IMG/VR virus record: IMGVR_UViG_3300020469_003050
Coordinates: 124,001-188,000 of that record
Strand: one strand, 5' to 3'
Length of the DNA: 64,000 nt
Part shown: positions 1-64,000 of the stretch, piece by piece
Position numbering within the stretch: position 1 is the stretch's first letter
Layout of the letters: every line of letters begins with the position of its first letter
The notes under the pieces: generated by a model
What the model was told of the DNA's origin: nothing
Databases searched by the model: none
What the model saw: only the letters and a program-made list of their open reading frames with translations
Translations under genes and position numbers: made by a program

Positions 1-1172
1 GGACCAAGTTCTGGATCCATTGACTTTATATCTCTTGCTTTACATTTGTTTAAGATAAACAACTGTTCTTTCTCACTAAAGCTATCCCAAGGTTTGAACT
101 TCTCAGGTTCTCTCTTTTTATTCTCAATACAGTTTATTACAATATCATGAGTCCACTTTGGTACCATTGTTCTTAAACTTACTGGTTTTGTCTTTTCTGT
201 ATCTTCTCTCCAGATCCAACCTGGAAATTCTGCACACAATTCGAACACATTTTCTTTTCCCATTATTGCATGAAACGTTTCACGTGCCAGTGTTCTTCTA
301 TAAAAATGTCTAGGGTTTGGTACAAACTCAGTAATATGATGATGTAGATTTCTTAAACTTTCAGGATAGTGATTCATTTTTTTATTGAGTTTAGCTGGAG
401 TATCTTCTCCTGGCATTATATCCTGTCTTTGCCATACTGGTTCGTACACAGAATCCCATGCATCAACTCCCTTTGGTTGATAAGCCAATGGCTCACTGTA
501 TCTAGGAGAATATGTCCAGAGTACAAATAATCCTTTTGGTTTACCATATTTTTGGATAGCATGGACAACATTGTGCATCATGACATCATTACCTGTTCCA
601 CCTACACCTAAATTAATAACAGGTGTATTAAGTTTTCTACTTATTATTTGTCCTATAGTTTGCTCGTACTTGTTGCCTACGCCCATTACATGAGAGCATC
701 CTACAATAACATAGCTATTTTGCCAATCATATCGGTCGAAGTCTAATGGATTTCTAAAGCCTTCTTTGTTTAATCTGTATTCTACTTGATTGTCAGACCA
801 GTACCAATCAGGACCAATCTCTTGTTTTAGGTCTAACCATGTTTCTTTTTTATCTCCACCAAAGAACTCAGCTATCCAATAAGGATCTTTTCCCTCTGGT
901 TCAATACAAGCCCAATTAGTTTCAGGTGGGGGAGTAGGTGTATCTTCTACTGTTTTGTCTCTAGTACTTTCAATAGGTATTAACGCATTTACAGAACTCC
1001 AAAAGCCCAATTCAAAATCATTGATTGGCATTACGGTTGCATAACCCCAATCTTGTACCCTCATATAAAACCAAGGTCTTTGTTTCTTTAGATTAGGTCT
1101 ATCTGCCCAAGGGTTATCCCCTTGGTTCTTTACATACTCTTTGAATTTCAGATATTCTTCTTTTTTATTCAT
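1..1172 (-). CDS. SGNH/GDSL-like hydrolase-fold protein (partial, runs off the left edge)
   Basis: Hand translation from ATG at 1172 (MNKKEEYLKF...) is open to position 1. It contains YVIVGCSHVMGVG and INLGVGGTGND, matching SGNH blocks I and II. Not in the supplied ORF track. Confidence 0.7.
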   Translation of the reverse strand, partial: MNKKEEYLKFKEYVKNQGDNPWADRPNLKKQRPWFYMRVQDWGYATVMPINDFELGFWSSVNALIPIESTRDKTVEDTPTPPPETNWACIEPEGKDPYWIAEFFGGDKKETWLDLKQEIGPDWYWSDNQVEYRLNKEGFRNPLDFDRYDWQNSYVIVGCSHVMGVGNKYEQTIGQIISRKLNTPVINLGVGGTGNDVMMHNVVHAIQKYGKPKGLFVLWTYSPRYSEPLAYQPKGVDAWDSVYEPVWQRQDIMPGEDTPAKLNKKMNHYPESLRNLHHHITEFVPNPRHFYRRTLARETFHAIMGKENVFELCAEFPGWIWREDTEKTKPVSLRTMVPKWTHDIVINCIENKKREPEKFKPWDSFSEKEQLFILNKCKARDIKSMDPELG

Positions 1173-1182
1173 GTGTAAGTCC

Positions 1183-1211
1183 TTGACAATCTGGTCGAAT
1201 CATTATATACT
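1183..1211 (+). promoter_or_regulatory. sigma70-type promoter with CGAATC in the spacer
   Basis: TTGACA(1183-88)-N17-TATACT(1206-11). Confidence 0.55.
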
Positions 1212-1212
1212 A

Positions 1213-1220
1213 TATTTATG
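1213..1220 (-). promoter_or_regulatory. T4-like late promoter (CATAAATA)
   Basis: Reverse complement of tatttatg, about 40 nt upstream of the 1172 start. Confidence 0.45.
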
Positions 1221-1241
1221 TTCGTAGTTAAAGGGGAAAAC

Positions 1242-1272
1242 TTGACAACTATAAAAAAGGTGTTATTATAAT
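1242..1272 (+). promoter_or_regulatory. sigma70-type promoter
   Basis: TTGACA(1242-47)-N16-TATTAT with TGn extension; an overlapping TATAAT lies at 1267-72. Confidence 0.55.
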
Positions 1273-1275
1273 ATT

Positions 1276-2103
1276 ATGATGAATTCAGCAGAGGTATATG
1301 ATATGGAACATGTAGGTGGTAAACACACTCACTTTGAAAGAAACGTACTTTATCACCACAAGTATAATTTCCAAATAGATAATTCAGGTGTTGACTATAA
1401 AGATATTTTAGAACGTGAAGAAATTGGTTTCTCACGTGAGCAAGTTGTAGCGGCGGCTATTGTTGCCGATAGTTTCAATGAAGGTACATATGTAAAAGCA
1501 CAAGGTGGTGTTTTTGATTTTGCTGATACAAAACAAGGTAGTCGATATCTTCAAATGAAAATTCCGAATAAAGATATTCTTGTAGGTATTCTACATTTAT
1601 ATCCACATCTAATCGAAGATAAGCACATTGAAAGTGCAAAAGAAATTATTAAAGAACTTGAAATGGACTTCATGTTTAAAATCATGTCAGAAAAAATGAC
1701 AGAATTTGAAAGTGGCATTGCAAGTATACTGGCGTCTACAGATAAACTAGCCAAGCAATTTTGGGGTGTAGCCGCATATCTACCGACTTATGCAGTTAAG
1801 AAAGTATGGGAACGGGAAGTTACTGACCGTAGTGAAAACTCAGTACACATAACATCAACACGCAACGATGGTAAAGTGTTCATGGACATTACAGTATTGA
1901 AATCAAGTGCGAGTCAAACATATCCTGGTTTCAACGTATCTGCTATTTCTAGTGACGGCAATCGTGTAAGTTTCTTTAGTACTAAAAGTGGTTGGGAAGT
2001 AGATAAAGAATTTACGATTACTGCTAAAGTAAAAGGTCATGGTAATGTTTGGAATCAAGAACACATAGCAGAGACAAGGTTGAATTACGTAAAGGCTTTA
2101 TGA
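1276..2103 (+). CDS. hypothetical phage protein, possible C-terminal OB-fold
   Basis: 275 aa ORF behind a promoter. The C-terminus is beta-rich (...TITAKVKGH...ETRLNYVK). The fold guess is weak. Confidence 0.6.
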   Translation: MMNSAEVYDMEHVGGKHTHFERNVLYHHKYNFQIDNSGVDYKDILEREEIGFSREQVVAAAIVADSFNEGTYVKAQGGVFDFADTKQGSRYLQMKIPNKDILVGILHLYPHLIEDKHIESAKEIIKELEMDFMFKIMSEKMTEFESGIASILASTDKLAKQFWGVAAYLPTYAVKKVWEREVTDRSENSVHITSTRNDGKVFMDITVLKSSASQTYPGFNVSAISSDGNRVSFFSTKSGWEVDKEFTITAKVKGHGNVWNQEHIAETRLNYVKAL

Positions 2104-2195
2104 TTCCATTACTACTTACTCTTTGTTACTTAGGAGCAATATACGGTTTCGTATGTTTACTATTGTTACTTTGGAACAACGAAAACGTTAAATGA
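2100..2195 (+). CDS. 31 aa hydrophobic micro-protein
   Basis: MIPLLLTLCYLGAIYGFVCLLLLLWNNENVK; ATGA overlaps with both neighbouring genes. Confidence 0.5.
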   Translation: MIPLLLTLCYLGAIYGFVCLLLLLWNNENVK

Positions 2196-2317
2196 GAATA
2201 ATCTGTTATAAGTCACCAACTGATTACGTCACACACGATTTTCCAAAAGAAGAACTCAATGAAATATTAGACATATGTAAAGAACTTGATATCAAGTGGT
2301 ATGTCCTAGTATATTAA
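2192..2317 (+). CDS. 41 aa hypothetical protein
   Basis: MRIICYKSPTDYVTHDFPKEELNEILDICKELDIKWYVLVY; ATGA-coupled to the upstream micro-ORF. Confidence 0.5.
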   Translation: MRIICYKSPTDYVTHDFPKEELNEILDICKELDIKWYVLVY

Positions 2318-2339
2318 TAACGAAAGAATAAATACGACT

Positions 2340-2723
2340 ATGAACAAGTTACTAGTACACAAGCACCTGTTAATTCGTGCCGAGGTTAATGAGCCTCTAC
2401 AAAACAAAAACAAAGCAATTAAGTATTTGCGAAAGATGATTAAAGCCATTGGTATGAAACCAATGTATGGACCTACTGCATCTTATTGTAAGATGGAAGG
2501 CAATAGAGGTCTAACTGCTTTTGCAATTATAGAAACATCACATATTGCTATGCACATATGGGACGAAGTAAGTCCTGCACTATGTCAGTTAGATGTATAC
2601 ACTTGTTCAGAAATGGATCCTAATCAGGTTCTACCTTTCTTAGAAGTTATGGAACCTGCTAAAGTAGAATATAAATTCCTAGACAGAGAAAGTAAGTTTG
2701 AAGAAATATACTCAAGTAAATAA
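2340..2723 (+). CDS. speD: S-adenosylmethionine decarboxylase homolog (pyruvoyl-dependent, SpeD/SpeH class)
   Basis: GLTAFAIIETSHIAMHIWDE with self-cleavage SH site, QLDVYTC, and typical 127 aa size. Confidence 0.85.
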   Translation: MNKLLVHKHLLIRAEVNEPLQNKNKAIKYLRKMIKAIGMKPMYGPTASYCKMEGNRGLTAFAIIETSHIAMHIWDEVSPALCQLDVYTCSEMDPNQVLPFLEVMEPAKVEYKFLDRESKFEEIYSSK

Positions 2724-2769
2724 TTCAAACGTATACAGATTACTAAATCCCCAAAAGATAAGTATTAAT

Positions 2770-3543
2770 ATGAAAGAAGTAGTTTTAGTAACAGGTGGTT
2801 TCGACCCATTACATTCTGGTCATATAGAATACTTCAAGTCTGCCAAAGCACTAGGCGATGAACTAGTTGTAGGCATAAACTCAGATGAATGGTTAACTCG
2901 TAAGAAAGGCAGAGCATTTATGAACTTTGCTGAACGTAAAGCAATCATCGAGGCATTAGAAGTAGTTGACAAAGTTATAGACTTTGATGATAGTGATGAT
3001 ACTGCCAGTTACGCATTATATAAGATACAATCTATGTATCCAATCGGTACTAAGTTTACATTTGCAAATGGTGGAGATAGAGGTAATACTACAACACCTG
3101 AATACAAACAGTATGCAGAAATGCCATGGGTTAGATTTGAATTTGGTGTAGGTGGTACAAACAAAAGAAACTCTAGTAGTTGGATACTAAATGATTGGAA
3201 GACACAAAGAACTCATCGTACATGGGGATATTGGCGAGTACTTGATGATAAACAACCTAAGGTTGGGCAGAAGATAAAAGAACTAGTTATCAACCCACGC
3301 AAGAGTTTATCAAATCAAAAACATAGATATAGAAACGAATATTGGTATGTCCTAGAAGGAGATATCATGATTGAACTAGAATTTAACAAGAAAAAAGAAG
3401 CAATCTATCTGCGTCCACATGACACATTCTTAATACCTAAGGAATGTTGGCATAAAACAACGAATATTGGTGATGAACCAGCACATATTATTGAAGTACA
3501 ATATGGTGAAAGTTGTGAAGAATCAGACATTTTAAGAAAATAA
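2770..3543 (+). CDS. cytidylyltransferase-family domain fused to a mannose-6-phosphate isomerase type II-like cupin
   Basis: VTGGFDPLHSGH (HxGH) and FANGGDR; C-terminal RTWGYWRVL and SLSNQKHRYRNEYWYV. Start set at ATG 2770 rather than 2698. Confidence 0.85.
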   Translation: MKEVVLVTGGFDPLHSGHIEYFKSAKALGDELVVGINSDEWLTRKKGRAFMNFAERKAIIEALEVVDKVIDFDDSDDTASYALYKIQSMYPIGTKFTFANGGDRGNTTTPEYKQYAEMPWVRFEFGVGGTNKRNSSSWILNDWKTQRTHRTWGYWRVLDDKQPKVGQKIKELVINPRKSLSNQKHRYRNEYWYVLEGDIMIELEFNKKKEAIYLRPHDTFLIPKECWHKTTNIGDEPAHIIEVQYGESCEESDILRK

Positions 3544-3551
3544 ATCACTCC

Positions 3552-3587
3552 AAAAACTTGACAATATAACGATTCGTGTTATATTAT
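3552..3587 (+). promoter_or_regulatory. early promoter, CGAWTCG class
   Basis: AAAAACTTGACA-atataa-CGATTCG-tgt-TATATT, nearly identical to 43634-43669. Confidence 0.75.
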
Positions 3588-3617
3588 ATACATAATAAAC
3601 AAATAGAGAGGTTAATT

Positions 3618-5204
3618 ATGAATATGAAAACACTAATTGCTACAGTATCAATGATTGTAGCATTGACTACTTCATCGAATGCGATGGATGAAAGTCAATT
3701 TAATCAAATGAAAAAGGAAGGTATGATTACCACGTTTGGTAATTACGTTTCTACTAATAATAAAATAGATACTCCTTGGGGTTCTCATTATTATTTACCT
3801 AGTGATACATTCATGAAGAAAACACAAAGCGAATATAGTGAAGTGTTTTGGACTAATGGATTTGCTTGGGGTAACTTTAATGGTGATAATACTCCAGACT
3901 TGTTAATGGCATGGGAATTGCATACACAATGTCAAGGACAGATGTATGAAGATAAACATACTGGTACTTACTTTTGTCTTGCTGAATCATTAGACGACAA
4001 GAGAGGTATGTTACCATTCTCTATCTTTGAAGTTGATGCTAATGGTAGAGAAAGTTTAGACCATTTACTTATTAACGATGTTAGCATAGGTGCTAGAAAT
4101 TGTATGAGACCTATCGTAGCTGATTTCAATAGTGACGGTATAGATGATATCTATTGTGGAAGTGCATTCGGTGTTAAACATAATGGTAAGAGAACACATG
4201 GTGGTGCAGACTTTGTTTTCATTTCTAATGGAAAAGGTCAATGGATTAGAACTAAAGAAAAAGGTGATAACGTAAATAAAGAGCATGGCATTTACATGGG
4301 CTTCTCTCATGGTATTACAGCCGCTGATATTGATAACGATGGTGACATCGATGTTATTACTCCTCATATTAAATGGGAAAGTGTAAGAGGTGGAGGTAAA
4401 ATTTATTGTCATATAAATGATGGTAAAGGTAACTTCACTGTTAAGTGGTGTGCTGACCAGTTTGCTCATGCAGTTACAACAGGTGACTATAACGGTGACG
4501 GTCATGTAGACTTGATGGCTTCACATGGGTGGCATCAAAGTCCTGCTTACAAGCATAACAATTCTAAAAAGCATAACCAAACTGTAATCTTGTTTGGTGA
4601 TAGTTCAGGTAAGTTTGGTAAATCTAAATCAACTAAGAAGTGGTTATACCCAGAACCAGCATATGACATCTACGGTTCAGGTTACATGTTAACTGATGTT
4701 ATCGGTCCAGTATCATGGGACTTTGATAACGATGGTGATGTAGATATCGCAGGTTCATCAATTGGTCCTCTTTATGTCGGTGGTACTCATACAGTATGGG
4801 CTAACGATGGTAAAGGTAACTTCACTGTTGCAGACCAAGTTCCAATGATCCCTTCTCCTGACTTTGTTAAAACAAGAAAAGGATTTAAGAAGAACATCAA
4901 AATGGAAAGCAATCAATGGAATTCATTTTGTACTAGAAGTACGTTGATTGATGTTAATGAAGATGGTCTAATGGATATCTTATGTGATGCTTCTCCTCAA
5001 GACAAGCATGGTGGTTGGTTCTTTGTTAACAAAGGCGAACTTAAGTTTGAAAAAGTTTCTCCATACAAAGCATGGGAAAACGGTTGGGTTGACTACTACA
5101 CAAGTATATATGGTGGTCAAAACAAAAAGTTTGAAGGCTTCTCTGACCCTGATATGATGGCTCCTGGAGCAGGTTGGTACGTATATAAGTCAGACTTCAA
5201 ATAA
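3618..5204 (+). CDS. secreted FG-GAP/VCBS-repeat beta-propeller protein
   Basis: Signal peptide MKTLIATVSMIVALTTSSNA; six DxNxDGxxD-type repeats (NFNGDNTPD, DFNSDGIDD, DIDNDGDID, DYNGDGHVD, DFDNDGDVD, DVNEDGLMD); RBS AGAGAGG at 3605. Confidence 0.85.
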   Translation: MNMKTLIATVSMIVALTTSSNAMDESQFNQMKKEGMITTFGNYVSTNNKIDTPWGSHYYLPSDTFMKKTQSEYSEVFWTNGFAWGNFNGDNTPDLLMAWELHTQCQGQMYEDKHTGTYFCLAESLDDKRGMLPFSIFEVDANGRESLDHLLINDVSIGARNCMRPIVADFNSDGIDDIYCGSAFGVKHNGKRTHGGADFVFISNGKGQWIRTKEKGDNVNKEHGIYMGFSHGITAADIDNDGDIDVITPHIKWESVRGGGKIYCHINDGKGNFTVKWCADQFAHAVTTGDYNGDGHVDLMASHGWHQSPAYKHNNSKKHNQTVILFGDSSGKFGKSKSTKKWLYPEPAYDIYGSGYMLTDVIGPVSWDFDNDGDVDIAGSSIGPLYVGGTHTVWANDGKGNFTVADQVPMIPSPDFVKTRKGFKKNIKMESNQWNSFCTRSTLIDVNEDGLMDILCDASPQDKHGGWFFVNKGELKFEKVSPYKAWENGWVDYYTSIYGGQNKKFEGFSDPDMMAPGAGWYVYKSDFK

Positions 5205-5230
5205 GAATTAACTCTCTATTAAACTAAATT

Positions 5231-5258
5231 AGCCCGGCTTTATGTCGGGCTTTTTTAT
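5231..5258 (+). terminator. rho-independent terminator
   Basis: AGCCCGGC-tttat-GTCGGGCT followed by a T-tract. Confidence 0.85.
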
Positions 5259-5259
5259 T

Positions 5260-5267
5260 GATAAATA
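5260..5267 (+). promoter_or_regulatory. T4-like late promoter GATAAATA
   Basis: Same octamer as upstream of the structural operons; lies directly after a terminator and 26 nt before the ATG at 5294. Confidence 0.65.
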
Positions 5268-5293
5268 AAGTATGTAGTTAATAGAGAATTAAA

Positions 5294-5680
5294 ATGAAAA
5301 GAATTATTAAACTAGACCCAGATATAAATCCAATAACAGTTAAAGACGGTAGAGGTATAATAAGTACATTCTATCCACAAACAACTGATATCAAAGAGTG
5401 GAGTTATATAGTAACTCTCAAAGGGTCTGTAAGAGGACATCATCTACACAAAGAGTTTGACGAATATATTATGTTTGTAGAAGGCAGTGGCGTATATACT
5501 GAATTAACAGACGGAGAAGAACTCGTTACTCCTGTAGCAACTGGTGATTGTATCTTTATTCCTAGACTAACACCTCATACGTTTTACCCAACTTCTGATT
5601 CAAAAGCAATCGCTCTTATAACAAAGAAATGGAATGATTGTGATGAACCTTTGACAAGAGTAAACAATGAAGAAACGTAA
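5294..5680 (+). CDS. cupin, NDP-sugar epimerase/isomerase-like (RmlC/FdtA class)
   Basis: DGRGII, KGSVRGHHLHKEFDEY, IFIPRLTPHTF. Confidence 0.75.
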   Translation: MKRIIKLDPDINPITVKDGRGIISTFYPQTTDIKEWSYIVTLKGSVRGHHLHKEFDEYIMFVEGSGVYTELTDGEELVTPVATGDCIFIPRLTPHTFYPTSDSKAIALITKKWNDCDEPLTRVNNEET

Positions 5681-6893
5681 AAAGAATATCAGAATGATTT
5701 TAAATGAACGTACTACTTGTAGAGTATGTGGAAGTCCTGTAAAAGAATTACATGACTTTGGTAGAATACATATCAATGATTTCCCTACAACACCCGATGA
5801 TACTCCTGGCGAGGCACCAATGGTATTAGACCAATGTGAGGAATGTGAGTTAGTTCAACTTAGACATACAGTTAATCCAAAGATATTATATGGTGAACAC
5901 TATTGGTATGAGAGTGGATTGAATTCTAAACTAATGAATAACTTATTTGATATTGCAGGATACGTAAATGAGTATACTGATAAAGGCGATGTAGTATTAG
6001 ATATCGGTGCGAATGATGGTACGTTGTTAAGTGCGGTTAAGTCAGACAGATATAGAATAGGTTGCGAACCAGCACCTAATCTAATTAAGAAGTTAATGAA
6101 AAACTGTGAAGCAACTATAAACGATATGTGGCATTATAAACTAATGCAAGGAAAGAAAGCAAAAGTTATTACTGCTATTGGTATGTTCTATGATATGGAT
6201 AACCCAAATGATTTTATCTATAGTGTGAATGAAGCATTAACAGATGATGGCATATTCATTGCACAGTTAATGACACTTGCTCCTATGCTTAAAATGAAAG
6301 ACTTAGGCAATGTATGTCATGAGCATTTAGAATACTATAGTTATAAAAGTCTTGTAGAACTATATGAAACTAACGGTCTTGAAATCTATAAAGTAGTAGA
6401 GAACGATATACAAGGTGGAAGTTATCAACTATGGGCTAGAAAAAAGAACGAAGGCAGTATAGAATATTTTGAAGACTTATCTTCTTTAGAAACATTCTTT
6501 AAAGATGTAGAACGTAATGGTATGTTGTTAAGAACTGTATTACAAGATTCAAAATCAAATGGTAAAAAGAATTATGTATATGGTGCTAGTACAAAAGGAA
6601 ATACAATGTTACAGTTTTGGAAACTACATGATTTATTCGAAGGTGCCGCAGAAATACATCCAGATAAAGTAGGAAGATATACAGTTGGAACAGGCATACC
6701 TATTGTACATGAAGATGATGCAAAGAAAGATGCAGACTTATTCTTTGTCCCTAATTTTGGTTTCAAAGATATGTTTGTTGAAAAAGAAAGTGAATGGCTT
6801 GAACAAGGAGGAAGAATGCTCTTTGCAATGCCAGATGTTAATGTAGTAGAACACAAAGGAAAAAATGGAACAAAAGATAGTATACGTGACTAA
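5667..6893 (+). CDS. NDP-hexose 3-C-methyltransferase (TcaB9/EryBIII/NovU-like)
   Basis: Zn site CRVC...CEEC, YWYESG, VLDIGANDG, CHEHLEYYS, YGASTKGNT. Confidence 0.88.
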   Translation: MKKRKKNIRMILNERTTCRVCGSPVKELHDFGRIHINDFPTTPDDTPGEAPMVLDQCEECELVQLRHTVNPKILYGEHYWYESGLNSKLMNNLFDIAGYVNEYTDKGDVVLDIGANDGTLLSAVKSDRYRIGCEPAPNLIKKLMKNCEATINDMWHYKLMQGKKAKVITAIGMFYDMDNPNDFIYSVNEALTDDGIFIAQLMTLAPMLKMKDLGNVCHEHLEYYSYKSLVELYETNGLEIYKVVENDIQGGSYQLWARKKNEGSIEYFEDLSSLETFFKDVERNGMLLRTVLQDSKSNGKKNYVYGASTKGNTMLQFWKLHDLFEGAAEIHPDKVGRYTVGTGIPIVHEDDAKKDADLFFVPNFGFKDMFVEKESEWLEQGGRMLFAMPDVNVVEHKGKNGTKDSIRD

Positions 6894-7020
6894 AGAACAG
6901 ATAACTTGTATGGGAGAAGATGGAGACCACCCTAAAGTTTATTATACTCTTAAAAAAGGTGAAGCAGTTTGCGGATATTGTAATATCAAATACGTACTAG
7001 TTAAGGAGAAAGAAAAATGA
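6865..7020 (+). CDS. zf-CHCC zinc-finger protein (51 aa)
   Basis: MEQKIVYVTKEQITCMGEDGDHPKVYYTLKKGEAVCGYCNIKY...; C-x6-H-x13-C-x2-C pattern; RBS AAGGA; ATGA overlap with the next gene. Confidence 0.8.
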   Translation: MEQKIVYVTKEQITCMGEDGDHPKVYYTLKKGEAVCGYCNIKYVLVKEKEK

Positions 7021-7910
7021 AAATCGCAATAACAGGTGGGGCAGGATATGTTGGTTGTAGATTAAGTGAACAACTATTAAACAACGGACATGAAGTTATT
7101 TGTATAGATTGGTTAAAGTATGGAGTACAACCCATATTAAACATATTAGATAGAAAAGGATTTCATTTACACAAGATAGATATTTGTAGTCCAGAAGTAG
7201 AACCTATTCTAAAAAGTGCAGATGCAGTAATTCATCTAGCAGGTATTGTAGGCTATCCGTCATGTGAACGTGAGCCTGACTTAGCATATAGAGTTAACGT
7301 AGAAGGAACTAATAGAGTTATAGATGCTTCTGTAGGTAAACCTTTTGTATATGCAAGTACAGGAAGTGTATACGGTGAACTTGGTAAGACATGTGATGAA
7401 ACATGTGAGACTAATCCAATTAGTACATACAGTGTTTATAAACTTGATGGTGAAAAGAAATTAAAAGGAACTGATGCAGTTATACTAAGACCAGCAACTG
7501 CATTTGGTGTGAGTAATAGATTAAGACAAGACTTACTTGTTAATGACTTTACTTACAAAGCAATAGCTGAAAAGAAATTGGTCTTATTTGAAAAGCACTT
7601 CAAACGTACTTTCTTAAGCATTAACGACTTGGCACGTTCATTCAGATGGGCGTTAGAGAAATACGATATTATGAAAGGCGAGATATGGAATGTCGGTGAT
7701 GAAACTTTAAATCATACTAAGTTAGACATTGCACAGATTATTAAAAGCAAAGTCGATTATGAATTAATTATTAACGATGAATTATCTCACGATAAAGATG
7801 GCAGAGACTATTTTGTTGACTATACAAAAATTAGAAACATCGGGTTCACTGCTACCGAAACTCTTGAAGATGGTATTGATAGTTTAGTTAAGTTGTATCA
7901 CGCCGCGTGA
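7017..7910 (+). CDS. NAD-dependent epimerase/dehydratase (extended SDR)
   Basis: ITGGAGYVG, VIHLAGIVG, ASTGSVYG, YSVYK (YxxxK). Confidence 0.9.
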   Translation: MKIAITGGAGYVGCRLSEQLLNNGHEVICIDWLKYGVQPILNILDRKGFHLHKIDICSPEVEPILKSADAVIHLAGIVGYPSCEREPDLAYRVNVEGTNRVIDASVGKPFVYASTGSVYGELGKTCDETCETNPISTYSVYKLDGEKKLKGTDAVILRPATAFGVSNRLRQDLLVNDFTYKAIAEKKLVLFEKHFKRTFLSINDLARSFRWALEKYDIMKGEIWNVGDETLNHTKLDIAQIIKSKVDYELIINDELSHDKDGRDYFVDYTKIRNIGFTATETLEDGIDSLVKLYHAA

Positions 7911-8971
7911 TTTTTAACAACACTTGCAATCTTTTTTACGTCTTCTTCACGTAAATTAAACTGACCAGGTAAATGCAAACCTCTACTTGCTAGTTCGTCT
8001 GCTATTGGTGTAGGCGTTCTGTACTTTCTATGAAAAGGTTGATTACAAAGACTATCGTATACTGCACGACAACCTATACCTTCTGCACGTAGTTCTTCTA
8101 CGAGATTATCTCTTTTGCTTACTAGTATCTCTGGATACGTAGGTGTCTGATGTTCTAAATCTGTAGGGATAAAGTCTACTACTTTCTTTAAATGTTTACG
8201 ATACCATTTGAATAATTGTTTCTTGTGTTGTACGATGAATGGTAACTTCTTCATTTGTGGCACACCGAATGATGCTTGTAAGTCTGTGAATTTAAAATTC
8301 AATCCCATTACGTTATATACTTCTCCGACTTTAACTGTTCTGCCAAAGTTTTTTATAGCATGAATTTGTTTACTAATATTCTCATCATTAGTAACTATGC
8401 AACCACCTTGTCCTGTAGTAATAATCTTTGGTGCACCGAAACTAAATATTCCCATGTCACCCATAGTACCACAGTGTACATCATTGACTGTTTTACTTCC
8501 TAATGCTTGTGCAGAGTCTTCGATTACAATCTTACCACTCTCTCTTAGAGATTTAATTTTTTCTTCAACGTCTTTAGGATATCTACCATTGATTGCTGAT
8601 ACAAATATAACTCTACAATCTGTTGGTATCTTATCAAAGTTTATACAGTAATTGAATGGGTCAACATCTACTATTACAGGAACACCGCCCATTAATATTG
8701 CACCATTACATGTAGCCGCTTGAGTATATGCACTTACGGCAAACTTCTCTCCTGGCTTGATATTAGCTATCATAGAAGCACACAGGAGACCCGTAGTAGC
8801 ACTTGTTACCATGTGTGCATACTTGGCACCTGTATAGTCACATATAAGAGATTCTAATTCTCTGGTTTTATCGTGTTCCATAATCCACCCACCAGAGTTG
8901 ACGTAGTTATAAACACTCTCAATTTCTTCTTTCCCGTATACGGGATTCATGTGACTATTCTTTGTGAGCAT
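7898..8971 (-). CDS. DegT/DnrJ/EryC1/StrS PLP-dependent sugar aminotransferase
   Basis: VIEDSAQALGS, FSFGAPKIITTGQGG (PLP lysine), GLNFKFTDLQA. Confidence 0.93.
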   Translation of the reverse strand: MLTKNSHMNPVYGKEEIESVYNYVNSGGWIMEHDKTRELESLICDYTGAKYAHMVTSATTGLLCASMIANIKPGEKFAVSAYTQAATCNGAILMGGVPVIVDVDPFNYCINFDKIPTDCRVIFVSAINGRYPKDVEEKIKSLRESGKIVIEDSAQALGSKTVNDVHCGTMGDMGIFSFGAPKIITTGQGGCIVTNDENISKQIHAIKNFGRTVKVGEVYNVMGLNFKFTDLQASFGVPQMKKLPFIVQHKKQLFKWYRKHLKKVVDFIPTDLEHQTPTYPEILVSKRDNLVEELRAEGIGCRAVYDSLCNQPFHRKYRTPTPIADELASRGLHLPGQFNLREEDVKKIASVVKNHAA

Positions 8972-9920
8972 TTACAAAATTCTCCATCTTATGTTTTACG
9001 TGTTCGTAGAAAATCATATTTCCTTCGATACTTGGATGAACCCAATTAAATAAGCCTTTATCTTCTAATTGCTTCCAGACATCATATTGCTCATGTATGT
9101 AATCAATAATGCTTGGCTCAATGTTATTTTTCTTTATCGTTGAACCTTTCCACGACATTATTGGATTCATAATCAAAGACATAAGTTGTCTAGTACTTTC
9201 ACCAGGTCTCCAAGTGTATTTATCTAAATTGTGAGCCTGCATATGTTTTTCTATGTCTGCTTGTTTGATATAAATCTTCAATGTTTGATGTAAGAAGTCT
9301 GCACCTAAATTTGGATTCATACCTTTGATGCCTGCATGTTCACATAGTATATTCTGCCAACTAGGTTCTAATACTGTAAGATTTTCATATGGTTTAACAT
9401 CTTCATATGTTATATCTGTATGAGCGCCTAATATTCCAATCGGTACTTCTAAACTATTCATTGCCTCTAAATCTAAATGTAAAAGTTCGTTTCGTTGTTC
9501 TAACCAATCTGGGTTCTTAAAAAATCTATCAACCCATGATCCTACATTGATGCCCTTAGTTATTATTTCTGATTCTTGATAAGAGGGCCAACACATCTTT
9601 CTTGTTTCTTTTTCGTAATACAATCTTGCTATCGGGTCACACATAACCCAAATCACAGGTTTCTTCTTTACTTGATTAGAAATGTTTCCAGATGATAAAC
9701 ATCGTTGTACACAAGTTAAATTACCTATACCGTGAGTAGGTAACCATGCATGTCTCTTTTTGCCAAACGTATGATTAAATTCTTCTGCAAACATATCTCC
9801 TATGTTTATATCTTTTCCTTCACCGTCATTTCCTAAAGGTGTAGAATAACTTTGTACAGCCCAACTAGGACCTATGTAAATAATGTCGTTGTCGTATAGG
9901 ACATTATCTGATACAAACAT
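8955..9920 (-). CDS. SGNH-like protein
   Basis: IYIGPSWA near the N-terminus and NWVHPSIEGN at the C-terminus. The likely start is the ATG at 9920, just after the fcl-like stop; the ORF track extends to 9977. Confidence 0.5.
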   Translation of the reverse strand: MFVSDNVLYDNDIIYIGPSWAVQSYSTPLGNDGEGKDINIGDMFAEEFNHTFGKKRHAWLPTHGIGNLTCVQRCLSSGNISNQVKKKPVIWVMCDPIARLYYEKETRKMCWPSYQESEIITKGINVGSWVDRFFKNPDWLEQRNELLHLDLEAMNSLEVPIGILGAHTDITYEDVKPYENLTVLEPSWQNILCEHAGIKGMNPNLGADFLHQTLKIYIKQADIEKHMQAHNLDKYTWRPGESTRQLMSLIMNPIMSWKGSTIKKNNIEPSIIDYIHEQYDVWKQLEDKGLFNWVHPSIEGNMIFYEHVKHKMENFVNAHKE

Positions 9921-9921
9921 G

Positions 9922-10827
9922 TCATGCTTCTTGTGTTCCATTATCATAATACCACTTATATGTTTTGGCGAATGCATCTTCCATAGAGTATTTAGGAACC
10001 CACCCTAACTCTTTTAAACGTGAGTTGTCTATCGCTCTGTTTTTAATTCCTTCAGGTCTATCAGTATTGAACCAAAGTTTGCCTTTGTACCCACTGACTT
10101 TAATTAATAGTTCAGCTATTTCTCTAATAGAAATCTCAAAACCACTTGCTACGTTAACTGTATCATACTTGTCGTTGTTTAGAATTATATCCATTGCCTC
10201 AACTGCATCTTCAATATAAAGTATATCTCTGCTTTGATTACCGGAACCCCATATCTCAATACTGTCTGAATTGTTTTTACATGCATCGACAAACTTTTGC
10301 ATTAATGCACCTATGACATGTGCATGTTCTCCTACTCTATCGTGTGGTCCAAACATGTTTGTATTGATTGCAGTACGCCAATGTGTATCATACTTTTCAT
10401 TACTTGCTCTACATTGATACATACCCATTAGCTTAGGCAAAGCAGTTGGGAAGTAAGTAGAGTACGGTTCGCCTTGTAGTAACTGAGTTTCTTTATATGG
10501 TTGTTCGCCAATCTCAGGATAACTACATGTGCTTCCTTGTAGTAATACTCTATCTGTTCTTGCAAAACGACACGCCTCAAATATATTATTTTGAATTGTT
10601 AAGTTCTTAATCATTAACTCAAAACTCTTATCTAAGTCTTCTTGTAAGCCACCTACAGTAGCCGCATTTATAACTACGTGTGTGGGCTTCTTTATATGTA
10701 TGTCTTGTTTAGTTGAGATACGTGACGTATAGTTTGCATTTTGAGTATTGCCTCCTTCTGCATCAGGTATTAGTTTCTTATACCACGTTCCTACTAGTCC
10801 TCTATCTCCTGCTATATAGTATTTCAT
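9922..10827 (-). CDS. fcl: GDP-L-fucose synthase-like epimerase/reductase
   Basis: IAGDRGLVG, AATVGG, NLTIQNN, GSTCSYP, NMFGPHD, IWGSGNQSRDILYIED. Confidence 0.85.
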   Translation of the reverse strand: MKYYIAGDRGLVGTWYKKLIPDAEGGNTQNANYTSRISTKQDIHIKKPTHVVINAATVGGLQEDLDKSFELMIKNLTIQNNIFEACRFARTDRVLLQGSTCSYPEIGEQPYKETQLLQGEPYSTYFPTALPKLMGMYQCRASNEKYDTHWRTAINTNMFGPHDRVGEHAHVIGALMQKFVDACKNNSDSIEIWGSGNQSRDILYIEDAVEAMDIILNNDKYDTVNVASGFEISIREIAELLIKVSGYKGKLWFNTDRPEGIKNRAIDNSRLKELGWVPKYSMEDAFAKTYKWYYDNGTQEA

Positions 10828-13439
10828 TCATTCTTTTCCTTATGAATAATAAAGTAATTATTCATTTCTAAAGTTGGACAATGTTTAGTTGACTGAGGCT
10901 TCTGATGTCCTCTATGTTCGCTTTGCCATGTCGCAACGGTGCCTTGTTCATTTCTAAATCCATCAAACGATGAGTAAGCATATGGGAACGGTTGTATGAC
11001 TGCACTGCCGCCAACATTGAGTTGACTCATAATACACTTTGTAAAATAATGTATGTCATTAACATCATACGGTGCAAAGAATGTATTAGTATCTTTATTC
11101 TTGTCTACTACTTGCCATGCCTGTGATATGTTTCCATTTAGTAGTCTTACAATTTTATCTGTTTTCCAGAATACGTTTGACATATTCATAAGTATTATAT
11201 CATATCTTTCCGCAGAATCAAAGTCTTTTCCGTACATATTGTCGCTATTGTCTAACAAATCAAAAGGAGTCTGAGGCTCAATATGTATATCTGCTGGTTC
11301 TGTTATACCTAATGTCTTCCAAATAAGTTTAAGTTCATCAAGCGAATCACCTGCTTCTTTGTATGAGTTAGTAGAATGTACATTTGTAAATCCTTGACTT
11401 TTTAAGAAGTGAGGCATAAATCCAAAGTGTGTTCCTATATCAAGTATCTTAATATCTTTAGGTGCATAGTTTAATCCTAAGTTATCAAGTATCATACTAT
11501 GATTAACCCAATATGCAGACTCTAAAGATGACTCTAGGTATTGTGAATGTCTTTTTAGTTTCTTAGTTAATACTTTGTATTCTTTTTTATAAACGTCTTT
11601 GAATGTATCAAAGTATTGTTCAAACCCTACACCTATCTTTGCGATGTTGTGTGGTTTTCTAAATCTCCAAGAACCATATTCATTATACATTGTCCAATCC
11701 CATTTATAGTTTTCATCTACGAATAAAATTTCTTCTGGAGTTAATTGACGTGGAGTATGTATTTCTTCTTCGTATAATATATCTGCGATGCGCCTTCCTG
11801 AATCTCTGTGACCAAAATCATCGTTCCAATCTTTGCATCTTGCATAATAACCTTCACGATGTATGTCGTCCATATCAATAGTATAACAAACATTTAGGTC
11901 ATACATGTAACCAGTCTGTTCTAACAAGTCATTATTAACATCATCATTGTTTTCTAAGTAACTTGCGTATCTTTTATGAGGGTGTCTTGTAATCGCAATA
12001 GCTGGTATTTTAGATACGTTATCTAAATTATTTTTATCAACTAATCTATATGCAAGTCTAGGTGCAACTTTGTTTTTTATTGCACCGTCTAAATTTCCTG
12101 CTATAGGTATAATTATTGTATTTGTGTTTTCACTATACCATACATATTTTGTCTTTTCTCTTTTAACTTCTTCATCATCTGCTTTGTCTTCTAATTGAGG
12201 TTTGTAGTCTAATAAACTCAAAGACTTGAATGCATCTTTGTATACACTAGGTGTATATACATTTTTATAATGATTGTAGTTGTGTTCTAATATTTCTTGT
12301 AATTCTTTACTGTATGTTATTCCATTCTTTACGTCAACTGTATCTACAATTTCTTTTACAACATCAGTTATAGCATCTATTCTTTCTTCGTAAGCTAATT
12401 CATCATAGCTTTCATCCCAAAATTTATCAAACGTTTTGAACCCTAAGTTTTTTATATTTCTTAAATACTTTCTATCACCTACTATAATGAAAGGTTTCTT
12501 ACATAGTATTGCTTGTGAAAGTTTTTCACTTATCGAAACATACTCATCACTGTGCGTAAACTCTGTAATTAGTTCTACGTATGTTCTCTTTCTATATGGA
12601 AGTAATTCTTCTATTCTGTTTAAAGATGAACTTGCTAACCATTCGTCCCTCTGACAATTCATACTATATGGCAATTCTGTTTTATAATAATCCCATAATA
12701 TTTTATTAGCCATATCTTTATTATATACATCTGGTACTCTGCCGTATATTGCATTTACATCACTATCATATAGAGGATCACCTTCTCCTCTATTATTTGT
12801 ACCAAGAAAACTAAAGTAGAAATTATCTTTTATATTAACTTTCTTTTCTAACAACTTACTTAAAGTGTCAAGTCGATGTGGTCTAATTCTTTTATTAAGA
12901 AATAGAACGTGTTTGTTTGTTAACTCATCTTCTGAAAATTCCCATTTTTCGTGATACTCATTTGATACTTTGTTTTCTTCGTAATCTGAAAATCTTAAAG
13001 TACTAGATGAAACAGTCAAGTAATCTATTGATCCTTTTGGTTTTAGATGTTCATACATAGACCAATACTTTACATTCTTTGCATATGATTTAGTAGAATA
13101 AAACTTATCTATCTTCTCATAGTAACTAAATGGTATAAGTTCTGCACCCATATCGAATACAATACAAGTATTACCTTGCTCTAAATCTTTTGTGATAGAC
13201 TTGTCGTTCAATACTTCATCGATTAGTTTATCAGTAAGAGTTAAGTAATCATACCCATCAAATTCATCTTCATCAAAATACTTACATGCTATCCAAGGAG
13301 AAACAAAATAATATTTTTCAAACCTAACAGTAGGGTGTAACTCATCAACAAAGTTTTGATATAAGTCATAATGCTGAGGTTCGCCATGTATAGTTTTGAT
13401 TAAAGGTGAACGATTTATTATCCATTTATTATAGTACAT
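10824..13439 (-). CDS. 871 aa fusion: glycosyltransferase-like + sulfotransferase-like + class I methyltransferase domains
   Basis: N-part LFLNKRIRPHR...ISEKLSQAILCKKPFIIVG...LGFKTFDKFWDESYD; middle ITRHPHKRYASY...FVDENYKWDWTMY; C-part KILDIGTHFGFMPHFL. Confidence 0.6.
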   Translation of the reverse strand: MYYNKWIINRSPLIKTIHGEPQHYDLYQNFVDELHPTVRFEKYYFVSPWIACKYFDEDEFDGYDYLTLTDKLIDEVLNDKSITKDLEQGNTCIVFDMGAELIPFSYYEKIDKFYSTKSYAKNVKYWSMYEHLKPKGSIDYLTVSSSTLRFSDYEENKVSNEYHEKWEFSEDELTNKHVLFLNKRIRPHRLDTLSKLLEKKVNIKDNFYFSFLGTNNRGEGDPLYDSDVNAIYGRVPDVYNKDMANKILWDYYKTELPYSMNCQRDEWLASSSLNRIEELLPYRKRTYVELITEFTHSDEYVSISEKLSQAILCKKPFIIVGDRKYLRNIKNLGFKTFDKFWDESYDELAYEERIDAITDVVKEIVDTVDVKNGITYSKELQEILEHNYNHYKNVYTPSVYKDAFKSLSLLDYKPQLEDKADDEEVKREKTKYVWYSENTNTIIIPIAGNLDGAIKNKVAPRLAYRLVDKNNLDNVSKIPAIAITRHPHKRYASYLENNDDVNNDLLEQTGYMYDLNVCYTIDMDDIHREGYYARCKDWNDDFGHRDSGRRIADILYEEEIHTPRQLTPEEILFVDENYKWDWTMYNEYGSWRFRKPHNIAKIGVGFEQYFDTFKDVYKKEYKVLTKKLKRHSQYLESSLESAYWVNHSMILDNLGLNYAPKDIKILDIGTHFGFMPHFLKSQGFTNVHSTNSYKEAGDSLDELKLIWKTLGITEPADIHIEPQTPFDLLDNSDNMYGKDFDSAERYDIILMNMSNVFWKTDKIVRLLNGNISQAWQVVDKNKDTNTFFAPYDVNDIHYFTKCIMSQLNVGGSAVIQPFPYAYSSFDGFRNEQGTVATWQSEHRGHQKPQSTKHCPTLEMNNYFIIHKEKNE

Positions 13440-14686
13440 TAAATCAGACTCCTTTCTGCTTTAATACTATCTTTAGTTTTCTTAAATTCATGATTAGTTT
13501 TCTTTCCACAAAATATTGAACATGTTATTAATCGTTTATCTCTGATATCACGACTTTTAAAATTATCTGGCCATCTGCCTTGAAACATTGGACCGTTTAT
13601 TATATCTTTCAAACTATTATATTCCAAACTTATATTTCTTGTACCATATGAGTTAATGAAATCTTGCAACTGTGAAACTTCATATGAACTAGGATTAGCA
13701 TAGTATTTACTTGCAGTAAAACAACAAGGAAAAACTAAACCATCGTGACCTATAAAAATACCCTTTCTAGGTATAGCAACACAATGAATATCTGTTTGAC
13801 CTAATTCTATTTCATGAGGAGATAATGTTCTTTTGTTATCTATAATTTGTTTATCCATTCTGGGTTTCCAGAATGCTTTTGGATCATTAAATTTTTTAGC
13901 TAACTCATCTGGTTCAATCGATTGTTCTTCTGACTTAGTAAAGCCTGCATCTTTTAAGTATAGTTTAATTTCATTAGTATTTAAACTCTTATCTTGTTGT
14001 TCTATAAAGTAATCTAATTGACCATCATCTTTTAATACTTTCATCCAACTATTATATTTTCTACCATCTTCTGTAATAGGTTGATTAACAAATCCTAATG
14101 CCTCTTTAGCAAAGAACTGTAGCAACCCTATATCTACTGCTAGTTGTTTTGCTTCTTCGACTTGATGTTGGTTGTGCTTAAATACAAGAAACTCCCATTT
14201 GCCTCTGCCACCCGCTTTAACAAACCACTTCATTGCATTCATTATCTTTTTCCAGTGAGTTCCTCTTCTGTAAATATGATTTGTATCTTCAAGACCATCT
14301 ACACTAAAAGTTAAAATACATCCTTCATCACTAAACAACTTTCCTAATTCAGTCCAAAATTCTTCATTTCTACCACTAGCATTAGTATTCATTGTTACGT
14401 ATATTTTAGGATTTATACTTTTTATATATTTTAATATATTAACTAATTCTGGATTAGTCATTGCATCGCCGTAGTTTCCGCATAATTGTAAACCATATAA
14501 CTGAGCGATAAATTCATTTGGCAACCAAGATTTTAATCTATCTAGTGTTAGATATGTTTCTTTATAAGAAGTATTCTTTGGTCCTCCTTGTTGTCTACGA
14601 TTGCATATAGGACATTTGGCATTACAAAGACTGCTCATTTCTAAGTCTAAGTGTAGTATATCTTTGTAAAGATAAAGTAAAGACAT
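13439..14686 (-). CDS. radical SAM protein with C-terminal SPASM/twitch-like cysteines
   Basis: CNAKCPIC, LCGNYGD, FSVDG, YRRGT; C-terminal C...GLVFPCC...CSIFC. Confidence 0.9.
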   Translation of the reverse strand: MSLLYLYKDILHLDLEMSSLCNAKCPICNRRQQGGPKNTSYKETYLTLDRLKSWLPNEFIAQLYGLQLCGNYGDAMTNPELVNILKYIKSINPKIYVTMNTNASGRNEEFWTELGKLFSDEGCILTFSVDGLEDTNHIYRRGTHWKKIMNAMKWFVKAGGRGKWEFLVFKHNQHQVEEAKQLAVDIGLLQFFAKEALGFVNQPITEDGRKYNSWMKVLKDDGQLDYFIEQQDKSLNTNEIKLYLKDAGFTKSEEQSIEPDELAKKFNDPKAFWKPRMDKQIIDNKRTLSPHEIELGQTDIHCVAIPRKGIFIGHDGLVFPCCFTASKYYANPSSYEVSQLQDFINSYGTRNISLEYNSLKDIINGPMFQGRWPDNFKSRDIRDKRLITCSIFCGKKTNHEFKKTKDSIKAERSLI

Positions 14687-15873
14687 TAGAAATACTCCCT
14701 AAACTCAGGTAAATAATCTTTTATGTCCTGCTTTCTTATTTCATCTAAGTTCTTAGTATACTCAATCGCTTTTTGCCATTTATCTTTTCTATCAGGACCA
14801 CTAAACATTTTTTCAAATTCTCTTAGCTTCCAACTTTCAAACACGTTAGAAAATTTCTTATGTATTCTATCTCTCATTTCTTTTGGTAATACTGCTGGAG
14901 ATAATATATCTGGGTCGTATACATAATTGTGATGTACCCATACTCCATGTTGTCTATGAAAGAAATTATAAAAATCACCTAGTGTAGAGTAGTTCATCCA
15001 TGATACAGTCTGTGTTACATCAATCTCAAAGCCTTCTTCTTTCAGTCTTAAGAAGTTTTTAATAACTGAATCCCATTGTGTGGGATATCTTATGTAATGA
15101 TTTCTATCTTCTAAATCATCTATGCTACAACTTACTTTCACATGGTCAAACTTTTTCCACAGGTCTATAACTTTGTCATTCATGTTTGTCATGTTAATAT
15201 TATACCAAAGTTTTATATCTGTTTTTCCTAAATCTACTAGTCTTTCTAAAAATCTAAAGTGTTCTTTAATGAGTGTTGGTTCACCACCATTAATATAAAA
15301 TGTTTTTACTCTGTCACAATGTTGTAATAAGTCTTCCCAAAATCCATCACGCTCAGGCCATCTAAAGCCTTCCATCGTATCGTATGTTGTTAACTTAAAT
15401 GTAGTTTTCTTTTGTAGAGCATCGTAATCATTTCTCCACTTACTTGAACTTGCTGGATTACATGTACGACATGCTACATTGCATACATTACCTAATCTTA
15501 ATTCAACAAACTCTAGCTGAACATCTTTCATGAAGCCATCGCTATCAGTGGCTTCCCTAGCAACTTCTACAGTGTACTCAGAATAGTTTTTGATTTCTTC
15601 TGTTCTTTTAGAAGACATGCCTTTAGCTTCTTCGGCATAACAACGAATACATGCTTTAGGTTTTTTACCCTCTAACACTTCTAGTCTTGCTTTCTTATAG
15701 CTTTTGCTATTCATTGTATCAAACACGGTGTCACGGTTTAGATTATAAAATCTATCACCATCACGTGAACTACTCAACGAATTACGATGGTCAGCAACAC
15801 AACAATGTGTTACCCCACCATGCGGGTGCGTTGCAAGGTGTTGAAATAATAATGGACAAAAAGTATCGCTCAC
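14686..15873 (-). CDS. N-terminal twitch-domain radical SAM protein
   Basis: FCPLLF...HCC...CIRCY before CNVACRTC; FYINGGEP; CSIDD. Confidence 0.9.
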   Translation of the reverse strand: MSDTFCPLLFQHLATHPHGGVTHCCVADHRNSLSSSRDGDRFYNLNRDTVFDTMNSKSYKKARLEVLEGKKPKACIRCYAEEAKGMSSKRTEEIKNYSEYTVEVAREATDSDGFMKDVQLEFVELRLGNVCNVACRTCNPASSSKWRNDYDALQKKTTFKLTTYDTMEGFRWPERDGFWEDLLQHCDRVKTFYINGGEPTLIKEHFRFLERLVDLGKTDIKLWYNINMTNMNDKVIDLWKKFDHVKVSCSIDDLEDRNHYIRYPTQWDSVIKNFLRLKEEGFEIDVTQTVSWMNYSTLGDFYNFFHRQHGVWVHHNYVYDPDILSPAVLPKEMRDRIHKKFSNVFESWKLREFEKMFSGPDRKDKWQKAIEYTKNLDEIRKQDIKDYLPEFREYF

Positions 15874-15874
15874 G

Positions 15875-16687
15875 TTATAGCCATCCTAGTTGTTCTAATT
15901 TTGGTTTTAATTTTTCTTTTGTAAACATTTCATAACCTTTAATACTAGGATGATGACTTTCTTCAAACTTATCACCTCTACTTTCTGCATATTCTAGTAT
16001 ACTATCTTCTATATATTCTATTCCTAGTTGTTTAAACGCATCACATAATCTTTCTTTTGAATTCATTAAAGCCGTATCCCAACCAAATACTACTAAAAGT
16101 TTTGCATTGCTTAGTTTTATACCATGCAATACTGCTACTAAACTATACATTGTCCAAGGATTAATCCGTCTTCCTTCACCTAATAATGTATAAATCTCTT
16201 TTGGTTCACGTTTCATTCCAGACTTAATCCATTCATTACACGATGGATCAAATCCAAATGATGTGATATCACCATCGAATTTGTTTTTTATGTTTGTCAC
16301 AGAACCGGGTAGTTTCTTCAATTCTCTTTTCTTATACCCTTTACTAATATTGTCTCCCCACAAATCTTTATTAACATTGTTAATAGGTATAGTAAGTCTT
16401 CCAGGATTAGTTACTTGAAAAATTACTATGTCATTGCTTTTTATTTCTCCATCAAGTAAAGCACATGTATATTTTGCTATTGCACTATGAACACCTGAGC
16501 CTGGTATAGCCCAACTTTTCATTTCAATATTATTTGAATCCCATATGCATGGGTCAAAGTTTTCTATTGCTCCATTTCTTCTCCATACATGACCTGGTTT
16601 GATATCATGGGATAGATGGGTCCAATGATGTTGTGCAGTTAAGCTACAACCAAATGCTCTAATTCTTGTTTTCTTTTTAGCCATCAA
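15875..16687 (-). CDS. SGNH-like protein
   Basis: RAFGCSLT, AIPGSG, C-terminal SHHPSIKGY. Confidence 0.6.
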   Translation of the reverse strand: MMAKKKTRIRAFGCSLTAQHHWTHLSHDIKPGHVWRRNGAIENFDPCIWDSNNIEMKSWAIPGSGVHSAIAKYTCALLDGEIKSNDIVIFQVTNPGRLTIPINNVNKDLWGDNISKGYKKRELKKLPGSVTNIKNKFDGDITSFGFDPSCNEWIKSGMKREPKEIYTLLGEGRRINPWTMYSLVAVLHGIKLSNAKLLVVFGWDTALMNSKERLCDAFKQLGIEYIEDSILEYAESRGDKFEESHHPSIKGYEMFTKEKLKPKLEQLGWL

Positions 16688-17666
16688 TTAATTCTATGTG
16701 ATATATACCTGTACATTTCATAAGTTCAGACATCACTCCTTCTTTTGTTTTGCCTTCCATATTTAATTTTCCTAATTTAACTCTACCACTAGTAAACTCA
16801 GGTTTACTAAAGTCATAATACTGGTCAAGATTATTATTCTTAACCCACTTCGCTAACTCATCTATAGGATAATAAGGTTCTCCTTCATGTCCCCACCTCT
16901 TAAATCTCATTTCAAAACAAGTGTGAACTGTGTTTTGTTGAGAAAGTTTCTTTGTTGTTACTAAAGGTAAATCATTTGAGGCGTAACATGCCATTAAGTC
17001 TTTGCCAACTCTAAAGTAGTCAAGAGTCAAATCACCCCAATCATGATACACTGTAAAATTTTTGTAATCAGCTTCTTCTAGCGGTTCTTGTTGTACTGCT
17101 CCCATGCCGTCACCTCTAGTGACAACACGACACGTTCCAAAAAATTCTAGTTCAGGATCTTCGCCCATATGATATTCAAGGCCTTCCATAGAGTGAACTA
17201 GTTGATTAATTTCTTCTAACCAAACATAGATATCTCCATGCTCAATATATTCAAGAACTTCATTATCTTGTAAATGATTTGACTCATCTTCAAAGTATTC
17301 ATGCAATGCATTCAATTTATCTAATTCTGGATTAACTGAATTTACATCTAATACAAGTTTAGGGTCAACGTTGTTCACTATGTCAACTGTTTTCATTTTT
17401 TCAATTATCCAATTCATTCTATTCTTCATTTGAACAAATCTTCTTTTATCGATAGTTGGATAGAAGTTCCATGATGTTGACCATTCTCCATATGATTGAG
17501 TTTTCTTCATCAATCTAATAAATTTGTTTGTAGTACTACATCGTCTTGTTAAATCATAATCCATGACATAACGTTTGCTTTCGGGTATCTCTTTGACTGG
17601 TAAATACTTATCTCCTCTTAAAGGAGGTATCATCTTTTCCTGAGACATTGTTACTCTGAGTTTCAT
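16677..17666 (-). CDS. hypothetical protein in the radical SAM cluster
   Basis: Long ORF; likely start ATG 17666 forms an ATGA overlap with the upstream stop; no motif recognised. Confidence 0.7.
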   Translation of the reverse strand: MKLRVTMSQEKMIPPLRGDKYLPVKEIPESKRYVMDYDLTRRCSTTNKFIRLMKKTQSYGEWSTSWNFYPTIDKRRFVQMKNRMNWIIEKMKTVDIVNNVDPKLVLDVNSVNPELDKLNALHEYFEDESNHLQDNEVLEYIEHGDIYVWLEEINQLVHSMEGLEYHMGEDPELEFFGTCRVVTRGDGMGAVQQEPLEEADYKNFTVYHDWGDLTLDYFRVGKDLMACYASNDLPLVTTKKLSQQNTVHTCFEMRFKRWGHEGEPYYPIDELAKWVKNNNLDQYYDFSKPEFTSGRVKLGKLNMEGKTKEGVMSELMKCTGIYHIELIDG

Positions 17667-19093
17667 TTTCTTTCCTTTCTTGTCCACCACTCGTATAGTT
17701 CTGGATCTCGTTTGTAAATATCTTCCAAACGATATTGCTCTTGTCTAATTCTATCAAGTTGTTCCTGATAGTTTCTTCCATTGAAAAACTGTTGCTCATG
17801 TGTCTCAGGCCACTGTTCTTCAAATGTTTGCCTATCTTTCATACCTACTAATGTATTTACTAGAGTTTGTTGCTTAGGAGTTGCCCTTGGCTTAATATAG
17901 GCTAGTAAATCGTCTAAATGCCTATTCAATATATGCTTAGGCCATGCAAAAGGACTAAACACAATATCAGCATGAAAGGCGAACATAATCTTTGTTTCTA
18001 TTCTTACGTCTAATTCTAAACTTAAATCAAATAAATCTTTAATACTAAACATGCCGGGACCTGTAATAGTTAAGTCGAATAGCATCTTATCTTTACCACC
18101 TGGTGCCGCTAGTCCTTTCTTAAAGTTAGCTAACCACTCGTCCCATACAATACCTTTACGAATGAACTCTACGATATCACCTGTACCATCGATACTTGCA
18201 CACATTAACCAGTCTTTGAACTGAGGTAGATAATCAAATAATTCCATACCCTTAAATGTTGTACGAGACAAATTAGAGTTATATCTTAAGTGACAATTCT
18301 TTGCAGAACCATTAGCGACCATTTCTTTTAATGCCCACCAATGTATATCATACATAAGTGGCTCTCCGCCTACCCAATATATTTCTTCTACAATACCATC
18401 ACTAATTGCTTTCTTAAATTCTGGTTCAACAACTGTACGCTGAAACTTTACCATCTTCTGTTTTACAGTTGGTTGCATAAATGGTTGATGTTCAATCGAC
18501 CACATGTTGTGTTTCTTCTTTTCTGCTTCCCACGAACTTGATAATTGTTCACCACACATACGACATTTAAAGTTACATAAGTTAGAGTAACGATAGTCAA
18601 ATGATATAGCAGGCATTGTTGTATGACCGTCATCATCTGTCTTATCGAATGCTTCTTGTATCTTGTCTCTGAATAGTACACCAGTAAACCATTTACGATA
18701 AGATGATAGACTTAGAATATCGTCATTACAAACATCACATTGTGGAATACGTTCTCCAGACATTAGTTTCTTTCTAATATCTTTCATGTATTGAGAGTTC
18801 CAATGTTCATCTAATGATGTAGGATTAAAGTCATCTGCATCTGTTTTAGAATCTTTTACTTCACCATATCTTTCATCATTAGATGCATCGATATATTGTT
18901 TCTGAAACGAATGTTCTTCACGTGATGCACAACATAGTCTACGTTCACCTTGAGGAGATATATAGGTATGAGACCACGGAGCCATACAGAAAGTTTTGTT
19001 TTTACTTTCTTCTGCACAACTTCCGTCGCTTTTCCAGATAGGTATTATCTTCTTATTCAAGTGTATAGACTCCAGTTGATTCGTCATATTCAC
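17663..19093 (-). CDS. N-terminal twitch-domain radical SAM protein
   Basis: FCMAPW...LCC...CDVC before CNFKCRMC; YWVGGEP; ASIDG. The probable start is TTG at 19060 (GGAG upstream). Confidence 0.9.
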   Translation of the reverse strand: MNMTNQLESIHLNKKIIPIWKSDGSCAEESKNKTFCMAPWSHTYISPQGERRLCCASREEHSFQKQYIDASNDERYGEVKDSKTDADDFNPTSLDEHWNSQYMKDIRKKLMSGERIPQCDVCNDDILSLSSYRKWFTGVLFRDKIQEAFDKTDDDGHTTMPAISFDYRYSNLCNFKCRMCGEQLSSSWEAEKKKHNMWSIEHQPFMQPTVKQKMVKFQRTVVEPEFKKAISDGIVEEIYWVGGEPLMYDIHWWALKEMVANGSAKNCHLRYNSNLSRTTFKGMELFDYLPQFKDWLMCASIDGTGDIVEFIRKGIVWDEWLANFKKGLAAPGGKDKMLFDLTITGPGMFSIKDLFDLSLELDVRIETKIMFAFHADIVFSPFAWPKHILNRHLDDLLAYIKPRATPKQQTLVNTLVGMKDRQTFEEQWPETHEQQFFNGRNYQEQLDRIRQEQYRLEDIYKRDPELYEWWTRKERK

Positions 19094-19784
19094 GATTCCA
19101 TATTCTCGATTCCTTGATAGCTTTTTCTATGTCATCATAGTTTGTAATAATTTTAGTTTTGTCATCTTTAGATAGTTGTTTTGTAAGCCCATGTGGGTCG
19201 TTATCAATATCTATTATGTCACCTAAAGTTTCATAAGGATAAAAATGACATGTATACTTGTCTTTCATTTCTTCAACGACTCTGCTATAAGCCTGATGTG
19301 ATAAGTCAAATGTTTTTATATAATGTTCAATAAGTCCTTTATCTACTTCGAAAGGTTCGTATATTGCTTTCTTACGCTTTCTTACAACCCAATTACCTGA
19401 TTGTTCTGCGATAATAAAACTACAAATTGTATCTATCATATCATGTCTGAAACTAAAATGTAAATCAGTTACACCTGTTATCTTAAAGAAATTATGTACT
19501 TTAGCAAAATCAAATTCATAAAGTGCATACCTAGATTTTTGTTTCATGCCATCACGTAATCCACACATGATGTTCCACTTCATGCACCATTCTATTTCAG
19601 GATATTTTTTGTTTATATCAATCATCAAACCTAGGTACCAGTCATATTCATCATCATGAATTTCTGTTGACTCTAACCCATGCTCATAAAAATTAAATGG
19701 AGGTGTACATAAATTCTCTGCTATATGGTTACCAACAACGGTACTCCCAGTCCTTGCATTGTACATTACTAAGTGTCGTTTCAT
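19053..19784 (-). CDS. Stf0-like sulfotransferase
   Basis: YNARTGST (5'-phosphosulfate loop) and FRHDMIDTICSFIIAEQSGNW. Confidence 0.7.
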   Translation of the reverse strand: MKRHLVMYNARTGSTVVGNHIAENLCTPPFNFYEHGLESTEIHDDEYDWYLGLMIDINKKYPEIEWCMKWNIMCGLRDGMKQKSRYALYEFDFAKVHNFFKITGVTDLHFSFRHDMIDTICSFIIAEQSGNWVVRKRKKAIYEPFEVDKGLIEHYIKTFDLSHQAYSRVVEEMKDKYTCHFYPYETLGDIIDIDNDPHGLTKQLSKDDKTKIITNYDDIEKAIKESRIWNREYDESTGVYTLE

Positions 19785-21328
19785 TCAACTTTTACTCCTC
19801 CTAGTGCATCGTTTTCAGTATCCCAACCACCAACTTTTTCGTGAGCATCATCACCGCCTTCATAATCTTTTGTAGTAGCAGGGTCGCCTGCTCTGTCACT
19901 TACTTTGAATATTAATTCTTTATTTAAGATTTGCTCTCTGTTTGGTGCATCTGCCTTTAATGTTTCATACCAATCTGCGATAGGTCCTTTAAATACTTCT
20001 CTGAAATCATGTCCTCTTCGTACATCAAACTGAGAAAAGAATGCTTTAAAATCATTGTATAGTTTCGGAGTTTCTGCTGTATTCTTATGAGGTGTTTTAA
20101 CAATATCAAGATAATCAATTAATCTTTGGATACTTGCTTTCTCGCCTTCTGATAGTTTTTGTTGTGGTCTTTCTGTTCTAAACCATGCTTCTAGTTTATC
20201 TTTGTAAAATGTTTTTACAGTTTCTGGAAGTATTGCCGCACTTTGAAAAGATGGGAAACGCAAAATGTTAAGTGTCATAGTAGGCGCACGTTGTCCGTAT
20301 TCGTCACGCAAGTCTAACATTTCATCCATGAAATCTGTAATTGTAACTAAGCATAATGAGTTGATAGTCATCATCATGTGTAGCTTTTTTACATTTGATT
20401 CTTTTAATACACGATGAATATTTGATTTCCATAAATCGTAATCAAGTCCATCACGAATATATTCTGCTTGAGACTTAGTTGCTTCCATTGATGTATAGAT
20501 TTCAAAATTAGGAACGAACCAAGATTTCTCAATAAGTTTATCTAGTACTTTTGGTTTCTCAGGAGATAGATTAGAATTGATAGCGAAACGCATATTTCGT
20601 CCTCTATCAGGGTTTTGTTCAAACCAATCAAACAATCTCCATGTACCTCTATGCATAATAGGCTCACCACCTGTTATACGAATTTCTTCTAAGCAATCTG
20701 CTAAATCACTTTCCCACCATTTGTGGAATGCTTGAATATATGGATTGTCTTCTTCTTTCTTTGATACTGGTGCCGCCCATGGTGCATTATCAACAAAGTG
20801 ACCACGCCCATCTGATTGTATATTCTGATACGAACCAAACGTATTAATATCTTTAACCCATGCAGTTGAGAATGCAGGATTGCAATATGAACATTTTAGA
20901 TTACATGCTCTATCGAATGATATTTCAAGTGTACGTAAATTTACATTATCGTCCCATGGCATTTCCATGCTCTTATCAATATCCTCATCTTTGAAGATTT
21001 CAGTTTTGAATACACGGTCTGATATGTGGTCTTTGCCCATATCTTCAACTTTCCAACAGTATTCACATTCAGCAGGACGTTTGCCTTCTTGCATATGTTT
21101 ACGCATAAGTTTTTTATGCTTTGTGTTATGAATAGCACTTGGGTTATCTTTAATTTCTTCTAATGGGATCCAGTGACCAGGTGGGTGGTGACAACTAGCA
21201 GTCTGACCATGTCCTAGCCAGATTGTAGCATTGTACCACTTAGCCGCACAATAACTAGCACTCTTGCTATCTATCATACGTTCTTTATATTGATGGAGAG
21301 TTTCACCCTCCCAATGTTTACGACCCAT
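19781..21328 (-). CDS. N-terminal twitch-domain radical SAM protein
   Basis: YCAAKW...SCHH...CEYCW before CNLKCSYC; RITGGEP. Confidence 0.9.
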   Translation of the reverse strand: MGRKHWEGETLHQYKERMIDSKSASYCAAKWYNATIWLGHGQTASCHHPPGHWIPLEEIKDNPSAIHNTKHKKLMRKHMQEGKRPAECEYCWKVEDMGKDHISDRVFKTEIFKDEDIDKSMEMPWDDNVNLRTLEISFDRACNLKCSYCNPAFSTAWVKDINTFGSYQNIQSDGRGHFVDNAPWAAPVSKKEEDNPYIQAFHKWWESDLADCLEEIRITGGEPIMHRGTWRLFDWFEQNPDRGRNMRFAINSNLSPEKPKVLDKLIEKSWFVPNFEIYTSMEATKSQAEYIRDGLDYDLWKSNIHRVLKESNVKKLHMMMTINSLCLVTITDFMDEMLDLRDEYGQRAPTMTLNILRFPSFQSAAILPETVKTFYKDKLEAWFRTERPQQKLSEGEKASIQRLIDYLDIVKTPHKNTAETPKLYNDFKAFFSQFDVRRGHDFREVFKGPIADWYETLKADAPNREQILNKELIFKVSDRAGDPATTKDYEGGDDAHEKVGGWDTENDALGGVKVE

Positions 21329-22886
21329 ATTTACTCTCGTATTCTTCCTTAGCTTCGTTCCAGAAAGCAGTCATTTCGGGGAATGTTTCTAAGAAGTTTA
21401 ATCCCCTACGTTCATCATATTGTGAAAAATATTCATGAAAACGAATTAAATGATTACTTAAATCTTCATCACTCATATTTAGCCCTTGTTTGGCCCACGC
21501 CAAATCACGCTCAAGTTTTAATACTTCGTAATTCTTAAATCCTGTATACTTTCTGCCATATAAATCATTCTCTAATACATTGGCTTTCATAAAATCAATG
21601 TTATCTTGTATCATGTCTAGTAATTCTTGGTCAGCTAATTGAATGGTCATCCAGTCAGGATATCTTAGATAAGGAATGTCAAACCAAACTCTTTGTCTTT
21701 TCTTTCTTACAAATGGTGGGTGTTTAAATCCATCATGGTCAGGCGGTTGAATTATTTTATCTTCTTGATTTTCATATCCAAATTCTTCACGTAAGTCTAA
21801 TATCATTTGTAAGAACCCACGTAGATTTGGTATACTCAATAACTGAAACGTATTAATAAAAGAAATTTCTGTACCGTCAGTCTCACTTAACACTCTACGA
21901 CAATTCTCATATAGTGTATCAAAGTTTAAACCGTCACGCATATATTCTGCTTGTTTACCTACACCATCAACACTAACATACAAACTAAAATGCTTACATG
22001 CTGGTGCAACGTACCAATGATTTCCACTATCAGGATTAAATCTTTTTGGATCTTCCCATACACGAATTTCTTCTAGTGCTTTAATCTTATCAATAAACTT
22101 ATCCATTAACTTAGGACTTGGTGGAGACATGTTTGATGTAATACTCAAATCAAGAAAAGGATTTGGATTTTCATTTACGTAATCAAATACTTTAAATGTA
22201 TTGTTATCCATTAATGGTTCACCGCCTGTCATACGAAAAACTTTTAAGTCTCTGTATATCATTGGAAACCATTTCCAGAATGCTTCGATATAAGGATTGT
22301 CTTTACGTGCTACTTCAAGTGGCATAAGACCAGTCTTACGTAAGTAGTCTATATCATTATGACCTGTACCATTACTAAAACGAAATCCACCATGCTTCTT
22401 AACATCATCTTCCCATGCGGTACTTAGATGAGGTGAGCAATAACTACACTTTAGATTACATGCTTGATTGAAGTTTACTTCTACATAACGTGGTGTGATG
22501 TTATGATCCCATGGGTTGTTTACGACTTCGTCCCATGCATCTTTTACCCACCATTCACTTGAACGATAATGTCTATCACTCAGTCTACCACCCTTTGGGG
22601 CATCAGGTGCATCTTCAACATTCCAGCAATATTGACAACCTTCAGGACGGTCGCCGCATTTCATTTGCTTTCTTTCTTCTAACTTGAAGACTGTGTTGTG
22701 TAATGCATTTGGATCCTTTTTAAGTTCAGCTAAAGGAATCGGATGCGTTGGAGGGTGATAGCAACTGTGTGTTCTACCTTGTGGCAAATGCAAACTGACT
22801 TGTAACCACTTAGCCATACACATTGATGGCGAAAGAGAATTTAGTTTGTCTCTTGTTAATTGGGCATCATCGTCATAATTTGCCAT
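21318..22886 (-). CDS. N-terminal twitch-domain radical SAM protein (paralog of the 19781 gene)
   Basis: MCMAKW...SCYH...CQYCW before CNLKCSYC; RMTGGEP; VSVDG. Confidence 0.9.
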   Translation of the reverse strand: MANYDDDAQLTRDKLNSLSPSMCMAKWLQVSLHLPQGRTHSCYHPPTHPIPLAELKKDPNALHNTVFKLEERKQMKCGDRPEGCQYCWNVEDAPDAPKGGRLSDRHYRSSEWWVKDAWDEVVNNPWDHNITPRYVEVNFNQACNLKCSYCSPHLSTAWEDDVKKHGGFRFSNGTGHNDIDYLRKTGLMPLEVARKDNPYIEAFWKWFPMIYRDLKVFRMTGGEPLMDNNTFKVFDYVNENPNPFLDLSITSNMSPPSPKLMDKFIDKIKALEEIRVWEDPKRFNPDSGNHWYVAPACKHFSLYVSVDGVGKQAEYMRDGLNFDTLYENCRRVLSETDGTEISFINTFQLLSIPNLRGFLQMILDLREEFGYENQEDKIIQPPDHDGFKHPPFVRKKRQRVWFDIPYLRYPDWMTIQLADQELLDMIQDNIDFMKANVLENDLYGRKYTGFKNYEVLKLERDLAWAKQGLNMSDEDLSNHLIRFHEYFSQYDERRGLNFLETFPEMTAFWNEAKEEYESKYGS

Positions 22887-22892
22887 TAGAAT

Positions 22893-23873
22893 CTATTTGT
22901 CCCAACCGGTTTGCTTCTCTGTTGCTAATGGGTTGTTAACTCTTGGTGGGTTAGTGTAAACACGTTTAAAAAAAGATGCTACTTCTGGTGTTGGGTCACA
23001 TAATTCCATATCCATTTTATCTACTAAGATATCACCGATTTCTAAACATGCATCAAATAGTTTTTCATAATTCCATTCTACTTTTGTCTTTTCGCACTTC
23101 TGGTCTCCGCCTTGAAATTTAGGAAGCACTGTGTTATCAAAGTATTCTTTAAACCAGTCAAAGCTAGAAATGTTTGCTAGAATAAAATCAGGGTTAAGAT
23201 TTGTATCGTAACAACCTAATCTTGCACCGTAACATGCCCATATACCATTCTCTACATTTGCACCAATGTTCATCCATGTAATTAGACGTTCATAGTTCTT
23301 AGGCCATATACGTTTTTTAAATTCGTCTACTGGTACTTTCTTGCCTTCATCAAGTGACATTTTAGAACCTTCACGATAACCTGCACGAAAGGCTTGAAAC
23401 GGTGAGCCTGCATTATGTACTGTTGAATAAATGTTATTCATCTGAATATAATTTAAGTCCCAACAAAAATCTACTTTCTTTGTTTCGTCTACTGCGTTTT
23501 CATGTGTCTTCATATCTAATACAAGTTTCACTGGCCAGCATTTAATACCACCATTACCATATACTAGACCGTTTACTACATTCTTTGCAGACCAACTAAT
23601 AACTGAATTTTCTAAATCAGTACCAGCTGGAAATGTTAGTTCGATATCGAAAAACTTCTCATCTACGATATTATCACCATCAATAGTAACAAATCTTTCT
23701 GTATCACTTTGTCTTGCACATTCTTTGTGTGCGTTGTCAAATCCTTTGACACCATCTACTCTTTTTGCAAATGGAAATTTACTTATAATATCTGCCCAAT
23801 GTTCTTCTTTATTAGGCTCATCGTAACTTAGATAAAAAACATCTAATTCACCGATTTCTAGTTTGCTCATCAT
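22893..23873 (-). CDS. GT-A-fold glycosyltransferase-like protein
   Basis: DVFYLSYDEP...GVKGFDNAHKECA...FVTIDGDN (DxD). Confidence 0.55.
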   Translation of the reverse strand: MMSKLEIGELDVFYLSYDEPNKEEHWADIISKFPFAKRVDGVKGFDNAHKECARQSDTERFVTIDGDNIVDEKFFDIELTFPAGTDLENSVISWSAKNVVNGLVYGNGGIKCWPVKLVLDMKTHENAVDETKKVDFCWDLNYIQMNNIYSTVHNAGSPFQAFRAGYREGSKMSLDEGKKVPVDEFKKRIWPKNYERLITWMNIGANVENGIWACYGARLGCYDTNLNPDFILANISSFDWFKEYFDNTVLPKFQGGDQKCEKTKVEWNYEKLFDACLEIGDILVDKMDMELCDPTPEVASFFKRVYTNPPRVNNPLATEKQTGWDK

Positions 23874-24454
23874 GTTCTCCTGAATGAATATGTTTCCAGA
23901 AACTTCTGGGTATATAAACTTATACTGTATTTATTATATTCGAATTTAACTCTAGTTTCAGAACTCAATAACTTTGCGAACGGAATAGAGACTGTTTGTA
24001 TAATAAAATCTGGTCTGTTTTCATATGTTATGAAAAATGGGTGATGAGTTTTACCTGCAACTGTAACATTTTGATGTTCATCTACGTTTGCATTCTTTAT
24101 TACTTCTTTACTAGGAGAAAAGCAAAGTTCTGAACCATCCCATGTTACTGATATGTCACAATACTTTGTATCTGGCAAATTGTATAACTGAGTATCTTTG
24201 CTTCTTTGTTTTATATCTACCTTAGACTTAATAATCTCGTAAACAAATATATCATCTGTGCTTACAACTTTATAGTCTGAGAACTTAAAATCTCCAGTAA
24301 GAAAAGGTAATATAGCTTCCATAGAAAACCATGCACTCTTAAGTAATGGGTTATCTTCTGTTTGATTAGATGAAATACTAAGTATATCACCTGCATCATT
24401 GAAGTATACTACTCTTGCCTTTTCAGTTTCATGTGTGAACCCGGTGCTTCTCAT
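23870..24454 (-). CDS. hypothetical protein
   Basis: 194 aa ORF with 4-nt overlaps on both sides. Confidence 0.7.
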   Translation of the reverse strand: MRSTGFTHETEKARVVYFNDAGDILSISSNQTEDNPLLKSAWFSMEAILPFLTGDFKFSDYKVVSTDDIFVYEIIKSKVDIKQRSKDTQLYNLPDTKYCDISVTWDGSELCFSPSKEVIKNANVDEHQNVTVAGKTHHPFFITYENRPDFIIQTVSIPFAKLLSSETRVKFEYNKYSISLYTQKFLETYSFRRT

Positions 24455-25308
24455 ATATTCAGTGCCTTTTCATACATATTAATTTTTTCTTCTGTTAGCC
24501 ATTTCTTTTCAACGTAATGAAAAGGAAGTGACTGTTCGTAATTAGCTACACGAATTTTTAAGTCATGTGTCAACGTACTTGGTATACTATCTGTCCAAAT
24601 ACCTGATATCTTATTGTTAGGAATATTTTGAATATAACTTTTCATATGTACGAATGTAGGTACATCTTTAATATCATTATCAATAACTTCCTCTTCTAAA
24701 TCTAATAAACGTATAGCCAATGCATATGCCAAGTCTGCACTCATCCAGTCTTGACCTGTTCCTTTAAGAAATTTATCATAGTACACATTCCAATGAACCA
24801 TAATCAATTCAATCATTTTAAACAATTCGAATGCAGTATCAGATTCTTTAAAATACGTGAAGTTACTATATATGTTTGGTAAGTCTAATTGTGTAAATTT
24901 CTTACGATAATAATCGTCTGTTATTTGTTCATTTCTAAATGTCTTAACATGTGTACATGCCCAAACATCTTTCTTAGATAAATGTTCCCACCAATGGTCA
25001 ACAGGGTGTGTGAACAAAACATCTGTATCAAGAATGATAGTTTCTTTGAATGGTGTCATGTGTGGATACTTCCACTTGTTATGAATTTTCCATTTGTCTG
25101 CACCAGCATCATCATTCCATGGGATATCAACTATATGGTCAAACACTTCTTTGTGCTTACCAGTAAGTTGTGTTTTAGTATACTCATCAACGCATACACA
25201 AATTGCATTTTCTTTTTGTGTTGCTTTGAGTGATAAGGCTAAACCATATGCTTGAGTAAGATAATCATATGTACTATTCTGTGCTATGCAAATATATCCT
25301 CTACTCAT
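24451..25308 (-). CDS. GT8-like glycosyltransferase
   Basis: GYICIAQN...YLTQAYGLALSLK, TPFKETIILDTDVLF (DxD), VHMK. Confidence 0.7.
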   Translation of the reverse strand: MSRGYICIAQNSTYDYLTQAYGLALSLKATQKENAICVCVDEYTKTQLTGKHKEVFDHIVDIPWNDDAGADKWKIHNKWKYPHMTPFKETIILDTDVLFTHPVDHWWEHLSKKDVWACTHVKTFRNEQITDDYYRKKFTQLDLPNIYSNFTYFKESDTAFELFKMIELIMVHWNVYYDKFLKGTGQDWMSADLAYALAIRLLDLEEEVIDNDIKDVPTFVHMKSYIQNIPNNKISGIWTDSIPSTLTHDLKIRVANYEQSLPFHYVEKKWLTEEKINMYEKALNI

Positions 25309-26174
25309 AGAGTATCTCCTTGAGCCAATAGTTTATCTATATTACGTTCTATTGCAGACTTATTCATAATGTGTATATCTGTGTTAGTGAATCTAGCTAA
25401 TACATGTTCAGTTGTTTTCTCAGGCTTAGCACAATACATTATAATATCGTTGCTACTATTTACTCTAAAAATATCATCTAAATCGAAACTATTGTTTAGA
25501 TAGTCCATAGGTAGCGATGGTACGTTAGATGCTACTTGTCCATTTAAGATATGAACAGCCATTGAAAATGCAAAATCATTTCTGAATAATGTACCCGAAC
25601 AATTATACAAGTAGTAATAATACTTATAGTTTTCTTTTATGTGACTAACTAAAGTAAATAAGTTTTCAGTGTATTCAGATTTTCTAAAATAGAACACTGT
25701 TGCCCAATACATTGGTATGGAGAAATCATCAATATAGGATATGTTACCGCCATGTCTACCAGCAACATCCCTATATTGACAATTAATCATGAAGTCGTTT
25801 TCACTACCCCATACTTGGTCAAGTGTGTTACTCATTACAAAGTAATCACAATCGATAACCAAACTTTCTTCGTAAGGTGAGAGGTCATATATGTCGCTAC
25901 GTGACATATTGACAAAAGGTGCATACTGCGATTGGTTTGCAGTATCCTTAAATAGTCTTATATTACTATCTTGTTTTGATGCGGAAATAATAGTTCTATC
26001 GAAATACTTGTTTACTAATTCTTCATTATCTAATAATGACTCGTTGTTTGTAACTAAAGCAATTTCATCAAAACCTGATAAGTTCTTTCTAACATAACCT
26101 GCACATGTACATGCAATTTTTATGTAATCTAGTAACCCATTATTTGTCGCAAAGATTATAATTCCTTTGCTCAT
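25305..26174 (-). CDS. GT8-like glycosyltransferase (paralog of the 24451 gene)
   Basis: GIIIFATNN, SPYEESLVIDCDYFV (DxD), RNDFAFSMA, IHIMNK. Confidence 0.7.
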   Translation of the reverse strand: MSKGIIIFATNNGLLDYIKIACTCAGYVRKNLSGFDEIALVTNNESLLDNEELVNKYFDRTIISASKQDSNIRLFKDTANQSQYAPFVNMSRSDIYDLSPYEESLVIDCDYFVMSNTLDQVWGSENDFMINCQYRDVAGRHGGNISYIDDFSIPMYWATVFYFRKSEYTENLFTLVSHIKENYKYYYYLYNCSGTLFRNDFAFSMAVHILNGQVASNVPSLPMDYLNNSFDLDDIFRVNSSNDIIMYCAKPEKTTEHVLARFTNTDIHIMNKSAIERNIDKLLAQGDTL

Positions 26175-26557
26175 TAGATTTCCAAGACCTTCTCAATCTT
26201 ACGTGAACTACGTAACTTTTGATAGTCATTATAGTATTCATTGATAACTTCAAAATACAAACTAGAAATATCTTCTAGGAACTTAGTAGTATCTTCAATT
26301 TTAACTGGAATATCATTCTTATCAAGCAAGATTACTTCTGTCTTGCCTGCACTAACAATAGTACTCATAAATCCAATTAACTCTTGCGATACTTTAAATG
26401 TACCACCATAACTACTGTAACTCAGTAAATTCTGTGTTTTAACTTTTAGGTTGTTTTTATTAAGGTTGAAAGTCTGCATAGTGTTCGAAAACTCTAATGC
26501 TCTTTCTAGCCGTTCAAGTTCGGTACTTGAAGGCGTAATATTCTCTTTTTTTGACAT
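26174..26557 (-). CDS. hypothetical protein
   Basis: Likely start ATG 26557 (MSKKENITP) with RBS AAGGAG. Confidence 0.7.
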   Translation of the reverse strand: MSKKENITPSSTELERLERALEFSNTMQTFNLNKNNLKVKTQNLLSYSSYGGTFKVSQELIGFMSTIVSAGKTEVILLDKNDIPVKIEDTTKFLEDISSLYFEVINEYYNDYQKLRSSRKIEKVLEI

Positions 26558-26581
26558 GGTTATACTCCTTGTATTCTTATA

Positions 26582-26610
26582 ATAATACAAGAAAATAGGG
26601 CGTTTGTCAA
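26582..26610 (-). promoter_or_regulatory. sigma70-type promoter heading the minus-strand glycan/radical SAM operon
   Basis: Minus strand TTGACA-N17-TATTAT. Confidence 0.65.
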
Positions 26611-26613
26611 GCC

Positions 26614-27567
26614 TTAAAGTTGTGAAATGTGCGAAAATGTTGGGGAAGTGATTACTACACCATTACCTGATGCATCTTGGTCGTCTGCACGTAGCAAATC
26701 TAGTTGTACTGTTAGAGTTCCTGCTACGTAATCTGTCAAATTGAACGTACTTGTAGTGTAAGCATCAATAAAATCTAGCTTAAAATCTATAGCATTATTG
26801 CCATTTAGTCTAGCATATACTTCAAATTGGTTATTTGTATAGTATCCACTGCTACCATCACCGCCTGATTTTTCGTAGATTTTAGCATATGTTGATGTTA
26901 AAGATGTAAATCCTCCAGCTGGAGTACCTACACCGCCTGTCGCTTCTGTAAGATTATGACTTAGTTTTAATATACCGATATTAGAAAACATCGTTTGCCA
27001 ATCTACACTTTGCTTGTGTGATGCATCAACACCTGTTAATGATGTATCTATTCTTAAGTCACTGCCTGTATTAAAGAAATGTCTACGTGCATCTTCATCT
27101 GCAAATATAACAGATACTTCATAGTTTACGTTTGAACTCCAAGTGTGTACTGCGCCAGCACCTGGAACATCGAATGTTTTTGATGATGATATTTTGTTTG
27201 ACTCTGCCGTCATTTGTGCTATGTCAAAGTTTAATTTATTTGCACGAACATTGGTGATATCTACTTCTAAGTTCGGTAGCAATTTAATTATTTGTCCTGC
27301 AGAAGGAAACTCAGGGTCATTAGTATCTTCCGGTGAGTTGATAGTAGTGCCCTGATGTCTTCCTGCAAATTTTAAGGCAGTTAGGAGTAACTGCATATGA
27401 GAAGCATTAATTTTTGTGCCACTTGCTACGTGAGGGATAACGAGTTGGTCTTGACCATAACCTGAGTCGCCCGCACCAATTCCAACAATTTCGTTTATAT
27501 CATCTGCGAAACCGTTATAATCGGATGCTCGTATCTTTCCTCCTAAGTAGTAACTTTGTGGTGCCAT
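26614..27567 (-). CDS. virion structural protein (fibre/baseplate-associated)
   Basis: N-terminal IRASDYN...GYGQ; FADEDARRHFFNTGSDLRI is shared with the neighbouring paralog; S/T/G-rich. Confidence 0.6.
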   Translation of the reverse strand: MAPQSYYLGGKIRASDYNGFADDINEIVGIGAGDSGYGQDQLVIPHVASGTKINASHMQLLLTALKFAGRHQGTTINSPEDTNDPEFPSAGQIIKLLPNLEVDITNVRANKLNFDIAQMTAESNKISSSKTFDVPGAGAVHTWSSNVNYEVSVIFADEDARRHFFNTGSDLRIDTSLTGVDASHKQSVDWQTMFSNIGILKLSHNLTEATGGVGTPAGGFTSLTSTYAKIYEKSGGDGSSGYYTNNQFEVYARLNGNNAIDFKLDFIDAYTTSTFNLTDYVAGTLTVQLDLLRADDQDASGNGVVITSPTFSHISQL

Positions 27568-27601
27568 CTTATTAACCTATCTCTTTTCATTAGAAAATCT
27601 A

Positions 27602-28513
27602 TTAAGCTAGATTGTCTATTACCGTAAAACTTGGGTTCGAAATATTTACAGAACCCGCATCGGAGTTAGCTAACTTCAATGAATTGACTGTTACTGTAGA
27701 TGTGCCTACCACTTGGTCTGCACCTGTCCATGACCATGCTCCGCCATATCCTGAACCAGAATCTGACCTCGCTGTATGGGCATCTACCAATTTAATTTTA
27801 ACAAAAACTTGATTGGTATCTTTGTATGCTTCGATGCATATATAGTTTGAACTATAATCACTATCGTCTGCATATTCTTTTTTAATTTCTGTATAAGAAC
27901 CAGTTAAGTCTGAATATTTTTTACGTGTTGAAGAATCAACGTTAGTTGAGTCTGTTGGACGTACTGAAATTCTGTATGTTCCTAATTCTGCTGTTAATTG
28001 CTCCCATGAAGTTCCTTGCTGATTGTTAGTTGTATCATTGTGTGATGCAGTAACTCGGATTTCTCCGCCAGCTGAGAACCATGCATCCATATTGTTTGCA
28101 TCTGAGAATGTAACTCTTACGATTTGTATTTTCTCACCGTTCCAGTCACTCACTGTTTGTGAAGTTTCCTGTGTTACACTCATGTCCCAACCACTTGAAT
28201 TGTTCCAAGGATTATCAAAGTGGTCACTGATAGTTGAAGTAAAAGACGTTGCATCGTTAAAAAATTGCTCATCTTCAATTACATCACCAGCATTAACCGC
28301 CGTAAAAGGATTTGTAATGTTATAATAATTTGCTACCTTACTTGCCGCAGAAAAAATAGAATCTTGATATGCATCATCGATTGTATCACCTGCCGCAGGG
28401 TTGGCCGCTACCGTGTGACTTTGGTTATAGCCACCGTGAACACCTGTTCCGTTTAGTATCGAATTCAAGGTGTCTCTTAGTGTACTTAAGTCACTGTTTG
28501 ATATCACCGCCAT
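27602..28513 (-). CDS. virion structural protein, paralog of the 26614 gene
   Basis: GYNQ...FSDANNMDAWFSAGGEIRV; both proteins end in a similar xSPTF/NPSF motif. Confidence 0.6.
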   Translation of the reverse strand: MAVISNSDLSTLRDTLNSILNGTGVHGGYNQSHTVAANPAAGDTIDDAYQDSIFSAASKVANYYNITNPFTAVNAGDVIEDEQFFNDATSFTSTISDHFDNPWNNSSGWDMSVTQETSQTVSDWNGEKIQIVRVTFSDANNMDAWFSAGGEIRVTASHNDTTNNQQGTSWEQLTAELGTYRISVRPTDSTNVDSSTRKKYSDLTGSYTEIKKEYADDSDYSSNYICIEAYKDTNQVFVKIKLVDAHTARSDSGSGYGGAWSWTGADQVVGTSTVTVNSLKLANSDAGSVNISNPSFTVIDNLA

Positions 28514-28576
28514 GTTTTTACTCCTAAATTTGACTAGTCATTAAATTCTTAATCAAGAGATATTTCCGGATTTCTC

Positions 28577-29248
28577 TTAACTAAGTTGAATAGTTATCGT
28601 ATAATCTATTTCGATAGTCCTATTCGCTGACAATAACACAGGATGAAATGTTACATGTGTTAGCATCAGGGTCTTTGTTTCGTCTAATACGCCAGCATCT
28701 GTTACGCCAGCTAATAGACCAATTTCGTCAAATGTAAACGCCGCGACACTTTGGCTATGGGTATTGCTATCCGTTATTGGTAAATCAACACTTGGATCGC
28801 TTGTTTTGACCATTGCTTCGTATTTGTCGTGATCCAGCTTTACATTAAAATTAATCTTTGATGTGTTTTCTGGAATTGTAATTCCAGCTTCATCTTGTCC
28901 AGGATGAAATACTGTATTAGTAGTCTCCTGTTGATACGTCTTAGAATATAACTTTGAATTACTCGCAGTCATATCTAACTTGTCGTATGTTGTGAAAACT
29001 CTTGGAGAACGGTATGATAGTGTAGTAGTTGAATTACTACCGCCATTACCGAACGCCATCCAATTGATAAACGGTGATGTACCAGTACCATTGACACTTG
29101 TTGGTTGACCAGCAAGCCCACAGGCTAGTACATATGCCATATTACCTGGATGAATAGCATTTTTCTTGTCAACAAGTACTTTTCCTGTCTCAACATCTGA
29201 TATTTTGAGCATTCCCACTACTTGTGCTTGTATATTATCTTTAAACAT
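28577..29248 (-). CDS. baseplate-associated structural protein
   Basis: KNAIH...MAFGNGG...FDEIGL...MLTHVTFHPV...IDYTITIQ; preceded by a late promoter. Confidence 0.6.
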   Translation of the reverse strand: MFKDNIQAQVVGMLKISDVETGKVLVDKKNAIHPGNMAYVLACGLAGQPTSVNGTGTSPFINWMAFGNGGSNSTTTLSYRSPRVFTTYDKLDMTASNSKLYSKTYQQETTNTVFHPGQDEAGITIPENTSKINFNVKLDHDKYEAMVKTSDPSVDLPITDSNTHSQSVAAFTFDEIGLLAGVTDAGVLDETKTLMLTHVTFHPVLLSANRTIEIDYTITIQLS

Positions 29249-29273
29249 TTTTATCTCTCTTAGTAATCTTAAC

Positions 29274-29281
29274 TATTTATC
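29274..29281 (-). promoter_or_regulatory. late promoter GATAAATA
   Basis: Intergenic, 25 nt upstream of ATG 29248. Confidence 0.65.
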
Positions 29282-29301
29282 AAAATACCTTCCATATCAT
29301 T

Positions 29302-32300
29302 TTATATCCACTCTGGCTTCAATTTACCGTGCAACGTCATTTCAAGTGGCGTATCTAACGCATAAATTTTATTAGCAGTGCCAGGAGATATGTGTAATCC
29401 TGTATATAGACCTCTTTCGTCAATAGTAAGGTTTTGTGATGCTTTCTTGTTGTATGTCATAAATTCTATGATACCTGTTGTCTCATTCTCAAAAGCAATC
29501 AATTTCTTGTTCTTCTTAGATGCAGTTGTGAAGGATGCCGGAGTATTTACTACTAATGTCGTTCCATCGAATGTTGTAGCAGTCGATTCGGCTTTCACTT
29601 CTATTTTCCACCCACGACCAAACATATCATACACAAACATATAAGTCTTGTCATGTGTAGTTCTGGTATCGTCAGTGTATCTCTTGACTTTCACAGTTGA
29701 GGAATCTAAAAACTTAGGAAGAACTAAGCCAGTATCGAACCCACCTTCGTCATTTGTATTCTGATATCTTGTTCTTAATAGTCTTCCTTGCTCCCAAGTT
29801 CCATCTTCTATGTCTGGATAGTTATCTGCATCAATGATATTTTCATTTCCGCCTTCTAGTATGTCATCACTATAACGTGAATGATTACCAAAGTCAAGTT
29901 TAATTTTGTGTAATTCTTCTATATCTACATTTGTGTTTGCAACTTCGTTTTGATTGTAGTGTCTTCTCTTAGTTCTTATCTTAGTGTGATAAGGTTTAGC
30001 TTCATTAATATACTCTACAATATCTTCTTCACTATCACGTTGGTATATTGCATATTGTCTAAACTCTCTGTGGAATAATCTTATATCTATGTAACTTGAT
30101 TTGAATAACCAATCTGGATGTGACTTTTCAGTATACAAATAATTAATCATACCGAATATCATATTATTAAGAAGATAAGGTACAGGATAACCTCTCAATA
30201 AAGAAAATAGTTCTTGTATCTGAACACCCAATGCGTTTTCGTAATACTGTTCTGATGCTACGTCATTTTCTGGTTTGACAACATCTACATAAGATAAATT
30301 CAATGAACTATTAGACCTATTAACTAATCGTAGAACACCTTCATGTTCTGCATAGAATTCATTATGAGTTGGTAATTCTAATTTAAATGATTTGATTCCT
30401 TCTCTATATAATTTTAACATGTCAAATGTTCTTGTTTTAGATAGATAACCAAATCTTTTAATTTCTTTGTATTCGTCTTTTAGATACCAATCTTTCATAG
30501 ACATAGCTAATTCATCTGGGTGTATAAAATCTTTATAGAATGGGAAGTCACCTTTTAAAAATCTGTTACTCATTTCTTTATTCATAAGTGAAGAAAAGTT
30601 TTCTCTAGCACTTTGTAGATTTGTAAACCAACTGTTTGCTACAGGCTGTACTCTGTATACTCTAACTACATCATCAACTAATACAGTAACAGATGAAGCA
30701 ATTTTTAATTTTGCGTTGTTGGCATTTACTGAATCAATATCAAAACTAATATCTTTAGCATCAATTATTTTAGAATTCAATGTAGCAACTATATCGTTTA
30801 TCGTTGCATCATCGGTTCCTTCACCATATAATCCTGATAAAATTGGGAAAGGTATACTAGCAAAGTTAGGATCACCTAACATAGACTGTTCGACTAATTT
30901 TTGGTCATATTGTTGGAACGTTATACCTGCCAGGCTATCTACAAGTTGATTTAATATTTCTCCATCAACTGGTGAACTTGGTGCACCAAGGTCTCCGCCT
31001 TCCCTAATAAATTTCCAGTCAACATGTTTAGTATCTATATCTGGTGTTACTCTGTATTCAACTGTTGCTGATATCTTTTCATTTTCAAACACGTAAGCAT
31101 TATTGCTTATAATAATTTTATTAGCTGAGACTGGAATAAATTTATTATTAATGTCACCAGATTCAATTAGCATTTTTATTTCTGCGATACTTAGAGATTT
31201 GTTTCCAACAGGCTCATTACCAACTTCACTCCAATAAAAGTATTCAGTAATAGATTTATTTTTAATCGTATCAAAATAAACTTTAGTTGTGAATGTTGTA
31301 ATTCCTTCTGGGAGTTCCTGACTCTTTGTCCATTGTTTGATATTAATTTCTGAACCTGGAACTAACTTGCCCCAATATTTTGACACGTGTGCTTCTACTA
31401 AGTTTTTGTTCAAGTCACCGTAATCGTTGTATCTATAATAACGTGCAAGACTTGTATCCCACCAAATCTTTCCTAAATTCTCATCAAGCCACAATTCATT
31501 AGAACTTGTTTCATCATATCCTGCAGGATCTTCCCAAGTTATATAATCAATGTCTTTAACTGCTGTTCCTGGGAACTTTAAGTTTAGTGGATCGAATAAC
31601 TGATAGTTAAAGAAGTTTTCACCATCACGTAAAATCATACGTTTCATATAATCTACTTCAAGTGTATTTGCTTGTCTGTTTCTTATTAATAATGTTCCTG
31701 TACTATTTCTAGTTAAAATAGCCCAGCCTTCACCATCATAATCGTCTGCCCAAATTAATGCTTCTGAATTTAATCCTAAGTCAGTATAGAATTCATCAAA
31801 CTTTTCAAACCTAAAGAATGGAGTAAATCTCATAGACTTCCAACGCATTGCTTTGAAATTAGCATTACTTGTTACACTAGTATATTCTCTATACAATCCT
31901 AATTTATTTAACATAGCTTCTGTTGTTCCGCTAAATGTTAAACTAACATTACTTGATGTAAATACCATTCTGCCATCACTAGTGATGTTTGCAGATACGT
32001 CTGTTGATTGTGAGTTTATTTGGTCTTTGAATTCTGTTGCACTACTGCTAGTAGTTATAGCATTTGAATATGTTCCTACTGGTATACCTATGTCATTAAG
32101 TGGGTTACCAATTACATTTGTTAGAACAATACTAGATTGTGTACTTGTAATTTGTAATTGTCTTCCAGAAGTTCCTTTCGTAACTGTTACACCCGTAACG
32201 CCTGATAGTGCTTGATTTTCTATATCTTCTTTTATGTTTGTTAGAGAATCTACTGTAACTGTTGTAGATGAAAATCCTAATCTACTCATTGCTCCAGCAG

Positions 32301-35300
32301 TTACTTCTACGATTTCTAAAGTTGGATTAGAACTTGTAATCGATATTGCACCACCTGTTGCTGTTGCTGTCACTCCAGATAAAGCAGGAATAGAATTTAT
32401 TTGATTTACTACTGATGTTGATGTTGGTTCAGATGTTGCGTTGTATGTACCAGCACTCATTCCTAATGTCGTTAATGCAGTACCACCTAAGACCATTGTA
32501 TTGTTTGAACTTGCTATTGTTAGTATGCCACCTACTGATACAGTGGCTGTTATACCAGCGATTGTTGACAATTCTGTAGCAATGTTTTCAAACTTACTTG
32601 CTCTATAAGAAGTGCCTGTAGATAGACCTAAATCTTGTAATGCTGATCCTGATAATTCTAAAACACCAGAACTAGTTGTCAATACTAATTCATCATCAAC
32701 TGTTTTACTTGCAACAACATCTATACTATTTGTATTAATATTTGTTATAACTGCATCAACATCATCTCCTGATATTAATGATAACAGTGTTCCATTAATC
32801 TGTAGTGGTTTGTTTTGTGGTATCGTTGGTGCTAGTACTGTTCCTGTGACTGTTAAATCTGCGAAAGATTTTGTTACACTATCTACTATTACAGTTTCTC
32901 CAGCAGATATTGCCGTAGTTTCTGTTGCAGTAGAACTTTCACTGATACTAGATACGGCACTAAAATCAACTGTAAGTGTTGTGCCATTGATTGTGACTTC
33001 ATCATCTTTTTGAGAAGTTAAACCAGATGTTGCTGTTGCAGTTGTACCTCTAAATGTAACAAGTGTATTTGAGTTTTCTATTGTTCCGTTTGCCCCATAT
33101 ACAATCATCTGCATTCTTTCATTTGAAGAAACAACTGGATCAACTGTTGCTGATTCACCACCAATGTTTATTCCACTAGATGATGTTCCACTTCCTGGTA
33201 CATATGAGAATGTTGTTCCATCTATAACGAGACTGTCACCAGTAGATATAACTGGATTACTTACTGAGCCGATAGCTTCAACGCCTTGTTGTGATGAAGT
33301 TGGTACAAATAAACTATTACTTGTAGAACTATCAATCTCAACAATAAGAGGTTCGTAGTTTAATTCAAATACTAAGTATTCATAAATTAATATACCATCA
33401 ACTGTTTTTGTTCCGTTACTTACTAGATAATAATAATCAGCAACTTCGGGATCAATGGTTGAGTTTTTAATTTTTAAATATACAGTTTCAACTGTATCGA
33501 TTTCATTTGTTAAACCAATGTATAATTGGTTATCATCTGTTTCACCTATGTAGGCAATTTCTGCAACTTCACTTAATCTTCTTACGTCCCATTCTCTGTT
33601 AGGATCAAATTGAATCCATGCAGTATCGCCTTCATATAATGTTTCATTATTTAAATTTACTAAATCATATTCTGTTTTTACTGTGTGATTTACATCACTG
33701 CCGTCAACATATCCTGTAGTCTTTACAGGGTAATACTTTGGTATCTCTCTGAATACGAATGGTTGTGGAAGATTATCATATGAAATCGTATGTGGATCAC
33801 TTAAGATTTCAATAGTATTGACATCTTGTGATACTTTATATCCGTTGTTTAATTTTCCATATTCATTAATTTTTACTGCCCAAACATCTTGGTGTGTAAC
33901 ATCTTTATAGTTACTATTGTTGTTAATAATTCTATTGATAGCAGACTCAGTTCCTTTATGAGATAAGAATCCTTTATAAAACTCTAATGAACTTTCTCTT
34001 TCTATTCCATGATTTGAAAGATATGCTCTTTTGCTATAACCAATCTGTGAACCTTTAAGAGTGTTAGTTGAATCTAAACTTTGGTCAATAAGTGTATCTC
34101 TATAATATTTTGATTCTTCTGCGATAGTTTCAAAGTTTGGAATCAGTTCATCGCCGTATGTTAAATAACCATCTACTGTTAATGTACCGTCCCAATCGAT
34201 ATTTCTATTACAATCAATTTGCATACGTAAGTTTCTATTATGATTGTGAGGATCATATATAACATCGTTATAACTATCTACTCTGTCTACAACAAATGCG
34301 TGTTCAACATCTTTAATATCAATTTTCATTCCGTAAATCGGAACATCACTTCTAAAGTTTATTGTTTTGCCATCTGTCGTAAAGTTAATTGAAGTATTTG
34401 GAATTAATCTACCTGATGCATCGACTACACGATAAAAGTTTTTATGTGTTTCTTTTCTTACTGTTGCTACACCGTACGGTGCTGTAAAATTACCTGATAG
34501 TAACATAGGAGACAATGTAATAAAGTCACCTGGTTCATGTGTTTCTGAACTCCACTCTAAAAACTTTAATAGTAACTGTTCATAATTTATTGTGTTACCT
34601 TGTTCGTCTATATCTGTGAAACCCCAACCTATTAATTCTAAATATTTCTGATAGCCTACCATTAAGTGTGCAACATCATCTATTGAAGTTACTATGTCTC
34701 CATAGTTAAAAGATTTAATTGCATCATTTTGAAATTCTTTATACCCATATGCAGTGATAACATTAGTTGTAGGCCATTCTACTAATTGTTTCCAATCTTC
34801 AATGTTATCATCTAATAATGTTGTTGATGTATGTTCACGTAAACAAACATAAGCCTGACCTTGATATTTCATGTAACTGTCTTGTCTATAGAAATATCCT
34901 TCTTGCCATTCATTAAGATTCATTCTATCGCCTTTAGTACTGAATGCTTTTTCTCCAGAACTTCTGTCCCAATCCATAGCAAAGAATGTAGGATTTACTT
35001 CATCGTATCCTTGAACTCTATAACCAAAAGATTGTGTCTTAGGCTGTGAAATCATTACCCATGCTTGATAATCAAAATTTATAGCACCAGTAAATTCTGC
35101 CGTTGTTTGTCCGTCTAACTTTCTTTTATAATATTTTTTATCAGATTCGTTATATACAATATCGCCTGGTTTATATGAAGCAGTATTTCCTAATGCGTAT
35201 ATTGGATGTGCAGAATCCATTGAAACTTTTTCAATTACTATTGCACTGAAAAATTCACTTCTATTTGGTTCTCCTGAATGTATTACTAACTCATAATTGT

Positions 35301-38160
35301 CTTTAGGTATCTCTGTATACTTACTGTTAGACATAGAAGTGTTCTCTGCAAACAATCTAAAGTTGTTTACAAAACCACCCAATTTAGAACCTAATTTAAA
35401 TTCGTATTCTCTTTTTTGTAAAAGAATTTGAGAAGTGTTATGTCCTTCTCTGCTATTATTAATTTCGATTGTTCTATTAACTTCATCTTTGTATGTATGA
35501 AGAATTTTAAAAGGCTTAGTTAACATCATTAAAATAAACTGAGCAAAAGGATATTCACTTGAACGTCTCCACGCCATTTCAACTGGAGAACCGTCACCGA
35601 ATTCCCAATCTTCACTTAATCTACCTATATCATTGTTGCTAATCTGACCATTAAAAAATAAACTATTGATTGGACGCAACTGATTATTAGAACCAACTGG
35701 TACTGGAATATTTGAAATATTATAAGCTGTAAATAAACTATTCCAAAAAGTAGGGTCTGTAAAATCTGAACCATATGTTGTTCTAAAATTCTCAGGCTCT
35801 TGTGATAGTCCTACTACTTTCCAAGGTTCTTCAAGTGGATTATCTGTATTATAAGCAAACTCAAATATACCACGCCAGTTTCCCGGAGATGTTGCATCGT
35901 AATTTCTATAGTTCCATGACTTCCAATCACTGACATCATATGTAGTATTTTTTAAATCATCTATGTTGTTTCTAATCATCCACTTTTTAAAGAAAGGATA
36001 CATTGTGTAGTTCTTCTCAGAATTGCTCCACTCTCCGCTATTTGCAGATTGATAAACTCCGTAATTAACATAGTCTAGTGTTGTTCTTTCAATATTCTTA
36101 TCTAAGTTATTCCAAATAAAAGTTTCGAACATCAACATAATTGAATCTGTTCTATCACCGTATGCCGCCATTAATGATCCGTCATGACCTCTAAGAAAGT
36201 TTACATTGCTAGAGTAGTTTTCGTCTACTACTATTTCAGGCTTATACGCAGGATTTAGTTTTAAATAAGTTGAACTTGGTGGAATGAATGCTTCTTTAAT
36301 ACTGTCGTATCTTCTTACTATAATTGTACTAGTGCTTGGTATATCTTCTTTAAATGTTATTTCATTACCTGTATCAGATATTGTATAATCAACATCTAAT
36401 CTTTGTAATACATTATCTTTAAATACTGATACTGCCCTGTCTTCTCCGAAAGGTAATATTTCTGATGGGACAACTTGTTCTTTAGCATTAGGTGTAATAG
36501 TCATTTCTGCTTCTTGGAAATGAGAAAATATTTCACCATGATTAATCATGTCAAGTTTGTCAAATATACTGATGCTATCTCTCTTAGATAAAGAAATAGT
36601 ATTAAGTGCTTCTTCAAGTATTAATAAATCTGATTTAGATGTACTGCCTGCGCCATCTAAGATTTCTCTTATTGTAGTTACTAGTTTATTTTTGTAACCT
36701 TGATATGTTGTAGATAAAAACTCAACTGCTTTGATTGGGTCATAGTCGTCCCTAGTCAATGCAAAGAAGGCATCTTTTACATCAACTGAGTTTGTAACTA
36801 ATACACTTCCTCTGTTATTAAATGTAGTTGTAATACCTGTTGCTGTTAATTTTCTAAAATTGTTAAAACCGTTTGCATCTCCCGTAAGACCAGGTGTAGT
36901 TTCTACTATTCTTAAAAAGTGTTCGTAAACTAATGAATAAGATAAATTTGTGTTTGTGTAAGTTTTATTATCAACGTTAAATTCTAATGAATGATGCAGT
37001 CTTTGAAAACCAGTGTCACCGTCGTTTACTACAGGACTGTTTGTACAGTAGTCAACGTATACAAAACCTTCTGGTGCATTGTTCAAAGTTATAATATTAT
37101 TAGTAACATCAACTGTGTAGTTAGTTGGATTATTTGTATCTGAGTTAAGTCTTTGTAATTTTATACCATCAATATATACATCTATTGCATTTTCACTTTG
37201 AGGTGCTTGTGATAATGTTAATGATGTTCCTGCTTCTCTTCCAAACTCTTGTCTAAAATTTCTATAAGGAAATATAGTATCAATATAGATTGGTTGTACT
37301 TGACCATCTACATCAAACTGTTGGTCGTCTGCCATGTCGATATTGAATTGAAACTCACTGATATAATCACCAGCAACCATTAACGGGACAAACCCTAATT
37401 CTTGGTCTGCATTATATAGTGTACTGTCGCCTAATACATATGAAAATATTTTTGCATTTGTATCAGTCACTATACCATCTTTGTCGTATACTTTAAATGT
37501 AGGAAATTCCCAATCTGTACCAGCTACTTTGGCTAAACTATCATTACTAAGTTCAAGTCTACTATCAAATTCAATGATAGGTCTTTTTGCTTGTTCCATG
37601 TATTCACTACTATCTTCTGTGATAAGATTTTTAATATCGTCATAGTGATACCATTGATTTTCGTTTGCCCACCAGTTGTCTACTGCGAATAAATTTAATT
37701 GGTCTCTGCCAATAGTAACGTAATGTTTTTTAGTACTACCAGTTATAGATGTGTCGAACCCTGGCTTAATCCAATAATACATTTCAAAGTTAATAAACTT
37801 ATCTAAATGAATTGGAATATTAATTGTTTTCTTTTTTGTATCGAATAATCTTCTGTGGTCGTTTGTTAATGCACCTTTATTGAATAATGCATTAAGCATA
37901 TCTTCATAGAATACTTTATCATATGTACTAGCATAGACTGGTTCTAATCCGTAATTTTCACGATTGAATGCATGTGGAGGGAAAGTTAGATAGATATCGT
38001 TTTCTCTGTTTATTCCCTTTTCTTTTCTACCTACAAATGCTCTAGTTTTCTCAACTGAGCCTTTAGAGAATGCTCGTTCCAGTGTACCTTCAAAGATAGT
38101 TTCTAATTCACTATTCTTTAAATGTCCTGGAAGAAAGTCATAAATTTTATTCTTAGCCAT
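29302..38160 (-). CDS. giant (2952 aa) virion/baseplate structural protein
   Basis: Coupled to the gp6-like gene; AKPYHTKIR and WWD/YYRY-type motifs typical of jumbo-phage baseplate proteins; internal S/T-rich repeats. Confidence 0.65.
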   Translation of the reverse strand: MAKNKIYDFLPGHLKNSELETIFEGTLERAFSKGSVEKTRAFVGRKEKGINRENDIYLTFPPHAFNRENYGLEPVYASTYDKVFYEDMLNALFNKGALTNDHRRLFDTKKKTINIPIHLDKFINFEMYYWIKPGFDTSITGSTKKHYVTIGRDQLNLFAVDNWWANENQWYHYDDIKNLITEDSSEYMEQAKRPIIEFDSRLELSNDSLAKVAGTDWEFPTFKVYDKDGIVTDTNAKIFSYVLGDSTLYNADQELGFVPLMVAGDYISEFQFNIDMADDQQFDVDGQVQPIYIDTIFPYRNFRQEFGREAGTSLTLSQAPQSENAIDVYIDGIKLQRLNSDTNNPTNYTVDVTNNIITLNNAPEGFVYVDYCTNSPVVNDGDTGFQRLHHSLEFNVDNKTYTNTNLSYSLVYEHFLRIVETTPGLTGDANGFNNFRKLTATGITTTFNNRGSVLVTNSVDVKDAFFALTRDDYDPIKAVEFLSTTYQGYKNKLVTTIREILDGAGSTSKSDLLILEEALNTISLSKRDSISIFDKLDMINHGEIFSHFQEAEMTITPNAKEQVVPSEILPFGEDRAVSVFKDNVLQRLDVDYTISDTGNEITFKEDIPSTSTIIVRRYDSIKEAFIPPSSTYLKLNPAYKPEIVVDENYSSNVNFLRGHDGSLMAAYGDRTDSIMLMFETFIWNNLDKNIERTTLDYVNYGVYQSANSGEWSNSEKNYTMYPFFKKWMIRNNIDDLKNTTYDVSDWKSWNYRNYDATSPGNWRGIFEFAYNTDNPLEEPWKVVGLSQEPENFRTTYGSDFTDPTFWNSLFTAYNISNIPVPVGSNNQLRPINSLFFNGQISNNDIGRLSEDWEFGDGSPVEMAWRRSSEYPFAQFILMMLTKPFKILHTYKDEVNRTIEINNSREGHNTSQILLQKREYEFKLGSKLGGFVNNFRLFAENTSMSNSKYTEIPKDNYELVIHSGEPNRSEFFSAIVIEKVSMDSAHPIYALGNTASYKPGDIVYNESDKKYYKRKLDGQTTAEFTGAINFDYQAWVMISQPKTQSFGYRVQGYDEVNPTFFAMDWDRSSGEKAFSTKGDRMNLNEWQEGYFYRQDSYMKYQGQAYVCLREHTSTTLLDDNIEDWKQLVEWPTTNVITAYGYKEFQNDAIKSFNYGDIVTSIDDVAHLMVGYQKYLELIGWGFTDIDEQGNTINYEQLLLKFLEWSSETHEPGDFITLSPMLLSGNFTAPYGVATVRKETHKNFYRVVDASGRLIPNTSINFTTDGKTINFRSDVPIYGMKIDIKDVEHAFVVDRVDSYNDVIYDPHNHNRNLRMQIDCNRNIDWDGTLTVDGYLTYGDELIPNFETIAEESKYYRDTLIDQSLDSTNTLKGSQIGYSKRAYLSNHGIERESSLEFYKGFLSHKGTESAINRIINNNSNYKDVTHQDVWAVKINEYGKLNNGYKVSQDVNTIEILSDPHTISYDNLPQPFVFREIPKYYPVKTTGYVDGSDVNHTVKTEYDLVNLNNETLYEGDTAWIQFDPNREWDVRRLSEVAEIAYIGETDDNQLYIGLTNEIDTVETVYLKIKNSTIDPEVADYYYLVSNGTKTVDGILIYEYLVFELNYEPLIVEIDSSTSNSLFVPTSSQQGVEAIGSVSNPVISTGDSLVIDGTTFSYVPGSGTSSSGINIGGESATVDPVVSSNERMQMIVYGANGTIENSNTLVTFRGTTATATSGLTSQKDDEVTINGTTLTVDFSAVSSISESSTATETTAISAGETVIVDSVTKSFADLTVTGTVLAPTIPQNKPLQINGTLLSLISGDDVDAVITNINTNSIDVVASKTVDDELVLTTSSGVLELSGSALQDLGLSTGTSYRASKFENIATELSTIAGITATVSVGGILTIASSNNTMVLGGTALTTLGMSAGTYNATSEPTSTSVVNQINSIPALSGVTATATGGAISITSSNPTLEIVEVTAGAMSRLGFSSTTVTVDSLTNIKEDIENQALSGVTGVTVTKGTSGRQLQITSTQSSIVLTNVIGNPLNDIGIPVGTYSNAITTSSSATEFKDQINSQSTDVSANITSDGRMVFTSSNVSLTFSGTTEAMLNKLGLYREYTSVTSNANFKAMRWKSMRFTPFFRFEKFDEFYTDLGLNSEALIWADDYDGEGWAILTRNSTGTLLIRNRQANTLEVDYMKRMILRDGENFFNYQLFDPLNLKFPGTAVKDIDYITWEDPAGYDETSSNELWLDENLGKIWWDTSLARYYRYNDYGDLNKNLVEAHVSKYWGKLVPGSEINIKQWTKSQELPEGITTFTTKVYFDTIKNKSITEYFYWSEVGNEPVGNKSLSIAEIKMLIESGDINNKFIPVSANKIIISNNAYVFENEKISATVEYRVTPDIDTKHVDWKFIREGGDLGAPSSPVDGEILNQLVDSLAGITFQQYDQKLVEQSMLGDPNFASIPFPILSGLYGEGTDDATINDIVATLNSKIIDAKDISFDIDSVNANNAKLKIASSVTVLVDDVVRVYRVQPVANSWFTNLQSARENFSSLMNKEMSNRFLKGDFPFYKDFIHPDELAMSMKDWYLKDEYKEIKRFGYLSKTRTFDMLKLYREGIKSFKLELPTHNEFYAEHEGVLRLVNRSNSSLNLSYVDVVKPENDVASEQYYENALGVQIQELFSLLRGYPVPYLLNNMIFGMINYLYTEKSHPDWLFKSSYIDIRLFHREFRQYAIYQRDSEEDIVEYINEAKPYHTKIRTKRRHYNQNEVANTNVDIEELHKIKLDFGNHSRYSDDILEGGNENIIDADNYPDIEDGTWEQGRLLRTRYQNTNDEGGFDTGLVLPKFLDSSTVKVKRYTDDTRTTHDKTYMFVYDMFGRGWKIEVKAESTATTFDGTTLVVNTPASFTTASKKNKKLIAFENETTGIIEFMTYNKKASQNLTIDERGLYTGLHISPGTANKIYALDTPLEMTLHGKLKPEWI

Positions 38161-41100
38161 TGCTTGTTACATCCTCGCCTTGAAGTTCTGATGTTGAAAT
38201 TGCTGAAATGCATTTGACATTTTCTGATGTAGTAACACTTAAGAAAATTTCATTTGGTTCACTAGTAATACTTAGTAAGTCTGTAAACTCACTAGTAGAA
38301 AATTTAGGTGTTATAACGACACTTGCAATATAATCTCCAAGTTGTTGATGTAAGTATGATGCTAATTCTGAGAAGTAGAACGTATCGCCAAACTCCCAAT
38401 TATCAAGTGCAAAGTATTCATTTACTTTAGATGATACGGCTGTTTTAACTTCACTGTCTGTGTACGCAGTTCCTGATTTTTTAACAACTTTAAAAGATGC
38501 TTGATTTTCAGGAGTAGCATATGCACCAAACAAGTATTTAAACTTAACTGGTATGTATGATATATGGTCTGCGATTGCTGACTTGGGTTCAATACCACCC
38601 ATTAGAGATTTCAATTCAAAATTATTAGGCGCTACTGGAATTTCTGTTTTAAATCCACCAGCTATCCATTGATTGACTCGTCTTACATAATCACTTGTAA
38701 GAACATACATATCAACAATATTACTTGTACTAGGATCAATTCTTTTGTCTATGTCTGCATAATGATCCCATCTGTAACTCATAAACTTATCTTCAACAAA
38801 ACTTTTTCCATCTACAACTGCATACTCTGAGTCACCATAGTACATTACACTATTAGGACCAGTTACTACTTCATTATAAACAAATGATGTTGTCCATATA
38901 CCTGCTTGATATAGATACCATGAATTATTATCAGTGTTAAACCATAAAGTATAATCTGGACTTTGTACTGCGGGTGCTATAGTATTATTTGATGCCGGGC
39001 CAGCTGTTGCTGTTTTTGCCGCTCGGTGTAATGTTATGTTAAGAGTTGGTTCGATATATGACTCTTGTACGAATTTAGAAATTAATATATTATTTTGTGC
39101 ATCTGTAGAGTTAAATATATTTAATATTCCGTATGGATTTCCTTTTGTATCAAGTGTAAGTAGTTTAACTTTACGTGCATCATCATAACCAGTATTGATT
39201 CTAAAATCATCATAAACATATGCACCAGTAGTTGCATAAGATGATGTTTGTGTTTCAACACCTTTTGCTACTTCGATTTCTGCAATAACTTTTACACTAA
39301 AGTCATCTAAGTCTGTAGTTGCACTTCCGTCACCAATGAATATATTATATAAACTTCCTACGCCTGGATCTATAGTCCAGAAAATAATTTTATATGCATT
39401 GCCTGAACCAGCTACTAATTCTAAATGTTCGTTATCAATTATATTATCATTAGCATCTTTGATAATCATATTGAATTGCGTTATAGATTCTGTAGTTGAG
39501 AAATTAAGTTCACCATATGCAAGTTGTCTAAACCTAACATCATTAGGTATATTGTCTGCACTAGTTATACCGTCACCGCCTGTTCCGTCTGCTAATACTC
39601 CCCAATTTTTGAAAGGATATGTAAACGTAAACAAATTAGTGTTTGTATCAAAGCCAGTAATAAAATCTTTTTGTACACCTGTCATACCAAACGTAGCACT
39701 TGTTGAAGTTTCTCCTGTTGGTAATGCACTAATATCAATCCATAAGAAATTGTTTGTCGTAGGTGCTGTACCAAAATATGCCAATGAAGGCAGACCTTTA
39801 AATCCGTATGTGTTTTCTAAGTTAGTACTTGTTACAGTACTAAACGATGCTTCTGCGTTTGCTACTGCGGCCGCTGATGTGTCAGTTACGATAGGTATAG
39901 TATCTGATGAAATAAATGTTTCAGTTGATGAATTCACTGATGAACCAGTTTCGATACTTGTAACGTTTGCAATAAATTGTGATATATCTGCAACTTCAAG
40001 TGTTATAGTATACTGTGGATCTGCACCGATAATATTCTCATTAGCGGCTGTCGGACTTGTGACCGAACCATCAGGTAAATCATATGTAATACCTACTGGA
40101 GATACTAATTGATGTGTATATTTTGTTGGAGTAAGTGGGTTATCTATATTAACAGAAGTAGGATCTATAAGTTCAAGGTTGTCTTTTGCACCTGTGTGTC
40201 TGTATACTGCATTAAATGTTCCACCACCTGTTCCATTGCTTTGGAAACCAGTAACTGGTGCGTAACCGATTGTTACGATATCATTATATTTTGTATCTGG
40301 TAGAACATTTAAAGAACCACCATCATAATAGTTAATTAGAATTTTATCTCTTTCAGCAAGATTTGTTTCATTGTCTACGATAATATTTTTGTTACCATAA
40401 TAAAATTTAACTTGGTCATAGCTTTCGAACACTACTCGCTTTCCAGTAAATTTAGCAGTGTACATGGCTTCACTTGCACGTATACCTGCATTATATTTAA
40501 ATTCTAAACTAATCTTAGATGATATATCAACTACACCATCCCAAATTTTCCACGTCCATAAATCTGTTGCGTTATCTCTTAAATCATAATATAAAGTGAA
40601 TGTTGAAGCATCATCAACAATCTTTTGTTTGACATCTGAAATTTCTGTAATTCCTAAACCTGCATCTTCGATAAACTTAGTTCTATATCCTCTTATAGCA
40701 GTTTTTACAGTACCATCTTCTGGTATAATTTTATCTAATACAACTGAACTTGGATCTACTGATAGTCCTGATGTATCTGGACTTACTACTCTAACAACAC
40801 GTGCATGATACTCAGTACCCGATGTGCCTACTAAATGTAAGTAGTCTCCTTGTGCTACACCCCATGGTGCACCTGAGGCACCGTCAATTTGTAAATTATT
40901 TAAGTCACTTTTAGTATAAGATTCATTTATAACTCTATTTGCACTAACATCATTTTTATATAAGAAGTGATACTTGTTAAACAATGATGCGTGTCCTAAT
41001 GCTCTTGACATTTCGTTTCTAACAAAGTCATCTGCATCACCACTGTTTCTATTGAAGAACAAAGCAACACTCATTGGTTCATCTTCGACAAATACAGAAC

Positions 41101-42550
41101 CGTCCGTACCTGTAATACTTAGATTTGAATGATGTCCTGTAACATCGTCCATTTCAAAGTAACGAGAATTACCTGCAAAACTTGTGTTAACTGATTTTAA
41201 TTTTTTTACAATGTTATTACCTAGTGTTAAAGGATAAACATTATAGTCTTGTGCGTTAACCATTCTATCTTGTGAATAGTATGCCTTCTGTGCAATTCTT
41301 CTTACACTTGTAAATGTTTCACCTGCAAAGTTTTCACCAAAGTCTTTGGTGCTTGCCATAGTAATTGATAGTCTGTATGTTTTATCATCTGCGCCTACAT
41401 ATGGAATAGATATAGCAACGTTATCAATATCGCCTGATTGAATAGAAAAGTTTTCATTTGAAACTGTTCTGAACCATGCTCTATAATCTCCAAATGCCGC
41501 ATTACCAAATATCCCATCTGGATATCTTAATTCTATTGTATTGTTTGTACCTGTTGTTATGTGTACAATATCACCTGAACCTGTTCTTAAAGAATTATAT
41601 ATTGCAGTTTCACGTGTATCATTATCAACTTTAGTAACATCTGATTTGTATAATAAATTTGAATCTAACTTGTGTAACCAAACATCTGTGTTAGAAACAT
41701 TTTCATTTGTAATTGCTTCTACTCTGTTAGACATTTTCACGCCATAAGAAAAGTTTTCAAATTCTAATGTTCCTGCTTTTGCTAAAACAAAGAAACCTGT
41801 TCTGTCTGATGCGGGACCTAGATTATCATTTCTATTAATAAGTGTGAAATTTTTATCATTCAGTGGAGCACCTTCTATGATTTTATCATTCTCAAAACTT
41901 GCTCTTACTGCCTCAAATCTTCTATTCGCTCCTGCTACATTTGTTGTAAATGCATACGCAATAGATTTTGATGAAAGTGATTCATTTATTTCGTACAGAT
42001 AATTTTCTACATTACCAACTGTTAAACTTGCACTAGGATCTTGAATTTTTGTATTTTTATTGAAAGAAGAATTTAGAATTGTAGTGAATTTTTCATACCA
42101 ATCTACATCGTTAGAGTCGTTCCAGTTTACAACGACACCGGCGAGAGAATTACCTTCGTTGTCTGCAACATCTTCTGTAGTAGTTACGCTTGTGATTTTC
42201 ATCATACCACTTGCATTGATTGGTCTTGTTTTTATATAACCAAGTGTTCTTGCCATACGCAAAATACTTTCACGGCGTTCAGCCGTATCCATAAAGTTTT
42301 CACGTGTGTTCATGTCATTTCTAAATGCTAGTGAATGACCTAAGTATGCTACAAGGTCTAAAATCGCAATGAATTCAGAACTTGCTATAAAATCATTAAA
42401 TTTTTCTGGATATGTCTTATTGATGTACGCAAGTAAACTTTCACGTATTGTATCGAAATCATAAGACTTCAAACTCACGTTACTGAAAGCAGTATATACA
42501 CTGGTCCAGCTTTCACTTGCAAATAAGTTATCTACTCTTTCTTGACTCAT
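38153..42550 (-). CDS. gp6: baseplate wedge subunit, T4 gp6-like
   Basis: DFDTIRESL...FNDFIASSEFIAILDLVAY...ENFMDTAERRESILRMARTLGY; QDRMVNAQDY. Confidence 0.85.
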   Translation of the reverse strand: MSQERVDNLFASESWTSVYTAFSNVSLKSYDFDTIRESLLAYINKTYPEKFNDFIASSEFIAILDLVAYLGHSLAFRNDMNTRENFMDTAERRESILRMARTLGYIKTRPINASGMMKITSVTTTEDVADNEGNSLAGVVVNWNDSNDVDWYEKFTTILNSSFNKNTKIQDPSASLTVGNVENYLYEINESLSSKSIAYAFTTNVAGANRRFEAVRASFENDKIIEGAPLNDKNFTLINRNDNLGPASDRTGFFVLAKAGTLEFENFSYGVKMSNRVEAITNENVSNTDVWLHKLDSNLLYKSDVTKVDNDTRETAIYNSLRTGSGDIVHITTGTNNTIELRYPDGIFGNAAFGDYRAWFRTVSNENFSIQSGDIDNVAISIPYVGADDKTYRLSITMASTKDFGENFAGETFTSVRRIAQKAYYSQDRMVNAQDYNVYPLTLGNNIVKKLKSVNTSFAGNSRYFEMDDVTGHHSNLSITGTDGSVFVEDEPMSVALFFNRNSGDADDFVRNEMSRALGHASLFNKYHFLYKNDVSANRVINESYTKSDLNNLQIDGASGAPWGVAQGDYLHLVGTSGTEYHARVVRVVSPDTSGLSVDPSSVVLDKIIPEDGTVKTAIRGYRTKFIEDAGLGITEISDVKQKIVDDASTFTLYYDLRDNATDLWTWKIWDGVVDISSKISLEFKYNAGIRASEAMYTAKFTGKRVVFESYDQVKFYYGNKNIIVDNETNLAERDKILINYYDGGSLNVLPDTKYNDIVTIGYAPVTGFQSNGTGGGTFNAVYRHTGAKDNLELIDPTSVNIDNPLTPTKYTHQLVSPVGITYDLPDGSVTSPTAANENIIGADPQYTITLEVADISQFIANVTSIETGSSVNSSTETFISSDTIPIVTDTSAAAVANAEASFSTVTSTNLENTYGFKGLPSLAYFGTAPTTNNFLWIDISALPTGETSTSATFGMTGVQKDFITGFDTNTNLFTFTYPFKNWGVLADGTGGDGITSADNIPNDVRFRQLAYGELNFSTTESITQFNMIIKDANDNIIDNEHLELVAGSGNAYKIIFWTIDPGVGSLYNIFIGDGSATTDLDDFSVKVIAEIEVAKGVETQTSSYATTGAYVYDDFRINTGYDDARKVKLLTLDTKGNPYGILNIFNSTDAQNNILISKFVQESYIEPTLNITLHRAAKTATAGPASNNTIAPAVQSPDYTLWFNTDNNSWYLYQAGIWTTSFVYNEVVTGPNSVMYYGDSEYAVVDGKSFVEDKFMSYRWDHYADIDKRIDPSTSNIVDMYVLTSDYVRRVNQWIAGGFKTEIPVAPNNFELKSLMGGIEPKSAIADHISYIPVKFKYLFGAYATPENQASFKVVKKSGTAYTDSEVKTAVSSKVNEYFALDNWEFGDTFYFSELASYLHQQLGDYIASVVITPKFSTSEFTDLLSITSEPNEIFLSVTTSENVKCISAISTSELQGEDVTSNG

Positions 42551-42553
42551 TTT

Positions 42554-42910
42554 TTATTCTCTCTTTAAATCTATCGTAAGTGTGATAGGCTCTTTTTCAG
42601 GTAAAACCGCTACACTGATAGAGGCTGTGACTGTATGTTCACCTTCAGTTAAGTTGATGTTCTCTAAATTCACTCTAGGCTCATCACTGATGATGTTTGT
42701 TAAATCTTCTTCAATAAGTATTCTTGTGTTAGGAGTCAATGGTTCGAATATCATATCATGTATGATAGACCCATAAGTAGGCATCATCACTCTTTCACCT
42801 TTACGGGTCATGATATGATTCATTAAATCTTCGACAACTAACTCTTTTCCAGTTAGTGTGTGATTGATTGCCTGTTTATTTTTAGTACTAAAACCTATAA
42901 ATCTTGCCAT
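42554..42910 (-). CDS. gp25: baseplate wedge subunit, gp25-like
   Basis: DLMNHIMTRKGERVMMPTYGS...FEP...EPRV. Confidence 0.9.
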   Translation of the reverse strand: MARFIGFSTKNKQAINHTLTGKELVVEDLMNHIMTRKGERVMMPTYGSIIHDMIFEPLTPNTRILIEEDLTNIISDEPRVNLENINLTEGEHTVTASISVAVLPEKEPITLTIDLKRE

Positions 42911-42936
42911 TATATACTCTCTTTACTTATTAAGAG

Positions 42937-42944
42937 TATTTATC
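42937..42944 (-). promoter_or_regulatory. late promoter GATAAATA
   Basis: Upstream of the gp25-gp6 operon. Confidence 0.7.
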
Positions 42945-42970
42945 ATTGTATAAACTTCGAACTTTTAGTA

Positions 42971-42999
42971 TTGACTTTTTATTTCATTTACTATATAAT
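42971..42999 (+). promoter_or_regulatory. sigma70 promoter of clpP
   Basis: TTGACT-N17-TATAAT. Confidence 0.75.
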
Positions 43000-43038
43000 C
43001 TATCATAATCATAATAAAAACGGAGAATAAATAAAAGT

Positions 43039-43635
43039 ATGCCTAATTTAGTACCAATGGTCGTAGACCAAACTGCAAATGGAGAACGTAGCTTTGATAT
43101 ATTCTCTCGTTTGCTTAAAGAAAGAGTTATATTCTTAACAGGTGAAGTAAATGACTATCAGTCAGACTTAATCTGTGCCCAATTTCTATTCTTAGAAGCA
43201 GAAAATCCAACAAAAGATATACATTTTTATATCAATTCACCAGGTGGGGCTGTCACAGCCGGCATGGCGATATATGATACAATGCAATTTATCAAACCAG
43301 ATGTTTCAACAATGGTTTTAGGTCAGGCATGTTCTATGGGTTCTCTCTTAGCAAATGCTGGAGCTCCAGGTAAAAGATTTATGCTACCTCATGCAAGACA
43401 TATGATACATCAACCAAGTGGTGGCGCAGGCGGTCAAGCAACTGATATGGAAATCCAAGTAAAAGAAATTCTAAAAGTTAAAGAAAGTCTGACTAATATC
43501 TATGTAAAACACAATTCAAAAGGTAAGACTTTTGATGAATTACATGCTGATATGGAGAGAGATAAATTCATGGGTCCAGAAGAGTCACTAGAATATGGCT
43601 TAATTGACGAAATTCTTAACGAAAGACCGGCGTAA
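43039..43635 (+). CDS. clpP: ATP-dependent Clp protease proteolytic subunit
   Basis: [28 protein letters not shown] (Ser), MIHQPSGG (His), ERDKFM (Asp). Confidence 0.97.
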
Positions 43636-43667
43636 AAACTTGACAAAATAGCGATTCGTGTTATATT
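43634..43667 (+). promoter_or_regulatory. early promoter, CGAWTCG class
   Basis: TTGACA(43640)-aaatag-CGATTCG-tgt-TATATT. Confidence 0.75.
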
Positions 43668-43691
43668 ATTATCTTAACTGAGAGATAATAA

Positions 43692-44663
43692 ATGATAAAA
43701 AAATTAGTAATTGCTAGTCTATTTCTGTCTTCATCTGCATTCGCAGATAGCTATGGATATAGCTACAAAAATCTTACACATATAATGGATAGTAAAACTG
43801 CAAACATGATGCAGTTTTCAGATAACTCTAAACACATGCCACGTGAACGATTACAGTTTGGTAACTTTCACGGTCGTGATGCATTAGAAATTACATTAAA
43901 ACAATCTGATATAGGTAGCATCGGTGATGCTGGTCGTGATATGGGTTGGGGTAATGCTCAACGTATTCAAATACGTGAAAAAGAATATAAACGTGAAATG
44001 TGGGACGGAAAAGAATACTGGTATAAGTTATCAATGTTCATGCCTAAGAATTTAGGAAGTAATAATCATACAGTTAGTTTGTTTGATTTGAAATTAAGAA
44101 AAAATAAACAAGAAGGTACACAAGTATTTTCATGGAATATCACTAATGGTGAATTAGGTTTTCAACTTGAAACTGGTGACTGGTTATGTTGGACACGTAA
44201 AATAGACGGTGGGGCAAATCGTAAACAATGCTCTTTTAAAGATAATTTTATTTCAATACCAAAAGACAACTATCGAAACAAATGGGTCGATGTTGTTATG
44301 CAAATCAATATGATTAAAGGAAAAGAAATATTTCGTGTGTGGGCAAACGATGAACTAATATTATCATTTGCAGGCGATATCAATCCTTTTGGTCGTGAAT
44401 TGGGATTTAAGTTTGGATTATATAGACATCATATGACTACTAAATTAGAAGATGATGTTGCATATTATTCTGATATCAAACGAGGCAAATCTTGTTCTGA
44501 TTTGAATGTAAATTGTGATAAGTTTATGAATGATTTTTCTGGTCTAGGTGCATTTAATATGCAGAAAGTATTACATGTAGAGAAATATGTAGAAAAAAAT
44601 GGACCTAAACTAAGATTTAATGATATTTGTTATAAAAAAGAGTGCGAAAACTTGACAGAATAG
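43692..44663 (+). CDS. secreted polysaccharide lyase-like (beta-jelly-roll) protein
   Basis: Signal peptide; ALEITL...QRIQI...KEYWYKLSMFMP...NKWVDVVMQI...VWAND...FKFGLYR. Confidence 0.7.
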   Translation: MIKKLVIASLFLSSSAFADSYGYSYKNLTHIMDSKTANMMQFSDNSKHMPRERLQFGNFHGRDALEITLKQSDIGSIGDAGRDMGWGNAQRIQIREKEYKREMWDGKEYWYKLSMFMPKNLGSNNHTVSLFDLKLRKNKQEGTQVFSWNITNGELGFQLETGDWLCWTRKIDGGANRKQCSFKDNFISIPKDNYRNKWVDVVMQINMIKGKEIFRVWANDELILSFAGDINPFGRELGFKFGLYRHHMTTKLEDDVAYYSDIKRGKSCSDLNVNCDKFMNDFSGLGAFNMQKVLHVEKYVEKNGPKLRFNDICYKKECENLTE

Positions 44664-44679
44664 CGAATCGTAGTATAAT
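44648..44679 (+). promoter_or_regulatory. early promoter, CGAWTCG class
   Basis: TTGACA(44652)-gaatag-CGAATCG-tag-TATAAT. Confidence 0.75.
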
Positions 44680-44709
44680 ATACTTATATTGAATGAAAGA
44701 GAGGACTAA

Positions 44710-45057
44710 ATGACTACATATCAAGAAGTTGCAAACGAGGCAAAAACACAGGCTGTACAAGCAGTTGATACATTTTTCAATGATGTTTTAAAAGGCGAAG
44801 ACCAATATGCATGTGGTTTTGCATGGGTTACTGTTTATCCTGAAAACAAAGGTAACACTAAACTTGGTAAAGCAGAACGTAGGGGTTTAGAATCTATTGG
44901 ATTTAGTAAAGACTGGACAGGCAAGGCTTGGCAGTTGTGGAATCCAGGTGAGTATCGAGGTCAAAACATTGACGCCAAAGAAAAAGGTGCAGAAGTTTAT
45001 GCTCAAGTAATGAAATCATATGGTTTCAAAGCATATGCTGGTTCAAGGTTAGACTAA
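44710..45057 (+). CDS. hypothetical phage protein
   Basis: Own promoter and RBS GAGAGG; ACGFAWV...QNIDAKEKGA...YAGSRLD. Confidence 0.75.
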   Translation: MTTYQEVANEAKTQAVQAVDTFFNDVLKGEDQYACGFAWVTVYPENKGNTKLGKAERRGLESIGFSKDWTGKAWQLWNPGEYRGQNIDAKEKGAEVYAQVMKSYGFKAYAGSRLD

Positions 45058-45093
45058 AAAACTTGACAGATTCGAGAATCGTGTTATTATAAT
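45058..45093 (+). promoter_or_regulatory. early promoter, CGAWTCG class
   Basis: TTGACA(45063)-gattcg-AGAATCG-tgt-TATTAT. Confidence 0.75.
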
Positions 45094-45116
45094 TACATAA
45101 TCAAAGAGAGGGAACT

Positions 45117-45464
45117 ATGAAATTTAAACTATATCAAATTCATCTTACAGATGCAGAAGTTGACAAAGTTAATGCTGAAGGACATAATAGTGTTCCTAAG
45201 CATCTAACTAAGTTGGATATGTCTTTCGCTAAAGACGAAGTAGGTTCATTAGCTAAAAAGGCAATGGATAATAATTGGTACACTCATGTATCAAACATTA
45301 CTGCTGACGGTTTAGAAAACGTGTTTGAAATAGGTAACATTGGTCCAGAAGAAAACATTGAGCGATTGGCTCCTATGTATTCTGTTAGTGTTAGTGACGT
45401 AGTTGAAAATGAAGATGGCGAACAATTTGTTTGTGCATCAATTGGTTGGAAGGAGGTAGCATAA
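45117..45464 (+). CDS. hypothetical protein, YodL-like
   Basis: FKLYQ...LENVFEIGN...YSVSVSDVV. Confidence 0.55.
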   Translation: MKFKLYQIHLTDAEVDKVNAEGHNSVPKHLTKLDMSFAKDEVGSLAKKAMDNNWYTHVSNITADGLENVFEIGNIGPEENIERLAPMYSVSVSDVVENEDGEQFVCASIGWKEVA

Positions 45465-45712
45465 TGGCTGTAGTTCAAAAAAGTAATGTTCGTAATTTCG
45501 TAATTGATTTAGATGGCTCGGCTGGCAATGCCTTCTATCTATTAGGTTCTGCACAAGGATTGTGTAACGACCTCGGTCTTGATGGTAATCAAGTTATTGA
45601 AGAAATGAAATCTGGAGATTATATAAATCTCATAAAAACATTTGACAAATATTTTGGAAGTGTTGTTACTTTAGAAACAAACAATAAAGAATATTTAGAG
45701 GCTTTTAACTAA
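45464..45712 (+). CDS. hypothetical phage protein
   Basis: TAATG overlap and RBS GGAGG give start 45464; IDLDGSAGNAFYLLG...EMKSGDY. Confidence 0.7.
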   Translation: MAVVQKSNVRNFVIDLDGSAGNAFYLLGSAQGLCNDLGLDGNQVIEEMKSGDYINLIKTFDKYFGSVVTLETNNKEYLEAFN

Positions 45713-46343
45713 AGCCAGGAACAAAACTCCACATCTTAGAAGTTTTAATTTTCATGGCGGCTAGTTTTTCATCGAACTGGCCGTTATTCTTTTTTATATT
45801 AGTCTGAATTTCATCCGTAATATCATACCACTTTTCATTATTGATTAATGCAATAATAGGATGTTTTTCAATTTTGTCAACACCTTCATTGTAAAAGTAA
45901 TATAACAATGCATCGAATTGTGGTTGAGATAATTCTTTCTTAACAAACTTTTCTAAAACATTTCCTACATTACGTAATTGCTTTTCTAATATAAAGTTTG
46001 CCATTTGTTTAGTAATCTTTTTTGTAGATATATCTATTCTTTGTGATGCAACTGTTATAAACCCATAACGTAATTCTGTATTCGTTACTTGATATCCATA
46101 ACCTAATATATTATCTTTCATGTCTAATGTTGGTGTGCTTGTATCTATAATTGCATTCTTGCTCATTTCACTGAATACTAAATCAACTACAGGAAATACA
46201 GTTAATCTAACATGAGATAAGATATAAGTTGGTTCACCAGTTGCTTTATATCCTGTGCCTAAGTAGGTACCATTAGGAGTTACAACATTCAACGGAAGCT
46301 GAATATAATTTAATAACGAACCTTTTCTCTTATCAAATAACAT
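45705..46343 (-). CDS. GH24 lysozyme-like protein, catalytic residues apparently lost
   Basis: ILGYGY, LSQPQFDALLYYFYNEG, LINNEKW retained; the FEG/catalytic Glu segment reads IIDTS. Confidence 0.6.
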   Translation of the reverse strand: MLFDKRKGSLLNYIQLPLNVVTPNGTYLGTGYKATGEPTYILSHVRLTVFPVVDLVFSEMSKNAIIDTSTPTLDMKDNILGYGYQVTNTELRYGFITVASQRIDISTKKITKQMANFILEKQLRNVGNVLEKFVKKELSQPQFDALLYYFYNEGVDKIEKHPIIALINNEKWYDITDEIQTNIKKNNGQFDEKLAAMKIKTSKMWSFVPGFS

Positions 46344-48190
46344 TATGATAACCTCACTGCGGTTGTTCCTGTTACAGAAGAAGTATCTGCTACATTGTAT
46401 GAACGTTTTAATATGTATGCACCACGTTCTACACTAGCGGCTGAGAAGTGCATCGGATCCCATGGCGCACTCCAGTTACCACCCCAACCTAAACCATGTC
46501 GAGCGGCTATTTCACCTACATTTAATGGGAAGTCACAACCTTTGTCAACGCCTCTAGTTACTCCAGGATTCCAACCTGATGGTCTAGTTTTTGCATATCC
46601 ATTTGGTGCATATGCATTAATATCTATAGCGGCTCCCATTGCATGGAAGCTAGGTCTTGAACCACCTCTTTGATTTCTATTACAGTATCCACCTAATGTT
46701 CTTATCACATATCCTGTTGCTTCTAAATCATCAATCAGTCCTTGGAAGTTAGCTTGGAATATTTCTGCAACTTCACAACCAACACCATTACTTGAACGTA
46801 TAGTTGCTAGACCTTCTCCAGGCGGTAGACCAGGAACATTTTCAGTTGATTGGTTGCCCTGATTTGCGGCATTAACTTGCCCTTCTGCACTAGTAGGGTC
46901 TTTAGCAATTTCGTTTCCTGCTTTTTGTGAATCAGTTGTTGCACCTGGGGTAGACCCATCTGCGGCTTTTTGTACTGTTTCTGTTCCACGTAAAAACGGT
47001 TCGTGTGTTGGTATCTTAGGTATGATACTTTCGTCTATTTGTGTATTTTCTAAATTCTGTATATCTGGTTGTGCGGCTAATGGTATATCAAAAGCGATAG
47101 AAGCCATAGGACCGTTAAGATGTAGTTTTCCATTTACTGTACTAACATACATATTTGTTTCTACTTTTTGATGCAATGCTCCTCCACTTTCTAAAAACGT
47201 AGAGCCTTTTGTTTTTGTATGATATTGATTTCCTACATTCAAGTTGTAGTTGTCACCAGTTCTTACATTAATCTTTTCACCTGCTTCAAGGTTTATATTT
47301 TTATCTGCACGTAGATTGAAATCTTTTTCAGTACGAACAGACATACTACCTTCAGCATAAACCATTACTTCACCGTCAGCACCTATCTCTACCCAACCAG
47401 AACCTGAACTATTAATTGCATATACAAAATCATTTGTACCGTCAACAATAACTTGTGCTCCTGAACCAGTAGAAATTCTTATCTGATTAGGGTGAATAGT
47501 TCCATCGTCTCCAACAGACCCATCGTCCATTGTAATACCATTGCCACCCGGTGTTGTCCAGCCGTATACTTTTGATGATTGTGTTGTATCATAGTTTGCA
47601 TCACGTAATGGACTTGCAGTAGATTGGCCTCTTTTATTATCTGAGAATATACCTTGATTTGCAGTGTTAACATTTCTATTTGAATTTGCTTGGTCTTGTT
47701 CGTCTATGCTTTGTAAATCTTCTAATTTAGTTGGTGTTACTTTCGCAACTTTGACATCTTTTGCTATGCCTTCTCCCATACCAGAACCGTCTGCATTGGC
47801 AACTCCTGCCGCTCCACCCGATACTGTTCCAGGAATTTCTTGTGCTACTGCGAACCAGTAACCTTCGTTTAGAACTCCGTTGTCCGCAAAGAATACTAAT
47901 ATAGTAACTCCACCATCAGGCGGAACAGAAAACATTCCGTATGAACCTTGCTTATTAGAACCACCAAAAGGACTTGCATACATAAAGTACATTGGTTCTT
48001 CTGGGTCTCCTCCAAGTTTAGGTACATAGGCCGCTATACGTCCTCTGCCTTCAGGATCAGGCTTATCTGCTACAGTAATGGCTTTATATATACCACTTTT
48101 AATATTCTGTAAAATAGGATTCTGCTGGTCTTTTACGTTCTTTAAAAGAGACTTAGCAAGACTGTTACCTATCATAGTTTCTTTAGCCAT
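46343..48190 (-). CDS. gp5: gp5/VgrG-like central spike fused to a C-terminal M15 peptidase
   Basis: DPEGRGRIAAYVP OB-fold, SYGMFSVPPD, TPGGNGITMDD; C-terminal SFHAMGAAIDIN...WGGNW...DPMHF. Confidence 0.8.
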   Translation of the reverse strand: MAKETMIGNSLAKSLLKNVKDQQNPILQNIKSGIYKAITVADKPDPEGRGRIAAYVPKLGGDPEEPMYFMYASPFGGSNKQGSYGMFSVPPDGGVTILVFFADNGVLNEGYWFAVAQEIPGTVSGGAAGVANADGSGMGEGIAKDVKVAKVTPTKLEDLQSIDEQDQANSNRNVNTANQGIFSDNKRGQSTASPLRDANYDTTQSSKVYGWTTPGGNGITMDDGSVGDDGTIHPNQIRISTGSGAQVIVDGTNDFVYAINSSGSGWVEIGADGEVMVYAEGSMSVRTEKDFNLRADKNINLEAGEKINVRTGDNYNLNVGNQYHTKTKGSTFLESGGALHQKVETNMYVSTVNGKLHLNGPMASIAFDIPLAAQPDIQNLENTQIDESIIPKIPTHEPFLRGTETVQKAADGSTPGATTDSQKAGNEIAKDPTSAEGQVNAANQGNQSTENVPGLPPGEGLATIRSSNGVGCEVAEIFQANFQGLIDDLEATGYVIRTLGGYCNRNQRGGSRPSFHAMGAAIDINAYAPNGYAKTRPSGWNPGVTRGVDKGCDFPLNVGEIAARHGLGWGGNWSAPWDPMHFSAASVERGAYILKRSYNVADTSSVTGTTAVRLS

Positions 48191-49196
48191 TGTTTATTTT
48201 CCCATTTGCCTCAGCTATTTTGTTTGCTAATAGTTTCATACTATTATGATCCCAATGCCCACATTCTAATCTTCCTGACATTCCAGCTTCATGTGTTGCC
48301 TTAATATGAACTACTTTTCTATCTGGTTGATTCATTTCTTCTAGGTATTTATATACTATATCCCAATCAGATTCATGGTCGTTCAGTTGTTGAAAAAATC
48401 CAATAGTGACAAAAATAATATTCCAGTTTTTAGCAAGTGTTAACCAATTTAGTCTTCTTATAATTATTTCTACATTTTTTATAAAAGCATTTGCAGGAAC
48501 ATTAAGATGTAAATTGTGTGAAGAATATGCTTGTTGTAATGCCTCATTGGACTTTCTCTCAAAGTTTTTATAATTATTTTGAAAAATATATAATTCTTCT
48601 GAAAGTTTATCCCACGTTTCACTATCGTTGGGCAATGGAGACATACCTAAATCCGGTGGTTCATTGACTTTAAAATCCCATCCTCTTAATGTATCACCAT
48701 AAGCAGGGTAGGAAGGCTTTGCTAAAGAAGGCTGTATTAGATTCATATACCATGCATGTCTATATATAGAAGATAAACTTATAACAATAGTTTTTGTTTG
48801 ACTAGACTTTTCTTCATTAGTCCATTGTTCAAGTCTTCTCATTATTGATTCATTTCCTGAACCTGGTTTAGCTAAGTTTATATAATAGATACCATCGTAA
48901 TTATATTTTCTATTCAAAATATGAGACAGACACCATTTCTTTGGCAACCCATCACCGAACATAAAACTGTCACCAAATATAGGAAGTATTTCACCTGTAT
49001 ATGTCTTAAATCTGTTTAAATCAGTTCTAGTAGGCCATGCGTTTTCCCATTGCTCTCCTTTTCCTTCAGGATCATATTGAGGGTCTACTTTATAAGGAGA
49101 CAGATATGTTTTCTTGTCCCAAGGTAATTCAGGCCACTCTCGTATTAGTTTACTAAAGCAAGAATATTCAGATGTGTCTTGTGATTTAACTGTCAT
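48183..49196 (-). CDS. SGNH-like protein
   Basis: IFGDSFMFGDG, INLAKPGSGNESI, C-terminal CGHW. Confidence 0.65.
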   Translation of the reverse strand: MTVKSQDTSEYSCFSKLIREWPELPWDKKTYLSPYKVDPQYDPEGKGEQWENAWPTRTDLNRFKTYTGEILPIFGDSFMFGDGLPKKWCLSHILNRKYNYDGIYYINLAKPGSGNESIMRRLEQWTNEEKSSQTKTIVISLSSIYRHAWYMNLIQPSLAKPSYPAYGDTLRGWDFKVNEPPDLGMSPLPNDSETWDKLSEELYIFQNNYKNFERKSNEALQQAYSSHNLHLNVPANAFIKNVEIIIRRLNWLTLAKNWNIIFVTIGFFQQLNDHESDWDIVYKYLEEMNQPDRKVVHIKATHEAGMSGRLECGHWDHNSMKLLANKIAEANGKINNG

Positions 49197-49204
49197 ATCA
49201 TATC

Positions 49205-52200
49205 CTATGGCGTTGGTGGGTTAACAACTACAAAATCACCTTCATTATATTTGACGGTCATTTTTAGTGGTCCACCTTCTTCATCATTACTAATATCGTT
49301 AACGTCTCCGACACCTCTATTTGGAGATATAGCAACGTCTGGATATTCGTTTGATATTGTTTGTTTAATATTTTTACTGTTTAATCCTGGTTTATAATAA
49401 TCAAATGAATTAGGTGCCGCAGTACCGTCTACTAATCCAAAGTGTGTAGCAGGGTCTGTGACTGTTACTTCTTGTCCACTTGAGTTTGTATAAGTTATAG
49501 GACCTATAGCACTAAAGTCTAATACTTCCTCAGTCATTGTTACCCCTCCGACTGTTTCAGTTATTGTTGCTCTTGGTGCCGCTTCGGCTTTTTCTATTAA
49601 TTCATTGTATACAGAAGTAGCACTGTTATATTGATTGACTTGTGTTTGTGATATTTGCCCATTTGCTACTGCACCTTCTACATTGTTAATAGCAGTTCCA
49701 CCACTATCGCCTAATGTTTCTACTACAGGAATAGGTGCATTCTTATTTGGTGCTTTAATAGGTTTAGTTACTTTTTCGTATGTAACATCTCCGCTGGCAT
49801 CTTCTACTGCAATTACACCTGTTGTTACACCTTCACTAGTATCAAGGTCACTTCTTAATTGATTTACTTCTGCTTGTAATACTTCTGCTTTTGCTCTATC
49901 TTTATTTCTTCCATAGTTTCCTGTAAAGTAAAAACCATTATCAATATCGTCATTAAGTTCATCTAACTCTGACTCTTTAGATGTTAGTACTTCTAATTTT
50001 TTCTGGTCTTTTACACCTTGAATTGCATCGCCTCTAATACCAGATGTTGCATTTTCTGTTATAGTGTCTATAGATTTTTCTATAGTTTTAACTTCTGCAT
50101 ATTCTTGGTCTGTTAAATCATGTAACCCTCTGCCATCAATTATATCTTGTGCTTCTTGATTCAATGCAGAAACTTTATCAGCCTCGTTGGCAGTCAATGT
50201 TCCGCCTTCGACATTAACATTATAACTTCTAGGCATTCTTCCGGAAGCATATGCATCATGACTTGAAGAAAATCCTAAGTTATTAAGTTCAACGTCACCA
50301 TCAAGAATTGCATTTGGTCCGTCGACACTATTTGCTTTTTCGGTATTTGTTGCCGTCCCGTCTGCATCAACTACCTCTAAGTTATCCATAATTGATAACG
50401 GTTCTTTTTTGATATCATCGTTGCCTTTAACATATCTTTCTGATTCAATTCTATTTGCATCATTGATTGCATCTAATTCATTTTGGTCTACTCCAGTAAC
50501 GTTTGTTCCTATTGTTGCATTACCTGATGCCTCAAGAGCATGGTCTATCTCTGCCATAGTTTGTGCAGAAACAATGTAACCATTATCTATTGACTCATTG
50601 TATGCATTACGTGTTGACTCTGCTACTGAATTGTTTCCTGTTTGATAATCATCTGCTAATCTTTTTGCGATATCATTTGCAGATTGTTGTACTGCAACAC
50701 AAGATTGTTGATGTCCTAATGCACATAGACCCTCTGCCTGTTGTCTAGCAAGTGCTAACTGTTTTGCAACTGATTCATTTGGTACTGCATAATCGTTTTG
50801 GTTTGAAGGTTCAAGAAAGTTGGTTGTTGCATTTTGTAATGCCATGACCGCATGCGGACCTGTTGCTGATACATCGACTATATATCTATCGCCTTCTGGA
50901 GTAACTCCTGTACCTGCTCCCGCTGGTGCGACTATATCATCTGCAAATTCTTTTGCTTCTATGTCTGCTTTTTCATTTGGATTTTCTAATCCGTTCCCAG
51001 GATCATTAACTCCTAGTAACGGTTGAATTTCCATTTGTGCTACATCTAAATTTACTAACTCTGGTTCTGGTGCATCTAATGTTGCATCTATTTTTACAAA
51101 TTCTTCTGCGGCTGGTAATTTAACTAAACCTAATGTTTGTGTAAATAATCCACCACTAAAAGAACTAATAACAGATTGTACAGAATACACACTAGTTATT
51201 AATCTTGTCTTTTTTATACCATCATAATTTTCTGAATCTTGTCCTACACGATTTGGATCATTTAAAAATACATCTTCTGCTTTATCAGAAACTAACATAA
51301 GATAGTTACAACCATTAATTTTAGAAAGATGCATCTTATAATCTTCAAGGGAATTCTTATTACCAAACTTTGCTTTCTCCATAGAAGGAGACAGAATACT
51401 ATCTACCCAATATGGGTCACCCTTAATTGTCATATTAACATTCAACATACTTAAGTTATTATTTCTGCCTTCATAATATTTTTCCATTGCAACTTCAATG
51501 TTTTCTTGGTCTGGTGATTTAATAACATTTAAGTTAGTAGGTTGTGACAACATAGACTTTGTAATACGTGAAAAGTTAATTGGGTTTTCTACAAGTGCTT
51601 TTAGTAAACTAGAAAACTGGTCTTTGCTTAACTTATTAATCATTTCTTTATCTAGGTCTTCTGAAAGTATAAGTTCTTGTCCTTCACTGCCAGGGAATAA
51701 ACCAAGTTCATTCCAATTATCGCCTATCATATTTGTACTCTCAATAATTTTAGTTGAGTACAAATGTCCTAATGCTTCACGCATAACTTCATTTTGGGTT
51801 ACTTCGTTTTCTTTTTGGTCTACTAATGTTTGATTAAGGTCTGTTCTTGTCTCTTGAATTTGATTGTGAAGTTTGTTGTAGTTTTCACGTACTTCGCCTT
51901 TGAAAATTTCATTAATGATTTCGTATTCTTCTGAATCCTCATCAAACATTTCTAACATTTGATTTGCATCTGCGTTTTCAATAGCATTTAATATATCTGC
52001 TACGTTTGAATCAACTGCATTGTCTGGACCAGTAATTCTTCTTTTAACTCTTTCTTTGAATTCGTTTTTTATTTCGTTATTCAAATCATCAAATCTTTTT
52101 TGATATTGATTTGATGCAGTTTTCAGCATCTTAATGCCATCTTTTAATCCAGTTGCTTGACCTTCTAATTCTGTTAATTTTTGTTCTGCCCTTGAATCAA

Positions 52201-54082
52201 TTTCATTTCTCCAATCACCAACAGTTTCTAAAAAACTATTTGCCATATAAGCATCACTAGGAAGCACATATGCTTTTTGTAATTGATTTGATAGACTAAT
52301 AGTTAAATCTAAAATATGTTCGTTTCTGCCTGTATATTGATAATAATATCTTTTATTACAATGACCTTCTAAAAATACTGAACTTAATATCTTTGCCGTT
52401 TGTTCTGTTAGTTTTGCACTGTGTAATTGATTTTGAACAATTAATGCTTTTTGTACAGTAAGAAAATATGTAACTTCATATGTTTGTTTGCTAGTTAAAA
52501 CATTATAACCGCCTAACTTAGGTCTTGCGTGTGGTAAAATTCTAAACAAGTTACTCAACTTTGGTTTTTCGTCTGTCAATGCTTCTCTTATTTCTTTAGA
52601 GTTTAAACATATGCTTTCTATTGCATTATATATAGATGAGCCGGGTGTTATGACACCTGTTTGTTGTCCTATTTTTACTGAATTCTTTTTTGATGTTTCA
52701 TTATTGCCTGAGGCTTTATTAGCCTCATCTGGTGAAGTCATTTGTCCTTGTGCAAACATTTGTTTGAAGTTATCATCCATTTCAAACTTATAATCGTTTA
52801 TAAATTCTGAGTCTCCAACTATTGACCTTTCGACTACTTTTTCATTTAATTTTTTGAAAAAGTTTTCTAATGTTTCTTGTAATGTATCAGCAACATCAAA
52901 CTCAAAGTTGTATTCCATTTGTGATAAATCTGAATCTGCAATAACTTTATCATTTACTATTGTTCCATCGATAACAAGATTTGTTCCTTTTGATTCTGTG
53001 ACAGATTGTAATTCATTATATTTTGTAATTACGAATGGGAATATTTTTGTTGCTGGTAAATTCTTTACTACGTTTCCATCATTATCATATCCTTTAAAAC
53101 GCACCTTCATAAAGAATGTTGCATTTTGTAAATCAGGATATCCACAAATTAAAATACTATTGTTTAGCATATCAGGAAGTGATGTTCCGCCAACTTGTGA
53201 AATTGTAAATTGTAGATTAGTGGCAGTGCCTGCCATCTTTGATGCAGTAGATGTGCCTTGTCCGACACTGGTTACTGTTAAGTCTGTAATGTTTAATTCT
53301 GTTGTTATTCCTGTTCTTGCAATCGTAACCACGTTCATATCATTTGTAGGCCAAGCATCATTTACAATGTCGTCCATCATTTGTGGTGTTTGCTCGTATG
53401 CAAGAAATTTATTTGCTTCTTGTTGATTAACAATAAACAAATCTAAATTATAAGTATAATGTTCAAATGCATCTAATTCGTTTTCCCAAAACAAATTTTG
53501 TGCTTCCATGTTTTGAATTAGTTCAGCTAGACTGGCAGATGATTTAATTGCATTTCGTTTTTTATCTTCAATATCTGATATGCCTTCTACTTCTGGTTCT
53601 TGTATTACTTCTCCATTAGATATTAGTTCTCGTTGGTCATCATCGTCAATAACAGGAACGCCGTCTGGTTGAGTACCGTACGCCATACCTAATCCGCCTT
53701 CAATACTGTCTCCGAAATAATCTAATGCTTCTTGTCCGCCTTCTTTTTGGATCATAGCCGAAACCATTTTTTCTGCTAGTTCTGGATTAGCAGATAAATC
53801 AATGGAAGCATCTTTATCTATTCCCATTTTTGATGCAACGAAGTCTACATAACCAGTAGTATCATTTTCGTTAGGTGGAGCCCAACGTTGAATTATTCCT
53901 TCAACTGTGTTTAGTCCGTGTTTGTCTTGATAAGTTTCTAGTGTTCTACCTAATGCTCTAACACCATGTTCTGGTGTGGCAAAAGAAACAAATGCGCCAT
54001 CGTCACCTGTCTTACCTTTCCAAGCAGTAGAGTTTGTTCTAATATTGCCTGGGTTATTATTTCTTACACTTCTAACTGCCAT
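49205..54082 (-). CDS. baseplate hub-like protein with an N-terminal lysozyme-like (NNPGNI) domain
   Basis: VRNNNPGNIR...FATPEHGVRAL...RWAPPNEN; hub-type YTYNL, YYYQYTG, MTIKGDPYW. Confidence 0.65.
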   Translation of the reverse strand: MAVRSVRNNNPGNIRTNSTAWKGKTGDDGAFVSFATPEHGVRALGRTLETYQDKHGLNTVEGIIQRWAPPNENDTTGYVDFVASKMGIDKDASIDLSANPELAEKMVSAMIQKEGGQEALDYFGDSIEGGLGMAYGTQPDGVPVIDDDDQRELISNGEVIQEPEVEGISDIEDKKRNAIKSSASLAELIQNMEAQNLFWENELDAFEHYTYNLDLFIVNQQEANKFLAYEQTPQMMDDIVNDAWPTNDMNVVTIARTGITTELNITDLTVTSVGQGTSTASKMAGTATNLQFTISQVGGTSLPDMLNNSILICGYPDLQNATFFMKVRFKGYDNDGNVVKNLPATKIFPFVITKYNELQSVTESKGTNLVIDGTIVNDKVIADSDLSQMEYNFEFDVADTLQETLENFFKKLNEKVVERSIVGDSEFINDYKFEMDDNFKQMFAQGQMTSPDEANKASGNNETSKKNSVKIGQQTGVITPGSSIYNAIESICLNSKEIREALTDEKPKLSNLFRILPHARPKLGGYNVLTSKQTYEVTYFLTVQKALIVQNQLHSAKLTEQTAKILSSVFLEGHCNKRYYYQYTGRNEHILDLTISLSNQLQKAYVLPSDAYMANSFLETVGDWRNEIDSRAEQKLTELEGQATGLKDGIKMLKTASNQYQKRFDDLNNEIKNEFKERVKRRITGPDNAVDSNVADILNAIENADANQMLEMFDEDSEEYEIINEIFKGEVRENYNKLHNQIQETRTDLNQTLVDQKENEVTQNEVMREALGHLYSTKIIESTNMIGDNWNELGLFPGSEGQELILSEDLDKEMINKLSKDQFSSLLKALVENPINFSRITKSMLSQPTNLNVIKSPDQENIEVAMEKYYEGRNNNLSMLNVNMTIKGDPYWVDSILSPSMEKAKFGNKNSLEDYKMHLSKINGCNYLMLVSDKAEDVFLNDPNRVGQDSENYDGIKKTRLITSVYSVQSVISSFSGGLFTQTLGLVKLPAAEEFVKIDATLDAPEPELVNLDVAQMEIQPLLGVNDPGNGLENPNEKADIEAKEFADDIVAPAGAGTGVTPEGDRYIVDVSATGPHAVMALQNATTNFLEPSNQNDYAVPNESVAKQLALARQQAEGLCALGHQQSCVAVQQSANDIAKRLADDYQTGNNSVAESTRNAYNESIDNGYIVSAQTMAEIDHALEASGNATIGTNVTGVDQNELDAINDANRIESERYVKGNDDIKKEPLSIMDNLEVVDADGTATNTEKANSVDGPNAILDGDVELNNLGFSSSHDAYASGRMPRSYNVNVEGGTLTANEADKVSALNQEAQDIIDGRGLHDLTDQEYAEVKTIEKSIDTITENATSGIRGDAIQGVKDQKKLEVLTSKESELDELNDDIDNGFYFTGNYGRNKDRAKAEVLQAEVNQLRSDLDTSEGVTTGVIAVEDASGDVTYEKVTKPIKAPNKNAPIPVVETLGDSGGTAINNVEGAVANGQISQTQVNQYNSATSVYNELIEKAEAAPRATITETVGGVTMTEEVLDFSAIGPITYTNSSGQEVTVTDPATHFGLVDGTAAPNSFDYYKPGLNSKNIKQTISNEYPDVAISPNRGVGDVNDISNDEEGGPLKMTVKYNEGDFVVVNPPTP

Positions 54083-54088
54083 TATATA

Positions 54089-54382
54089 CTACTTCATGTT
54101 ATCTAACTGGTTCTTGCTAGGTATTTTTATTTTTGTTCCTGCCGTAAAATCATTTATTGGGTCCTGTATAATATCAGGATTTCTTTTAGCAAAAATCCAC
54201 CAGTATTTTGAAGTACCATATAATTCGTAACTGCATAAGTCAGGTCTGAGATTATAAGTTTGTGGTATTGTGTAAGTTTCGTCTAATGCACTTCTTTGTA
54301 AAAATACGGGATTTTGTATATCCAATACTTTATTTTTTAGAACAGTAGTCTTCTTCCACGGAGAAGTTGGATCATAAGCCAT
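54089..54382 (-). CDS. gp53: gp53-like LysM-fold baseplate protein
   Basis: YNLRPDLCSYELYGTSKYWWIFA...GTKIKIP. Confidence 0.8.
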   Translation of the reverse strand: MAYDPTSPWKKTTVLKNKVLDIQNPVFLQRSALDETYTIPQTYNLRPDLCSYELYGTSKYWWIFAKRNPDIIQDPINDFTAGTKIKIPSKNQLDNMK

Positions 54383-54948
54383 TATACATACCCCTTATTA
54401 GCTAAATTTCCACTTAAATAATCTTGCATATTAAAGTTTTTTCTAACATTCTTTGGAGAATATGTAGTTGTTAATGACATAACAAACATATTCTGTACTG
54501 GAACTCTTGCACCATTTGTTTCAACATAGTCGATATCTGAGTCTAAGTTCCATGTAAAATCTCTTATTAAAACAGGAACATTTTTATAGATGCCATGTGC
54601 ATCTAATCTCAATATTGGTGGGGGAAGACCAGCATTATCTGATTGCATTCCAAAGTCCATTTTCAATGCGCCTCTTAAGAAGTTAGCCATTTGCAATACA
54701 GTTTGTGCCTCACTTGTACTACGAACAATAACTGGAGCAGTCATGTTAAATTCAGTATTTGAAGACATATCGAATGCTCTTTGTTGAAAATTAGTGTGAG
54801 ATAAGTCATAGGAACTGTATCCAGTACTCGTTAATACTGTGATTGTTGGTGTATATGGGAACTGAATAGTGTTCAATCCAGATGCACTTAATCGTCCACT
54901 AGGGTCTCTTAGTGATACTGGTTGTTGTGTTGCATACATATTGTCCAT
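54382..54948 (-). CDS. tail tube initiator/baseplate protein (gp48/gp54-like)
   Basis: IQFPYTPTI, PPPILRLDAHG...KNVPVLIRDF. Confidence 0.65.
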   Translation of the reverse strand: MDNMYATQQPVSLRDPSGRLSASGLNTIQFPYTPTITVLTSTGYSSYDLSHTNFQQRAFDMSSNTEFNMTAPVIVRSTSEAQTVLQMANFLRGALKMDFGMQSDNAGLPPPILRLDAHGIYKNVPVLIRDFTWNLDSDIDYVETNGARVPVQNMFVMSLTTTYSPKNVRKNFNMQDYLSGNLANKGYV

Positions 54949-54968
54949 GTTTAACTCCTTCTTTGTTG

Positions 54969-54976
54969 TATTTATC
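54969..54976 (-). promoter_or_regulatory. late promoter GATAAATA
   Basis: Upstream of the hub/spike operon. Confidence 0.7.
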
Positions 54977-55017
54977 GTTACTTAAACTACGAAGTTTAAA
55001 AATAAGTATTTTAGCAC

Positions 55018-55046
55018 TTGACATTGGGTTTCAGATGTATTATAAT
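55018..55046 (+). promoter_or_regulatory. sigma70 promoter
   Basis: TTGACA-N17-TATAAT (exact consensus). Confidence 0.85.
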
Positions 55047-55071
55047 TAATAATATTAATAGGAGCAAAACC

Positions 55072-55944
55072 ATGGCACGTAGAGGTCAAAATTATTTAAA
55101 CAATAAAGATATGCTTAAAGAAATTCATATCTCTAAATCAAACTTTTGTTGGTTTGAAGACAGAGAAACACATCATCAATATGATGTTATCTTAGACGAT
55201 GTAAGTGAAATTCATAAAGCAGAAGAACAAGCAAGAACCAATCGAGCAAATAGATTACAAAAAGCCGCTTGGGACTTAAATGAAGATAAAAAGAAAAGAC
55301 AAGTAGACTTTGCAGTAGATCCAGCATCTTTCGATAAAGAATTGTTGGTTTTCAGAGTTATGACTTTCGACCATATTCCAGATGAACCTGGTCGTAAAGC
55401 AAACCCAAAGTCTGTCGCAGACCACAAAGTAAAGCTACATTTCCCACCATATAAACATTATGTTATTGATGGCAAAAAGACAAGAGAAGTAGCATGGTCA
55501 CATTACAACAAAGACAAAGAATTTGATTTACGAGGCGGTAAGATTACGGCAACGTTAGCCAATATGTACATCAAATTAGTTGAGCGTTATTCTCAAAGAA
55601 GTAACTGGAGAGGCTATACGTATATCGATGAAATGCGTGGACAAGCACTTTTACAACTTGCACAAATTGGATTACAATTCAATGAAGCAAAAAGTGATAA
55701 CCCATTTGCATATTATACGGCGGCTGTAAACAATTCATTTACACGTGTTCTAAACACTGAAAAGAAAAATCAAGGTATTCGTGATGACCTATTAGAGAAA
55801 TCAGGTCAGATGCCAAGTTGGACTAGACAATTAGAACATGAAATGAAATCTCAGGAAAGATGGCAAAAAGTAATTAAAACAAGAATTACTGATGAACAAA
55901 TTCCAACAGAAACTATCAAAGAGATTTACGCCGACAATGACTAA
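55072..55944 (+). CDS. gp55: late transcription sigma factor, T4 gp55-like
   Basis: NYLNNKDML...NWRGYTYIDEM...FNEAKSDNPFAYYT; true start ATG 55072 with RBS GGAG. Confidence 0.85.
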   Translation: MARRGQNYLNNKDMLKEIHISKSNFCWFEDRETHHQYDVILDDVSEIHKAEEQARTNRANRLQKAAWDLNEDKKKRQVDFAVDPASFDKELLVFRVMTFDHIPDEPGRKANPKSVADHKVKLHFPPYKHYVIDGKKTREVAWSHYNKDKEFDLRGGKITATLANMYIKLVERYSQRSNWRGYTYIDEMRGQALLQLAQIGLQFNEAKSDNPFAYYTAAVNNSFTRVLNTEKKNQGIRDDLLEKSGQMPSWTRQLEHEMKSQERWQKVIKTRITDEQIPTETIKEIYADND

Positions 55945-56953
55945 TCTATTTAAAAAAGCCGCTTGGTTCACTGATATACATTATGGTATGCGTAACAACG
56001 CACGCCAACATAATATCGATTGTGATGAATTCATAGACTGGTTTATTCAAGAAGCTAAAGCTAAAGGTTGCGAGACTTGTATCTTTGGTGGTGACTGGCA
56101 TCATAATCGTGCTAGTTTGAATATCTCAACTATGAAGTATAGCCTTGCAGGTTTACGAAAACTTAATAATTCGTTTGAAAAAGTTTACTTTATTTTAGGT
56201 AATCATGATTTGTTTTATCGTGAAACACGTGATGTAAACTCAGTAGAGTTTGCAAAAGAATTACCTAATATAGTTCTAATCGATGATAAACTAGTTGAAG
56301 GCGATGTAGCATTGACTAGTTGGTTAGTTGGGGATGAATGGAAAAAGATACCAAAGATAAAAACAAAATATATGTTCGGACACTTTGAACTTCCAACGTT
56401 CAAATTAAATGCGATGGTAGAAATGCCAGACCATGGTGGACTAAAAAGTGAAATGTTTGAACATCAAGATTTTGTTTTCTCAGGACACTTTCATCATCGT
56501 CAAGTAAAAGGCAACGTGATATATACAGGTAATGCATTTCCACACAACTTCTCAGATGCAGGAGATGATGAACGTGGTTGGATGTTCTTAGAATGGGACA
56601 AAGAACCGGAATTCTTTGCATGGCCTGATGCTCCTAAATATAAAAATATCACGTTGTCTACACTACTTGAAAATCCATCGAAGTACTTGTTACCTAAAAC
56701 AAGTGCAAGAATAACACTTGATATAGACATTACATATGAAGAAGCTACGTTCATTAAAGATACGTTTGTTGAAGCATATGACTTACGAGACATTGCATTA
56801 CAGCCAATGAAGAACAGTGAGCATGAAAGCGACACTGGTGCTGAAATTCATTTTGAAACAATCGATGAAATTGTAATTTCACAATTAAACTCTATTGATG
56901 ATAATGGTAGCTTTAATAAAAAAGTTCTTGTTGAACTATATCAGAATTTATAA
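55937..56953 (+). CDS. gp47: Mre11/SbcD-like recombination nuclease (gp47)
   Basis: FTDIHYG, GGDWHH, LGNHD, FGHFE, FSGHFH. Confidence 0.93.
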   Translation: MTNLFKKAAWFTDIHYGMRNNARQHNIDCDEFIDWFIQEAKAKGCETCIFGGDWHHNRASLNISTMKYSLAGLRKLNNSFEKVYFILGNHDLFYRETRDVNSVEFAKELPNIVLIDDKLVEGDVALTSWLVGDEWKKIPKIKTKYMFGHFELPTFKLNAMVEMPDHGGLKSEMFEHQDFVFSGHFHHRQVKGNVIYTGNAFPHNFSDAGDDERGWMFLEWDKEPEFFAWPDAPKYKNITLSTLLENPSKYLLPKTSARITLDIDITYEEATFIKDTFVEAYDLRDIALQPMKNSEHESDTGAEIHFETIDEIVISQLNSIDDNGSFNKKVLVELYQNL

Positions 56954-56954
56954 T

Positions 56955-57560
56955 ATGAAAAAAGATTTATATGTATTAATCACAGGGAACAAGTACTATG
57001 GGCTTTGCAAAGCGATATGCAATCTTTTTGATAGTGTGGATAATATTAGTTATCGCACTGCTAGTCGTACAAATGATTGGTCGTTAGATAAGAATTCTGA
57101 ACAAGAAAGATTGGCTGAGTATTTTGTCAATGAAGGGTTTGATATCTTCATTAACAATTCAGCATTATGGAAATTTCACCAGATAATGATTGCAGAACAT
57201 GTTTATAATAAATGTGTAGAAAAAGAAAGGTCTGCACATATTATTAATATAGGTTCTACTGCCGATACAGGTGTAAAAGGTAGAACATGGAGATATCCAA
57301 CAGAAAAGAAAGCACTAAAAGATTATAATCGTGATTTAACATACATGACAATGGGAGGTTCTAATATCAAATCAACACTGATATCACCGGGTAGTTTAAC
57401 AACACCAAGTGTAATGAAGAAACATCCTGATAGAAAGTTCTTAGATACAGAGTATGTAGCTGAGTTGATTTTATGGTTGATTAATCAACCAGATTATGTT
57501 AATATTAATGAAATTTCTGTAGATCCAATACAGACAGGAATATACGCAAGAGAGAGGTAG
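56955..57560 (+). CDS. short-chain dehydrogenase/reductase
   Basis: LITGNKYYGL, DIFINNSA, IINIGST, YPTEK (YxxxK), ISPG. Confidence 0.85.
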   Translation: MKKDLYVLITGNKYYGLCKAICNLFDSVDNISYRTASRTNDWSLDKNSEQERLAEYFVNEGFDIFINNSALWKFHQIMIAEHVYNKCVEKERSAHIINIGSTADTGVKGRTWRYPTEKKALKDYNRDLTYMTMGGSNIKSTLISPGSLTTPSVMKKHPDRKFLDTEYVAELILWLINQPDYVNINEISVDPIQTGIYARER

Positions 57561-57564
57561 ACGT

Positions 57565-59382
57565 TTGTTAAAAATTAAGAATATAACGGTCCGTAACTTT
57601 ATGAGTGTTGGGAACGTAACACAGGCAGTAGACCTGGAACGTGACAACTTAACACTTGTATTAGGTAACAACCTAGACTTAGGTGGTGATGGTTCTCGTA
57701 ACGGTACGGGTAAAACTACACTCATCAATGCATTATCATATGGTATGTATGGTAACGCACTTACCAATATTAGAAAAGATAATCTAATTAATAAGACAAA
57801 TGGTAAGAACATGATTGTTACTATTGACTTTGAATTTAACGGAAGTCAATACAGGATTGAACGTGGACGTAGACCTAATGTATTTCGTTTTATCAGAGAC
57901 GGTATCGATTTAAACGATGGCGGTGGTGATGAAGCACAAGGTGAAATGAGACAAACTCAAACAGAAGTTGATTCTATTATTGGTATTTCTCATTCAATGT
58001 TCAAACACATTGTTGCACTTAATACGTACACAGAACCATTTCTTTCAATGAGAGCAAATGACCAACGTGAACTAATCGAAGAACTATTAGGTATTACTGA
58101 ATTGTCTCGTAAAGCAGAGGCACTTAAAGAAGTAATCAAAGAAACAAAAGACCAGATGAAAGACGAAGAATACAGTCTTAAAGCAAAAGAAGATGCAAAC
58201 ACTCGTATTCTAAAAAGTATTTCAGACATTGAACGTAGACAACGTATCTGGAAAGATAAACACGAAACAGAATTAAAAGAATTAGAGTCAGCCTTAGAGG
58301 CGTTATCTCATGTAGACATCAAACAAGAGATTGCTAATCATCAACTATTAAATGAATTTACCGAAAAGAAATCTAAGTTAGATGAAGCACAACGATGGGT
58401 TGATAGTATCAATACTGATAATCAAAAATTTTCCGATTTAGAAACAAGAGTTATTAGTGATATAGAAAAGATTAAAGACCATAAATGCTTTGCATGTGGA
58501 CAAGAAGTACACGATAGCAAACAAGAAGAAATTCTAAAAGAAAAAGAAGAACTATTAGGTGAAACTAAATCTCATTTAATGGAAAATGCAACTAAGTTAG
58601 AAACACATACATCAGTAATTAGTGAAGTAGGTGAACTTGGTAATAAGCCTACAGTATTTTATGATGATTTAAATGATGCATACGAACATCAAAACTCAGT
58701 TAGTATGTTGAAAGAACAAATCGAAACTAAAAAGAAACAAGAAGATCCTTATACTGAACAGATTAAAGAAATGCGTGAAAGTAGTTTAGAAGAACTAAAT
58801 TACAATACAATGAATGCACTTGTTTCTTATCGTGAACACCAAGACTTCTTAATGAAACTATTAACAAATAAAGATAGTTTTATTCGTAAAAAGATTATTG
58901 ACCAAAACTTATCTTATCTAAACACACGTTTAGAAAAGTATCTTGATAGACTAGGTTTACCTCATGAAGTTAAATTTATGAGTGACTTAACTGTAGAAAT
59001 TACAGAGTTAGGTCGTGAACTAGACTTTGACAATCTATCAAGAGGTGAACGTAATAGACTTATTTTAGGTCTATCATGGGCTTTCCGTGATATATACGAG
59101 TCACTATATAGCACTATTAATGTTCTATTTGTTGATGAACTTATTGATAGTGGAATGGATACGAACGGTGTCGAATCATCACTAGCAGTTCTTAAGAAAA
59201 TGCAACGTGATAGAAATCGCTCTATCTTTTTAGTATCTCATAGGGACGAATTATATGGTCGTGTGACTAATGTTCTTAATGTGATTAAAGAAAACGGCTT
59301 TACTACTTTCTCACAAGAGGATGCAATAGAGGCGGAAACAAATGAAATGACTAAACCACAAGAAGGAGTACCAAATGTCTGA
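57565..59382 (+). CDS. gp46: Rad50/SbcC-like recombination ATPase (gp46)
   Basis: RNGTGKT Walker A, CFAC zinc hook, LSRGE signature, FVDE Walker B. Confidence 0.95.
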   Translation: MLKIKNITVRNFMSVGNVTQAVDLERDNLTLVLGNNLDLGGDGSRNGTGKTTLINALSYGMYGNALTNIRKDNLINKTNGKNMIVTIDFEFNGSQYRIERGRRPNVFRFIRDGIDLNDGGGDEAQGEMRQTQTEVDSIIGISHSMFKHIVALNTYTEPFLSMRANDQRELIEELLGITELSRKAEALKEVIKETKDQMKDEEYSLKAKEDANTRILKSISDIERRQRIWKDKHETELKELESALEALSHVDIKQEIANHQLLNEFTEKKSKLDEAQRWVDSINTDNQKFSDLETRVISDIEKIKDHKCFACGQEVHDSKQEEILKEKEELLGETKSHLMENATKLETHTSVISEVGELGNKPTVFYDDLNDAYEHQNSVSMLKEQIETKKKQEDPYTEQIKEMRESSLEELNYNTMNALVSYREHQDFLMKLLTNKDSFIRKKIIDQNLSYLNTRLEKYLDRLGLPHEVKFMSDLTVEITELGRELDFDNLSRGERNRLILGLSWAFRDIYESLYSTINVLFVDELIDSGMDTNGVESSLAVLKKMQRDRNRSIFLVSHRDELYGRVTNVLNVIKENGFTTFSQEDAIEAETNEMTKPQEGVPNV

Positions 59383-59632
59383 TTTTAAAATGGTTCATAA
59401 GCCACATAAAATGTTAGAATGGCTTGAAGGTGAATGCACTGAATGGGCTCATGGCATAATCAAAGAACATTTTCAAGTAGAAGATACTGATACATTATCT
59501 AAGGAACAAATCGAAGAAGTTATTGCTGAATGGGAATTACTAGCCGATAGTCCAAGTTATGATTTCTTGTCAATGGGTTTCAGAAACATAATTAGTTCGT
59601 GGGAAAATGAACACGATGATTATTTAATTTAA
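59375..59632 (+). CDS. hypothetical protein
   Basis: RBS AAGGAG; overlaps the gp46 stop. Confidence 0.65.
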   Translation: MSDFKMVHKPHKMLEWLEGECTEWAHGIIKEHFQVEDTDTLSKEQIEEVIAEWELLADSPSYDFLSMGFRNIISSWENEHDDYLI

Positions 59633-59644
59633 AAGGAGTATAAC

Positions 59645-59821
59645 ATGAGTATACATGAACAAATCGTACAACAATACGAAAACTATTTAAGTGAACATGC
59701 CGCATGGGAAGACAAGGGCGTTAAAGCCGCGGCCGCTAGAGCAAGAAAGGCTTTAGGTGAAATTGGAAAACTTACAAAAGAAAGACGTAAAGAAATCCAA
59801 GAAAAGAAAAATAATATGTAA
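59645..59821 (+). CDS. histone H1-like Hc1-family small protein (58 aa)
   Basis: MSIHEQIVQQYENYLSEHAAWEDKGVKAAAARARKALGEIGKLTKERRKEIQEKKNNM; RBS AAGGAG; missed by the ORF track. Confidence 0.7.
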   Translation: MSIHEQIVQQYENYLSEHAAWEDKGVKAAAARARKALGEIGKLTKERRKEIQEKKNNM

Positions 59822-59828
59822 AAAGGTG

Positions 59829-59857
59829 TTGACAAGGCTTTCTGATAATGTTATTAT
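59829..59857 (+). promoter_or_regulatory. sigma70 promoter
   Basis: TTGACA-N17-TATTAT with TGn. Confidence 0.75.
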
Positions 59858-59863
59858 AGAGTC

Positions 59864-59927
59864 ATAATAAAAGATGCAAAGTGTCTCCTCTCAACCTCTC
59901 TCATCTAACTGAGCATCTTTTTTTATT
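59864..59927 (+). ncRNA. candidate small RNA with a C/U-rich anti-Shine-Dalgarno loop
   Basis: Directly after a promoter; 9 bp stem AAAAGATGC/GCATCTTTT encloses CTCCTCTCAACCTCTCTC; ends in a T-tract; no ORF. Confidence 0.5.
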
Positions 59928-59947
59928 CTCACACAGAGAGCAACACA

Positions 59948-59980
59948 AACCCGGCACTTCTGTGTCGGGTTTTTTTATTT
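59948..59980 (+). terminator. rho-independent terminator
   Basis: AACCCGGCAC-ttct-GTGTCGGGTT followed by a T-tract. Confidence 0.8.
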
Positions 59981-59995
59981 AGAAAGAGTCCGAAA

Positions 59996-60187
59996 ATGCA
60001 TAAGCCCGTTGATAAAAATAAAATTAAAGAAGAAGAAAAAGAAAAACTAAATAAACAAGTACAAGAATTTTTAAACAAAGGTGGAAAGATTTCCATCATG
60101 CCTGAAGGCGCAATCACAGAAGAAGGCCAACTGAATTATAAATTCAGACGTGGAAAGAAAAAGAACACAACTAATGAAAAAACGTAA
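59996..60187 (+). CDS. SutA-like RNA-polymerase-binding small protein
   Basis: KLNKQVQEFLNKGGKISIMPEG resembles the SutA EEFLxxGGKV motif. Confidence 0.55.
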   Translation: MHKPVDKNKIKEEEKEKLNKQVQEFLNKGGKISIMPEGAITEEGQLNYKFRRGKKKNTTNEKT

Positions 60188-60371
60188 ATTACTTAGTGGA
60201 GAAGAAGTAATTGAATTAGAACGTGCAACTACGTTAAAAGTTTACACAAAATGTCCTAACAAATACAAACTTATCGATATGGAAACAGGCGAAGAATATA
60301 TCGGTATTGATTCAGAAAACTCTCATTGGGACAAGATAGAAAAGAAAGTTTCAAAGGATGGCGAAACCTAA
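60174..60371 (+). CDS. hypothetical protein
   Basis: TKCPNKYKLIDMETGEEYIG; start at ATG 60174. Confidence 0.65.
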   Translation: MKKRKLLSGEEVIELERATTLKVYTKCPNKYKLIDMETGEEYIGIDSENSHWDKIEKKVSKDGET

Positions 60372-60591
60372 AGTACAAGGATGGGAATTCGATGTAGATG
60401 ATATACATTGGATTGAACATTCCCTTTCATATAGATTAGGAAGACTAATCAAACGTGAAGGCTTAGTTGAAAAAGAAACCAGTCGTTTAGCAATACAATC
60501 AGAAATAAAAGTCATAAGAGACTTGCAAGGTAAAATACATCATCAAAAGAATTTCTATAGACCCACTAAAGGGGTTTATGTTAGCGGTTAA
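60358..60591 (+). CDS. hypothetical protein
   Basis: 77 aa ORF overlapping the upstream stop. Confidence 0.6.
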   Translation: MAKPKVQGWEFDVDDIHWIEHSLSYRLGRLIKREGLVEKETSRLAIQSEIKVIRDLQGKIHHQKNFYRPTKGVYVSG

Positions 60592-60637
60592 CTTAACAAC
60601 GTTGTTAAGTTAGAGACATTTTTCCATAAATATTTGT

Positions 60638-60868
60638 ATGAAAGTGATTATGATTATTGTCTTTATCCTTGCCTCCGGAGAGCAGATTGTGCCTCAAGGT
60701 TGGGAGCCAAGACAAATGACTTCAATAGAAGAATGCCAACGCAAAAAATCTGCGGCTGTAGAATTTATCGAATACGGTATTTCTAATGGTCAGTTACCTA
60801 AACAATATATTGGGTACAAAGTTAGTTGTGTTGTACAAGAGATAGATATATTATCTCCGGAGAAATAA
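60638..60868 (+). CDS. small exported protein
   Basis: Hydrophobic N-terminus, two Cys; CATAAATA late-type promoter at 60625-32. Confidence 0.6.
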   Translation: MKVIMIIVFILASGEQIVPQGWEPRQMTSIEECQRKKSAAVEFIEYGISNGQLPKQYIGYKVSCVVQEIDILSPEK

Positions 60869-60869
60869 A

Positions 60870-60998
60870 ATGTTTAAGTGGCATAAAAAACAAACAGAAT
60901 ATTGGCAAAATAAATTTAATGTAGATTCATATACTATGATGTGGATAGCCTATGTTAAAGGCCTAATTATGGGTTTACTTATTGCTTGGTTTATTTAA
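60870..60998 (+). CDS. 42 aa membrane micro-protein
   Basis: MFKWHKKQTEYWQNKFNVDSYTMMWIAYVKGLIMGLLIAWFI; RBS GGAG. Confidence 0.55.
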   Translation: MFKWHKKQTEYWQNKFNVDSYTMMWIAYVKGLIMGLLIAWFI

Positions 60999-61521
60999 TA
61001 CCTTCAATGCAGTGACGTTCAAATACGTCTGAATTGTACTTCCAAAATTCTTCTGCACTTGTTAGTATCCAACAACCATTCTTCTCAGACTTGTAAGTTA
61101 CACTAATCGGTGAACGCCATCCGAGTCCATTCATACGGTCTTGAAACGCAACATAAGTTCCTATACGATTAAATTTCATAAAGATAATGTTAACATCACT
61201 ATCTTCTGCAATCTCCATAGTTTGTACAATCCAGTCCTCCAAAAGAGGAATTTTTTTATCATACAATAAATGGTGCCAAGGGAATTCTTTATAAAACTTA
61301 CACTCACAGTTAAAGTACTTCCAGTTATCAGGAGGTATAATATCTCCTTTAAAACCTCGTACTTGTCCTTCGCTTAAGTTAGTTGCTCTATGGAAATTAC
61401 TTCCACCTATAAATGCTCCAGAATTAGGGACACGTACAAAACTACCATTATATTTTTCACTTAGAAATTTTGCTTGTTCTCTTTCATATCCAGAACCCTT
61501 AGATTTGCTTTTACTTGGCAT
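60991..61521 (-). CDS. PD-(D/E)xK nuclease, Holliday junction resolvase-like
   Basis: SKGSGYEREQA...RVPNSGA...KGDI...ECKFYK. Confidence 0.8.
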   Translation of the reverse strand: MPSKSKSKGSGYEREQAKFLSEKYNGSFVRVPNSGAFIGGSNFHRATNLSEGQVRGFKGDIIPPDNWKYFNCECKFYKEFPWHHLLYDKKIPLLEDWIVQTMEIAEDSDVNIIFMKFNRIGTYVAFQDRMNGLGWRSPISVTYKSEKNGCWILTSAEEFWKYNSDVFERHCIEGIK

Positions 61522-61621
61522 ATGTTTAATCTCTTTTCATTATAAAAGGTCTAAAGACCTAATCCCAATTAATATTCATTCGTTAGCACTCATTCATATT
61601 AATCGGTATTTCTATTTCTTT

Positions 61622-61650
61622 ATTATATAACATTAATTGGTATAAGTCAA
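61622..61650 (-). promoter_or_regulatory. sigma70 promoter
   Basis: Minus strand TTGACT-N17-TATAAT. Confidence 0.7.
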
Positions 61651-61659
61651 ATGATATTA

Positions 61660-62135
61660 TATTATGAGTCTCTGTCCCGTGAAGAAGCCATAATTGCCCT
61701 GTTGCCAGGACAATTAAAAAATGGCTGTACAGAAAATCTTGTCTTATCTGTCCCTTGCTCATCGCCTCTATGTCTAAGTTAGTCGCTAGTTACGACGGAG
61801 TCGGTTGACGATCCCTCCTTAACTTAGTATTGCATCTTTCGATTCAACGGCACCCTTTATAATCCACATAGATAGAAACTATAAAAAGCAGATAGTGTTA
61901 TAAAAACCTATCATCGGTAATATTATACTAGTCAACCATGTTCTTTAGGAACCATGGCTGTTTTATGATTATGAATACTCTTTGTGGTTTACGAGAAGAA
62001 TGTCAGAATTCATCCTGACTAGTCCGACGGCAAACACTACGTTTGCAGTCTCAATCCCGTGTCGGCAACCCGACAAACGATTCCACTATGTATGCTGAGA
62101 TATTAGTCATTCCCTTTTCCTATTCGCCGAGATAT
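61660..62135 (-). ncRNA. candidate large structured non-coding RNA (~480 nt)
   Basis: GC-elevated, no credible ORF, at least eight stems, GCAA and GAAA tetraloops and G-U pairs that work on the minus strand. Confidence 0.6.
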
Positions 62136-62161
62136 ATATTAGATTGTATTAGTTTTATTAG

Positions 62162-62401
62162 TTATAGTATTGGCATTCCTGCCTTTTTACTCATTTCAAA
62201 ATTCTGGTCAATAATCTCATTCAGATGTTTGATATGATTCACTGGCATTTCATGAAGTTCTGAGATAGAAACCCCACCCCTCATGTACCAAGATAATTGT
62301 AACAGATTCTTATGTACCTTGTCAAGTTCTTTTTCAAACTTTTTTTGTTTTTCTGCAATTTCTTCACCGCTGGCGGTTGCTAGCCAGCCTAGGAAAAATT
62401 T
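62162..62401 (-). CDS. -1 frame extension of the gp26-like gene (gp51-like module), no own upstream start codon
   Basis: FLGWLATASGEEIAEKQKKFEKELDKVHKNLLQLSWYMRGGVSISELHEMPVNHIKHLNEIIDQNFEMSKKAGMPIL*; entered via the A_AAT_TTT heptamer. Confidence 0.6.
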   Translation of the reverse strand, partial: KFFLGWLATASGEEIAEKQKKFEKELDKVHKNLLQLSWYMRGGVSISELHEMPVNHIKHLNEIIDQNFEMSKKAGMPIL

Positions 62402-63222
62402 GCAGGATTAATCTCTATATTAACTTTTTGTACATGGTCGCATTCTGGACATTTAAATTCAAAATTGTTTAACGCTTCTGGCTTTTTAGCTATGTCTTTA
62501 ACTCTTTTATCCATATTTGTAACTACTGATGTAGGAACATTAGCAAGAAATTCAATAATTTGTTTCTTGTCAGTGACCTCACCTTCTGGTGTTTCTATCT
62601 TATCGATAGTCTCTGAAATCAAATCAACATTGTATTCAGCTACACGTTTGAAACTTTTGTAAAACTTTTTCGCAAGTTCCAACTCATCCTTATCATTAGT
62701 AATATCATTTTTGACATTATTAACGATTCGCTGTTCTTCAAGCTGGATAAGAGCAACCCGTGTAACACTTTCTAGTGTTGGTGGTCTCATATGGATTGTT
62801 AAATTTTCATATACTACAGGCTCAACCTTATTAATTTCAGGGAACTTGTTTAGTACAAAATCGATATCAATATTGAAATCATTCTTATTCTCACACTCTT
62901 TACATGTATGAGTATATGTGAGATTACTACCGTTTGTTGCGTATTGAATAGCCATATAAAGTGCTTCTGCATCAATGTTGCATAATTTTCTTGCATCTTT
63001 GATACTAGGAACACAACTTTCTATTAAAGAAATCATTGCCTCACCATTAAGAAGTGCATCTGGATTACGCATTGTAATCTCATCGATAGCAGTCATAGGC
63101 ATAACGCCCACTTCTTCAATAATAGTTTGGTCTATTTCTGGGTTAAATTTACCTTTAGTTGGTAAACTAACATATATAGCTGGCTTTCTAAAGTACTTAG
63201 TTAGCGGGTTATCGGTCATCAT
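62389..63222 (-). CDS. gp26: baseplate hub/tail assembly chaperone, T4 gp26-like
   Basis: NPLTKYFRKP...LPTKG...MTAIDEI...PDALLNG...CKEC...CPEC. Confidence 0.75.
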   Translation of the reverse strand: MMTDNPLTKYFRKPAIYVSLPTKGKFNPEIDQTIIEEVGVMPMTAIDEITMRNPDALLNGEAMISLIESCVPSIKDARKLCNIDAEALYMAIQYATNGSNLTYTHTCKECENKNDFNIDIDFVLNKFPEINKVEPVVYENLTIHMRPPTLESVTRVALIQLEEQRIVNNVKNDITNDKDELELAKKFYKSFKRVAEYNVDLISETIDKIETPEGEVTDKKQIIEFLANVPTSVVTNMDKRVKDIAKKPEALNNFEFKCPECDHVQKVNIEINPANFS

Positions 63223-63236
63223 TAATTCCTTGGATT

Positions 63237-63244
63237 GATAAATA
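63237..63244 (+). promoter_or_regulatory. late promoter GATAAATA
   Basis: Upstream of the tape-measure-like gene. Confidence 0.6.
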
Positions 63245-63288
63245 CACTTATAATAAACTTTAAGTGGTTATATACGTATATTTAGATG

Positions 63289-63317
63289 TATTATAAACTA
63301 CGAAGTTTAACTTGTCA
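63289..63317 (-). promoter_or_regulatory. sigma70 promoter for the gp26-like gene
   Basis: Minus strand TTGACA-agttaaacttcgtagtt-TATAAT (N17). Confidence 0.8.
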
Positions 63318-63331
63318 AGAGGTATTTTGTA

Positions 63332-64000
63332 ATGGCTGAAGGAAATGTGTATATTGAAGGTATTGATCCTTCGATCCCTGGTTGGGCAACCGAAACTACG
63401 ATGTCCCAAATACGCCAAATACTGGCTGGTTTAGCCGCAGACCAAGGCGCAACTAATAAAGCATTAGACCAAATGAAAAATAGTGAAGGTGGGGATGCCC
63501 AAAAAGCATATAAAGTTTTACATGATACATTGGGAGAAGTTAGACAACAAGGTGCTAAAGAACAAAAAGCTAACCAAGAAGAAAAGAATGATAGAACAAG
63601 GTTAGCTGGACAAAATACTAAAATAGCAGGATACTTTGAACAACTTATAAAACAAAGCGAAATATCAAATGAAATTGCCAGAAGTTCAGCCGAAAGAGAT
63701 AGAGAACAATTTATAAAGAAAACAACTGGTCAAAATCCAAATATCACAGAAGAAATGGCAGGTATGGAATTTGATAAAGAAAAACTTAAGAAAAACTTTG
63801 AAGATGTTAGTGCCGCAGTAGGAAAATCTGCAATCGGTATTTTAGCAAGTACAGGCATGATTAATAGTTTTATGGGCCAACAAACAGAAGACAGATTTAA
63901 TATGGCCCAAGAAATTAGACAGTCAGGTTTAATGGCAGGTTTTGATTCTGTGACTGCTAGTCTTTCAGAAATGTCTGGAATGATTAATGAAAATAACTTT
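63332..64000 (+). CDS. tape-measure-like protein (partial, runs off the right edge)
   Basis: MAEGNVYIEG...WATETTMSQI...; open for 223 codons; helical A/Q/E/K-rich; RBS AGAGG. Confidence 0.6.
   Translation, partial: MAEGNVYIEGIDPSIPGWATETTMSQIRQILAGLAADQGATNKALDQMKNSEGGDAQKAYKVLHDTLGEVRQQGAKEQKANQEEKNDRTRLAGQNTKIAGYFEQLIKQSEISNEIARSSAERDREQFIKKTTGQNPNITEEMAGMEFDKEKLKKNFEDVSAAVGKSAIGILASTGMINSFMGQQTEDRFNMAQEIRQSGLMAGFDSVTASLSEMSGMINENNF

What the first reader, a model, noticed from the sequence alone, without database searches (positions are those of the whole stretch)
1218..63310. Operator-like motif AAACTTCGTAGTTT at all four divergent gene junctions, between late and sigma70 promoters
Seen: TAAACTACGAAGTTTAA is identical at 54983-54999 and 63294-63310, a variant AAACTTCGAACTTT is at 42952-42965, and the core TTCGTAGTT is at 1221-1229. 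These are the only four divergent junctions in the window, and each pairs a late [GC]ATAAATA promoter with an opposed sigma70 promoter. At 42.9 kb and 55.0 kb the motif ends exactly 7 nt before GATAAATA; at 63.3 kb it occupies the sigma70 spacer. It has dyad character (AAACT-N4-AGTTT). Inference: a binding site for a phage regulator that coordinates the early-to-late switch or insulates back-to-back promoters. Canonical T4 late promoters need no such upstream element.
Basis: partly seen in the sequence, partly recalled or inferred. Interest (0 to 1): 0.72.

Follow-up and report, generated by a model that had tools for sequence, protein, structure and literature searches.

The report
Conserved dyad upstream of two late promoters
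In an uncultured 343-kb marine T4-related jumbo phage, a short CG-centred palindrome-like DNA element sits at a fixed distance upstream of the two late promoters that head the big tail/baseplate operons, is kept there in dozens of relatives, and is most likely a regulator binding site, which simple T4-type late promoters are not known to need.

Summary
Three of the four sites (42.9, 55.0 and 63.3 kb) are one real, conserved element. The fourth (1.2 kb) is probably chance.

The element has the consensus TAT(A/T)A(A/T)nT(W)CG(W)AnTTT, with a symmetric core AWNTWCGWANWT. Its CG lies exactly 13 nt from the leftward late promoter GATAAATA in 64 of 66 distinct relatives' sites. Its distance to the rightward sigma70 promoter ranges from 6 to 60 nt. 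It is therefore tied to the late promoter, not to the sigma70 promoter and not to divergent junctions as such.

Only 2 of about 50 late promoters per genome carry it in that register. This holds both in this phage and in a 342-kb relative. A third copy at 63.3 kb fills the spacer of a perfect leftward TTGACA-17-TATAAT promoter.

My best reading is an operator-type site for a dimeric DNA-binding protein that tunes the late promoters of the tail/baseplate operons. No regulator was identified. A DsbA/GapR-like gene is only a lead.

"All four junctions" and "early-to-late switch/insulator" are not shown. I rate it a new variant of a known kind, of moderate interest.

The parts
54981..54998 (.). 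Motif copy J3 (CTTAAACTACGAAGTTTA; 17-mer 54983-54999). Its CG at 54990-54991 lies 13 nt from the late box.
   Evidence: It is conserved in 41 of 54 distinct orthologous junction sequences at the same 13-nt distance.
54969..54976 (-). Late promoter GATAAATA (TATTTATC on the plus strand). It heads the leftward virion/baseplate-hub operon that starts at 54948.
   Evidence: GATAAATA occurs 44 times in intergenic DNA against 15 in coding DNA, a 36-fold enrichment.
55018..55046 (+). Sigma70-type promoter TTGACA(55018-55023)-17-TATAAT(55041-55046) of the late sigma gene.
   Evidence: Its distance from the motif varies from 6 to 60 nt in relatives.
55072..55944 (+). Late sigma factor gene, a gp55 homologue of 290 aa with an extra N-terminal domain of about 150 aa.
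   Evidence: phrog_12791 E 3e-80. The C-terminal half of the AF2 model matches T4 gp55 chain 7d7c_F, probability 1.0.
42949..42966 (.). Motif copy J2 (TATAAACTTCGAACTTTT). Its CG at 42958-42959 lies 13 nt from the late box.
   Evidence: It has the top matrix score in the genome (24.2). It is conserved in 23 of 24 distinct orthologous junction sequences.
42937..42944 (-). Late promoter GATAAATA heading the 35-kb leftward baseplate/tail operon (first gene 42554-42910, baseplate wedge).
42971..42999 (+). Sigma70-type promoter TTGACT-17-TATAAT of the prohead protease gene (43039-43635).
63292..63309 (.). Motif copy J4 (TATAAACTACGAAGTTTA; 17-mer 63294-63310).
   Evidence: It ranks first of 685,180 genome positions under a matrix built only from J3 orthologues of relatives. 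It is kept in relatives down to 58% hub-protein identity.
63290..63318 (-). Perfect sigma70-type promoter TTGACA(63318-63313)-17-TATAAT(63295-63290) for the baseplate-hub gene (62389-63222). The motif is its spacer.
   Evidence: The -35 box is kept in the close relatives L283-L285.
63279..63286 (-). Degenerate late-like box TCTAAATA, 14 nt from the motif CG, one more than at J2 and J3.
   Evidence: This reading is an inference from alignment with J2 and J3.
63237..63244 (+). Plus-strand late promoter GATAAATA pointing at gene 63332.
63270..63281 (.). Second perfect palindrome, ATATACGTATAT, that fits the 12-bp dyad core. Its centre is 26 bp from the centre of the J4 motif.
   Evidence: It was not tested further.
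1221..1229 (.). Core-only match TTCGTAGTT abutting the late box TATTTATG (1213-1220). It is probably not a member of the motif family.
   Evidence: score 14.7. The junction is absent in the three diverged relatives L303-L305 and kept only in the 100%-identical contig L302.

Best explanation
The motif is a conserved cis-regulatory element. Its consensus is TAT(A/T)A(A/T)nT(W)CG(W)AnTTT, with a dyad-symmetric core A-W-N-T-W-C-G-W-A-N-W-T. It forms one composite unit with a gp55-type late promoter. Its centre lies 14.5 bp upstream of GATAAATA, roughly -27 from the late start. This is the place where a class-II activator or a promoter-occluding repressor would sit.

Only the two late promoters that head the large leftward tail/baseplate operons (J2 at 42.9 kb, J3 at 55.0 kb) have it in that register. 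A third copy (J4 at 63.3 kb) lies in the spacer of a leftward sigma70 promoter for a baseplate-hub gene.

The most likely mechanism is that a dimeric sequence-specific DNA-binding protein, phage or host, binds the dyad and sets the strength or timing of these leftward promoters separately from the other ~45 plain late promoters.

Shown: the sequence, the conservation, the fixed phasing to the late box, the restriction to 2-3 sites per genome, and the symmetric conservation pattern. Inferred: protein binding, the identity of the protein, and the direction of the effect.
For: Conservation at orthologous junctions:
- The block is conserved at the orthologous sigma-gene junction in 52 distinct IMG/VR sequences whose sigma protein is 53-94% identical. 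The adjacent 4-nt spacer and the downstream DNA vary freely.
- The same holds at the protease junction, 23 of 24 distinct sequences.

Phasing:
- The distance from the late box to the CG is 13 nt in 64 of 66 sites and 14 nt in the other 2.
- The distance from the CG to TTGAC is 6-60 nt at J3.

Restriction to a few sites:
- The composite pattern occurs exactly twice in each large relative record and never in the reversed-pattern control.
- Among all ATAAATA sites, only two per genome have a block at the 4-nt spacer. In this phage they score 24.2 and 20.1, with the next at 4.2. In the 342-kb relative G001 they score 24.4 and 19.8.

Same motif at independent junctions:
- A matrix built only from J3 orthologues of relatives at 85% identity or less ranks J4 first and J2 third of 685,180 positions in this genome.

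Symmetry:
- The conserved columns are mirror pairs: A29/T40, T32/A37 and C34/G35. The central W positions occur in all four combinations.
- The 12-bp dyad is 6.5-fold enriched in intergenic DNA in this phage and 9.4-fold in G001.

Other:
- In G001 the J2 dyad is flanked by late boxes on both sides, 13 and 15 nt away, in divergent orientation.
- Metatranscriptome contigs cover both flanking genes but not 54945-55068. This fits an untranscribed promoter-region element, but it is weak evidence.
Against: - No binding protein was found. There are no HTH_3, sigma70 r2/r4, MotA or AsiA hits in the genome.
- The only lead is a DsbA/GapR-family gene (phrog_639 E 2.4e-7; Pfam PF11126 below its cut-off). 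That family is described as a nucleoid-type binder of AT-rich DNA (PMC7824862).
- The promoter-proximal TAT triplet is conserved on one side only, so the site is not purely symmetric.
- At J4 the geometry to the late-like box differs by 1 nt and the setting is a sigma70 spacer. In the 58% relative the setting differs again.
- About 45 late promoters work without the element, so it is not needed for late transcription as such.
- No transcript start-site data exist for this phage.
Confidence: 0.5

Rival explanations
1. Bipartite late promoter. The block is an upstream promoter element read directly by RNA polymerase carrying the enlarged gp55-like sigma, through its extra N-terminal ~150-aa domain or a co-factor. 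It would act like a -35 or extended element that strengthens two key late promoters, with no separate regulator.
For: - The block keeps a fixed 13-nt register to the late box at two independent junctions.
- The one-sided conservation of TAT next to the late box fits a directional promoter element.
- The late sigma is about 105 aa longer than T4 gp55. Its N-terminal alpha/beta domain has no known fold match.
- No separate DNA-binding regulator was detected.
Against: - Only 2 of about 50 late promoters have the block.
- The mirror-symmetric conservation and the free flipping of the central W-CG-W suit a dimer, not a polar sigma-DNA contact.
- J4 carries the same block inside a sigma70 promoter spacer.
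- The N-terminal domain shows no HTH-like fold.
Confidence: 0.15
2. Extra rightward promoter. The TATAAA/TATAAT part of the block is a -10 box and CG(W)A the start region of a plus-strand promoter, sigma70 alone or activator-dependent 'middle' type. It would lie back to back with the late promoter and give the protease, sigma and 63332 genes a second promoter.
For: - The proximal hexamer reads TATAAA, TATAAT or TATTAT in most relatives, with A at the -11 equivalent in 46 of 52.
- At J4 it lies 35 nt before the ATG of gene 63332 with a Shine-Dalgarno sequence in between. It shares the 13-mer AGATGTATTATAA with the true -10 region of the J3 sigma70 promoter.
- CBB/GAP32-type phages have a non-canonical promoter class in front of their gp55-like gene (PMC5259590).
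Against: - The position equivalent to the near-invariant -7 T is A in half of the sites.
- There is no -35 or TGn element.
- Conservation extends 10 nt past the putative start, in mirror symmetry.
- Independent back-to-back promoters would not keep a 4-nt spacer unchanged while every other distance drifts.
- Metatranscriptome contigs of the sigma gene begin at 55069-55087, not near 54992. This is weak evidence.
Confidence: 0.15
3. A phage regulator's operator is present at every divergent junction, sits between a late and a sigma70 promoter, and coordinates the early-to-late switch or insulates the two promoters.
For: - All three good copies are at divergent junctions that hold both promoter types.
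- At J4 the motif fills a sigma70 spacer, a classic repressor position.
- At J2 it ends 3-5 nt before the -35 box in all relatives.
Against: - The 1.2-kb site is not a member.
- About 20 other divergent junctions lack the motif, including ones with overlapping sigma70 and late promoters at genome 45.0, 204.7 and 309.7 kb.
- The distance to the sigma70 promoter at J3 is unconstrained and not helically phased: 6, 10, 15, 19, 24-27, 36, 45-47 and 60 nt.
Confidence: 0.1
4. No function. The similarity reflects shared ancestry or recombination between junctions, or chance in AT-rich DNA.
For: - J3 and J4 also share a second exact 13-mer, which suggests sequence exchange between the two junctions.
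- The loose dyad pattern is at chance frequency.
Against: - The block is kept while neighbouring positions and spacings diverge, across sigma identities of 53-94%, at two non-homologous junctions.
- The reversed-pattern control gives 0 hits against 2 per genome.
- Cross-junction matrix ranks are 1 and 3 of 685,180.
Confidence: 0.05

Closest known systems
T4-type late promoter (TATAAATA; gp55 sigma, gp33 co-activator, gp45 sliding clamp)
   Same: - The 8-bp box [G/C/T]ATAAATA is strongly enriched upstream of genes.
- A gp55 homologue is confirmed by profile and by fold.
- Most late promoters here have no conserved upstream sequence.
   Different: - Two late promoters per genome carry a conserved dyad in fixed register about 14 bp upstream. 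The T4 late promoter is described as recognised only at its 8-bp downstream site (PMC2988020).
- The sigma is about 105 aa longer than T4 gp55.
- No gp33 or gp45 (DNA_PPF) match was found with the tools used.
T4 DsbA (dsDNA-binding protein; reported sites overlapping two late promoters)
   Same: - T4 DsbA was reported to bind specific A/T-rich sites that overlap two late promoters (PMC2988020, citing Gansz 1991).
- This phage encodes an 86-aa member of the same PHROG (genome 59622-59882).
- The heptamer TCGTAGT lies in the spacer of that gene's own promoter, both in this phage and in relative G001.
   Different: - Homology is weak (Pfam E 9e-4, below the cut-off).
- The gene abuts the DNA polymerase gene, not a gene 33.
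- DsbA is considered GapR-like and low-affinity (PMC7824862, PMC2988020).
- No binding to this dyad has been tested.
T4 middle promoters (MotA box at -30 plus sigma70 -10, with AsiA)
   Same: A protein-recognition box centred near -30 replaces a -35 element upstream of a -10-type box.
   Different: - The box here is dyad-symmetric and CG-centred, unlike the asymmetric MotA box.
- The downstream element is a late (gp55) box, not a sigma70 -10.
- No MotA or AsiA match was found (the controls were uninformative).
Lambdoid/434-type operators in divergent promoter regions
   Same: A 14-bp 5-4-5 dyad lies between divergent promoters. At J4 it sits between the -35 and -10 boxes, like a repressor operator.
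   Different: - There is a single site per junction rather than an array of three operators.
- No Cro/cI-type HTH gene was detected.
- The site is phased to a late promoter that has no -35 box.
Non-canonical promoter before the gp55-like gene of Rak2-like phages CBB/GAP32 (-35 TGAAACG)
   Same: The junction has the same gene order: virion protein on the minus strand, late sigma on the plus strand. A late box lies back to back with an unusual CG-containing element (GAP32: TATTTATT-ATA-TGGAACG; PMC5259590).
   Different: In GAP32 the element is a -35 box 17 nt from a TATAAT on the sigma side. Here the element keeps no fixed distance to the sigma-side promoter.

Membership tests
T4-type late promoter | An 8-bp TATAAATA-like box enriched just upstream of genes | tested here: met
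   GATAAATA occurs 44 times in intergenic DNA against 15 in coding DNA (36-fold). 58 ATAAATA boxes lie within 200 nt upstream of co-oriented genes.
T4-type late promoter | A gp55-family sigma factor encoded by the phage | tested here: met
   phrog_12791 E 3e-80. Foldseek matches T4 gp55 chain 7d7c_F with probability 1.0 and rmsd 1.9 over 87 columns.
T4-type late promoter | No sequence requirement upstream of the 8-bp box | tested here: not met
   For J2 and J3 only. A conserved block lies at a fixed 13-nt distance in 64 of 66 distinct sites. The other ~45 late promoters meet this feature.
T4-type late promoter | gp33 co-activator and gp45 clamp homologues | tested here: inconclusive
   No DNA_PPF hit. 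T4 gp33 by phmmer gave a best E of 0.17. These proteins diverge fast, so absence is not shown.
Dimeric-repressor/activator operator | Dyad symmetry of the conserved positions | tested here: met
   The mirror pairs A29/T40, T32/A37 and C34/G35 are each conserved in 42-49 of 52 sequences. The extra TAT on one side is not symmetric.
Dimeric-repressor/activator operator | Conservation at orthologous positions in relatives | tested here: met
Dimeric-repressor/activator operator | A cognate DNA-binding protein that binds the site | not testable with these tools
   No HTH_3 or sigma r4 hits. The complex prediction with DNA was not folded. EMSA or pull-down is needed.
T4 MotA-dependent middle promoter | MotA box consensus at -30 with a sigma70 -10 box, plus MotA and AsiA genes | tested here: not met
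   The box sequence is different and symmetric, and the downstream element is a late box. No MotA_activ or AsiA match was found, but the control genomes had none either.
UP element of sigma70 promoters | An A/T-rich element at a fixed position, -40 to -60, from the sigma70 start | tested here: not met
   The distance to the -35 box is 6-60 nt at J3, and the core is an invariant CG. By contrast, the gp32-promoter look-alike (genome 226254) behaves as an UP-like A/T element without a conserved CG.
Intrinsic terminator / structured RNA hairpin | A stable stem-loop kept by compensatory changes | tested here: not met
   Minimum free energy is -0.3 to -4.3 kcal/mol with z-scores of +0.9 to -1.5. The stem pairs are not kept in relatives; AAACTTCGAACTTT, for example, breaks the C/G pair.
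T4 DsbA-bound late promoter sites | A DsbA-family protein encoded by the phage | tested here: inconclusive
   phrog_639 E 2.4e-7, but the best PHROG is phrog_12534 (function unknown). Pfam Phage_DsbA scores 19.9 bits against a cut-off of 25.

The most novel reading that the evidence does not exclude
This clade of marine T4-related jumbo phages has two classes of late promoter. One is the plain gp55 box. The other is a dyad-bearing class used only for the leftward tail/baseplate operons. A dedicated dimeric factor, possibly the DsbA/GapR-like protein whose role has stayed unknown since its discovery in T4, would add a separate control layer (sub-timing or dosage of tail against head genes) on top of T4-type late transcription.
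Probability: 0.3. Interest if true: 0.65.

Novelty: new variant of a known kind. Interest (0 to 1): 0.5.

Why it matters
T4-type late promoters are the textbook case of a minimal promoter: one 8-bp box, activated through the sliding clamp and not through upstream DNA. A positionally fixed, dyad-symmetric upstream element kept across a broad, abundant and uncultured marine jumbo-phage clade, but only at the promoters of the tail/baseplate operons, would mean that late transcription is subdivided by a sequence-specific factor.

It also offers a concrete, testable target site for the long-unexplained DsbA-type proteins of T4-like phages.

In practice, the composite TATTTATC-N4-TATAAAnTWCGWA is a compact marker of two conserved module boundaries in these genomes.

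Tried and rejected
- **Exact 14-mer scan of IMG/VR.** It returned only scattered, unrelated hits and was not informative.
- **The 1.2-kb site.** Rejected as a member because of its low score, different geometry and non-conserved junction.
- **A fourth candidate dyad, AAATACGTATTT, before the gp32 promoter (genome 226254).** Rejected. In relatives the CG is not kept, and the region behaves as an A/T-rich UP-like element.
- **Half-site TCGTAGT as an independent signal.** It is 4.2-fold enriched in intergenic DNA in this phage but not in relative G001 (0.8-fold).
- **Hairpin or terminator reading.** Rejected.
- **Replication-origin idea.** GC skew simply follows gene orientation.
- **Searches for a regulator.** HTH_3, Sigma70_r2/r4, MotA, AsiA and GcrA gave no hits.
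- **Fold of the late sigma's N-terminal domain.** No informative PDB match.
- **Complex prediction of the DsbA-like protein with the J3 DNA.** The job was not folded and gives no verdict. It is no evidence either way.
- **First structure job.** It was re-sent without them.
- **PA5oct.** Its sigma junction keeps the late box and an AT-rich TTATAT block but not the CG dyad.
- **Metatranscriptome contigs.** They are too sparse to map transcript starts.

Full report
**What the window is.** The window is bases 124,001-188,000 of a complete 342,607-bp phage genome with direct terminal repeats and 34.8% G+C. It encodes a gp55-type late sigma factor (window 55072-55944; my query started 9 nt upstream in frame). 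The match to phrog_12791 has E 3e-80. The C-terminal half of an AlphaFold model superposes on T4 gp55 in the late open complex, 7d7c_F, with probability 1.0. The nearest named phages are Pseudomonas PA5oct (51% aa) and the Rak2-like group (about 41%). Near-identical and related contigs are common in marine viromes and metagenomes. Nothing in GenBank phages matches at the DNA level.

**Check of the observation.**
- The 17-mer TAAACTACGAAGTTTAA occurs only at 54983 and 63294 in the whole genome.
- The four sites are the only minus-to-plus junctions in the window.
- At 42.9 and 55.0 kb the 14-mer core ends 7 nt from TATTTATC.
- At 63.3 kb the motif is the exact 17-nt spacer of a minus-strand TTGACA-17-TATAAT promoter.
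- The loose pattern AAACT-N4-AGTTT is not above chance: 8 matches against 7.8 expected. The case therefore rests on the longer matches and on conservation.

**Promoter background.** GATAAATA is 36-fold enriched in intergenic DNA (44 against 15). About 50 copies sit shortly upstream of co-oriented genes. Sixty-one TTGAC(A/T/C)-16..18-TAnnnT promoters lie in intergenic DNA. This agrees with the early, middle and late promoter classes described for the related CBB/GAP32 phages (PMC5259590) and with the T4 late promoter (PMC2988020).

**Conservation in relatives.** I fetched the orthologous junctions from IMG/VR.
- At the sigma junction (J3), 52 distinct sequences, with sigma 53-94% identical, keep GTATTTATC-g-N3-TAT(A/T)A(W)nTnCG(W)AnTTT. 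The 4-nt spacer, the distal flank and the distance to the sigma70 -35 box all vary.
- At the protease junction (J2), 23 of 24 distinct sequences keep the same block.
- The late box lies 13 nt from the CG in 64 of 66 sites and 14 nt in the other 2.
- The CG lies 6-60 nt from TTGAC at J3, with no helical phasing, and 10-11 nt at J2.
- The composite pattern occurs exactly twice in each of four large relative records, including a 342-kb, 92%-complete genome. The reversed-pattern control never matches.
- Scoring the position upstream of every ATAAATA in this phage and in the relative G001 gives two outliers per genome: 24.2 and 20.1 against a next-best 4.2, and 24.4 and 19.8.
- A matrix built only from J3 orthologues of relatives at 85% identity or less ranks J4 first and J2 third among all 685,180 positions of this genome. 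The three junctions therefore carry the same motif by a test that is not circular.
- J4's block is also kept in the few relatives found for the hub gene, down to 58% identity, although its surroundings change.
- The 1.2-kb site fails. It scores 14.7, its CG lies 2 nt from the late box, and the junction does not exist in the three diverged relatives that hold the locus; only a 100%-identical contig keeps it.

**Anatomy.** The strongly conserved columns form mirror pairs around the CG: A29/T40, T32/A37 and C34/G35. The two W positions next to the CG occur as TACGAA, TTCGTA, TTCGAA and TACGTA. The consensus core is thus the palindrome AWNTWCGWANWT, with three further conserved bases (TAT) on the late-promoter side only. 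This 12-mer is 6.5-fold enriched in intergenic DNA in this phage and 9.4-fold in G001. As RNA or single-stranded DNA it folds weakly (-0.3 to -4.3 kcal/mol, not different from shuffles), and the stem is not maintained in relatives. In G001 the J2 dyad is flanked by late boxes on both sides in divergent orientation, 13 and 15 nt away. At J4 a second perfect palindrome of the same core type, ATATACGTATAT, lies 26 bp away. J3 and J4 also share the unique 13-mer AGATGTATTATAA.

**Interpretation.** The fixed register to the late box, together with the free distance to the sigma70 promoter, ties the element to the leftward late promoters. It is not tied to the rightward promoters or to divergent junctions in general. 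About 20 other junctions lack it, including ones where sigma70 and late promoters overlap. The other ~45 late promoters lack it too, so it is not part of the basic late promoter. It marks out the promoters of the 35-kb baseplate/tail operon (first gene a baseplate wedge subunit), the 9-kb virion/hub-lysozyme operon, and, at J4, the baseplate-hub gene.

The centre lies near -27 of the late start. This figure is inferred from the T4 position of the box, from established knowledge. That position, the mirror-symmetric conservation and the operator-like placement in the J4 sigma70 spacer together fit best with a dimeric DNA-binding protein acting on these promoters. The direction of the effect is not known. 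Sparse metatranscriptome contigs cover both genes at J3 and leave 54945-55068 uncovered. This fits an untranscribed control region, but it proves little.

**Rivals.**
- A directly read upstream promoter element (a bipartite late promoter using the extra N-terminal domain of the sigma) would explain the fixed register and the one-sided TAT. It fits poorly with the symmetry, with the 2-in-50 distribution and with J4.
- A rightward -10-like promoter (TATAAA/TATAAT plus a CGWA start) is suggested by the hexamer and by J4's layout. Against it, the -7 position is A in half of the sites, there is no -35 or TGn element, and conservation continues symmetrically beyond the putative start.
- Pure chance or common descent is excluded by the conservation pattern and the controls.

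**Search for the factor.** No HTH_3, sigma70 region 2/4, MotA, AsiA, GcrA or gp45-type hits were found. The review of T4 late transcription notes that T4 DsbA had specific A/T-rich sites overlapping two late promoters and that its role remains undiscovered (PMC2988020). Using the T4 gene to obtain the family accessions, I found an 86-aa member of phrog_639 at genome 59622-59882. It lies directly before the DNA polymerase gene and is conserved in relatives. Its promoter spacer contains TCGTAGT both in this phage and in G001, at shifted positions. DsbA is regarded as GapR-like, a nucleoid-type binder (PMC7824862), and the Pfam score here is below the cut-off. It is a lead only. The complex prediction with DNA was not run by the tool.

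**Novelty.** I found no description of an upstream dyad at T4-type late promoters in the papers searched. The element is best called a new variant of a known kind: a late promoter with an operator-like upstream site. Interest is moderate.

Noticed in passing
genome-wide; in the window e.g. 1183-1211, 3558-3586, 43640-43668, 44652-44680 and 45063-45090: About 22 sigma70-type promoters form a tight class: AAAAC-TTGACA-N4-6-(C/A)GA(A/T)TC(G/A)TGT-TATTAT-ATATACATAATCA. Its conserved spacer motif contains GANTC. CGATTCG resembles the CcrM/GcrA-type methylated promoter motif (recalled from memory). The phage has no GcrA hit and only a weak N6_N4 methyltransferase hit.
   Followed up: partly
window 59645-59821 (+) and 59996-60187 (+): A 58-aa histone-H1-like Hc1 protein (Pfam PF07432, E 1.6e-11). 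Next to it is a 63-aa ORF with a sub-threshold match to the SutA RNA-polymerase-binding domain (E 3e-6).
   Followed up: no
G000 59540-59882 (outside the window; locus L391 1398-1740): A DsbA/GapR-family 86-aa gene abuts the DNA polymerase B gene (TAA then ATG). It is preceded by a TTGACT-17-TATTAT promoter and then a terminator-like hairpin. The hairpin stem is kept in relative G001 by a quite different sequence, which suggests an attenuator-like leader.
   Followed up: partly
G000 226290-226383 (locus L307 1290-1383): The gp32 (ssDNA-binding protein) leader carries repeated GGCTAATA / CTAATACAGGCTAATATAGGAG units. They are conserved across relatives at 72-100% identity. This is reminiscent of the T4 gene 32 translational operator.
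   Followed up: no
G000 45036-45090, 204735-204763 and 309687-309724; window 63279-63318: Sigma70 and late promoters overlap or stand in tandem at several junctions. Examples are TTGACT-17-TATAAT-7-TATAAATA on one strand, and a late box inside a sigma70 spacer. RB49 and cyanophages, which lack MotA/AsiA, are proposed to achieve 'middle' expression this way (PMC2984593).
   Followed up: no
window 55033-55045 and 63284-63296: The 13-mer AGATGTATTATAA occurs only twice in the genome. At J3 it is the -10 region of the sigma promoter. At J4 it directly abuts the motif. This hints that J4 was assembled from J3-like pieces.
   Followed up: partly
window 55072-55521 (sigma residues 1-150): The late sigma has a well-predicted N-terminal alpha/beta domain (pLDDT 85-94) with invariant residues across the clade. 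It has no Pfam match and no PDB fold match.
   Followed up: partly
L300 1361-1480 (PA5oct) and L301 1341-1475 (GAP32): The gene order at the junction, virion protein on the minus strand and late sigma on the plus strand, is kept as far out as PA5oct and GAP32, with a late box next to the sigma promoter. GAP32 has TATTTATT-ATA-TGGAACG-17-TATAAT there, the 'TGAAACG' promoter class of CBB/GAP32 (PMC5259590).
   Followed up: partly
window 52500-57500: Marine metatranscriptome runs X15-X18 hold contigs 99-100% identical to both the virion-protein genes and the sigma/SbcD genes. The phage, or a near-identical one, is therefore transcriptionally active in sampled seawater, unless DNA carry-over explains the contigs.
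   Followed up: no

What the first reader, a model, noticed from the sequence alone, without database searches (positions are those of the whole stretch)
5260..28513. A 21 kb glycan synthesis and radical-tailoring island abutting the virion fibre and baseplate genes: candidate undescribed phage glycosylation system
Seen: two convergent, tightly coupled operons encode NDP-sugar enzymes, three GT-A-like proteins, a GT-like/ST-like/MT fusion, a sulfotransferase, SGNH proteins and five radical SAM enzymes. The plus-strand arm starts at a late promoter (5260). The minus-strand arm follows two S/T/N-rich structural paralogs on the same strand and also has its own sigma70 promoter (26582-26610). Established: virion glycosylation with virus-made rare sugars is known in giant eukaryotic viruses and a few phages, but not with a radical SAM battery. 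Inference: the island builds a heavily modified (C-methylated, aminated, acylated, sulfated, radical-rearranged) glycan on tail or capsid proteins. The alternatives are the host surface or the DNA.
Basis: partly seen in the sequence, partly recalled or inferred. Interest (0 to 1): 0.85.

Follow-up and report, generated by a model that had tools for sequence, protein, structure and literature searches.

The report
Phage glycosyltransferase and radical-SAM protein-tailoring module
A family of giant ocean phages (and one cultured soil phage) always carries, next to its tail-fibre genes, a set of sugar-attaching enzymes plus a battery of unusual radical enzymes. The bacterial relatives of these enzymes modify small peptides, so the phage set probably decorates a phage protein in a way not yet described.

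Summary
There are five radical SAM (rSAM) enzymes: four N-terminal-twitch type (NF033640) and one SPASM type. There are three divergent GT-A glycosyltransferases: two GT8/glycogenin-like and one from a new, very abundant family. There are five NDP-sugar tailoring enzymes, and both promoters hold up. The "sulfotransferase" and the "GT/ST/MT fusion" could not be verified.

The region is not one island. The part from 26611 down to about 14686 is a module kept in fixed order in all 59 related viral contigs with enough sequence, and in Ralstonia jumbo phage RsoM2USA. It is more conserved than the baseplate. Only the distal part (5294-14686) is a swappable cassette.

The main new evidence is bacterial. 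Bacterial members of the new GT family are fused to GT-B transferases and sit in peptide-modifying (RiPP-like) clusters. In the four contexts examined, each has a double-glycine-leader peptide, a C39-ABC exporter, or both. One also has a true N-twitch rSAM.

No island protein has a membrane segment, and the window holds no DNA-hydroxymethylation genes. The best reading is cytoplasmic glycosylation plus radical tailoring of a phage protein, probably the fibre-like proteins encoded just upstream. The acceptor is unproven. This is a new variant of virus-encoded protein glycosylation, and it is directly testable in RsoM2USA.

The parts
2698..3543 (+). Cytidylyltransferase-like domain plus mannose-6-P-isomerase-type cupin; possible sugar activation step.
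   Evidence: Pfam CTP_transf_like 52.7 bits, MannoseP_isomer 68.1 bits
5231..5251 (+). Intrinsic-terminator-like hairpin ending the FG-GAP gene unit
   Evidence: 8-bp stem, 6 GC pairs, T run
5260..5267 (+). GATAAATA, candidate late-type promoter of the plus arm
   Evidence: Same octamer upstream of structural operons at 29274, 42937 and 54969. Conserved before the 223-aa gene in all 59 loci and before the cupin gene in L011 and L015.
5294..5680 (+). Small cupin, FdtA/RmlC-like (keto-sugar isomerase or epimerase candidate)
   Evidence: Cupin_2 34.7 bits; FdtA weak, E 1.3e-3
5667..6893 (+). NDP-hexose C-methyltransferase
   Evidence: Methyltransf_14 73.5 bits, Methyltransf_13 38.6 bits, Methyltransf_23 39.1 bits
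7017..7910 (+). SDR NDP-sugar epimerase/dehydratase/reductase
   Evidence: Epimerase 121.9 bits; below every NCBIfam equivalog cut-off
7898..8971 (-). PLP sugar aminotransferase (DegT/PseC/LegC-like)
   Evidence: DegT_DnrJ_EryC1 221 bits
8955..9977 (-). 340-aa unknown protein. Its HPSIEG motif resembles SGNH block V. Unverified.
   Evidence: No Pfam, NCBIfam or PDB match; alignment A13
9922..10827 (-). GDP-L-fucose-synthase-like 3,5-epimerase/4-reductase
   Evidence: NF047922 223 bits, below the cut-off of 500; Epimerase 109 bits
10824..13439 (-). 871-aa multidomain protein of unknown fold. Its residues ~175-410 form a mobile domain found elsewhere fused to GDSL, DegT and SDR enzymes; the whole protein is fused to the SPASM rSAM in relatives.
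13439..14686 (-). Radical SAM enzyme with C-terminal SPASM domain (part of the variable cassette)
   Evidence: Radical_SAM 39.9 bits, SPASM 22.5 bits. Fused to the 871-aa protein in L015, P0273 and P0274.
14686..15873 (-). N-terminal-twitch radical SAM enzyme (conserved ortholog group 1)
   Evidence: NF033640 364.6 bits; 74-100% identical in 18 loci
15875..16687 (-). SGNH/GDSL-like esterase or acyltransferase candidate
   Evidence: Invariant S15, G63, H246; links to Pfam GDSL relatives; PDB thermolabile hemolysin E 0.008
16677..17690 (-). 337-aa unknown protein that recurs inside rSAM arrays
17663..19093 (-). N-terminal-twitch radical SAM enzyme (group 2)
   Evidence: NF033640 327.9 bits; 78-100% identical in 18 loci
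19053..19784 (-). 243-aa unknown protein. Invariant RxGST and R..D..S blocks resemble PAPS-binding motifs. Sulfotransferase unverified.
   Evidence: Alignment A10; no Pfam, NCBIfam or PDB match
19781..21328 (-). N-terminal-twitch radical SAM enzyme (group 3)
   Evidence: NF033640 306.5 bits
21318..22886 (-). N-terminal-twitch radical SAM enzyme (group 4). It directly follows the 326-aa GT in most loci resolved gene by gene and in RsoM2USA; in the L046/L058/L064 group more divergent rSAM-like genes follow instead.
   Evidence: NF033640 297.8 bits
22893..23873 (-). Glycosyltransferase of a new GT-A family (DxD at D65/D67)
   Evidence: More than 7,600 relatives, none with a Pfam domain among the 120 listed. 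1,362 50%-clusters. Model pLDDT 94.7. GT-A fold matches only. Fusions to GT-B transferases.
23870..24454 (-). 194-aa protein of unknown function, the least conserved core member
24451..25308 (-). GT8/glycogenin-like retaining glycosyltransferase
   Evidence: Profile match to glycogenin E 7e-5; invariant DxD and H..K
25305..26174 (-). GT8/glycogenin-like glycosyltransferase, paralog of 24451-25308
26174..26557 (-). 127-aa first gene of the core module. The real start is probably the ATG at 26557, after an AAGGAG ribosome-binding site.
26582..26611 (-). Sigma70-type promoter of the core module (CTTGACA-17-TATTAT)
   Evidence: 8 sites against 0.17 expected; conserved in relatives
26614..27567 (-). 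S/T/N-rich, Cys-free, fibre-like protein; candidate acceptor
27602..28513 (-). Paralog of 26614-27567; candidate acceptor
   Evidence: E 2e-11; shared invariant N-terminal D..N.I....GY.Q motif
28577..29248 (-). 223-aa protein conserved across Rak2/PA5oct-type jumbo phages. It heads the downstream string and has GATAAATA at 29274-29281.
   Evidence: phrog_11259; 93 phage records

Best explanation
The region holds two things.

(1) Core module, about 26611 down to 14686 on the minus strand, conserved across the lineage. It comprises a 127-aa protein, two GT8-like glycosyltransferases, a 194-aa protein, a glycosyltransferase of a new GT-A family, and four paralogous N-terminal-twitch radical SAM enzymes. 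An SGNH-like protein and two unknown proteins are interspersed. In most of the lineage, including the window, it has its own sigma70-type promoter.

(2) Replaceable cassette, 5294-14686. It makes and tailors 6-deoxy, C-methyl and amino NDP-sugars, and adds a SPASM rSAM and an 871-aa multidomain enzyme.

Proposed mechanism (inferred): all enzymes are soluble and act in the cytoplasm. The GTs build a short glycan directly on a phage-encoded protein from host or cassette NDP-sugars. The rSAM enzymes then carry out radical chemistry on that glycopeptide, either on amino-acid side chains or on the attached sugars. The cassette sets a strain-specific sugar decoration. The most likely acceptors are the Cys-free, S/T/N-rich fibre-like proteins encoded immediately upstream, or another virion surface protein.

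Shown here: enzyme families, intact catalytic motifs, synteny, conservation, promoter motifs, and the bacterial peptide-cluster context of both key families.
Inferred: the acceptor, the order of steps, and the chemistry.
For: - Families and motifs.
- Fixed order [223 aa]-[S/T/N protein(s)]-[127]-[GT8]-[GT8]-[194]-[GT-A 326]-[rSAM array] in every one of 59 viral contigs with enough downstream DNA. The same module is in RsoM2USA ORF354-349, near the MS-identified virion proteins ORF361/359/356 (PMC8504454). It is also in more distant phage contigs L086 and L094.
- Strong constraint. In L079 the GT-A protein is 79% and the rSAMs 72-76% identical, against baseplate wedge 50%, the giant protein 45% and the 223-aa protein 57%.
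- Bacterial kin modify peptides. In the four GT-B+326-domain fusion contexts examined, all four have a double-glycine-leader peptide (...AGG|YG..) and three of four have a Peptidase_C39-ABC exporter. In L091 there is also an rSAM scoring 339.9 bits on NF033640.
- Foldseek lists the glycocin S-glycosyltransferases SunS/ThuS and the mycobacteriophage Che8 GT among the GT-A matches.
- Gene fusions tie the SPASM rSAM and the GDSL, DegT and SDR enzymes to the 871-aa protein, so they work in one pathway.
- No membrane segment in any island protein.
- The plus-arm sugar genes carry the same GATAAATA motif as the structural operons. In L086 that motif precedes the module's first gene.
Against: - No glycan or modified residue has been observed on any protein.
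- In the window's lineage the core module has a host-type sigma70 promoter, like presumably early genes, so co-expression with fibres is not shown.
- In L094 no structural neighbour was recognised.
- XacN1 and Rak2-type relatives lack the 326-aa gene, so the module is not needed by all phages with this baseplate.
- N-twitch rSAMs in Bdellovibrionota and CPR genomes sit in rSAM arrays without GTs or exporters.
- The nearest solved structures include sugar-acting BlsE and BtrN as well as peptide maturases, so the family's substrate class is open.
- The phage module has no leader peptide or C39 protease.
- All GT assignments are remote (E 1e-3 to 1e-5; TM 0.25-0.34).
Confidence: 0.45

Rival explanations
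1. Host-envelope remodelling. The enzymes make unusual NDP-sugars and transfer them to host LPS, capsule or another envelope glycan during infection (superinfection exclusion or receptor masking), as proposed for the LPS gene clusters of cyanophages and for seroconverting phages.
For: - The cassette enzymes (C-methyltransferase, DegT, SDRs, cupin) are typical of O-antigen and capsule loci.
- GT8 includes LPS transferases (established knowledge).
- The core has a sigma70-type promoter.
- The window also carries host-metabolism-type genes: AdoMet decarboxylase and a polysaccharide lyase.
Against: - No flippase, polymerase, ligase, polyprenyl-phosphate transferase or any membrane segment.
- The core sits at a fixed position beside fibre genes in all 59 loci and is more conserved than the baseplate, unlike accessory host-modifying genes.
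- Bacterial kin of the key GT and rSAM are in peptide clusters.
Confidence: 0.15
2. DNA hypermodification. The GT-A enzymes glycosylate a modified base in phage DNA, and the rSAM, aminotransferase and methyltransferase enzymes elaborate it to evade restriction.
For: - GT-A-fold DNA glycosyltransferases that install diverse glycans exist in phages (bioRxiv 10.1101/2023.12.21.572611).
- From memory, not checked here: rSAM and PLP enzymes take part in some thymidine hypermodifications.
- The module has a sigma70-type promoter.
Against: - No hydroxymethylase, 5mYOX/TET, C5-methyltransferase, kinase or aGPT-Pplase was recognised in the 64 kb window.
- The module lies among structural genes, not replication genes.
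- The GT family's bacterial members sit with leader peptides and peptide exporters.
- The rest of the ~342 kb genome was not examined.
Confidence: 0.1
3. A free product. The module makes a soluble glycosylated, radical-modified peptide or small molecule (antibiotic-like, signalling or cofactor-like, compare glycocins or mycofactocin) rather than decorating the virion.
For: - The bacterial homolog clusters look like exported glyco-RiPP pathways.
- Mycofactocin combines an rSAM with a glycosyltransferase (MftF) that oligoglycosylates the product (PMC7491314, from its title and abstract).
- Tandem rSAM arrays occur in bacteria.
Against: - The phage genes are packed end to end, with no small ORF carrying a double-glycine leader and no C39/ABC exporter. 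No motif scan for leaders was run.
- The 127-aa first gene looks like a conserved globular protein, not a precursor.
- Its universal position beside fibre genes is unexplained under this reading.
Confidence: 0.12
4. The rSAM battery acts only on nucleotide sugars (epimerisation, dehydration, C-C or C-methyl chemistry, as for BtrN, BlsE and DesII-type enzymes). It supplies exotic donors to the GTs; the peptide is never a radical substrate. This is a variant of the main model and matches the reader's 'radical-tailored glycan'.
For: - The N-terminal domain aligns with the BtrN twitch domain (E 1.7e-4), and the core aligns with BlsE cytosylglucuronate decarboxylase (E 1.5e-7).
- The SPASM rSAM is fused to a protein whose domain also fuses to DegT and SDR sugar enzymes.
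Against: - Relatives lacking the whole NDP-sugar cassette keep four to nine rSAMs.
- The best PDB match is the RiPP cyclopropylglycine synthase 8VPO (E 3e-9; PMC10878394).
- An N-twitch rSAM sits in a leader-peptide cluster.
Confidence: 0.18

Closest known systems
Virion glycosylation gene clusters of giant viruses (chlorovirus PBCV-1 capsid glycans with multidomain A064R; Mimivirus/Megavirus fibril glycosylation clusters).
   Same: - Virus-encoded GT-A transferases together with virus-encoded rare-sugar synthesis (aminotransferase, SDRs, methyltransferase).
- Soluble cytoplasmic enzymes.
- Sugar gene sets that vary between clades.
- A large multidomain enzyme.
   Different: - Those are eukaryotic viruses.
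- They have no radical SAM enzymes.
- Their GT families differ.
- There the glycan on the virion is chemically proven; here nothing is measured.
Mycobacteriophage virion O-glycosylation (Che8-type GTs; Freeman et al. 2023, PMC10527164, as cited in PMC12619734)
   Same: - Phage-encoded GT-A glycosyltransferases thought to act on structural proteins.
- The Che8 GT appears among the fold matches.
   Different: - The match is only fold-level (TMq 0.31, 9% identity).
- No rSAM battery and no sugar-nucleotide cassette.
- The hosts are actinobacteria.
Glycocin-type glyco-RiPP pathways (SunS/ThuS S-glycosyltransferases with double-glycine-leader peptides and C39-ABC exporters)
   Same: - Bacterial members of the 326-aa family sit with double-glycine-leader peptides and, in three of four contexts, C39-ABC exporters.
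- SunS and ThuS are among the PDB fold matches.
   Different: - The phage module has no leader peptide, protease or exporter.
- The bacterial enzymes are GT-B+GT-A fusions.
- Glycocin pathways have no rSAM.
Mycofactocin pathway (rSAM/SPASM MftC plus GT2 MftF; PMC7491314)
   Same: An rSAM and a glycosyltransferase act on one ribosomal-peptide-derived product.
   Different: - MftC is a C-terminal SPASM enzyme, not N-terminal twitch.
- It has one rSAM, not a battery.
- The product is a small redox cofactor.
- No homology beyond the superfamily was shown here.
NF033640 'twitch domain-containing radical SAM protein' (NCBIfam subfamily)
   Same: Four window proteins pass its cut-off over their full length and keep all cluster-binding cysteines.
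   Different: I found no paper assigning the family a substrate or reaction. Membership therefore names the fold, not the function.
LPS/O-antigen gene clusters carried by marine cyanophages (for example P-SSM2; recalled from memory)
   Same: NDP-sugar tailoring genes in a marine myovirus.
   Different: - Here there are no membrane assembly proteins.
- The core is lineage-universal and lies beside fibre genes.
- It has an rSAM battery.

Membership tests
NF033640 N-terminal-twitch radical SAM | Full-length match above the curated cut-off (170 bits) | tested here: met
   364.6, 327.9, 306.5 and 297.8 bits for 14686-15873, 17663-19093, 19781-21328 and 21318-22886. Gene 13439-14686 scores only 47.8 bits and is not a member.
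NF033640 N-terminal-twitch radical SAM | CX3CX2C SAM cluster plus four N-terminal Cys for the auxiliary cluster, and a GGEP motif | tested here: met
   Invariant C6, C25, C75, C78, C131, C135, C138 and G196-G197-E198-P199 in 14 paralogs
NF033640 N-terminal-twitch radical SAM | Reductive SAM cleavage and a defined substrate | not testable with these tools
   No biochemical literature found
Radical SAM/SPASM | Radical_SAM and C-terminal SPASM domains above Pfam gathering scores | tested here: met
   Gene 13439-14686: 39.9 bits (cut-off 29.5) and 22.5 bits (cut-off 21.5)
GT8 (glycogenin/LgtC-type retaining GT-A) | Sequence-profile membership | tested here: inconclusive
   No Pfam or NCBIfam hit. 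The profile of 11 homologs matches glycogenin at E 7e-5, but only over the N-terminal ~105 residues.
GT8 (glycogenin/LgtC-type retaining GT-A) | DxD metal/nucleotide motif and a C-terminal His | tested here: met
   Invariant D94, D96, H264 and K268 in both paralog groups
GT-A fold glycosyltransferase (326-aa protein) | GT-A fold | tested here: met
   Model pLDDT 94.7. All top PDB and BFVD matches are GT-A glycosyltransferases or nucleotidyltransferases, but the matches are weak: E 1e-3 to 1e-2, TMq 0.25-0.34.
GT-A fold glycosyltransferase (326-aa protein) | Membership of a described GT family (Pfam GT2 etc.) | tested here: not met
   No Pfam, NCBIfam or PDB sequence match. Only faint Glycos_transf_2 hits in three distant homologs. 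It is therefore a new family.
GT-A fold glycosyltransferase (326-aa protein) | DxD motif | tested here: met
   D65 nearly invariant and D67 invariant in 84 sequences
Virus-encoded virion glycosylation system | Virus encodes GTs and sugar-nucleotide enzymes | tested here: met
Virus-encoded virion glycosylation system | Glycan demonstrated on a virion protein | not testable with these tools
   The RsoM2USA virion MS in PMC8504454 identified proteins only, not modifications
RiPP / glycocin-like biosynthetic cluster | Leader-bearing precursor peptide and leader protease/exporter in the locus | tested here: not met
   Found in the bacterial loci L088, L090, L091 and L093. Absent from the phage window: no C39 or ABC hit and no room for small ORFs.
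RiPP / glycocin-like biosynthetic cluster | Modifying enzymes homologous to those of such clusters | tested here: met
   326-domain fusions, and an NF033640 rSAM at 339.9 bits in L091
Wzx/Wzy- or ABC-dependent surface polysaccharide locus | Membrane proteins: initiating phosphoglycosyltransferase, flippase, polymerase | tested here: not met
   Highest 19-residue hydropathy among the genes inside the finding's coordinates is 1.63, with no clear membrane segment. The flanking FG-GAP gene 3576-5204 reaches 1.70 at its N-terminus. No matching Pfam families.
Phage DNA glycosylation pathway | Neighbouring hydroxymethylase / 5mYOX / C5-MT that creates the acceptor base | tested here: not met
   None in the 64 kb window. 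The rest of the genome was not examined.
NDP-hexose C-methyltransferase (TylC3-type) | Zn-ribbon + SAM-MT + C-terminal Methyltransf_14 architecture | tested here: met
   Gene 5667-6893
Sulfotransferase (243-aa protein) | Profile membership / PAPS-binding fold | tested here: not met
   No Pfam, NCBIfam or PDB hit. Only RxGST and R..D..S motif resemblance.
SGNH/GDSL hydrolase (270-aa protein) | Ser-Gly-Asn-His blocks and profile membership | tested here: inconclusive
   Invariant S15, G63 and H246. Pfam GDSL hits only in relatives, linked by E 4.6e-5 and 1e-3. PDB hit at E 0.008.

The most novel reading that the evidence does not exclude
Virion surface proteins of a widespread clade of marine (and some soil) jumbo phages are matured like RiPPs. 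A dedicated set of glycosyltransferases and up to nine N-terminal-twitch radical SAM enzymes, sharing ancestry with an undescribed bacterial family of exported glyco-peptides, would install glycans and radical-derived modifications on fibre proteins. A swappable sugar cassette would give each phage strain its own particle 'serotype'. This would assign a first function to the NF033640 rSAM family and to a GT family with more than 7,600 sequence clusters in metagenomes.
Probability: 0.3. Interest if true: 0.9.

Novelty: new variant of a known kind. Interest (0 to 1): 0.72.

Why it matters
Protein glycosylation by tailed phages is known from very few cases. As far as I could find, radical-SAM tailoring of a phage protein or its glycan is not known at all.

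This module is not a curiosity of one contig:
- The GT family has more than 7,600 90%-identity clusters and 1,362 50%-identity clusters, with no Pfam or NCBIfam match for any member tested.
- The module is fixed in every related contig examined.
- It is under stronger constraint than the baseplate.

If it decorates virions, it bears on host recognition, on particle stability or stickiness in seawater, and on grazing or immune-type recognition of abundant marine phages.

It also offers entry points to two orphan enzyme families and to an undescribed bacterial glyco-RiPP class.

A cultured phage, RsoM2USA, carries a minimal version with one rSAM, so the question can be tested directly.

Tried and rejected
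- Megablast of the island against 50,697 phage records found nothing.
- tblastn of the SPASM rSAM gave only weak partial hits.
- PDB sequence-profile searches found nothing for the 326-aa family, the 871-aa family, the 243-aa family, the 337-aa family and the 340-aa family.
- Pfam scans of six 871-aa homologs gave only chance-level hits.
- The first AlphaFold run on the 326-aa protein, with 12 close homologs, was poor (pLDDT 55). It was replaced by an 84-sequence alignment.
- The first genome-contig query was too divergent to give patterns. The second returned six bacterial loci with rSAM arrays but no GTs or exporters.
- Literature searches for the N-twitch family, and for jumbo phage plus rSAM plus GT, found nothing specific.
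- The 'moraphage' jumbo lineage (PMC12619734) is a different group.
- I considered the 127-aa first gene as a precursor or substrate. Its alignment looks like a conserved folded protein.
- I considered the invariant GY(G/N)Q Tyr in the fibre-like paralogs as a glycogenin-style acceptor. The most distant homolog has Trp there, so I give this little weight.
- T4's TATAAATA is not this phage's late motif: 1 copy against 12 expected.

Full report
**What the window is.** The window has 34% GC and no tRNA genes. It carries T4-type baseplate wedge and hub/lysozyme genes and gp46/47-like nuclease genes. The wedge protein is 31-32% identical to those of ~350 kb jumbo myoviruses such as Serratia BF, GAP32 and RaK2. 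Megablast finds no close relative among 50,697 phage records. IMG/VR holds identical or near-identical contigs, one of them 342,607 bp. The window therefore comes from an uncultured marine jumbo myovirus.

**Gene content of the finding.**
- The plus arm encodes a cupin, an NDP-hexose C-methyltransferase and an SDR.
- The minus arm starts with a DegT aminotransferase. It continues with a 340-aa unknown, a GDP-fucose-synthase-like SDR, an 871-aa unknown and an rSAM/SPASM enzyme.
- Next come four rSAM enzymes that pass the cut-off of NCBIfam NF033640 (N-terminal twitch domain). They are interspersed with 270-, 337- and 243-aa unknowns.
- The arm ends with unknowns of 326, 194, 285, 289 and 127 aa.
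- The rSAM enzymes keep CX3CX2C, GGEP and four N-terminal cysteines.
- Genes overlap or abut throughout, and the two arms converge with a 13-nt overlap at 7898-7910.
- No encoded protein inside the finding has a clear membrane segment.

**The three glycosyltransferase candidates.**
- The 285- and 289-aa proteins are paralogs. A profile of 11 homologs matches glycogenin (GT8) at E 7e-5 over the first ~105 residues. The DxD pair and a C-terminal His/Lys are invariant.
- The 326-aa protein has more than 7,600 relatives at 90% clustering; none of the 120 listed has a Pfam domain or a meaningful name. At 50% clustering there are 1,362 clusters.
- With 12 close homologs AlphaFold failed (pLDDT 55). 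With 84 diverse homologs it gave pLDDT 94.7.
- Foldseek then returned only GT-A-fold proteins: BcsA, RmlT, WrtF, SunS/ThuS, K4CP, nucleotidyltransferases, and viral GTs including that of mycobacteriophage Che8. Scores were weak (E 1e-3 to 1e-2, TMq about 0.3).
- D65/D67 form a conserved DxD.
- It is a GT-A enzyme of a family not yet in Pfam or NCBIfam.

**Unverified annotations.**
- The 871-aa protein matches no Pfam, NCBIfam or PDB entry. Its family has only 45 members.
- The 243-aa 'sulfotransferase' has only motif-level resemblance.
- The 270-aa protein is weakly linked to SGNH/GDSL enzymes. Pfam GDSL proteins occupy equivalent slots in relatives and connect to it by BLAST (E 4.6e-5 and 1e-3). 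It keeps Ser, Gly and His blocks. Its profile hits a GDSL hemolysin at E 0.008.

**Not one island: a conserved core plus a variable cassette.**
- Eighteen viral loci were fetched around the rSAM at 14686-15873. All keep the four N-twitch rSAM ortholog groups and the 326-aa GT, at 49-100% identity.
- The sugar-nucleotide genes, the 871-aa protein and the SPASM rSAM are present in only some of these loci. Elsewhere they are replaced by GDSL, 2OG-oxygenase-like and unknown genes.
- Some relatives carry eight or nine rSAM paralogs in a row.
- Fifty-nine loci were fetched around the 223-aa gene at 28577-29248. Every one with enough downstream DNA has the same order: 223-aa gene, one or two S/T/N-rich genes, the 127-aa gene, GT8-like, GT8-like, the 194-aa gene, the 326-aa GT, then rSAMs.
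- The GT and rSAMs are more conserved than the structural genes. In L079 the 326-aa GT is 79% and the rSAMs 72-76% identical. The baseplate wedge is 50%, the 2,952-aa protein 45% and the 223-aa protein 57%.
- The variable segment is bounded on the far side by the FG-GAP gene and the AdoMet-decarboxylase block.

**Occurrence elsewhere.**
- Among cultured phages only Ralstonia jumbo phage RsoM2USA has the 326-aa gene. Its ORF354-349 reproduce the module with a single N-twitch rSAM plus a second, truncated GT copy.
- That module lies downstream of ORF362 (baseplate wedge), ORF361, ORF359 and ORF356. The last three were identified in virions by mass spectrometry (PMC8504454). All module genes are annotated as hypothetical.
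- A more distant Tara contig (L086, beside a 6,636-aa protein) and a contig with holin and lysozyme genes (L094) also carry the module.
- In L094 no structural neighbour was recognised.

**Bacterial relatives point to a peptide or protein acceptor.**
- About twenty of the listed 50%-cluster representatives (roughly 715-810 aa) carry the 326-aa domain after a long N-terminal extension. In the five scanned, that extension is a GT-B (GT28/GT1-type) transferase. Others are tandem duplications of the domain.
- I examined four such fusions in context:
  - L088/L089 hold a 113-aa ORF with a double-glycine leader, a Peptidase_C39-ABC exporter, an outer-membrane efflux protein and a further GT.
  - L091/L092 (NCBI GCA_036320465.1) hold a 72-aa double-glycine-leader peptide, two GT fusions, an AprE/HlyD-type protein, a C39-ABC exporter, a 229-aa GT2-like protein and an rSAM.
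  - L093 holds a 77-aa leader peptide and a C39-ABC exporter.
  - L090 holds a 69-aa leader peptide.
- The L091 rSAM scores 339.9 bits on NF033640. It aligns over its full length with the window's rSAMs (E 2e-30).
- Both signature families of the phage module thus co-occur in what look like exported glyco-RiPP clusters.
- This is association, not proof. Other bacterial N-twitch rSAMs (Bdellovibrionota, Dojkabacteria) sit in rSAM arrays without GTs or exporters.
- The nearest solved structures mix the RiPP enzyme TvgB (8VPO, E 3e-9; PMC10878394) and SkfB with the sugar-acting BlsE and BtrN.

**Links inside the cassette.** The SPASM rSAM is fused to the 871-aa protein in L015, P0273 and P0274. 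Residues ~175-410 of the 871-aa protein recur fused to a GDSL enzyme, a DegT aminotransferase and an SDR epimerase. These enzymes therefore work in one pathway.

**Regulation.**
- CTTGACA-N15-19-TATNAT occurs 8 times against 0.17 expected. Seven sites lie directly upstream of a gene start; the eighth (55017) overlaps the annotated TTG start of the next gene. One site is at 26582-26611 before the module.
- That site is conserved in L009, L015 and most of the 59 loci.
- The real start of the first module gene is probably the ATG at 26557, after an AAGGAG site.
- T4's TATAAATA occurs once against 12 expected.
- GATAAATA is not enriched overall: 6 copies against 7 expected. Four of the six lie 20-35 nt before gene starts: the cupin gene and three structural operons.
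- GATAAATA is conserved 26-44 nt upstream of the 223-aa gene in all 59 loci. It also precedes the cupin gene in L011 and L015, and RsoM2USA virion gene ORF356. In L086 it precedes the first gene of the module itself.
- I read it as this clade's late-type promoter element. This is an inference.
- The plus-arm sugar genes would then be co-regulated with the structural genes. The core module uses a host-type promoter in this lineage and the late-type motif in another.
- No terminator-like site separates the fibre-like genes from the module, so read-through is possible.

**Candidate acceptors.**
- The two genes upstream (26614-27567 and 27602-28513) are distant paralogs. They have 0-1 Cys and 25-32% S/T/N, like the other structural proteins here.
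- They evolve faster than the enzymes: one family drops to 32-36% identity and the other is not detected in the most divergent loci.
- Sixty-two homologs share an invariant N-terminal D..N.I....GY.Q segment, with Trp replacing Tyr in the most distant one.
- Its resemblance to the '...GG|YG' junction of the bacterial precursors is noted but not statistically testable.

**Weighing the targets.**
- A host surface polysaccharide is disfavoured. There are no membrane assembly proteins, and the core is conserved like an essential gene set.
- DNA is disfavoured. No acceptor-forming enzymes are in the window, the module sits among structural genes, and the bacterial context is peptide-related. However, GT-A DNA glycosyltransferases exist, and the rest of the genome was not seen.
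- A free peptide product is disfavoured because the phage has no precursor or exporter.
- A phage protein, most plausibly a virion surface protein, is the best-supported acceptor. I put that at roughly 0.45. I put about 0.85 on the region being a glycoconjugate pathway at all.

**Verdict.** This is a lineage-defining GT plus N-twitch-rSAM module, related to bacterial glyco-peptide clusters, with a swappable sugar cassette. It is a new variant of virus-encoded protein glycosylation, built on two enzyme families with no assigned function. A cultured phage is available to test it.

Noticed in passing
window 1241-1272, 3557-3587, 26582-26611(-), 43639-43669, 44651-44679, 45062-45093, 55017-55046, 63290-63319(-): A family of eight near-identical sigma70-type promoters, often preceded by AAAA (AAAACTTGACA). 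Seven lie directly upstream of genes; the site at 55017 overlaps the annotated TTG start of 55018-55944. Observed 8 against 0.17 expected by chance.
   Followed up: partly
window 5260, 29274(-), 42937(-), 54969(-); L027-L085 at ~9957-9975; L019 15434 and 23746; L086 2703, 5362, 6333: GATAAATA behaves as a conserved late-type promoter element of this clade. T4's TATAAATA is depleted (1 copy against 12.3 expected).
   Followed up: partly
window 3576-5204 (+): A 542-aa FG-GAP/VCBS-repeat protein with a hydrophobic N-terminus (possible signal peptide), its own sigma70-type promoter and a strong terminator. It is conserved as the outer boundary of the variable cassette. RsoM2USA also has a VCBS-repeat protein.
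   Followed up: no
window 2340-2723 and 2698-3543 (+): An AdoMet decarboxylase (SpeD-like) gene, followed by an overlapping fusion of a cytidylyltransferase-like domain with a mannose-6-P-isomerase-type cupin. The latter may activate a sugar for the pathway.
   Followed up: no
window 43039-43635 and 43692-44663 (+): A phage-encoded ClpP protease (259 bits), and a polysaccharide lyase (53 bits) with a sigma70-type promoter.
   Followed up: no
L088 705-1046, L090 3254-3463, L091 2212-2430, L093 4876-5109: Bacterial precursor-like peptides with double-glycine leaders, followed by YG / PYG-rich cores. They sit beside GT-B+GT-A fusion enzymes, C39-ABC exporters in three of four cases, and in L091 an N-twitch rSAM. 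This looks like an undescribed glyco-RiPP class.
   Followed up: partly
L015 11188-15075; proteins P0273, P0274: The SPASM rSAM and the 871-aa protein are one 1,291-1,295-aa polypeptide in some relatives.
   Followed up: partly
L079 16311-18128: The ortholog of rSAM 21318-22886 is 605 aa instead of 522, and only 273 residues align in one piece. This suggests an insertion or rearrangement inside the gene.
   Followed up: no
L026 (Vibrio phage K566, OZ196521.1) 10705-15107 and 27017-28072: A cultured 255 kb Vibrio phage has several N-twitch-like rSAM genes in a row, near PagP-like and nicotinamide phosphoribosyltransferase genes. KVP40-type phages have one.
   Followed up: no
L020-L025 (Dojkabacteria and Bdellovibrionota MAGs): N-twitch rSAM genes occur in tandem arrays of two to four, together with B12-binding and other rSAM enzymes.
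   Followed up: partly
window 26614-27567 and 27602-28513; 62 homologs: An invariant N-terminal segment D..N.I....GY(G/N)Q is shared by both fibre-like paralog families, with W for Y in L086. Its function is unknown.
   Followed up: partly
window 29302-38160 (-): A 2,952-aa protein with only 3 Cys, homologous in patches to RsoM2USA virion protein ORF361. The L086 lineage has a 6,636-aa counterpart.
   Followed up: no
L019 13600-14577 (RsoM2USA ORF358): An SDR-like protein (24% identical to 7017-7910) sits among the RsoM2USA structural genes, upstream of the module.
   Followed up: no

What the first reader, a model, noticed from the sequence alone, without database searches (positions are those of the whole stretch)
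5294..10827. Gene set for a branched-chain (C-methyl) amino-deoxysugar
Seen: cupin epimerase, Zn-binding C-methyltransferase, extended SDR, DegT aminotransferase and Fcl-like reductase lie adjacent. Established: aminotransferase + 3-C-methyltransferase + 5-epimerase + 4-ketoreductase is the logic of vancosamine/tetronitrose-type sugar pathways in actinomycete natural products. Inference: the phage makes a similar rare sugar, which is unusual for a virus. The nucleotide carrier is unknown.
Basis: partly seen in the sequence, partly recalled or inferred. Interest (0 to 1): 0.62.

Follow-up and report, generated by a model that had tools for sequence, protein, structure and literature searches.

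The report
Phage genes for a branched amino sugar
A 343-kb marine phage carries a conserved set of enzymes that most likely turns a GDP-linked mannose-type sugar into a methyl-branched amino sugar and attaches it to something; this is rare for a virus, but it is built from known bacterial enzyme families.

Summary
The gene set is real and lies at the stated coordinates. It comprises a small cupin, a zinc-type sugar C-methyltransferase, an extended SDR, a DegT aminotransferase and an Fcl-like protein.

The five genes stay together in 22 related viral contigs, in at least two gene orders, so the linkage is not chance.

The actinomycete dTDP analogy holds only as general chemical logic. The closest matches point to GDP-sugars:
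- the SDR matches PDB 6vo6 (E 1.6e-58), which I recall as Campylobacter Cj1427, a GDP-heptose C4 dehydrogenase;
- the reductase-like protein matches GDP-fucose synthase;
- the aminotransferase matches GDP-perosamine synthase;
- cellular relatives of the methyltransferase sit beside GDP-mannose 4,6-dehydratase.

The complete phage genome encodes no 4,6-dehydratase, so the "deoxy" part is not encoded. The Cj1427-like enzyme probably makes the 4-keto intermediate.

The Fcl-like protein lacks the canonical catalytic tyrosine in all phage orthologues, and the cupin's role is unresolved. The next gene fuses a GT-B glycosyltransferase to a methyltransferase, and radical SAM genes follow it.

Verdict: a new variant of known GDP-sugar pathways. 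The product and the acceptor are unknown.

The parts
5231..5251 (+). Terminator-like hairpin followed by a T-run. It separates the upstream unit (SAM decarboxylase, nucleotidyltransferase-PMI fusion, FG-GAP protein) from the cupin/C-methyltransferase/SDR unit.
   Evidence: The scan reports an 8-pair stem with 6 G-C pairs. The sequence was also read directly.
5294..5680 (+). Small cupin, 128 aa, with an intact His50-x-His52...Glu57...His95 metal-type motif and an N-terminal Asp-x-Arg-Gly. Its role is unresolved: sugar epimerase, 3,4-ketoisomerase, or something else.
   Evidence: Cupin_2 scores 34.7 bits; FdtA scores 19 bits, below its cut-off. The profile search ranks metal cupins first (E 5e-8), with FdtA, RmlC and Cap5F at E 0.006-0.008. 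The motif residues are invariant in 8 phage orthologues. The gene overlaps the methyltransferase gene by 14 nt.
5667..6893 (+). NDP-ketosugar C-methyltransferase of the TylC3/TcaB9/MtmC/KijD1 type, 408 aa.
   Evidence: All three Pfam domains score above their cut-offs. PDB matches: MtmC E 1.2e-30, TcaB9 E 2e-25, KijD1 E 8e-24, all over the full length. Cys18, Cys21, Cys57, Cys60, the SAM motif at residues 110-118 and His218-Glu219-His220 are invariant in 8 orthologues.
6910..7020 (+). A 36-aa ORF with a zinc-ribbon-like His-Pro...Cys-x-x-Cys pattern. Its stop codon overlaps the start codon of the SDR gene. Function unknown.
   Evidence: Read from the sequence. It is conserved at 62% in the same position in contig L009 and was not found in the other relatives.
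7017..7910 (+). Extended SDR, 297 aa. [quoted passage not shown] Proposed role: the enzyme that generates the 4-keto sugar.
   Evidence: 6vo6 scores E 1.6e-58 (201.7 bits) over residues 2-294; the next structure scores only E 4.8e-17. The Gly-rich motif at residues 7-13 and Tyr138-x3-Lys142 are present. The gene is conserved at 58-97% in related contigs, none of which has a Gmd within 7 kb.
7898..8971 (-). PLP-dependent sugar aminotransferase of the DegT family, 357 aa. Proposed role: converts the keto group (C4 by analogy) to an amino group.
   Evidence: PF01041 scores 221 bits. The best structure is GDP-perosamine synthase 3bn1, E 2.2e-34. The catalytic Lys182 and the Asp152-containing motif are present, so it is not a ColD/E1-type dehydratase.
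8955..9977 (-). SGNH/GDSL-fold protein, 340 aa as the longest ORF; the true start is probably about 15 codons later. It is a candidate sugar O-acyl esterase or transferase. It is an accessory gene, absent from many related contigs.
   Evidence: No Pfam, NCBIfam, PHROG or PDB sequence hit. The AlphaFold model has pLDDT 76.6. All of the top 50 structural matches are SGNH/GDSL esterases or acyltransferases, with Z up to 9.7. Ser38 and His314 are invariant.
9922..10827 (-). GDP-fucose-synthase-like SDR, 301 aa. It keeps Ser99, Cys101, Lys132 and His170, but has Thr128 where the canonical catalytic Tyr sits, and a conserved Tyr125 three residues earlier. Proposed role: C3/C5 epimerase on the GDP-4-keto sugar, with reductase activity uncertain.
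   Evidence: E. coli GDP-fucose synthase matches at E 3.7e-50 over the full length. The Tyr is replaced by Thr or Ser in all 8 phage orthologues, while the six cellular homologues in the same alignment keep Tyr-x3-Lys. The residue roles are taken from PMC7949155.
10824..13439 (-). An 871-aa fusion protein: a GT-B glycosyltransferase domain (about residues 11-411), a middle region of unknown fold, and a class I SAM methyltransferase domain (about residues 627-870). Proposed role: transfers and methylates the sugar.
   Evidence: No family hit. The AlphaFold model has pLDDT 82. Foldseek matches TarM, TreT and OtsA at probability 1.0, plus methyltransferases. VIA-align gives TarM Z 10.7 over residues 11-409, T4 BGT Z 10.4, and methyltransferases Z about 11 over residues 627-868. 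Both domains recur next to the Fcl-like gene in relatives, as separate genes in some.
13439..14686 (-). Radical SAM/SPASM enzyme, 415 aa, whose gene abuts the glycosyltransferase gene. In some relatives it is fused to the glycosyltransferase/methyltransferase protein.
   Evidence: Radical_SAM and SPASM domains. P0003 and P0004 (1295 and 1291 aa) carry a radical SAM domain. The first 410 residues of P0003 are 54% identical to this protein.
14686..22886 (-). A run of four N-terminal-twitch radical SAM genes (14686-15873, 17663-19093, 19781-21328, 21318-22886) interleaved with three ORFs of unknown function. They are co-directional and tightly packed with the genes above. Whether they belong to the sugar system is an inference.
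   Evidence: NF033640 scores 298-365 bits against a 170-bit cut-off. The gene at 14686-15873 is 80-90% conserved in the closer relatives.

Best explanation
The interval is the core of a sugar-nucleotide tailoring and transfer system of a marine T4-like jumbo phage.

Proposed mechanism (the domain identities are shown; the order of steps, the positions on the sugar and the carrier are inferred):
1. The substrate is a host-made GDP-linked manno-configured sugar, either GDP-mannose or GDP-glycero-manno-heptose.
2. The Cj1427-like SDR (7017-7910) oxidises it at C4. This gives the 4-keto sugar without 6-deoxygenation, because the phage encodes no 4,6-dehydratase.
3. The zinc-type C-methyltransferase (5667-6893) uses SAM to methylate a carbon next to the keto group. 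By analogy with TylC3 and TcaB9 this is C3.
4. The stereocentres are reset by the Fcl-like protein and/or the small metal-site cupin. The Fcl-like protein keeps the Cys/His epimerisation pair but has its catalytic Tyr displaced.
5. The Lys-bearing DegT enzyme (7898-8971) converts the keto group to an amine. The product would be a GDP-4-amino-4-deoxy-C-methyl sugar.
6. If the Fcl-like protein still reduces, a 4-hydroxy branch product is made as well.
7. The adjacent SGNH-fold protein and the GT-B/methyltransferase fusion then decorate the sugar and transfer it. The radical SAM enzymes downstream may modify it or its acceptor further.

The acceptor is unknown. The genes lie at the end of a long leftward block that begins with baseplate and giant structural genes, so a virion protein is my first guess.
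For: -
- The module parallels the Campylobacter Mlgh pathway: the C4 oxidase Cj1427, a cupin epimerase and an Fcl-like C4 reductase, as described in PMC7949155 and PMC10680097. All three protein types are present here.
- GDP is indicated by four lines of evidence: the Fcl-like protein matches GDP-fucose synthase at E 3.7e-50; the SDR matches 6vo6 at E 1.6e-58; the aminotransferase's best structural match is GDP-perosamine synthase; and the methyltransferase's closest cellular relatives (41-52% identity, 80 loci) lie in a recurrent cupin-DegT-C-methyltransferase-Nudix-Gmd-GT2 cassette whose Gmd passes the TIGR01472 cut-off at 420 bits.
- Phage DSL-LC02 has Gmd, a C-methyltransferase and Fcl side by side.
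- The complete 342.6-kb genome has no 4,6-dehydratase, and none was found within 7 kb in 22 related contigs.
- The five genes stay linked across rearrangements.
- The aminotransferase has its catalytic Lys.
- The best cellular matches to both the SDR (43%) and the DegT enzyme (36%) lie in one Omnitrophota locus, in the order SDR, hexapeptide acyltransferase, DegT, GT11.
- The GT-B and methyltransferase domains are, the SGNH fold, and the radical SAM-glycosyltransferase fusion.
Against: - No biochemistry exists for any of these proteins.
- That 6vo6 is Cj1427 rests on my memory of Huddleston et al. 2020. The held library did not let me confirm it.
- SDRs are reversible, so the Cj1427-like enzyme could be a terminal reductase acting on a host-made 4-keto-6-deoxy sugar.
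- The phage encodes no NTP_transferase-type nucleotidyltransferase, no phosphomannomutase and no GmhA, so the substrate supply is assumed.
- In canonical pathways an aminotransferase and an Fcl-type reductase both act on C4. One of them must therefore have another role here, or the pathway branches.
- The aminotransferase's preference for the GDP-perosamine enzyme is slight: 122 bits against about 100 for dTDP and UDP enzymes.
- The cupin resembles metal cupins more than known sugar epimerases. Its relation to the cellular WbuC-like cupins is weak (hhalign probability 20%).
- Two related contigs lack the SDR in the stretch fetched.
Confidence: 0.55

Rival explanations
1. The host's Gmd supplies GDP-4-keto-6-deoxymannose. 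The phage enzymes C-methylate, epimerise and transaminate it to a 4-amino-4,6-dideoxy-3-C-methyl sugar (a methyl-perosamine or kansosamine-like sugar), or reduce it to a virenose-like 6-deoxy-3-C-methyl sugar. The 297-aa SDR would be the terminal ketoreductase.
For: Cellular relatives of the methyltransferase, and the one in phage DSL-LC02, sit next to Gmd. The Gmd plus C-methyltransferase plus GDP-4-keto-6-deoxymannose epimerase/reductase route has been proposed for virenose (PMC3539893). The aminotransferase resembles perosamine synthase, whose substrate is the 6-deoxy sugar. With the Tyr missing from the Fcl-like protein, another reductase would be needed, and the SDR could fill that role.
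Against: No Gmd is found in the phage genome or near the module in 22 relatives, whereas DSL-LC02 carries its own. The SDR's only strong structural match is 6vo6, which I recall as a pathway-initiating C4 dehydrogenase. The host is unknown, so its Gmd cannot be checked.
Confidence: 0.25
2. There are two separate products. The rightward unit (cupin, C-methyltransferase, SDR) makes a neutral methyl-branched sugar. The leftward genes (aminotransferase, SGNH protein, Fcl-like protein) make a different amino or fucose-like sugar. No single sugar would be both branched and aminated.
For: The two sets lie on opposite strands and converge at 7898-7910. A terminator-like hairpin precedes the rightward unit. 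DSL-LC02 has the methyltransferase with Gmd and Fcl but no aminotransferase in that operon.
Against: All five genes remain within a few kilobases in 22 contigs despite changes of order and orientation. In cellular genomes the methyltransferase is next to a DegT gene in 50 of 80 loci.
Confidence: 0.1
3. The sugar is not for a glycan on protein or envelope. Instead it is put on phage DNA as a base hypermodification, or it becomes part of a small molecule built with the radical SAM enzymes.
For: The GT-B domain aligns with T4 DNA beta-glucosyltransferase as well as it does with other GT-B enzymes (Z 10.4). The genome has one thymidylate-synthase-family gene and about 15 radical SAM genes.
Against: GT-B similarity is generic: TarM, TreT and a mannosyltransferase score the same. 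The single thymidylate-synthase-family hit was not examined further. The genes lie downstream of structural genes.
Confidence: 0.07
4. The pathway is an actinomycete-type dTDP pathway (vancosamine/tetronitrose-like), acquired as such.
For: The methyltransferase family was defined in those pathways.
Against: There is no RmlA or RmlB. No 2,3-dehydratase hit was found, although that control did not ring. The partner enzymes match GDP-sugar enzymes. Similarity to MtmC and TcaB9 (92-110 bits) is far lower than to the cellular enzymes associated with Gmd (about 380-408 bits).
Confidence: 0.03

Closest known systems
Campylobacter jejuni capsular heptose modification pathway (Mlgh: C4 oxidase Cj1427/MlghA, cupin epimerase MlghB/Cj1430, Fcl-like C4 reductase MlghC/Cj1428)
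   Same: The same three protein types act around a GDP-4-keto manno-sugar that is made by oxidation rather than by 4,6-dehydration. The phage SDR's only strong structural match is 6vo6, and the third enzyme is a GDP-fucose-synthase homologue.
   Different: The phage adds a C-methyltransferase and an aminotransferase. Its cupin is a 128-aa metal-site type, not clearly RmlC-like. Its Fcl-like protein has Thr in place of the catalytic Tyr. The phage has no GDP-heptose synthesis genes, so the substrate may be GDP-mannose.
GDP route proposed for virenose in Coxiella burnetii (Gmd, NDP-hexose 3-C-methyltransferase, GDP-4-keto-6-deoxymannose epimerase/reductase), and the matching Gmd-methyltransferase-Fcl operon of Synechococcus phage DSL-LC02
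   Same: A TylC3-family C-methyltransferase is paired with an Fcl-type enzyme on a GDP-sugar (PMC3539893).
   Different: Those systems start with Gmd and give a neutral 6-deoxy sugar. Here Gmd is absent, a Cj1427-like SDR and an aminotransferase are present, and identity to the DSL-LC02 proteins is only 31%.
Recurrent cellular cassette found here: WbuC-like cupin, DegT, C-methyltransferase, Nudix, Gmd, GT2. It occurs in many bacterial and archaeal phyla, and I know of no characterisation.
   Same: It holds the closest relatives of the phage methyltransferase (41-52% identity), again with a small metal-site cupin and a DegT enzyme beside it.
   Different: The cellular cassette has Gmd and a Nudix hydrolase and usually lacks the Cj1427-like and Fcl-like genes. 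The phage cupin and DegT enzyme are only distantly related to the cellular ones (24-36% for DegT; hhalign probability 20% for the cupin).
Actinomycete dTDP pathways for branched amino sugars (epivancosamine EvaA-E, tetronitrose TcaB9, kijanose KijD1, mycarose TylC3/MtmC)
   Same: The same C-methyltransferase family, with the zinc domain, and the same general logic of methylating next to a 4-keto group alongside an aminotransferase, an epimerase and a reductase.
   Different: The carrier differs (dTDP versus probably GDP). The phage has no 4,6- or 2,3-dehydratase. The partner enzymes come from other subfamilies, and sequence similarity is much lower (92-110 bits).
GDP-perosamine synthesis (Gmd plus Per)
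   Same: The aminotransferase is most like perosamine synthase, and its lysine motif resembles, as I recall it, that of perosamine synthases.
   Different: There is no Gmd. Methylation and epimerisation steps are added. The score margin over other DegT enzymes is small.

Membership tests
NDP-hexose C-methyltransferase (TylC3/TcaB9/MtmC/KijD1) | N-terminal four-cysteine zinc-binding domain (Pfam Methyltransf_13) | tested here: met
   PF08421 scores 38.6 bits against a 31.3-bit cut-off. Cys18, Cys21, Cys57 and Cys60 are invariant in 8 orthologues and align with the MtmC cysteines.
NDP-hexose C-methyltransferase (TylC3/TcaB9/MtmC/KijD1) | Class I SAM-binding domain followed by the C-methyltransferase C-terminal domain (Methyltransf_14), with full-length similarity to solved members | tested here: met
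   PF13489 scores 39.1 bits and PF08484 scores 73.5 bits against a 23.5-bit cut-off. MtmC aligns over residues 15-394 at E 1.2e-30.
NDP-hexose C-methyltransferase (TylC3/TcaB9/MtmC/KijD1) | Active-site His-Glu-His segment | tested here: met
   His218-Glu219-His220 is invariant and aligns with the His-Glu-His of MtmC. The catalytic role of these residues is from my memory of the TcaB9 work.
NDP-hexose C-methyltransferase (TylC3/TcaB9/MtmC/KijD1) | Methylates an NDP-4-keto sugar at C3 (or C5) | not testable with these tools
   This needs an enzyme assay.
GDP-L-fucose synthase (Fcl/GMER) | Score above the NCBIfam equivalog cut-off (NF047922) | tested here: not met
   223 bits against a 500-bit cut-off.
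GDP-L-fucose synthase (Fcl/GMER) | Ser107-Tyr136-Lys140 catalytic triad (E. coli numbering) | tested here: not met
   Ser99 and Lys132 are present, but Thr128 aligns with Tyr136. The position is Thr or Ser in all 8 phage orthologues, while the six cellular homologues in the same alignment have Tyr.
GDP-L-fucose synthase (Fcl/GMER) | Cys109/His179 acid-base pair for epimerisation | tested here: met
   Cys101 and His170 align with them and are conserved. Their roles are taken from PMC7949155.
Cj1427-type GDP-heptose C4 dehydrogenase | Close full-length sequence similarity to Cj1427, with the SDR Tyr-x3-Lys motif and the Gly-rich NAD motif | tested here: met
   6vo6 matches at E 1.6e-58 over residues 2-294, and the next structure scores E 4.8e-17. 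Tyr138, Lys142 and the Gly motif at residues 7-13 are present. That 6vo6 is Cj1427 is from memory.
Cj1427-type GDP-heptose C4 dehydrogenase | Oxidises C4 of a GDP-manno-heptose, with bound NAD(H) recycled by 2-oxoglutarate | not testable with these tools
   This needs an enzyme assay. The property is described in PMC10680097 and PMC7949155.
DegT/DnrJ/EryC1 sugar aminotransferase | Family domain with the PLP-binding lysine (a histidine there marks the ColD/E1 dehydratases) | tested here: met
   PF01041 scores 221 bits. Lys182 and Asp152 were read in the sequence.
Sugar-nucleotide cupins (RmlC-type epimerase, FdtA/QdtA 3,4-ketoisomerase) | Significant match to the family model or to solved members | tested here: inconclusive
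   FdtA scores 19 bits against a 23-bit cut-off. In the profile search FdtA scores E 0.006 and RmlC E 0.007, behind oxalate decarboxylase and quercetinase at E 5e-8.
SGNH/GDSL hydrolase-acyltransferase | SGNH fold with a block I serine and a block V histidine | tested here: met
   All of the top 50 structural matches are SGNH proteins, with Z up to 9.7. Ser38 and His314 are invariant, and the usual Asp before the His is Asn311. No sequence family model matches.
GT-B glycosyltransferase | Two-Rossmann-domain GT-B fold | tested here: met
   Residues 11-411 align with TarM (Z 10.7, 273 residues), T4 BGT, TreT and a mannosyltransferase. There is no sequence family hit, and the donor and acceptor are unknown.

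The most novel reading that the evidence does not exclude
A widespread lineage of marine jumbo phages makes a sugar not yet described. It would be a GDP-linked 4-amino-4-deoxy-C-methyl hexose or heptose that keeps its 6-hydroxyl. The pathway would be entered through a Cj1427-type C4 oxidase instead of a 4,6-dehydratase, and shaped by an Fcl-derived epimerase that has lost the canonical reductase tyrosine. A GT-B/methyltransferase fusion, working with radical SAM enzymes (fused to it in some relatives), would then install the sugar on virion proteins. That would be a virus-specific glycosylation chemistry.
Probability: 0.25. Interest if true: 0.75.

Novelty: new variant of a known kind. Interest (0 to 1): 0.57.

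Why it matters
Phage-encoded sugar-nucleotide pathways are known mostly for common sugars and for a few giant-virus amino sugars. A conserved module for a methyl-branched amino sugar, with its own transferase, in an abundant group of uncultured marine jumbo phages would have several consequences:
- It would extend viral glycobiology to branched-chain sugars.
- It would offer a compact enzyme set for making rare GDP-sugars, including a C4 oxidase route that avoids 6-deoxygenation.
- It would provide a natural test of what an Fcl-type enzyme does without its catalytic tyrosine.
- It draws attention to a widespread cellular cassette (cupin, DegT, C-methyltransferase, Nudix, Gmd) that I believe is uncharacterised.
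- It suggests a possible functional link between glycosylation and the many radical SAM genes of these phages.

If the product decorates virions, it may affect host recognition or resistance to degradation in the ocean.

Tried and rejected
- blastn of the interval against 50,697 phage records found nothing. Relatives appeared only at the protein level.
- I could not confirm in the held papers that PDB 6vo6 is Cj1427. Two look-ups by id failed and a text search for the code found only unrelated papers. The identification is therefore marked as memory.
- ColD/E1-type 3-dehydratase reading of the DegT gene, which would have explained its pairing with an Fcl-like enzyme as in colitose synthesis: rejected, because the catalytic lysine is present.
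- Self-sufficient heptose or mannose activation by the phage: no NTP_transferase, SIS/GmhA or phosphomannomutase was found.
- The upstream nucleotidyltransferase-PMI cupin fusion (2770-3543) was considered as the activating enzyme. It lies in a separate unit before a terminator-like hairpin, and it belongs to a virus-dominated family far more widespread than this module. I therefore do not count it as part of the system.
- Orthology of the phage cupin with the cellular WbuC-like cupins: hhalign probability is only 20%. There is no relation to the 134-aa ORF of locus L042.
- Foldseek on the 340-aa model gave no match at E <= 0.001. The full VIA-align search did find matches.
- The T4 late-promoter motif TATAAATA occurs once in the window against 12.3 expected, so it gave no information on timing.
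- The 2,3-dehydratase family search found nothing, but its control genomes did not ring either, so it is uninformative.
- Tools not used: the large profile search, the reads tools and the complex predictor, because no claim here rests on them. No genetic code other than table 11 was needed.

Full report
**Setting.** The window is positions 124001-188000 of a 342,607-bp viral record with direct terminal repeats, which CheckV rates as complete. It is a T4-like jumbo myophage. The window carries the gp25 baseplate wedge, a gp5-like hub lysozyme, the prohead protease, the gp55 late sigma factor and the gp46/gp47 nuclease. The gp47 homologue is 48-55% identical to those of PA5oct, Atu_ph07 and Vibrio phage 2.275.O. 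G+C content is about 34% throughout, including the interval. Close homologues of its genes are abundant in marine metagenomes, some on contigs of 285-342 kb.

**The observation.**
- A 128-aa Cupin_2 protein lies at 5294-5680 (+).
- A 408-aa protein at 5667-6893 (+) has the zinc domain, a class I methyltransferase domain and the C-methyltransferase C-terminal domain.
- A 297-aa extended SDR lies at 7017-7910 (+).
- A 357-aa DegT-family protein lies at 7898-8971 (-).
- A 301-aa GDP-fucose-synthase-like protein lies at 9922-10827 (-).

**Is the clustering meaningful?** A protein-pattern scan of IMG/VR found 22 contigs of 35-187 kb that encode the methyltransferase at 60-100% identity. In nearly all of them the cupin, SDR, DegT and Fcl-like genes lie within 7 kb, at 53-100% identity. 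They occur in at least two different orders and orientations. Linkage that survives rearrangement argues for a shared function. The 340-aa gene is present in only some contigs.

**The C-methyltransferase.**
- It aligns over its full length with MtmC (E 1.2e-30), TcaB9 and KijD1.
- The four zinc cysteines (residues 18, 21, 57, 60), the SAM motif and a His-Glu-His segment (218-220) are invariant in eight orthologues.
- Its nearest cellular relatives are much closer than the actinomycete enzymes: 41-52% identity and about 380-408 bits in 80 loci from many bacterial and archaeal phyla.
- I clustered the neighbours of those 80 genes. The recurrent cassette is a WbuC-like cupin, a DegT enzyme, the C-methyltransferase, a Nudix hydrolase resembling GDP-mannose mannosyl hydrolase, Gmd and GT2 glycosyltransferases. 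A representative Gmd scores 420 bits against the 415-bit TIGR01472 cut-off.
- Among cultured phages, Synechococcus phage DSL-LC02 has Gmd, a 31%-identical methyltransferase and Fcl in a row, followed by seven glycosyltransferases. That is the GDP route proposed on paper for virenose (PMC3539893).

**The 297-aa SDR.**
- Its only strong structural match is PDB 6vo6/6vo8 (E 1.6e-58, residues 2-294). The next structure scores E 4.8e-17.
[quoted passage not shown] 2020). I could not verify the code in the held library.
- The enzyme's role itself is documented in PMC10680097 and PMC7949155.
- The Gly-rich motif and Tyr138-x3-Lys142 are intact.

**No dehydratase.**
- The whole genome has only three extended SDRs: the two in the cluster and a GalE-like one at genome position 274 kb.
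- The best Gmd-model score in the genome is 34.8 bits against a 415-bit cut-off.
- None of the 22 related contigs has a Gmd within 7 kb of the module.
- The "deoxy" step is therefore not phage-encoded. The Cj1427-like enzyme is the natural candidate for making the 4-keto intermediate.

**The aminotransferase.** Its best structural match is GDP-perosamine synthase (E 2.2e-34), although other DegT enzymes follow closely. It has the PLP lysine (Lys182) and the Asp152 motif. It is therefore an aminotransferase and not a ColD/E1-type 3-dehydratase.

**The Fcl-like protein.**
- It aligns end to end with E. coli GDP-fucose synthase (E 3.7e-50).
- Ser99, Cys101, Lys132 and His170 correspond to Ser107, Cys109, Lys140 and His179 of the E. 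coli enzyme. Thr128 stands where Tyr136 should be.
- This position is Thr or Ser in all eight phage orthologues, with a conserved Tyr three residues earlier. The six cellular homologues aligned alongside keep Tyr-x3-Lys.
- According to PMC7949155, Tyr136 performs the final reduction and Cys109/His179 the epimerisations.
- The phage protein may therefore be mainly an epimerase. That would remove the apparent redundancy of having both a C4 reductase and an aminotransferase. This is an inference.

**The cupin.** It has a full His-x-His...Glu...His metal motif. A profile search places it nearest to metal cupins such as oxalate decarboxylase and quercetinase (E 5e-8), with FdtA, RmlC and Cap5F only at E 0.006-0.008. 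"Epimerase" is thus a guess. Its gene overlaps the methyltransferase gene by 14 nt.

**Neighbours that extend the system.**
- The 340-aa protein folds as an SGNH/GDSL enzyme (pLDDT 76.6). All 50 best structural matches are of that fold, with Z up to 9.7, and Ser38 and His314 are invariant.
- The 871-aa protein at 10824-13439 has no family hit. Its model (pLDDT 82) shows a GT-B glycosyltransferase at about residues 11-411 and a class I methyltransferase at about residues 627-870. Both domains recur beside the Fcl-like gene in relatives, sometimes as separate genes.
- The next gene is a radical SAM/SPASM enzyme. In some relatives it is fused to the glycosyltransferase/methyltransferase protein.
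- Four N-terminal-twitch radical SAM genes follow.
- All of these lie at the end of a leftward block that begins with gp25 and giant ORFs.

**Supply of the substrate.** The genome has no NTP_transferase, GmhA, phosphomannomutase or GT2. An upstream gene (2770-3543) fuses a HxGH-type nucleotidyltransferase to a type II phosphomannose-isomerase cupin. However, it lies before a terminator-like hairpin and belongs to a virus-dominated family much broader than this module. I do not count it as part of the system.

**Conclusion.** The most economical model combines a Campylobacter Mlgh-like trio (C4 oxidase, cupin, Fcl-like enzyme) acting on a GDP-linked manno-sugar with C-methylation and transamination. 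This is followed by transfer through a GT-B/methyltransferase fusion.

Three points remain open:
- whether the sugar is a hexose or a heptose;
- whether it is 6-deoxy, which would require a Gmd from the unknown host;
- which carbon is methylated and what the acceptor is.

It is a new variant of known GDP-sugar pathways rather than an actinomycete-type pathway, and it is not unique among phages.

Noticed in passing
whole genome G000; window 13439-22886 and G000 96.3-106.7 kb, plus 9.3, 56.1, 208.2 and 303.0 kb: The phage genome holds 11 ORFs above the cut-off for the N-terminal-twitch radical SAM family NF033640, plus 4 weaker radical SAM hits. None of the 14 control genomes has one above the cut-off. 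A marine T4-like viral genome with 12 radical SAM genes was noted in PMC5332604 without a function.
   Followed up: partly
window 13439-14686 and 10824-13439; proteins P0003 and P0004: In some relatives the radical SAM/SPASM protein and the GT-B/methyltransferase protein form one polypeptide of about 1290 aa. This fusion argues that they work together.
   Followed up: partly
window 6910-7020 (+): An unannotated 36-aa ORF with a zinc-ribbon-like pattern sits between the methyltransferase and SDR genes. Its stop codon overlaps the SDR start codon, and it is conserved at 62% in contig L009 only.
   Followed up: partly
window 2770-3543 (+) (longest ORF starts at 2698): This gene fuses a cytidylyltransferase-fold nucleotidyltransferase (intact HxGH motif, most like heptose-1-phosphate adenylyltransferase) to a type II phosphomannose isomerase cupin. 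In the ESM Atlas this architecture occurs in about 30 clusters that are 98-100% viral. Its substrate is unknown.
   Followed up: partly
window 2340-2723 (+): An S-adenosylmethionine decarboxylase gene lies just upstream of the nucleotidyltransferase fusion. It is 97-98% conserved in close relatives.
   Followed up: no
window 3576-5204 (+): A 542-aa FG-GAP/VCBS repeat protein lies between the nucleotidyltransferase fusion and the sugar genes. It is much less conserved (25-72%) than its neighbours.
   Followed up: no
loci L018-L097 (80 bacterial and archaeal genomes): A recurrent cassette of WbuC-like cupin, DegT, C-methyltransferase, Nudix and Gmd, often followed by GT2 genes, is spread over many phyla, including Pelagibacterales, Omnitrophota, Nitrospinota and DPANN archaea. 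It suggests a common GDP-linked methyl-branched amino-deoxysugar that I do not know to be characterised.
   Followed up: partly
L099 (Synechococcus phage DSL-LC02, OR032571.1, 91-102 kb): This cultured cyanophage carries a Gmd, C-methyltransferase, Fcl operon followed by seven glycosyltransferases and an FkbM methyltransferase. The C-methyltransferase is annotated only as a methyltransferase domain protein.
   Followed up: partly
whole window: The T4 late-promoter octamer TATAAATA occurs once, against 12.3 +/- 3.2 expected from shuffles. This is a marked depletion.
   Followed up: no
window 29302-38160, 38153-42550 and 49205-54082 (-): Three giant ORFs of 2952, 1465 and 1625 aa lie in the structural block. 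The 1465-aa protein has no Pfam hit, and the other two were not scanned.
   Followed up: no
G000 274032-274952 and 278183-278725 (L006:8032-8952 and L006:12183-12725): A third extended SDR, most like UDP-glucose 4-epimerases (E 4.6e-44), and a peptide deformylase gene lie far from the cluster.
   Followed up: partly
G000 69348-70430 (L098:787-1869): A 360-aa ORF gives a weak, sub-threshold Glycos_transf_1 match (16.8 bits). It may be a second GT-B enzyme.
   Followed up: no
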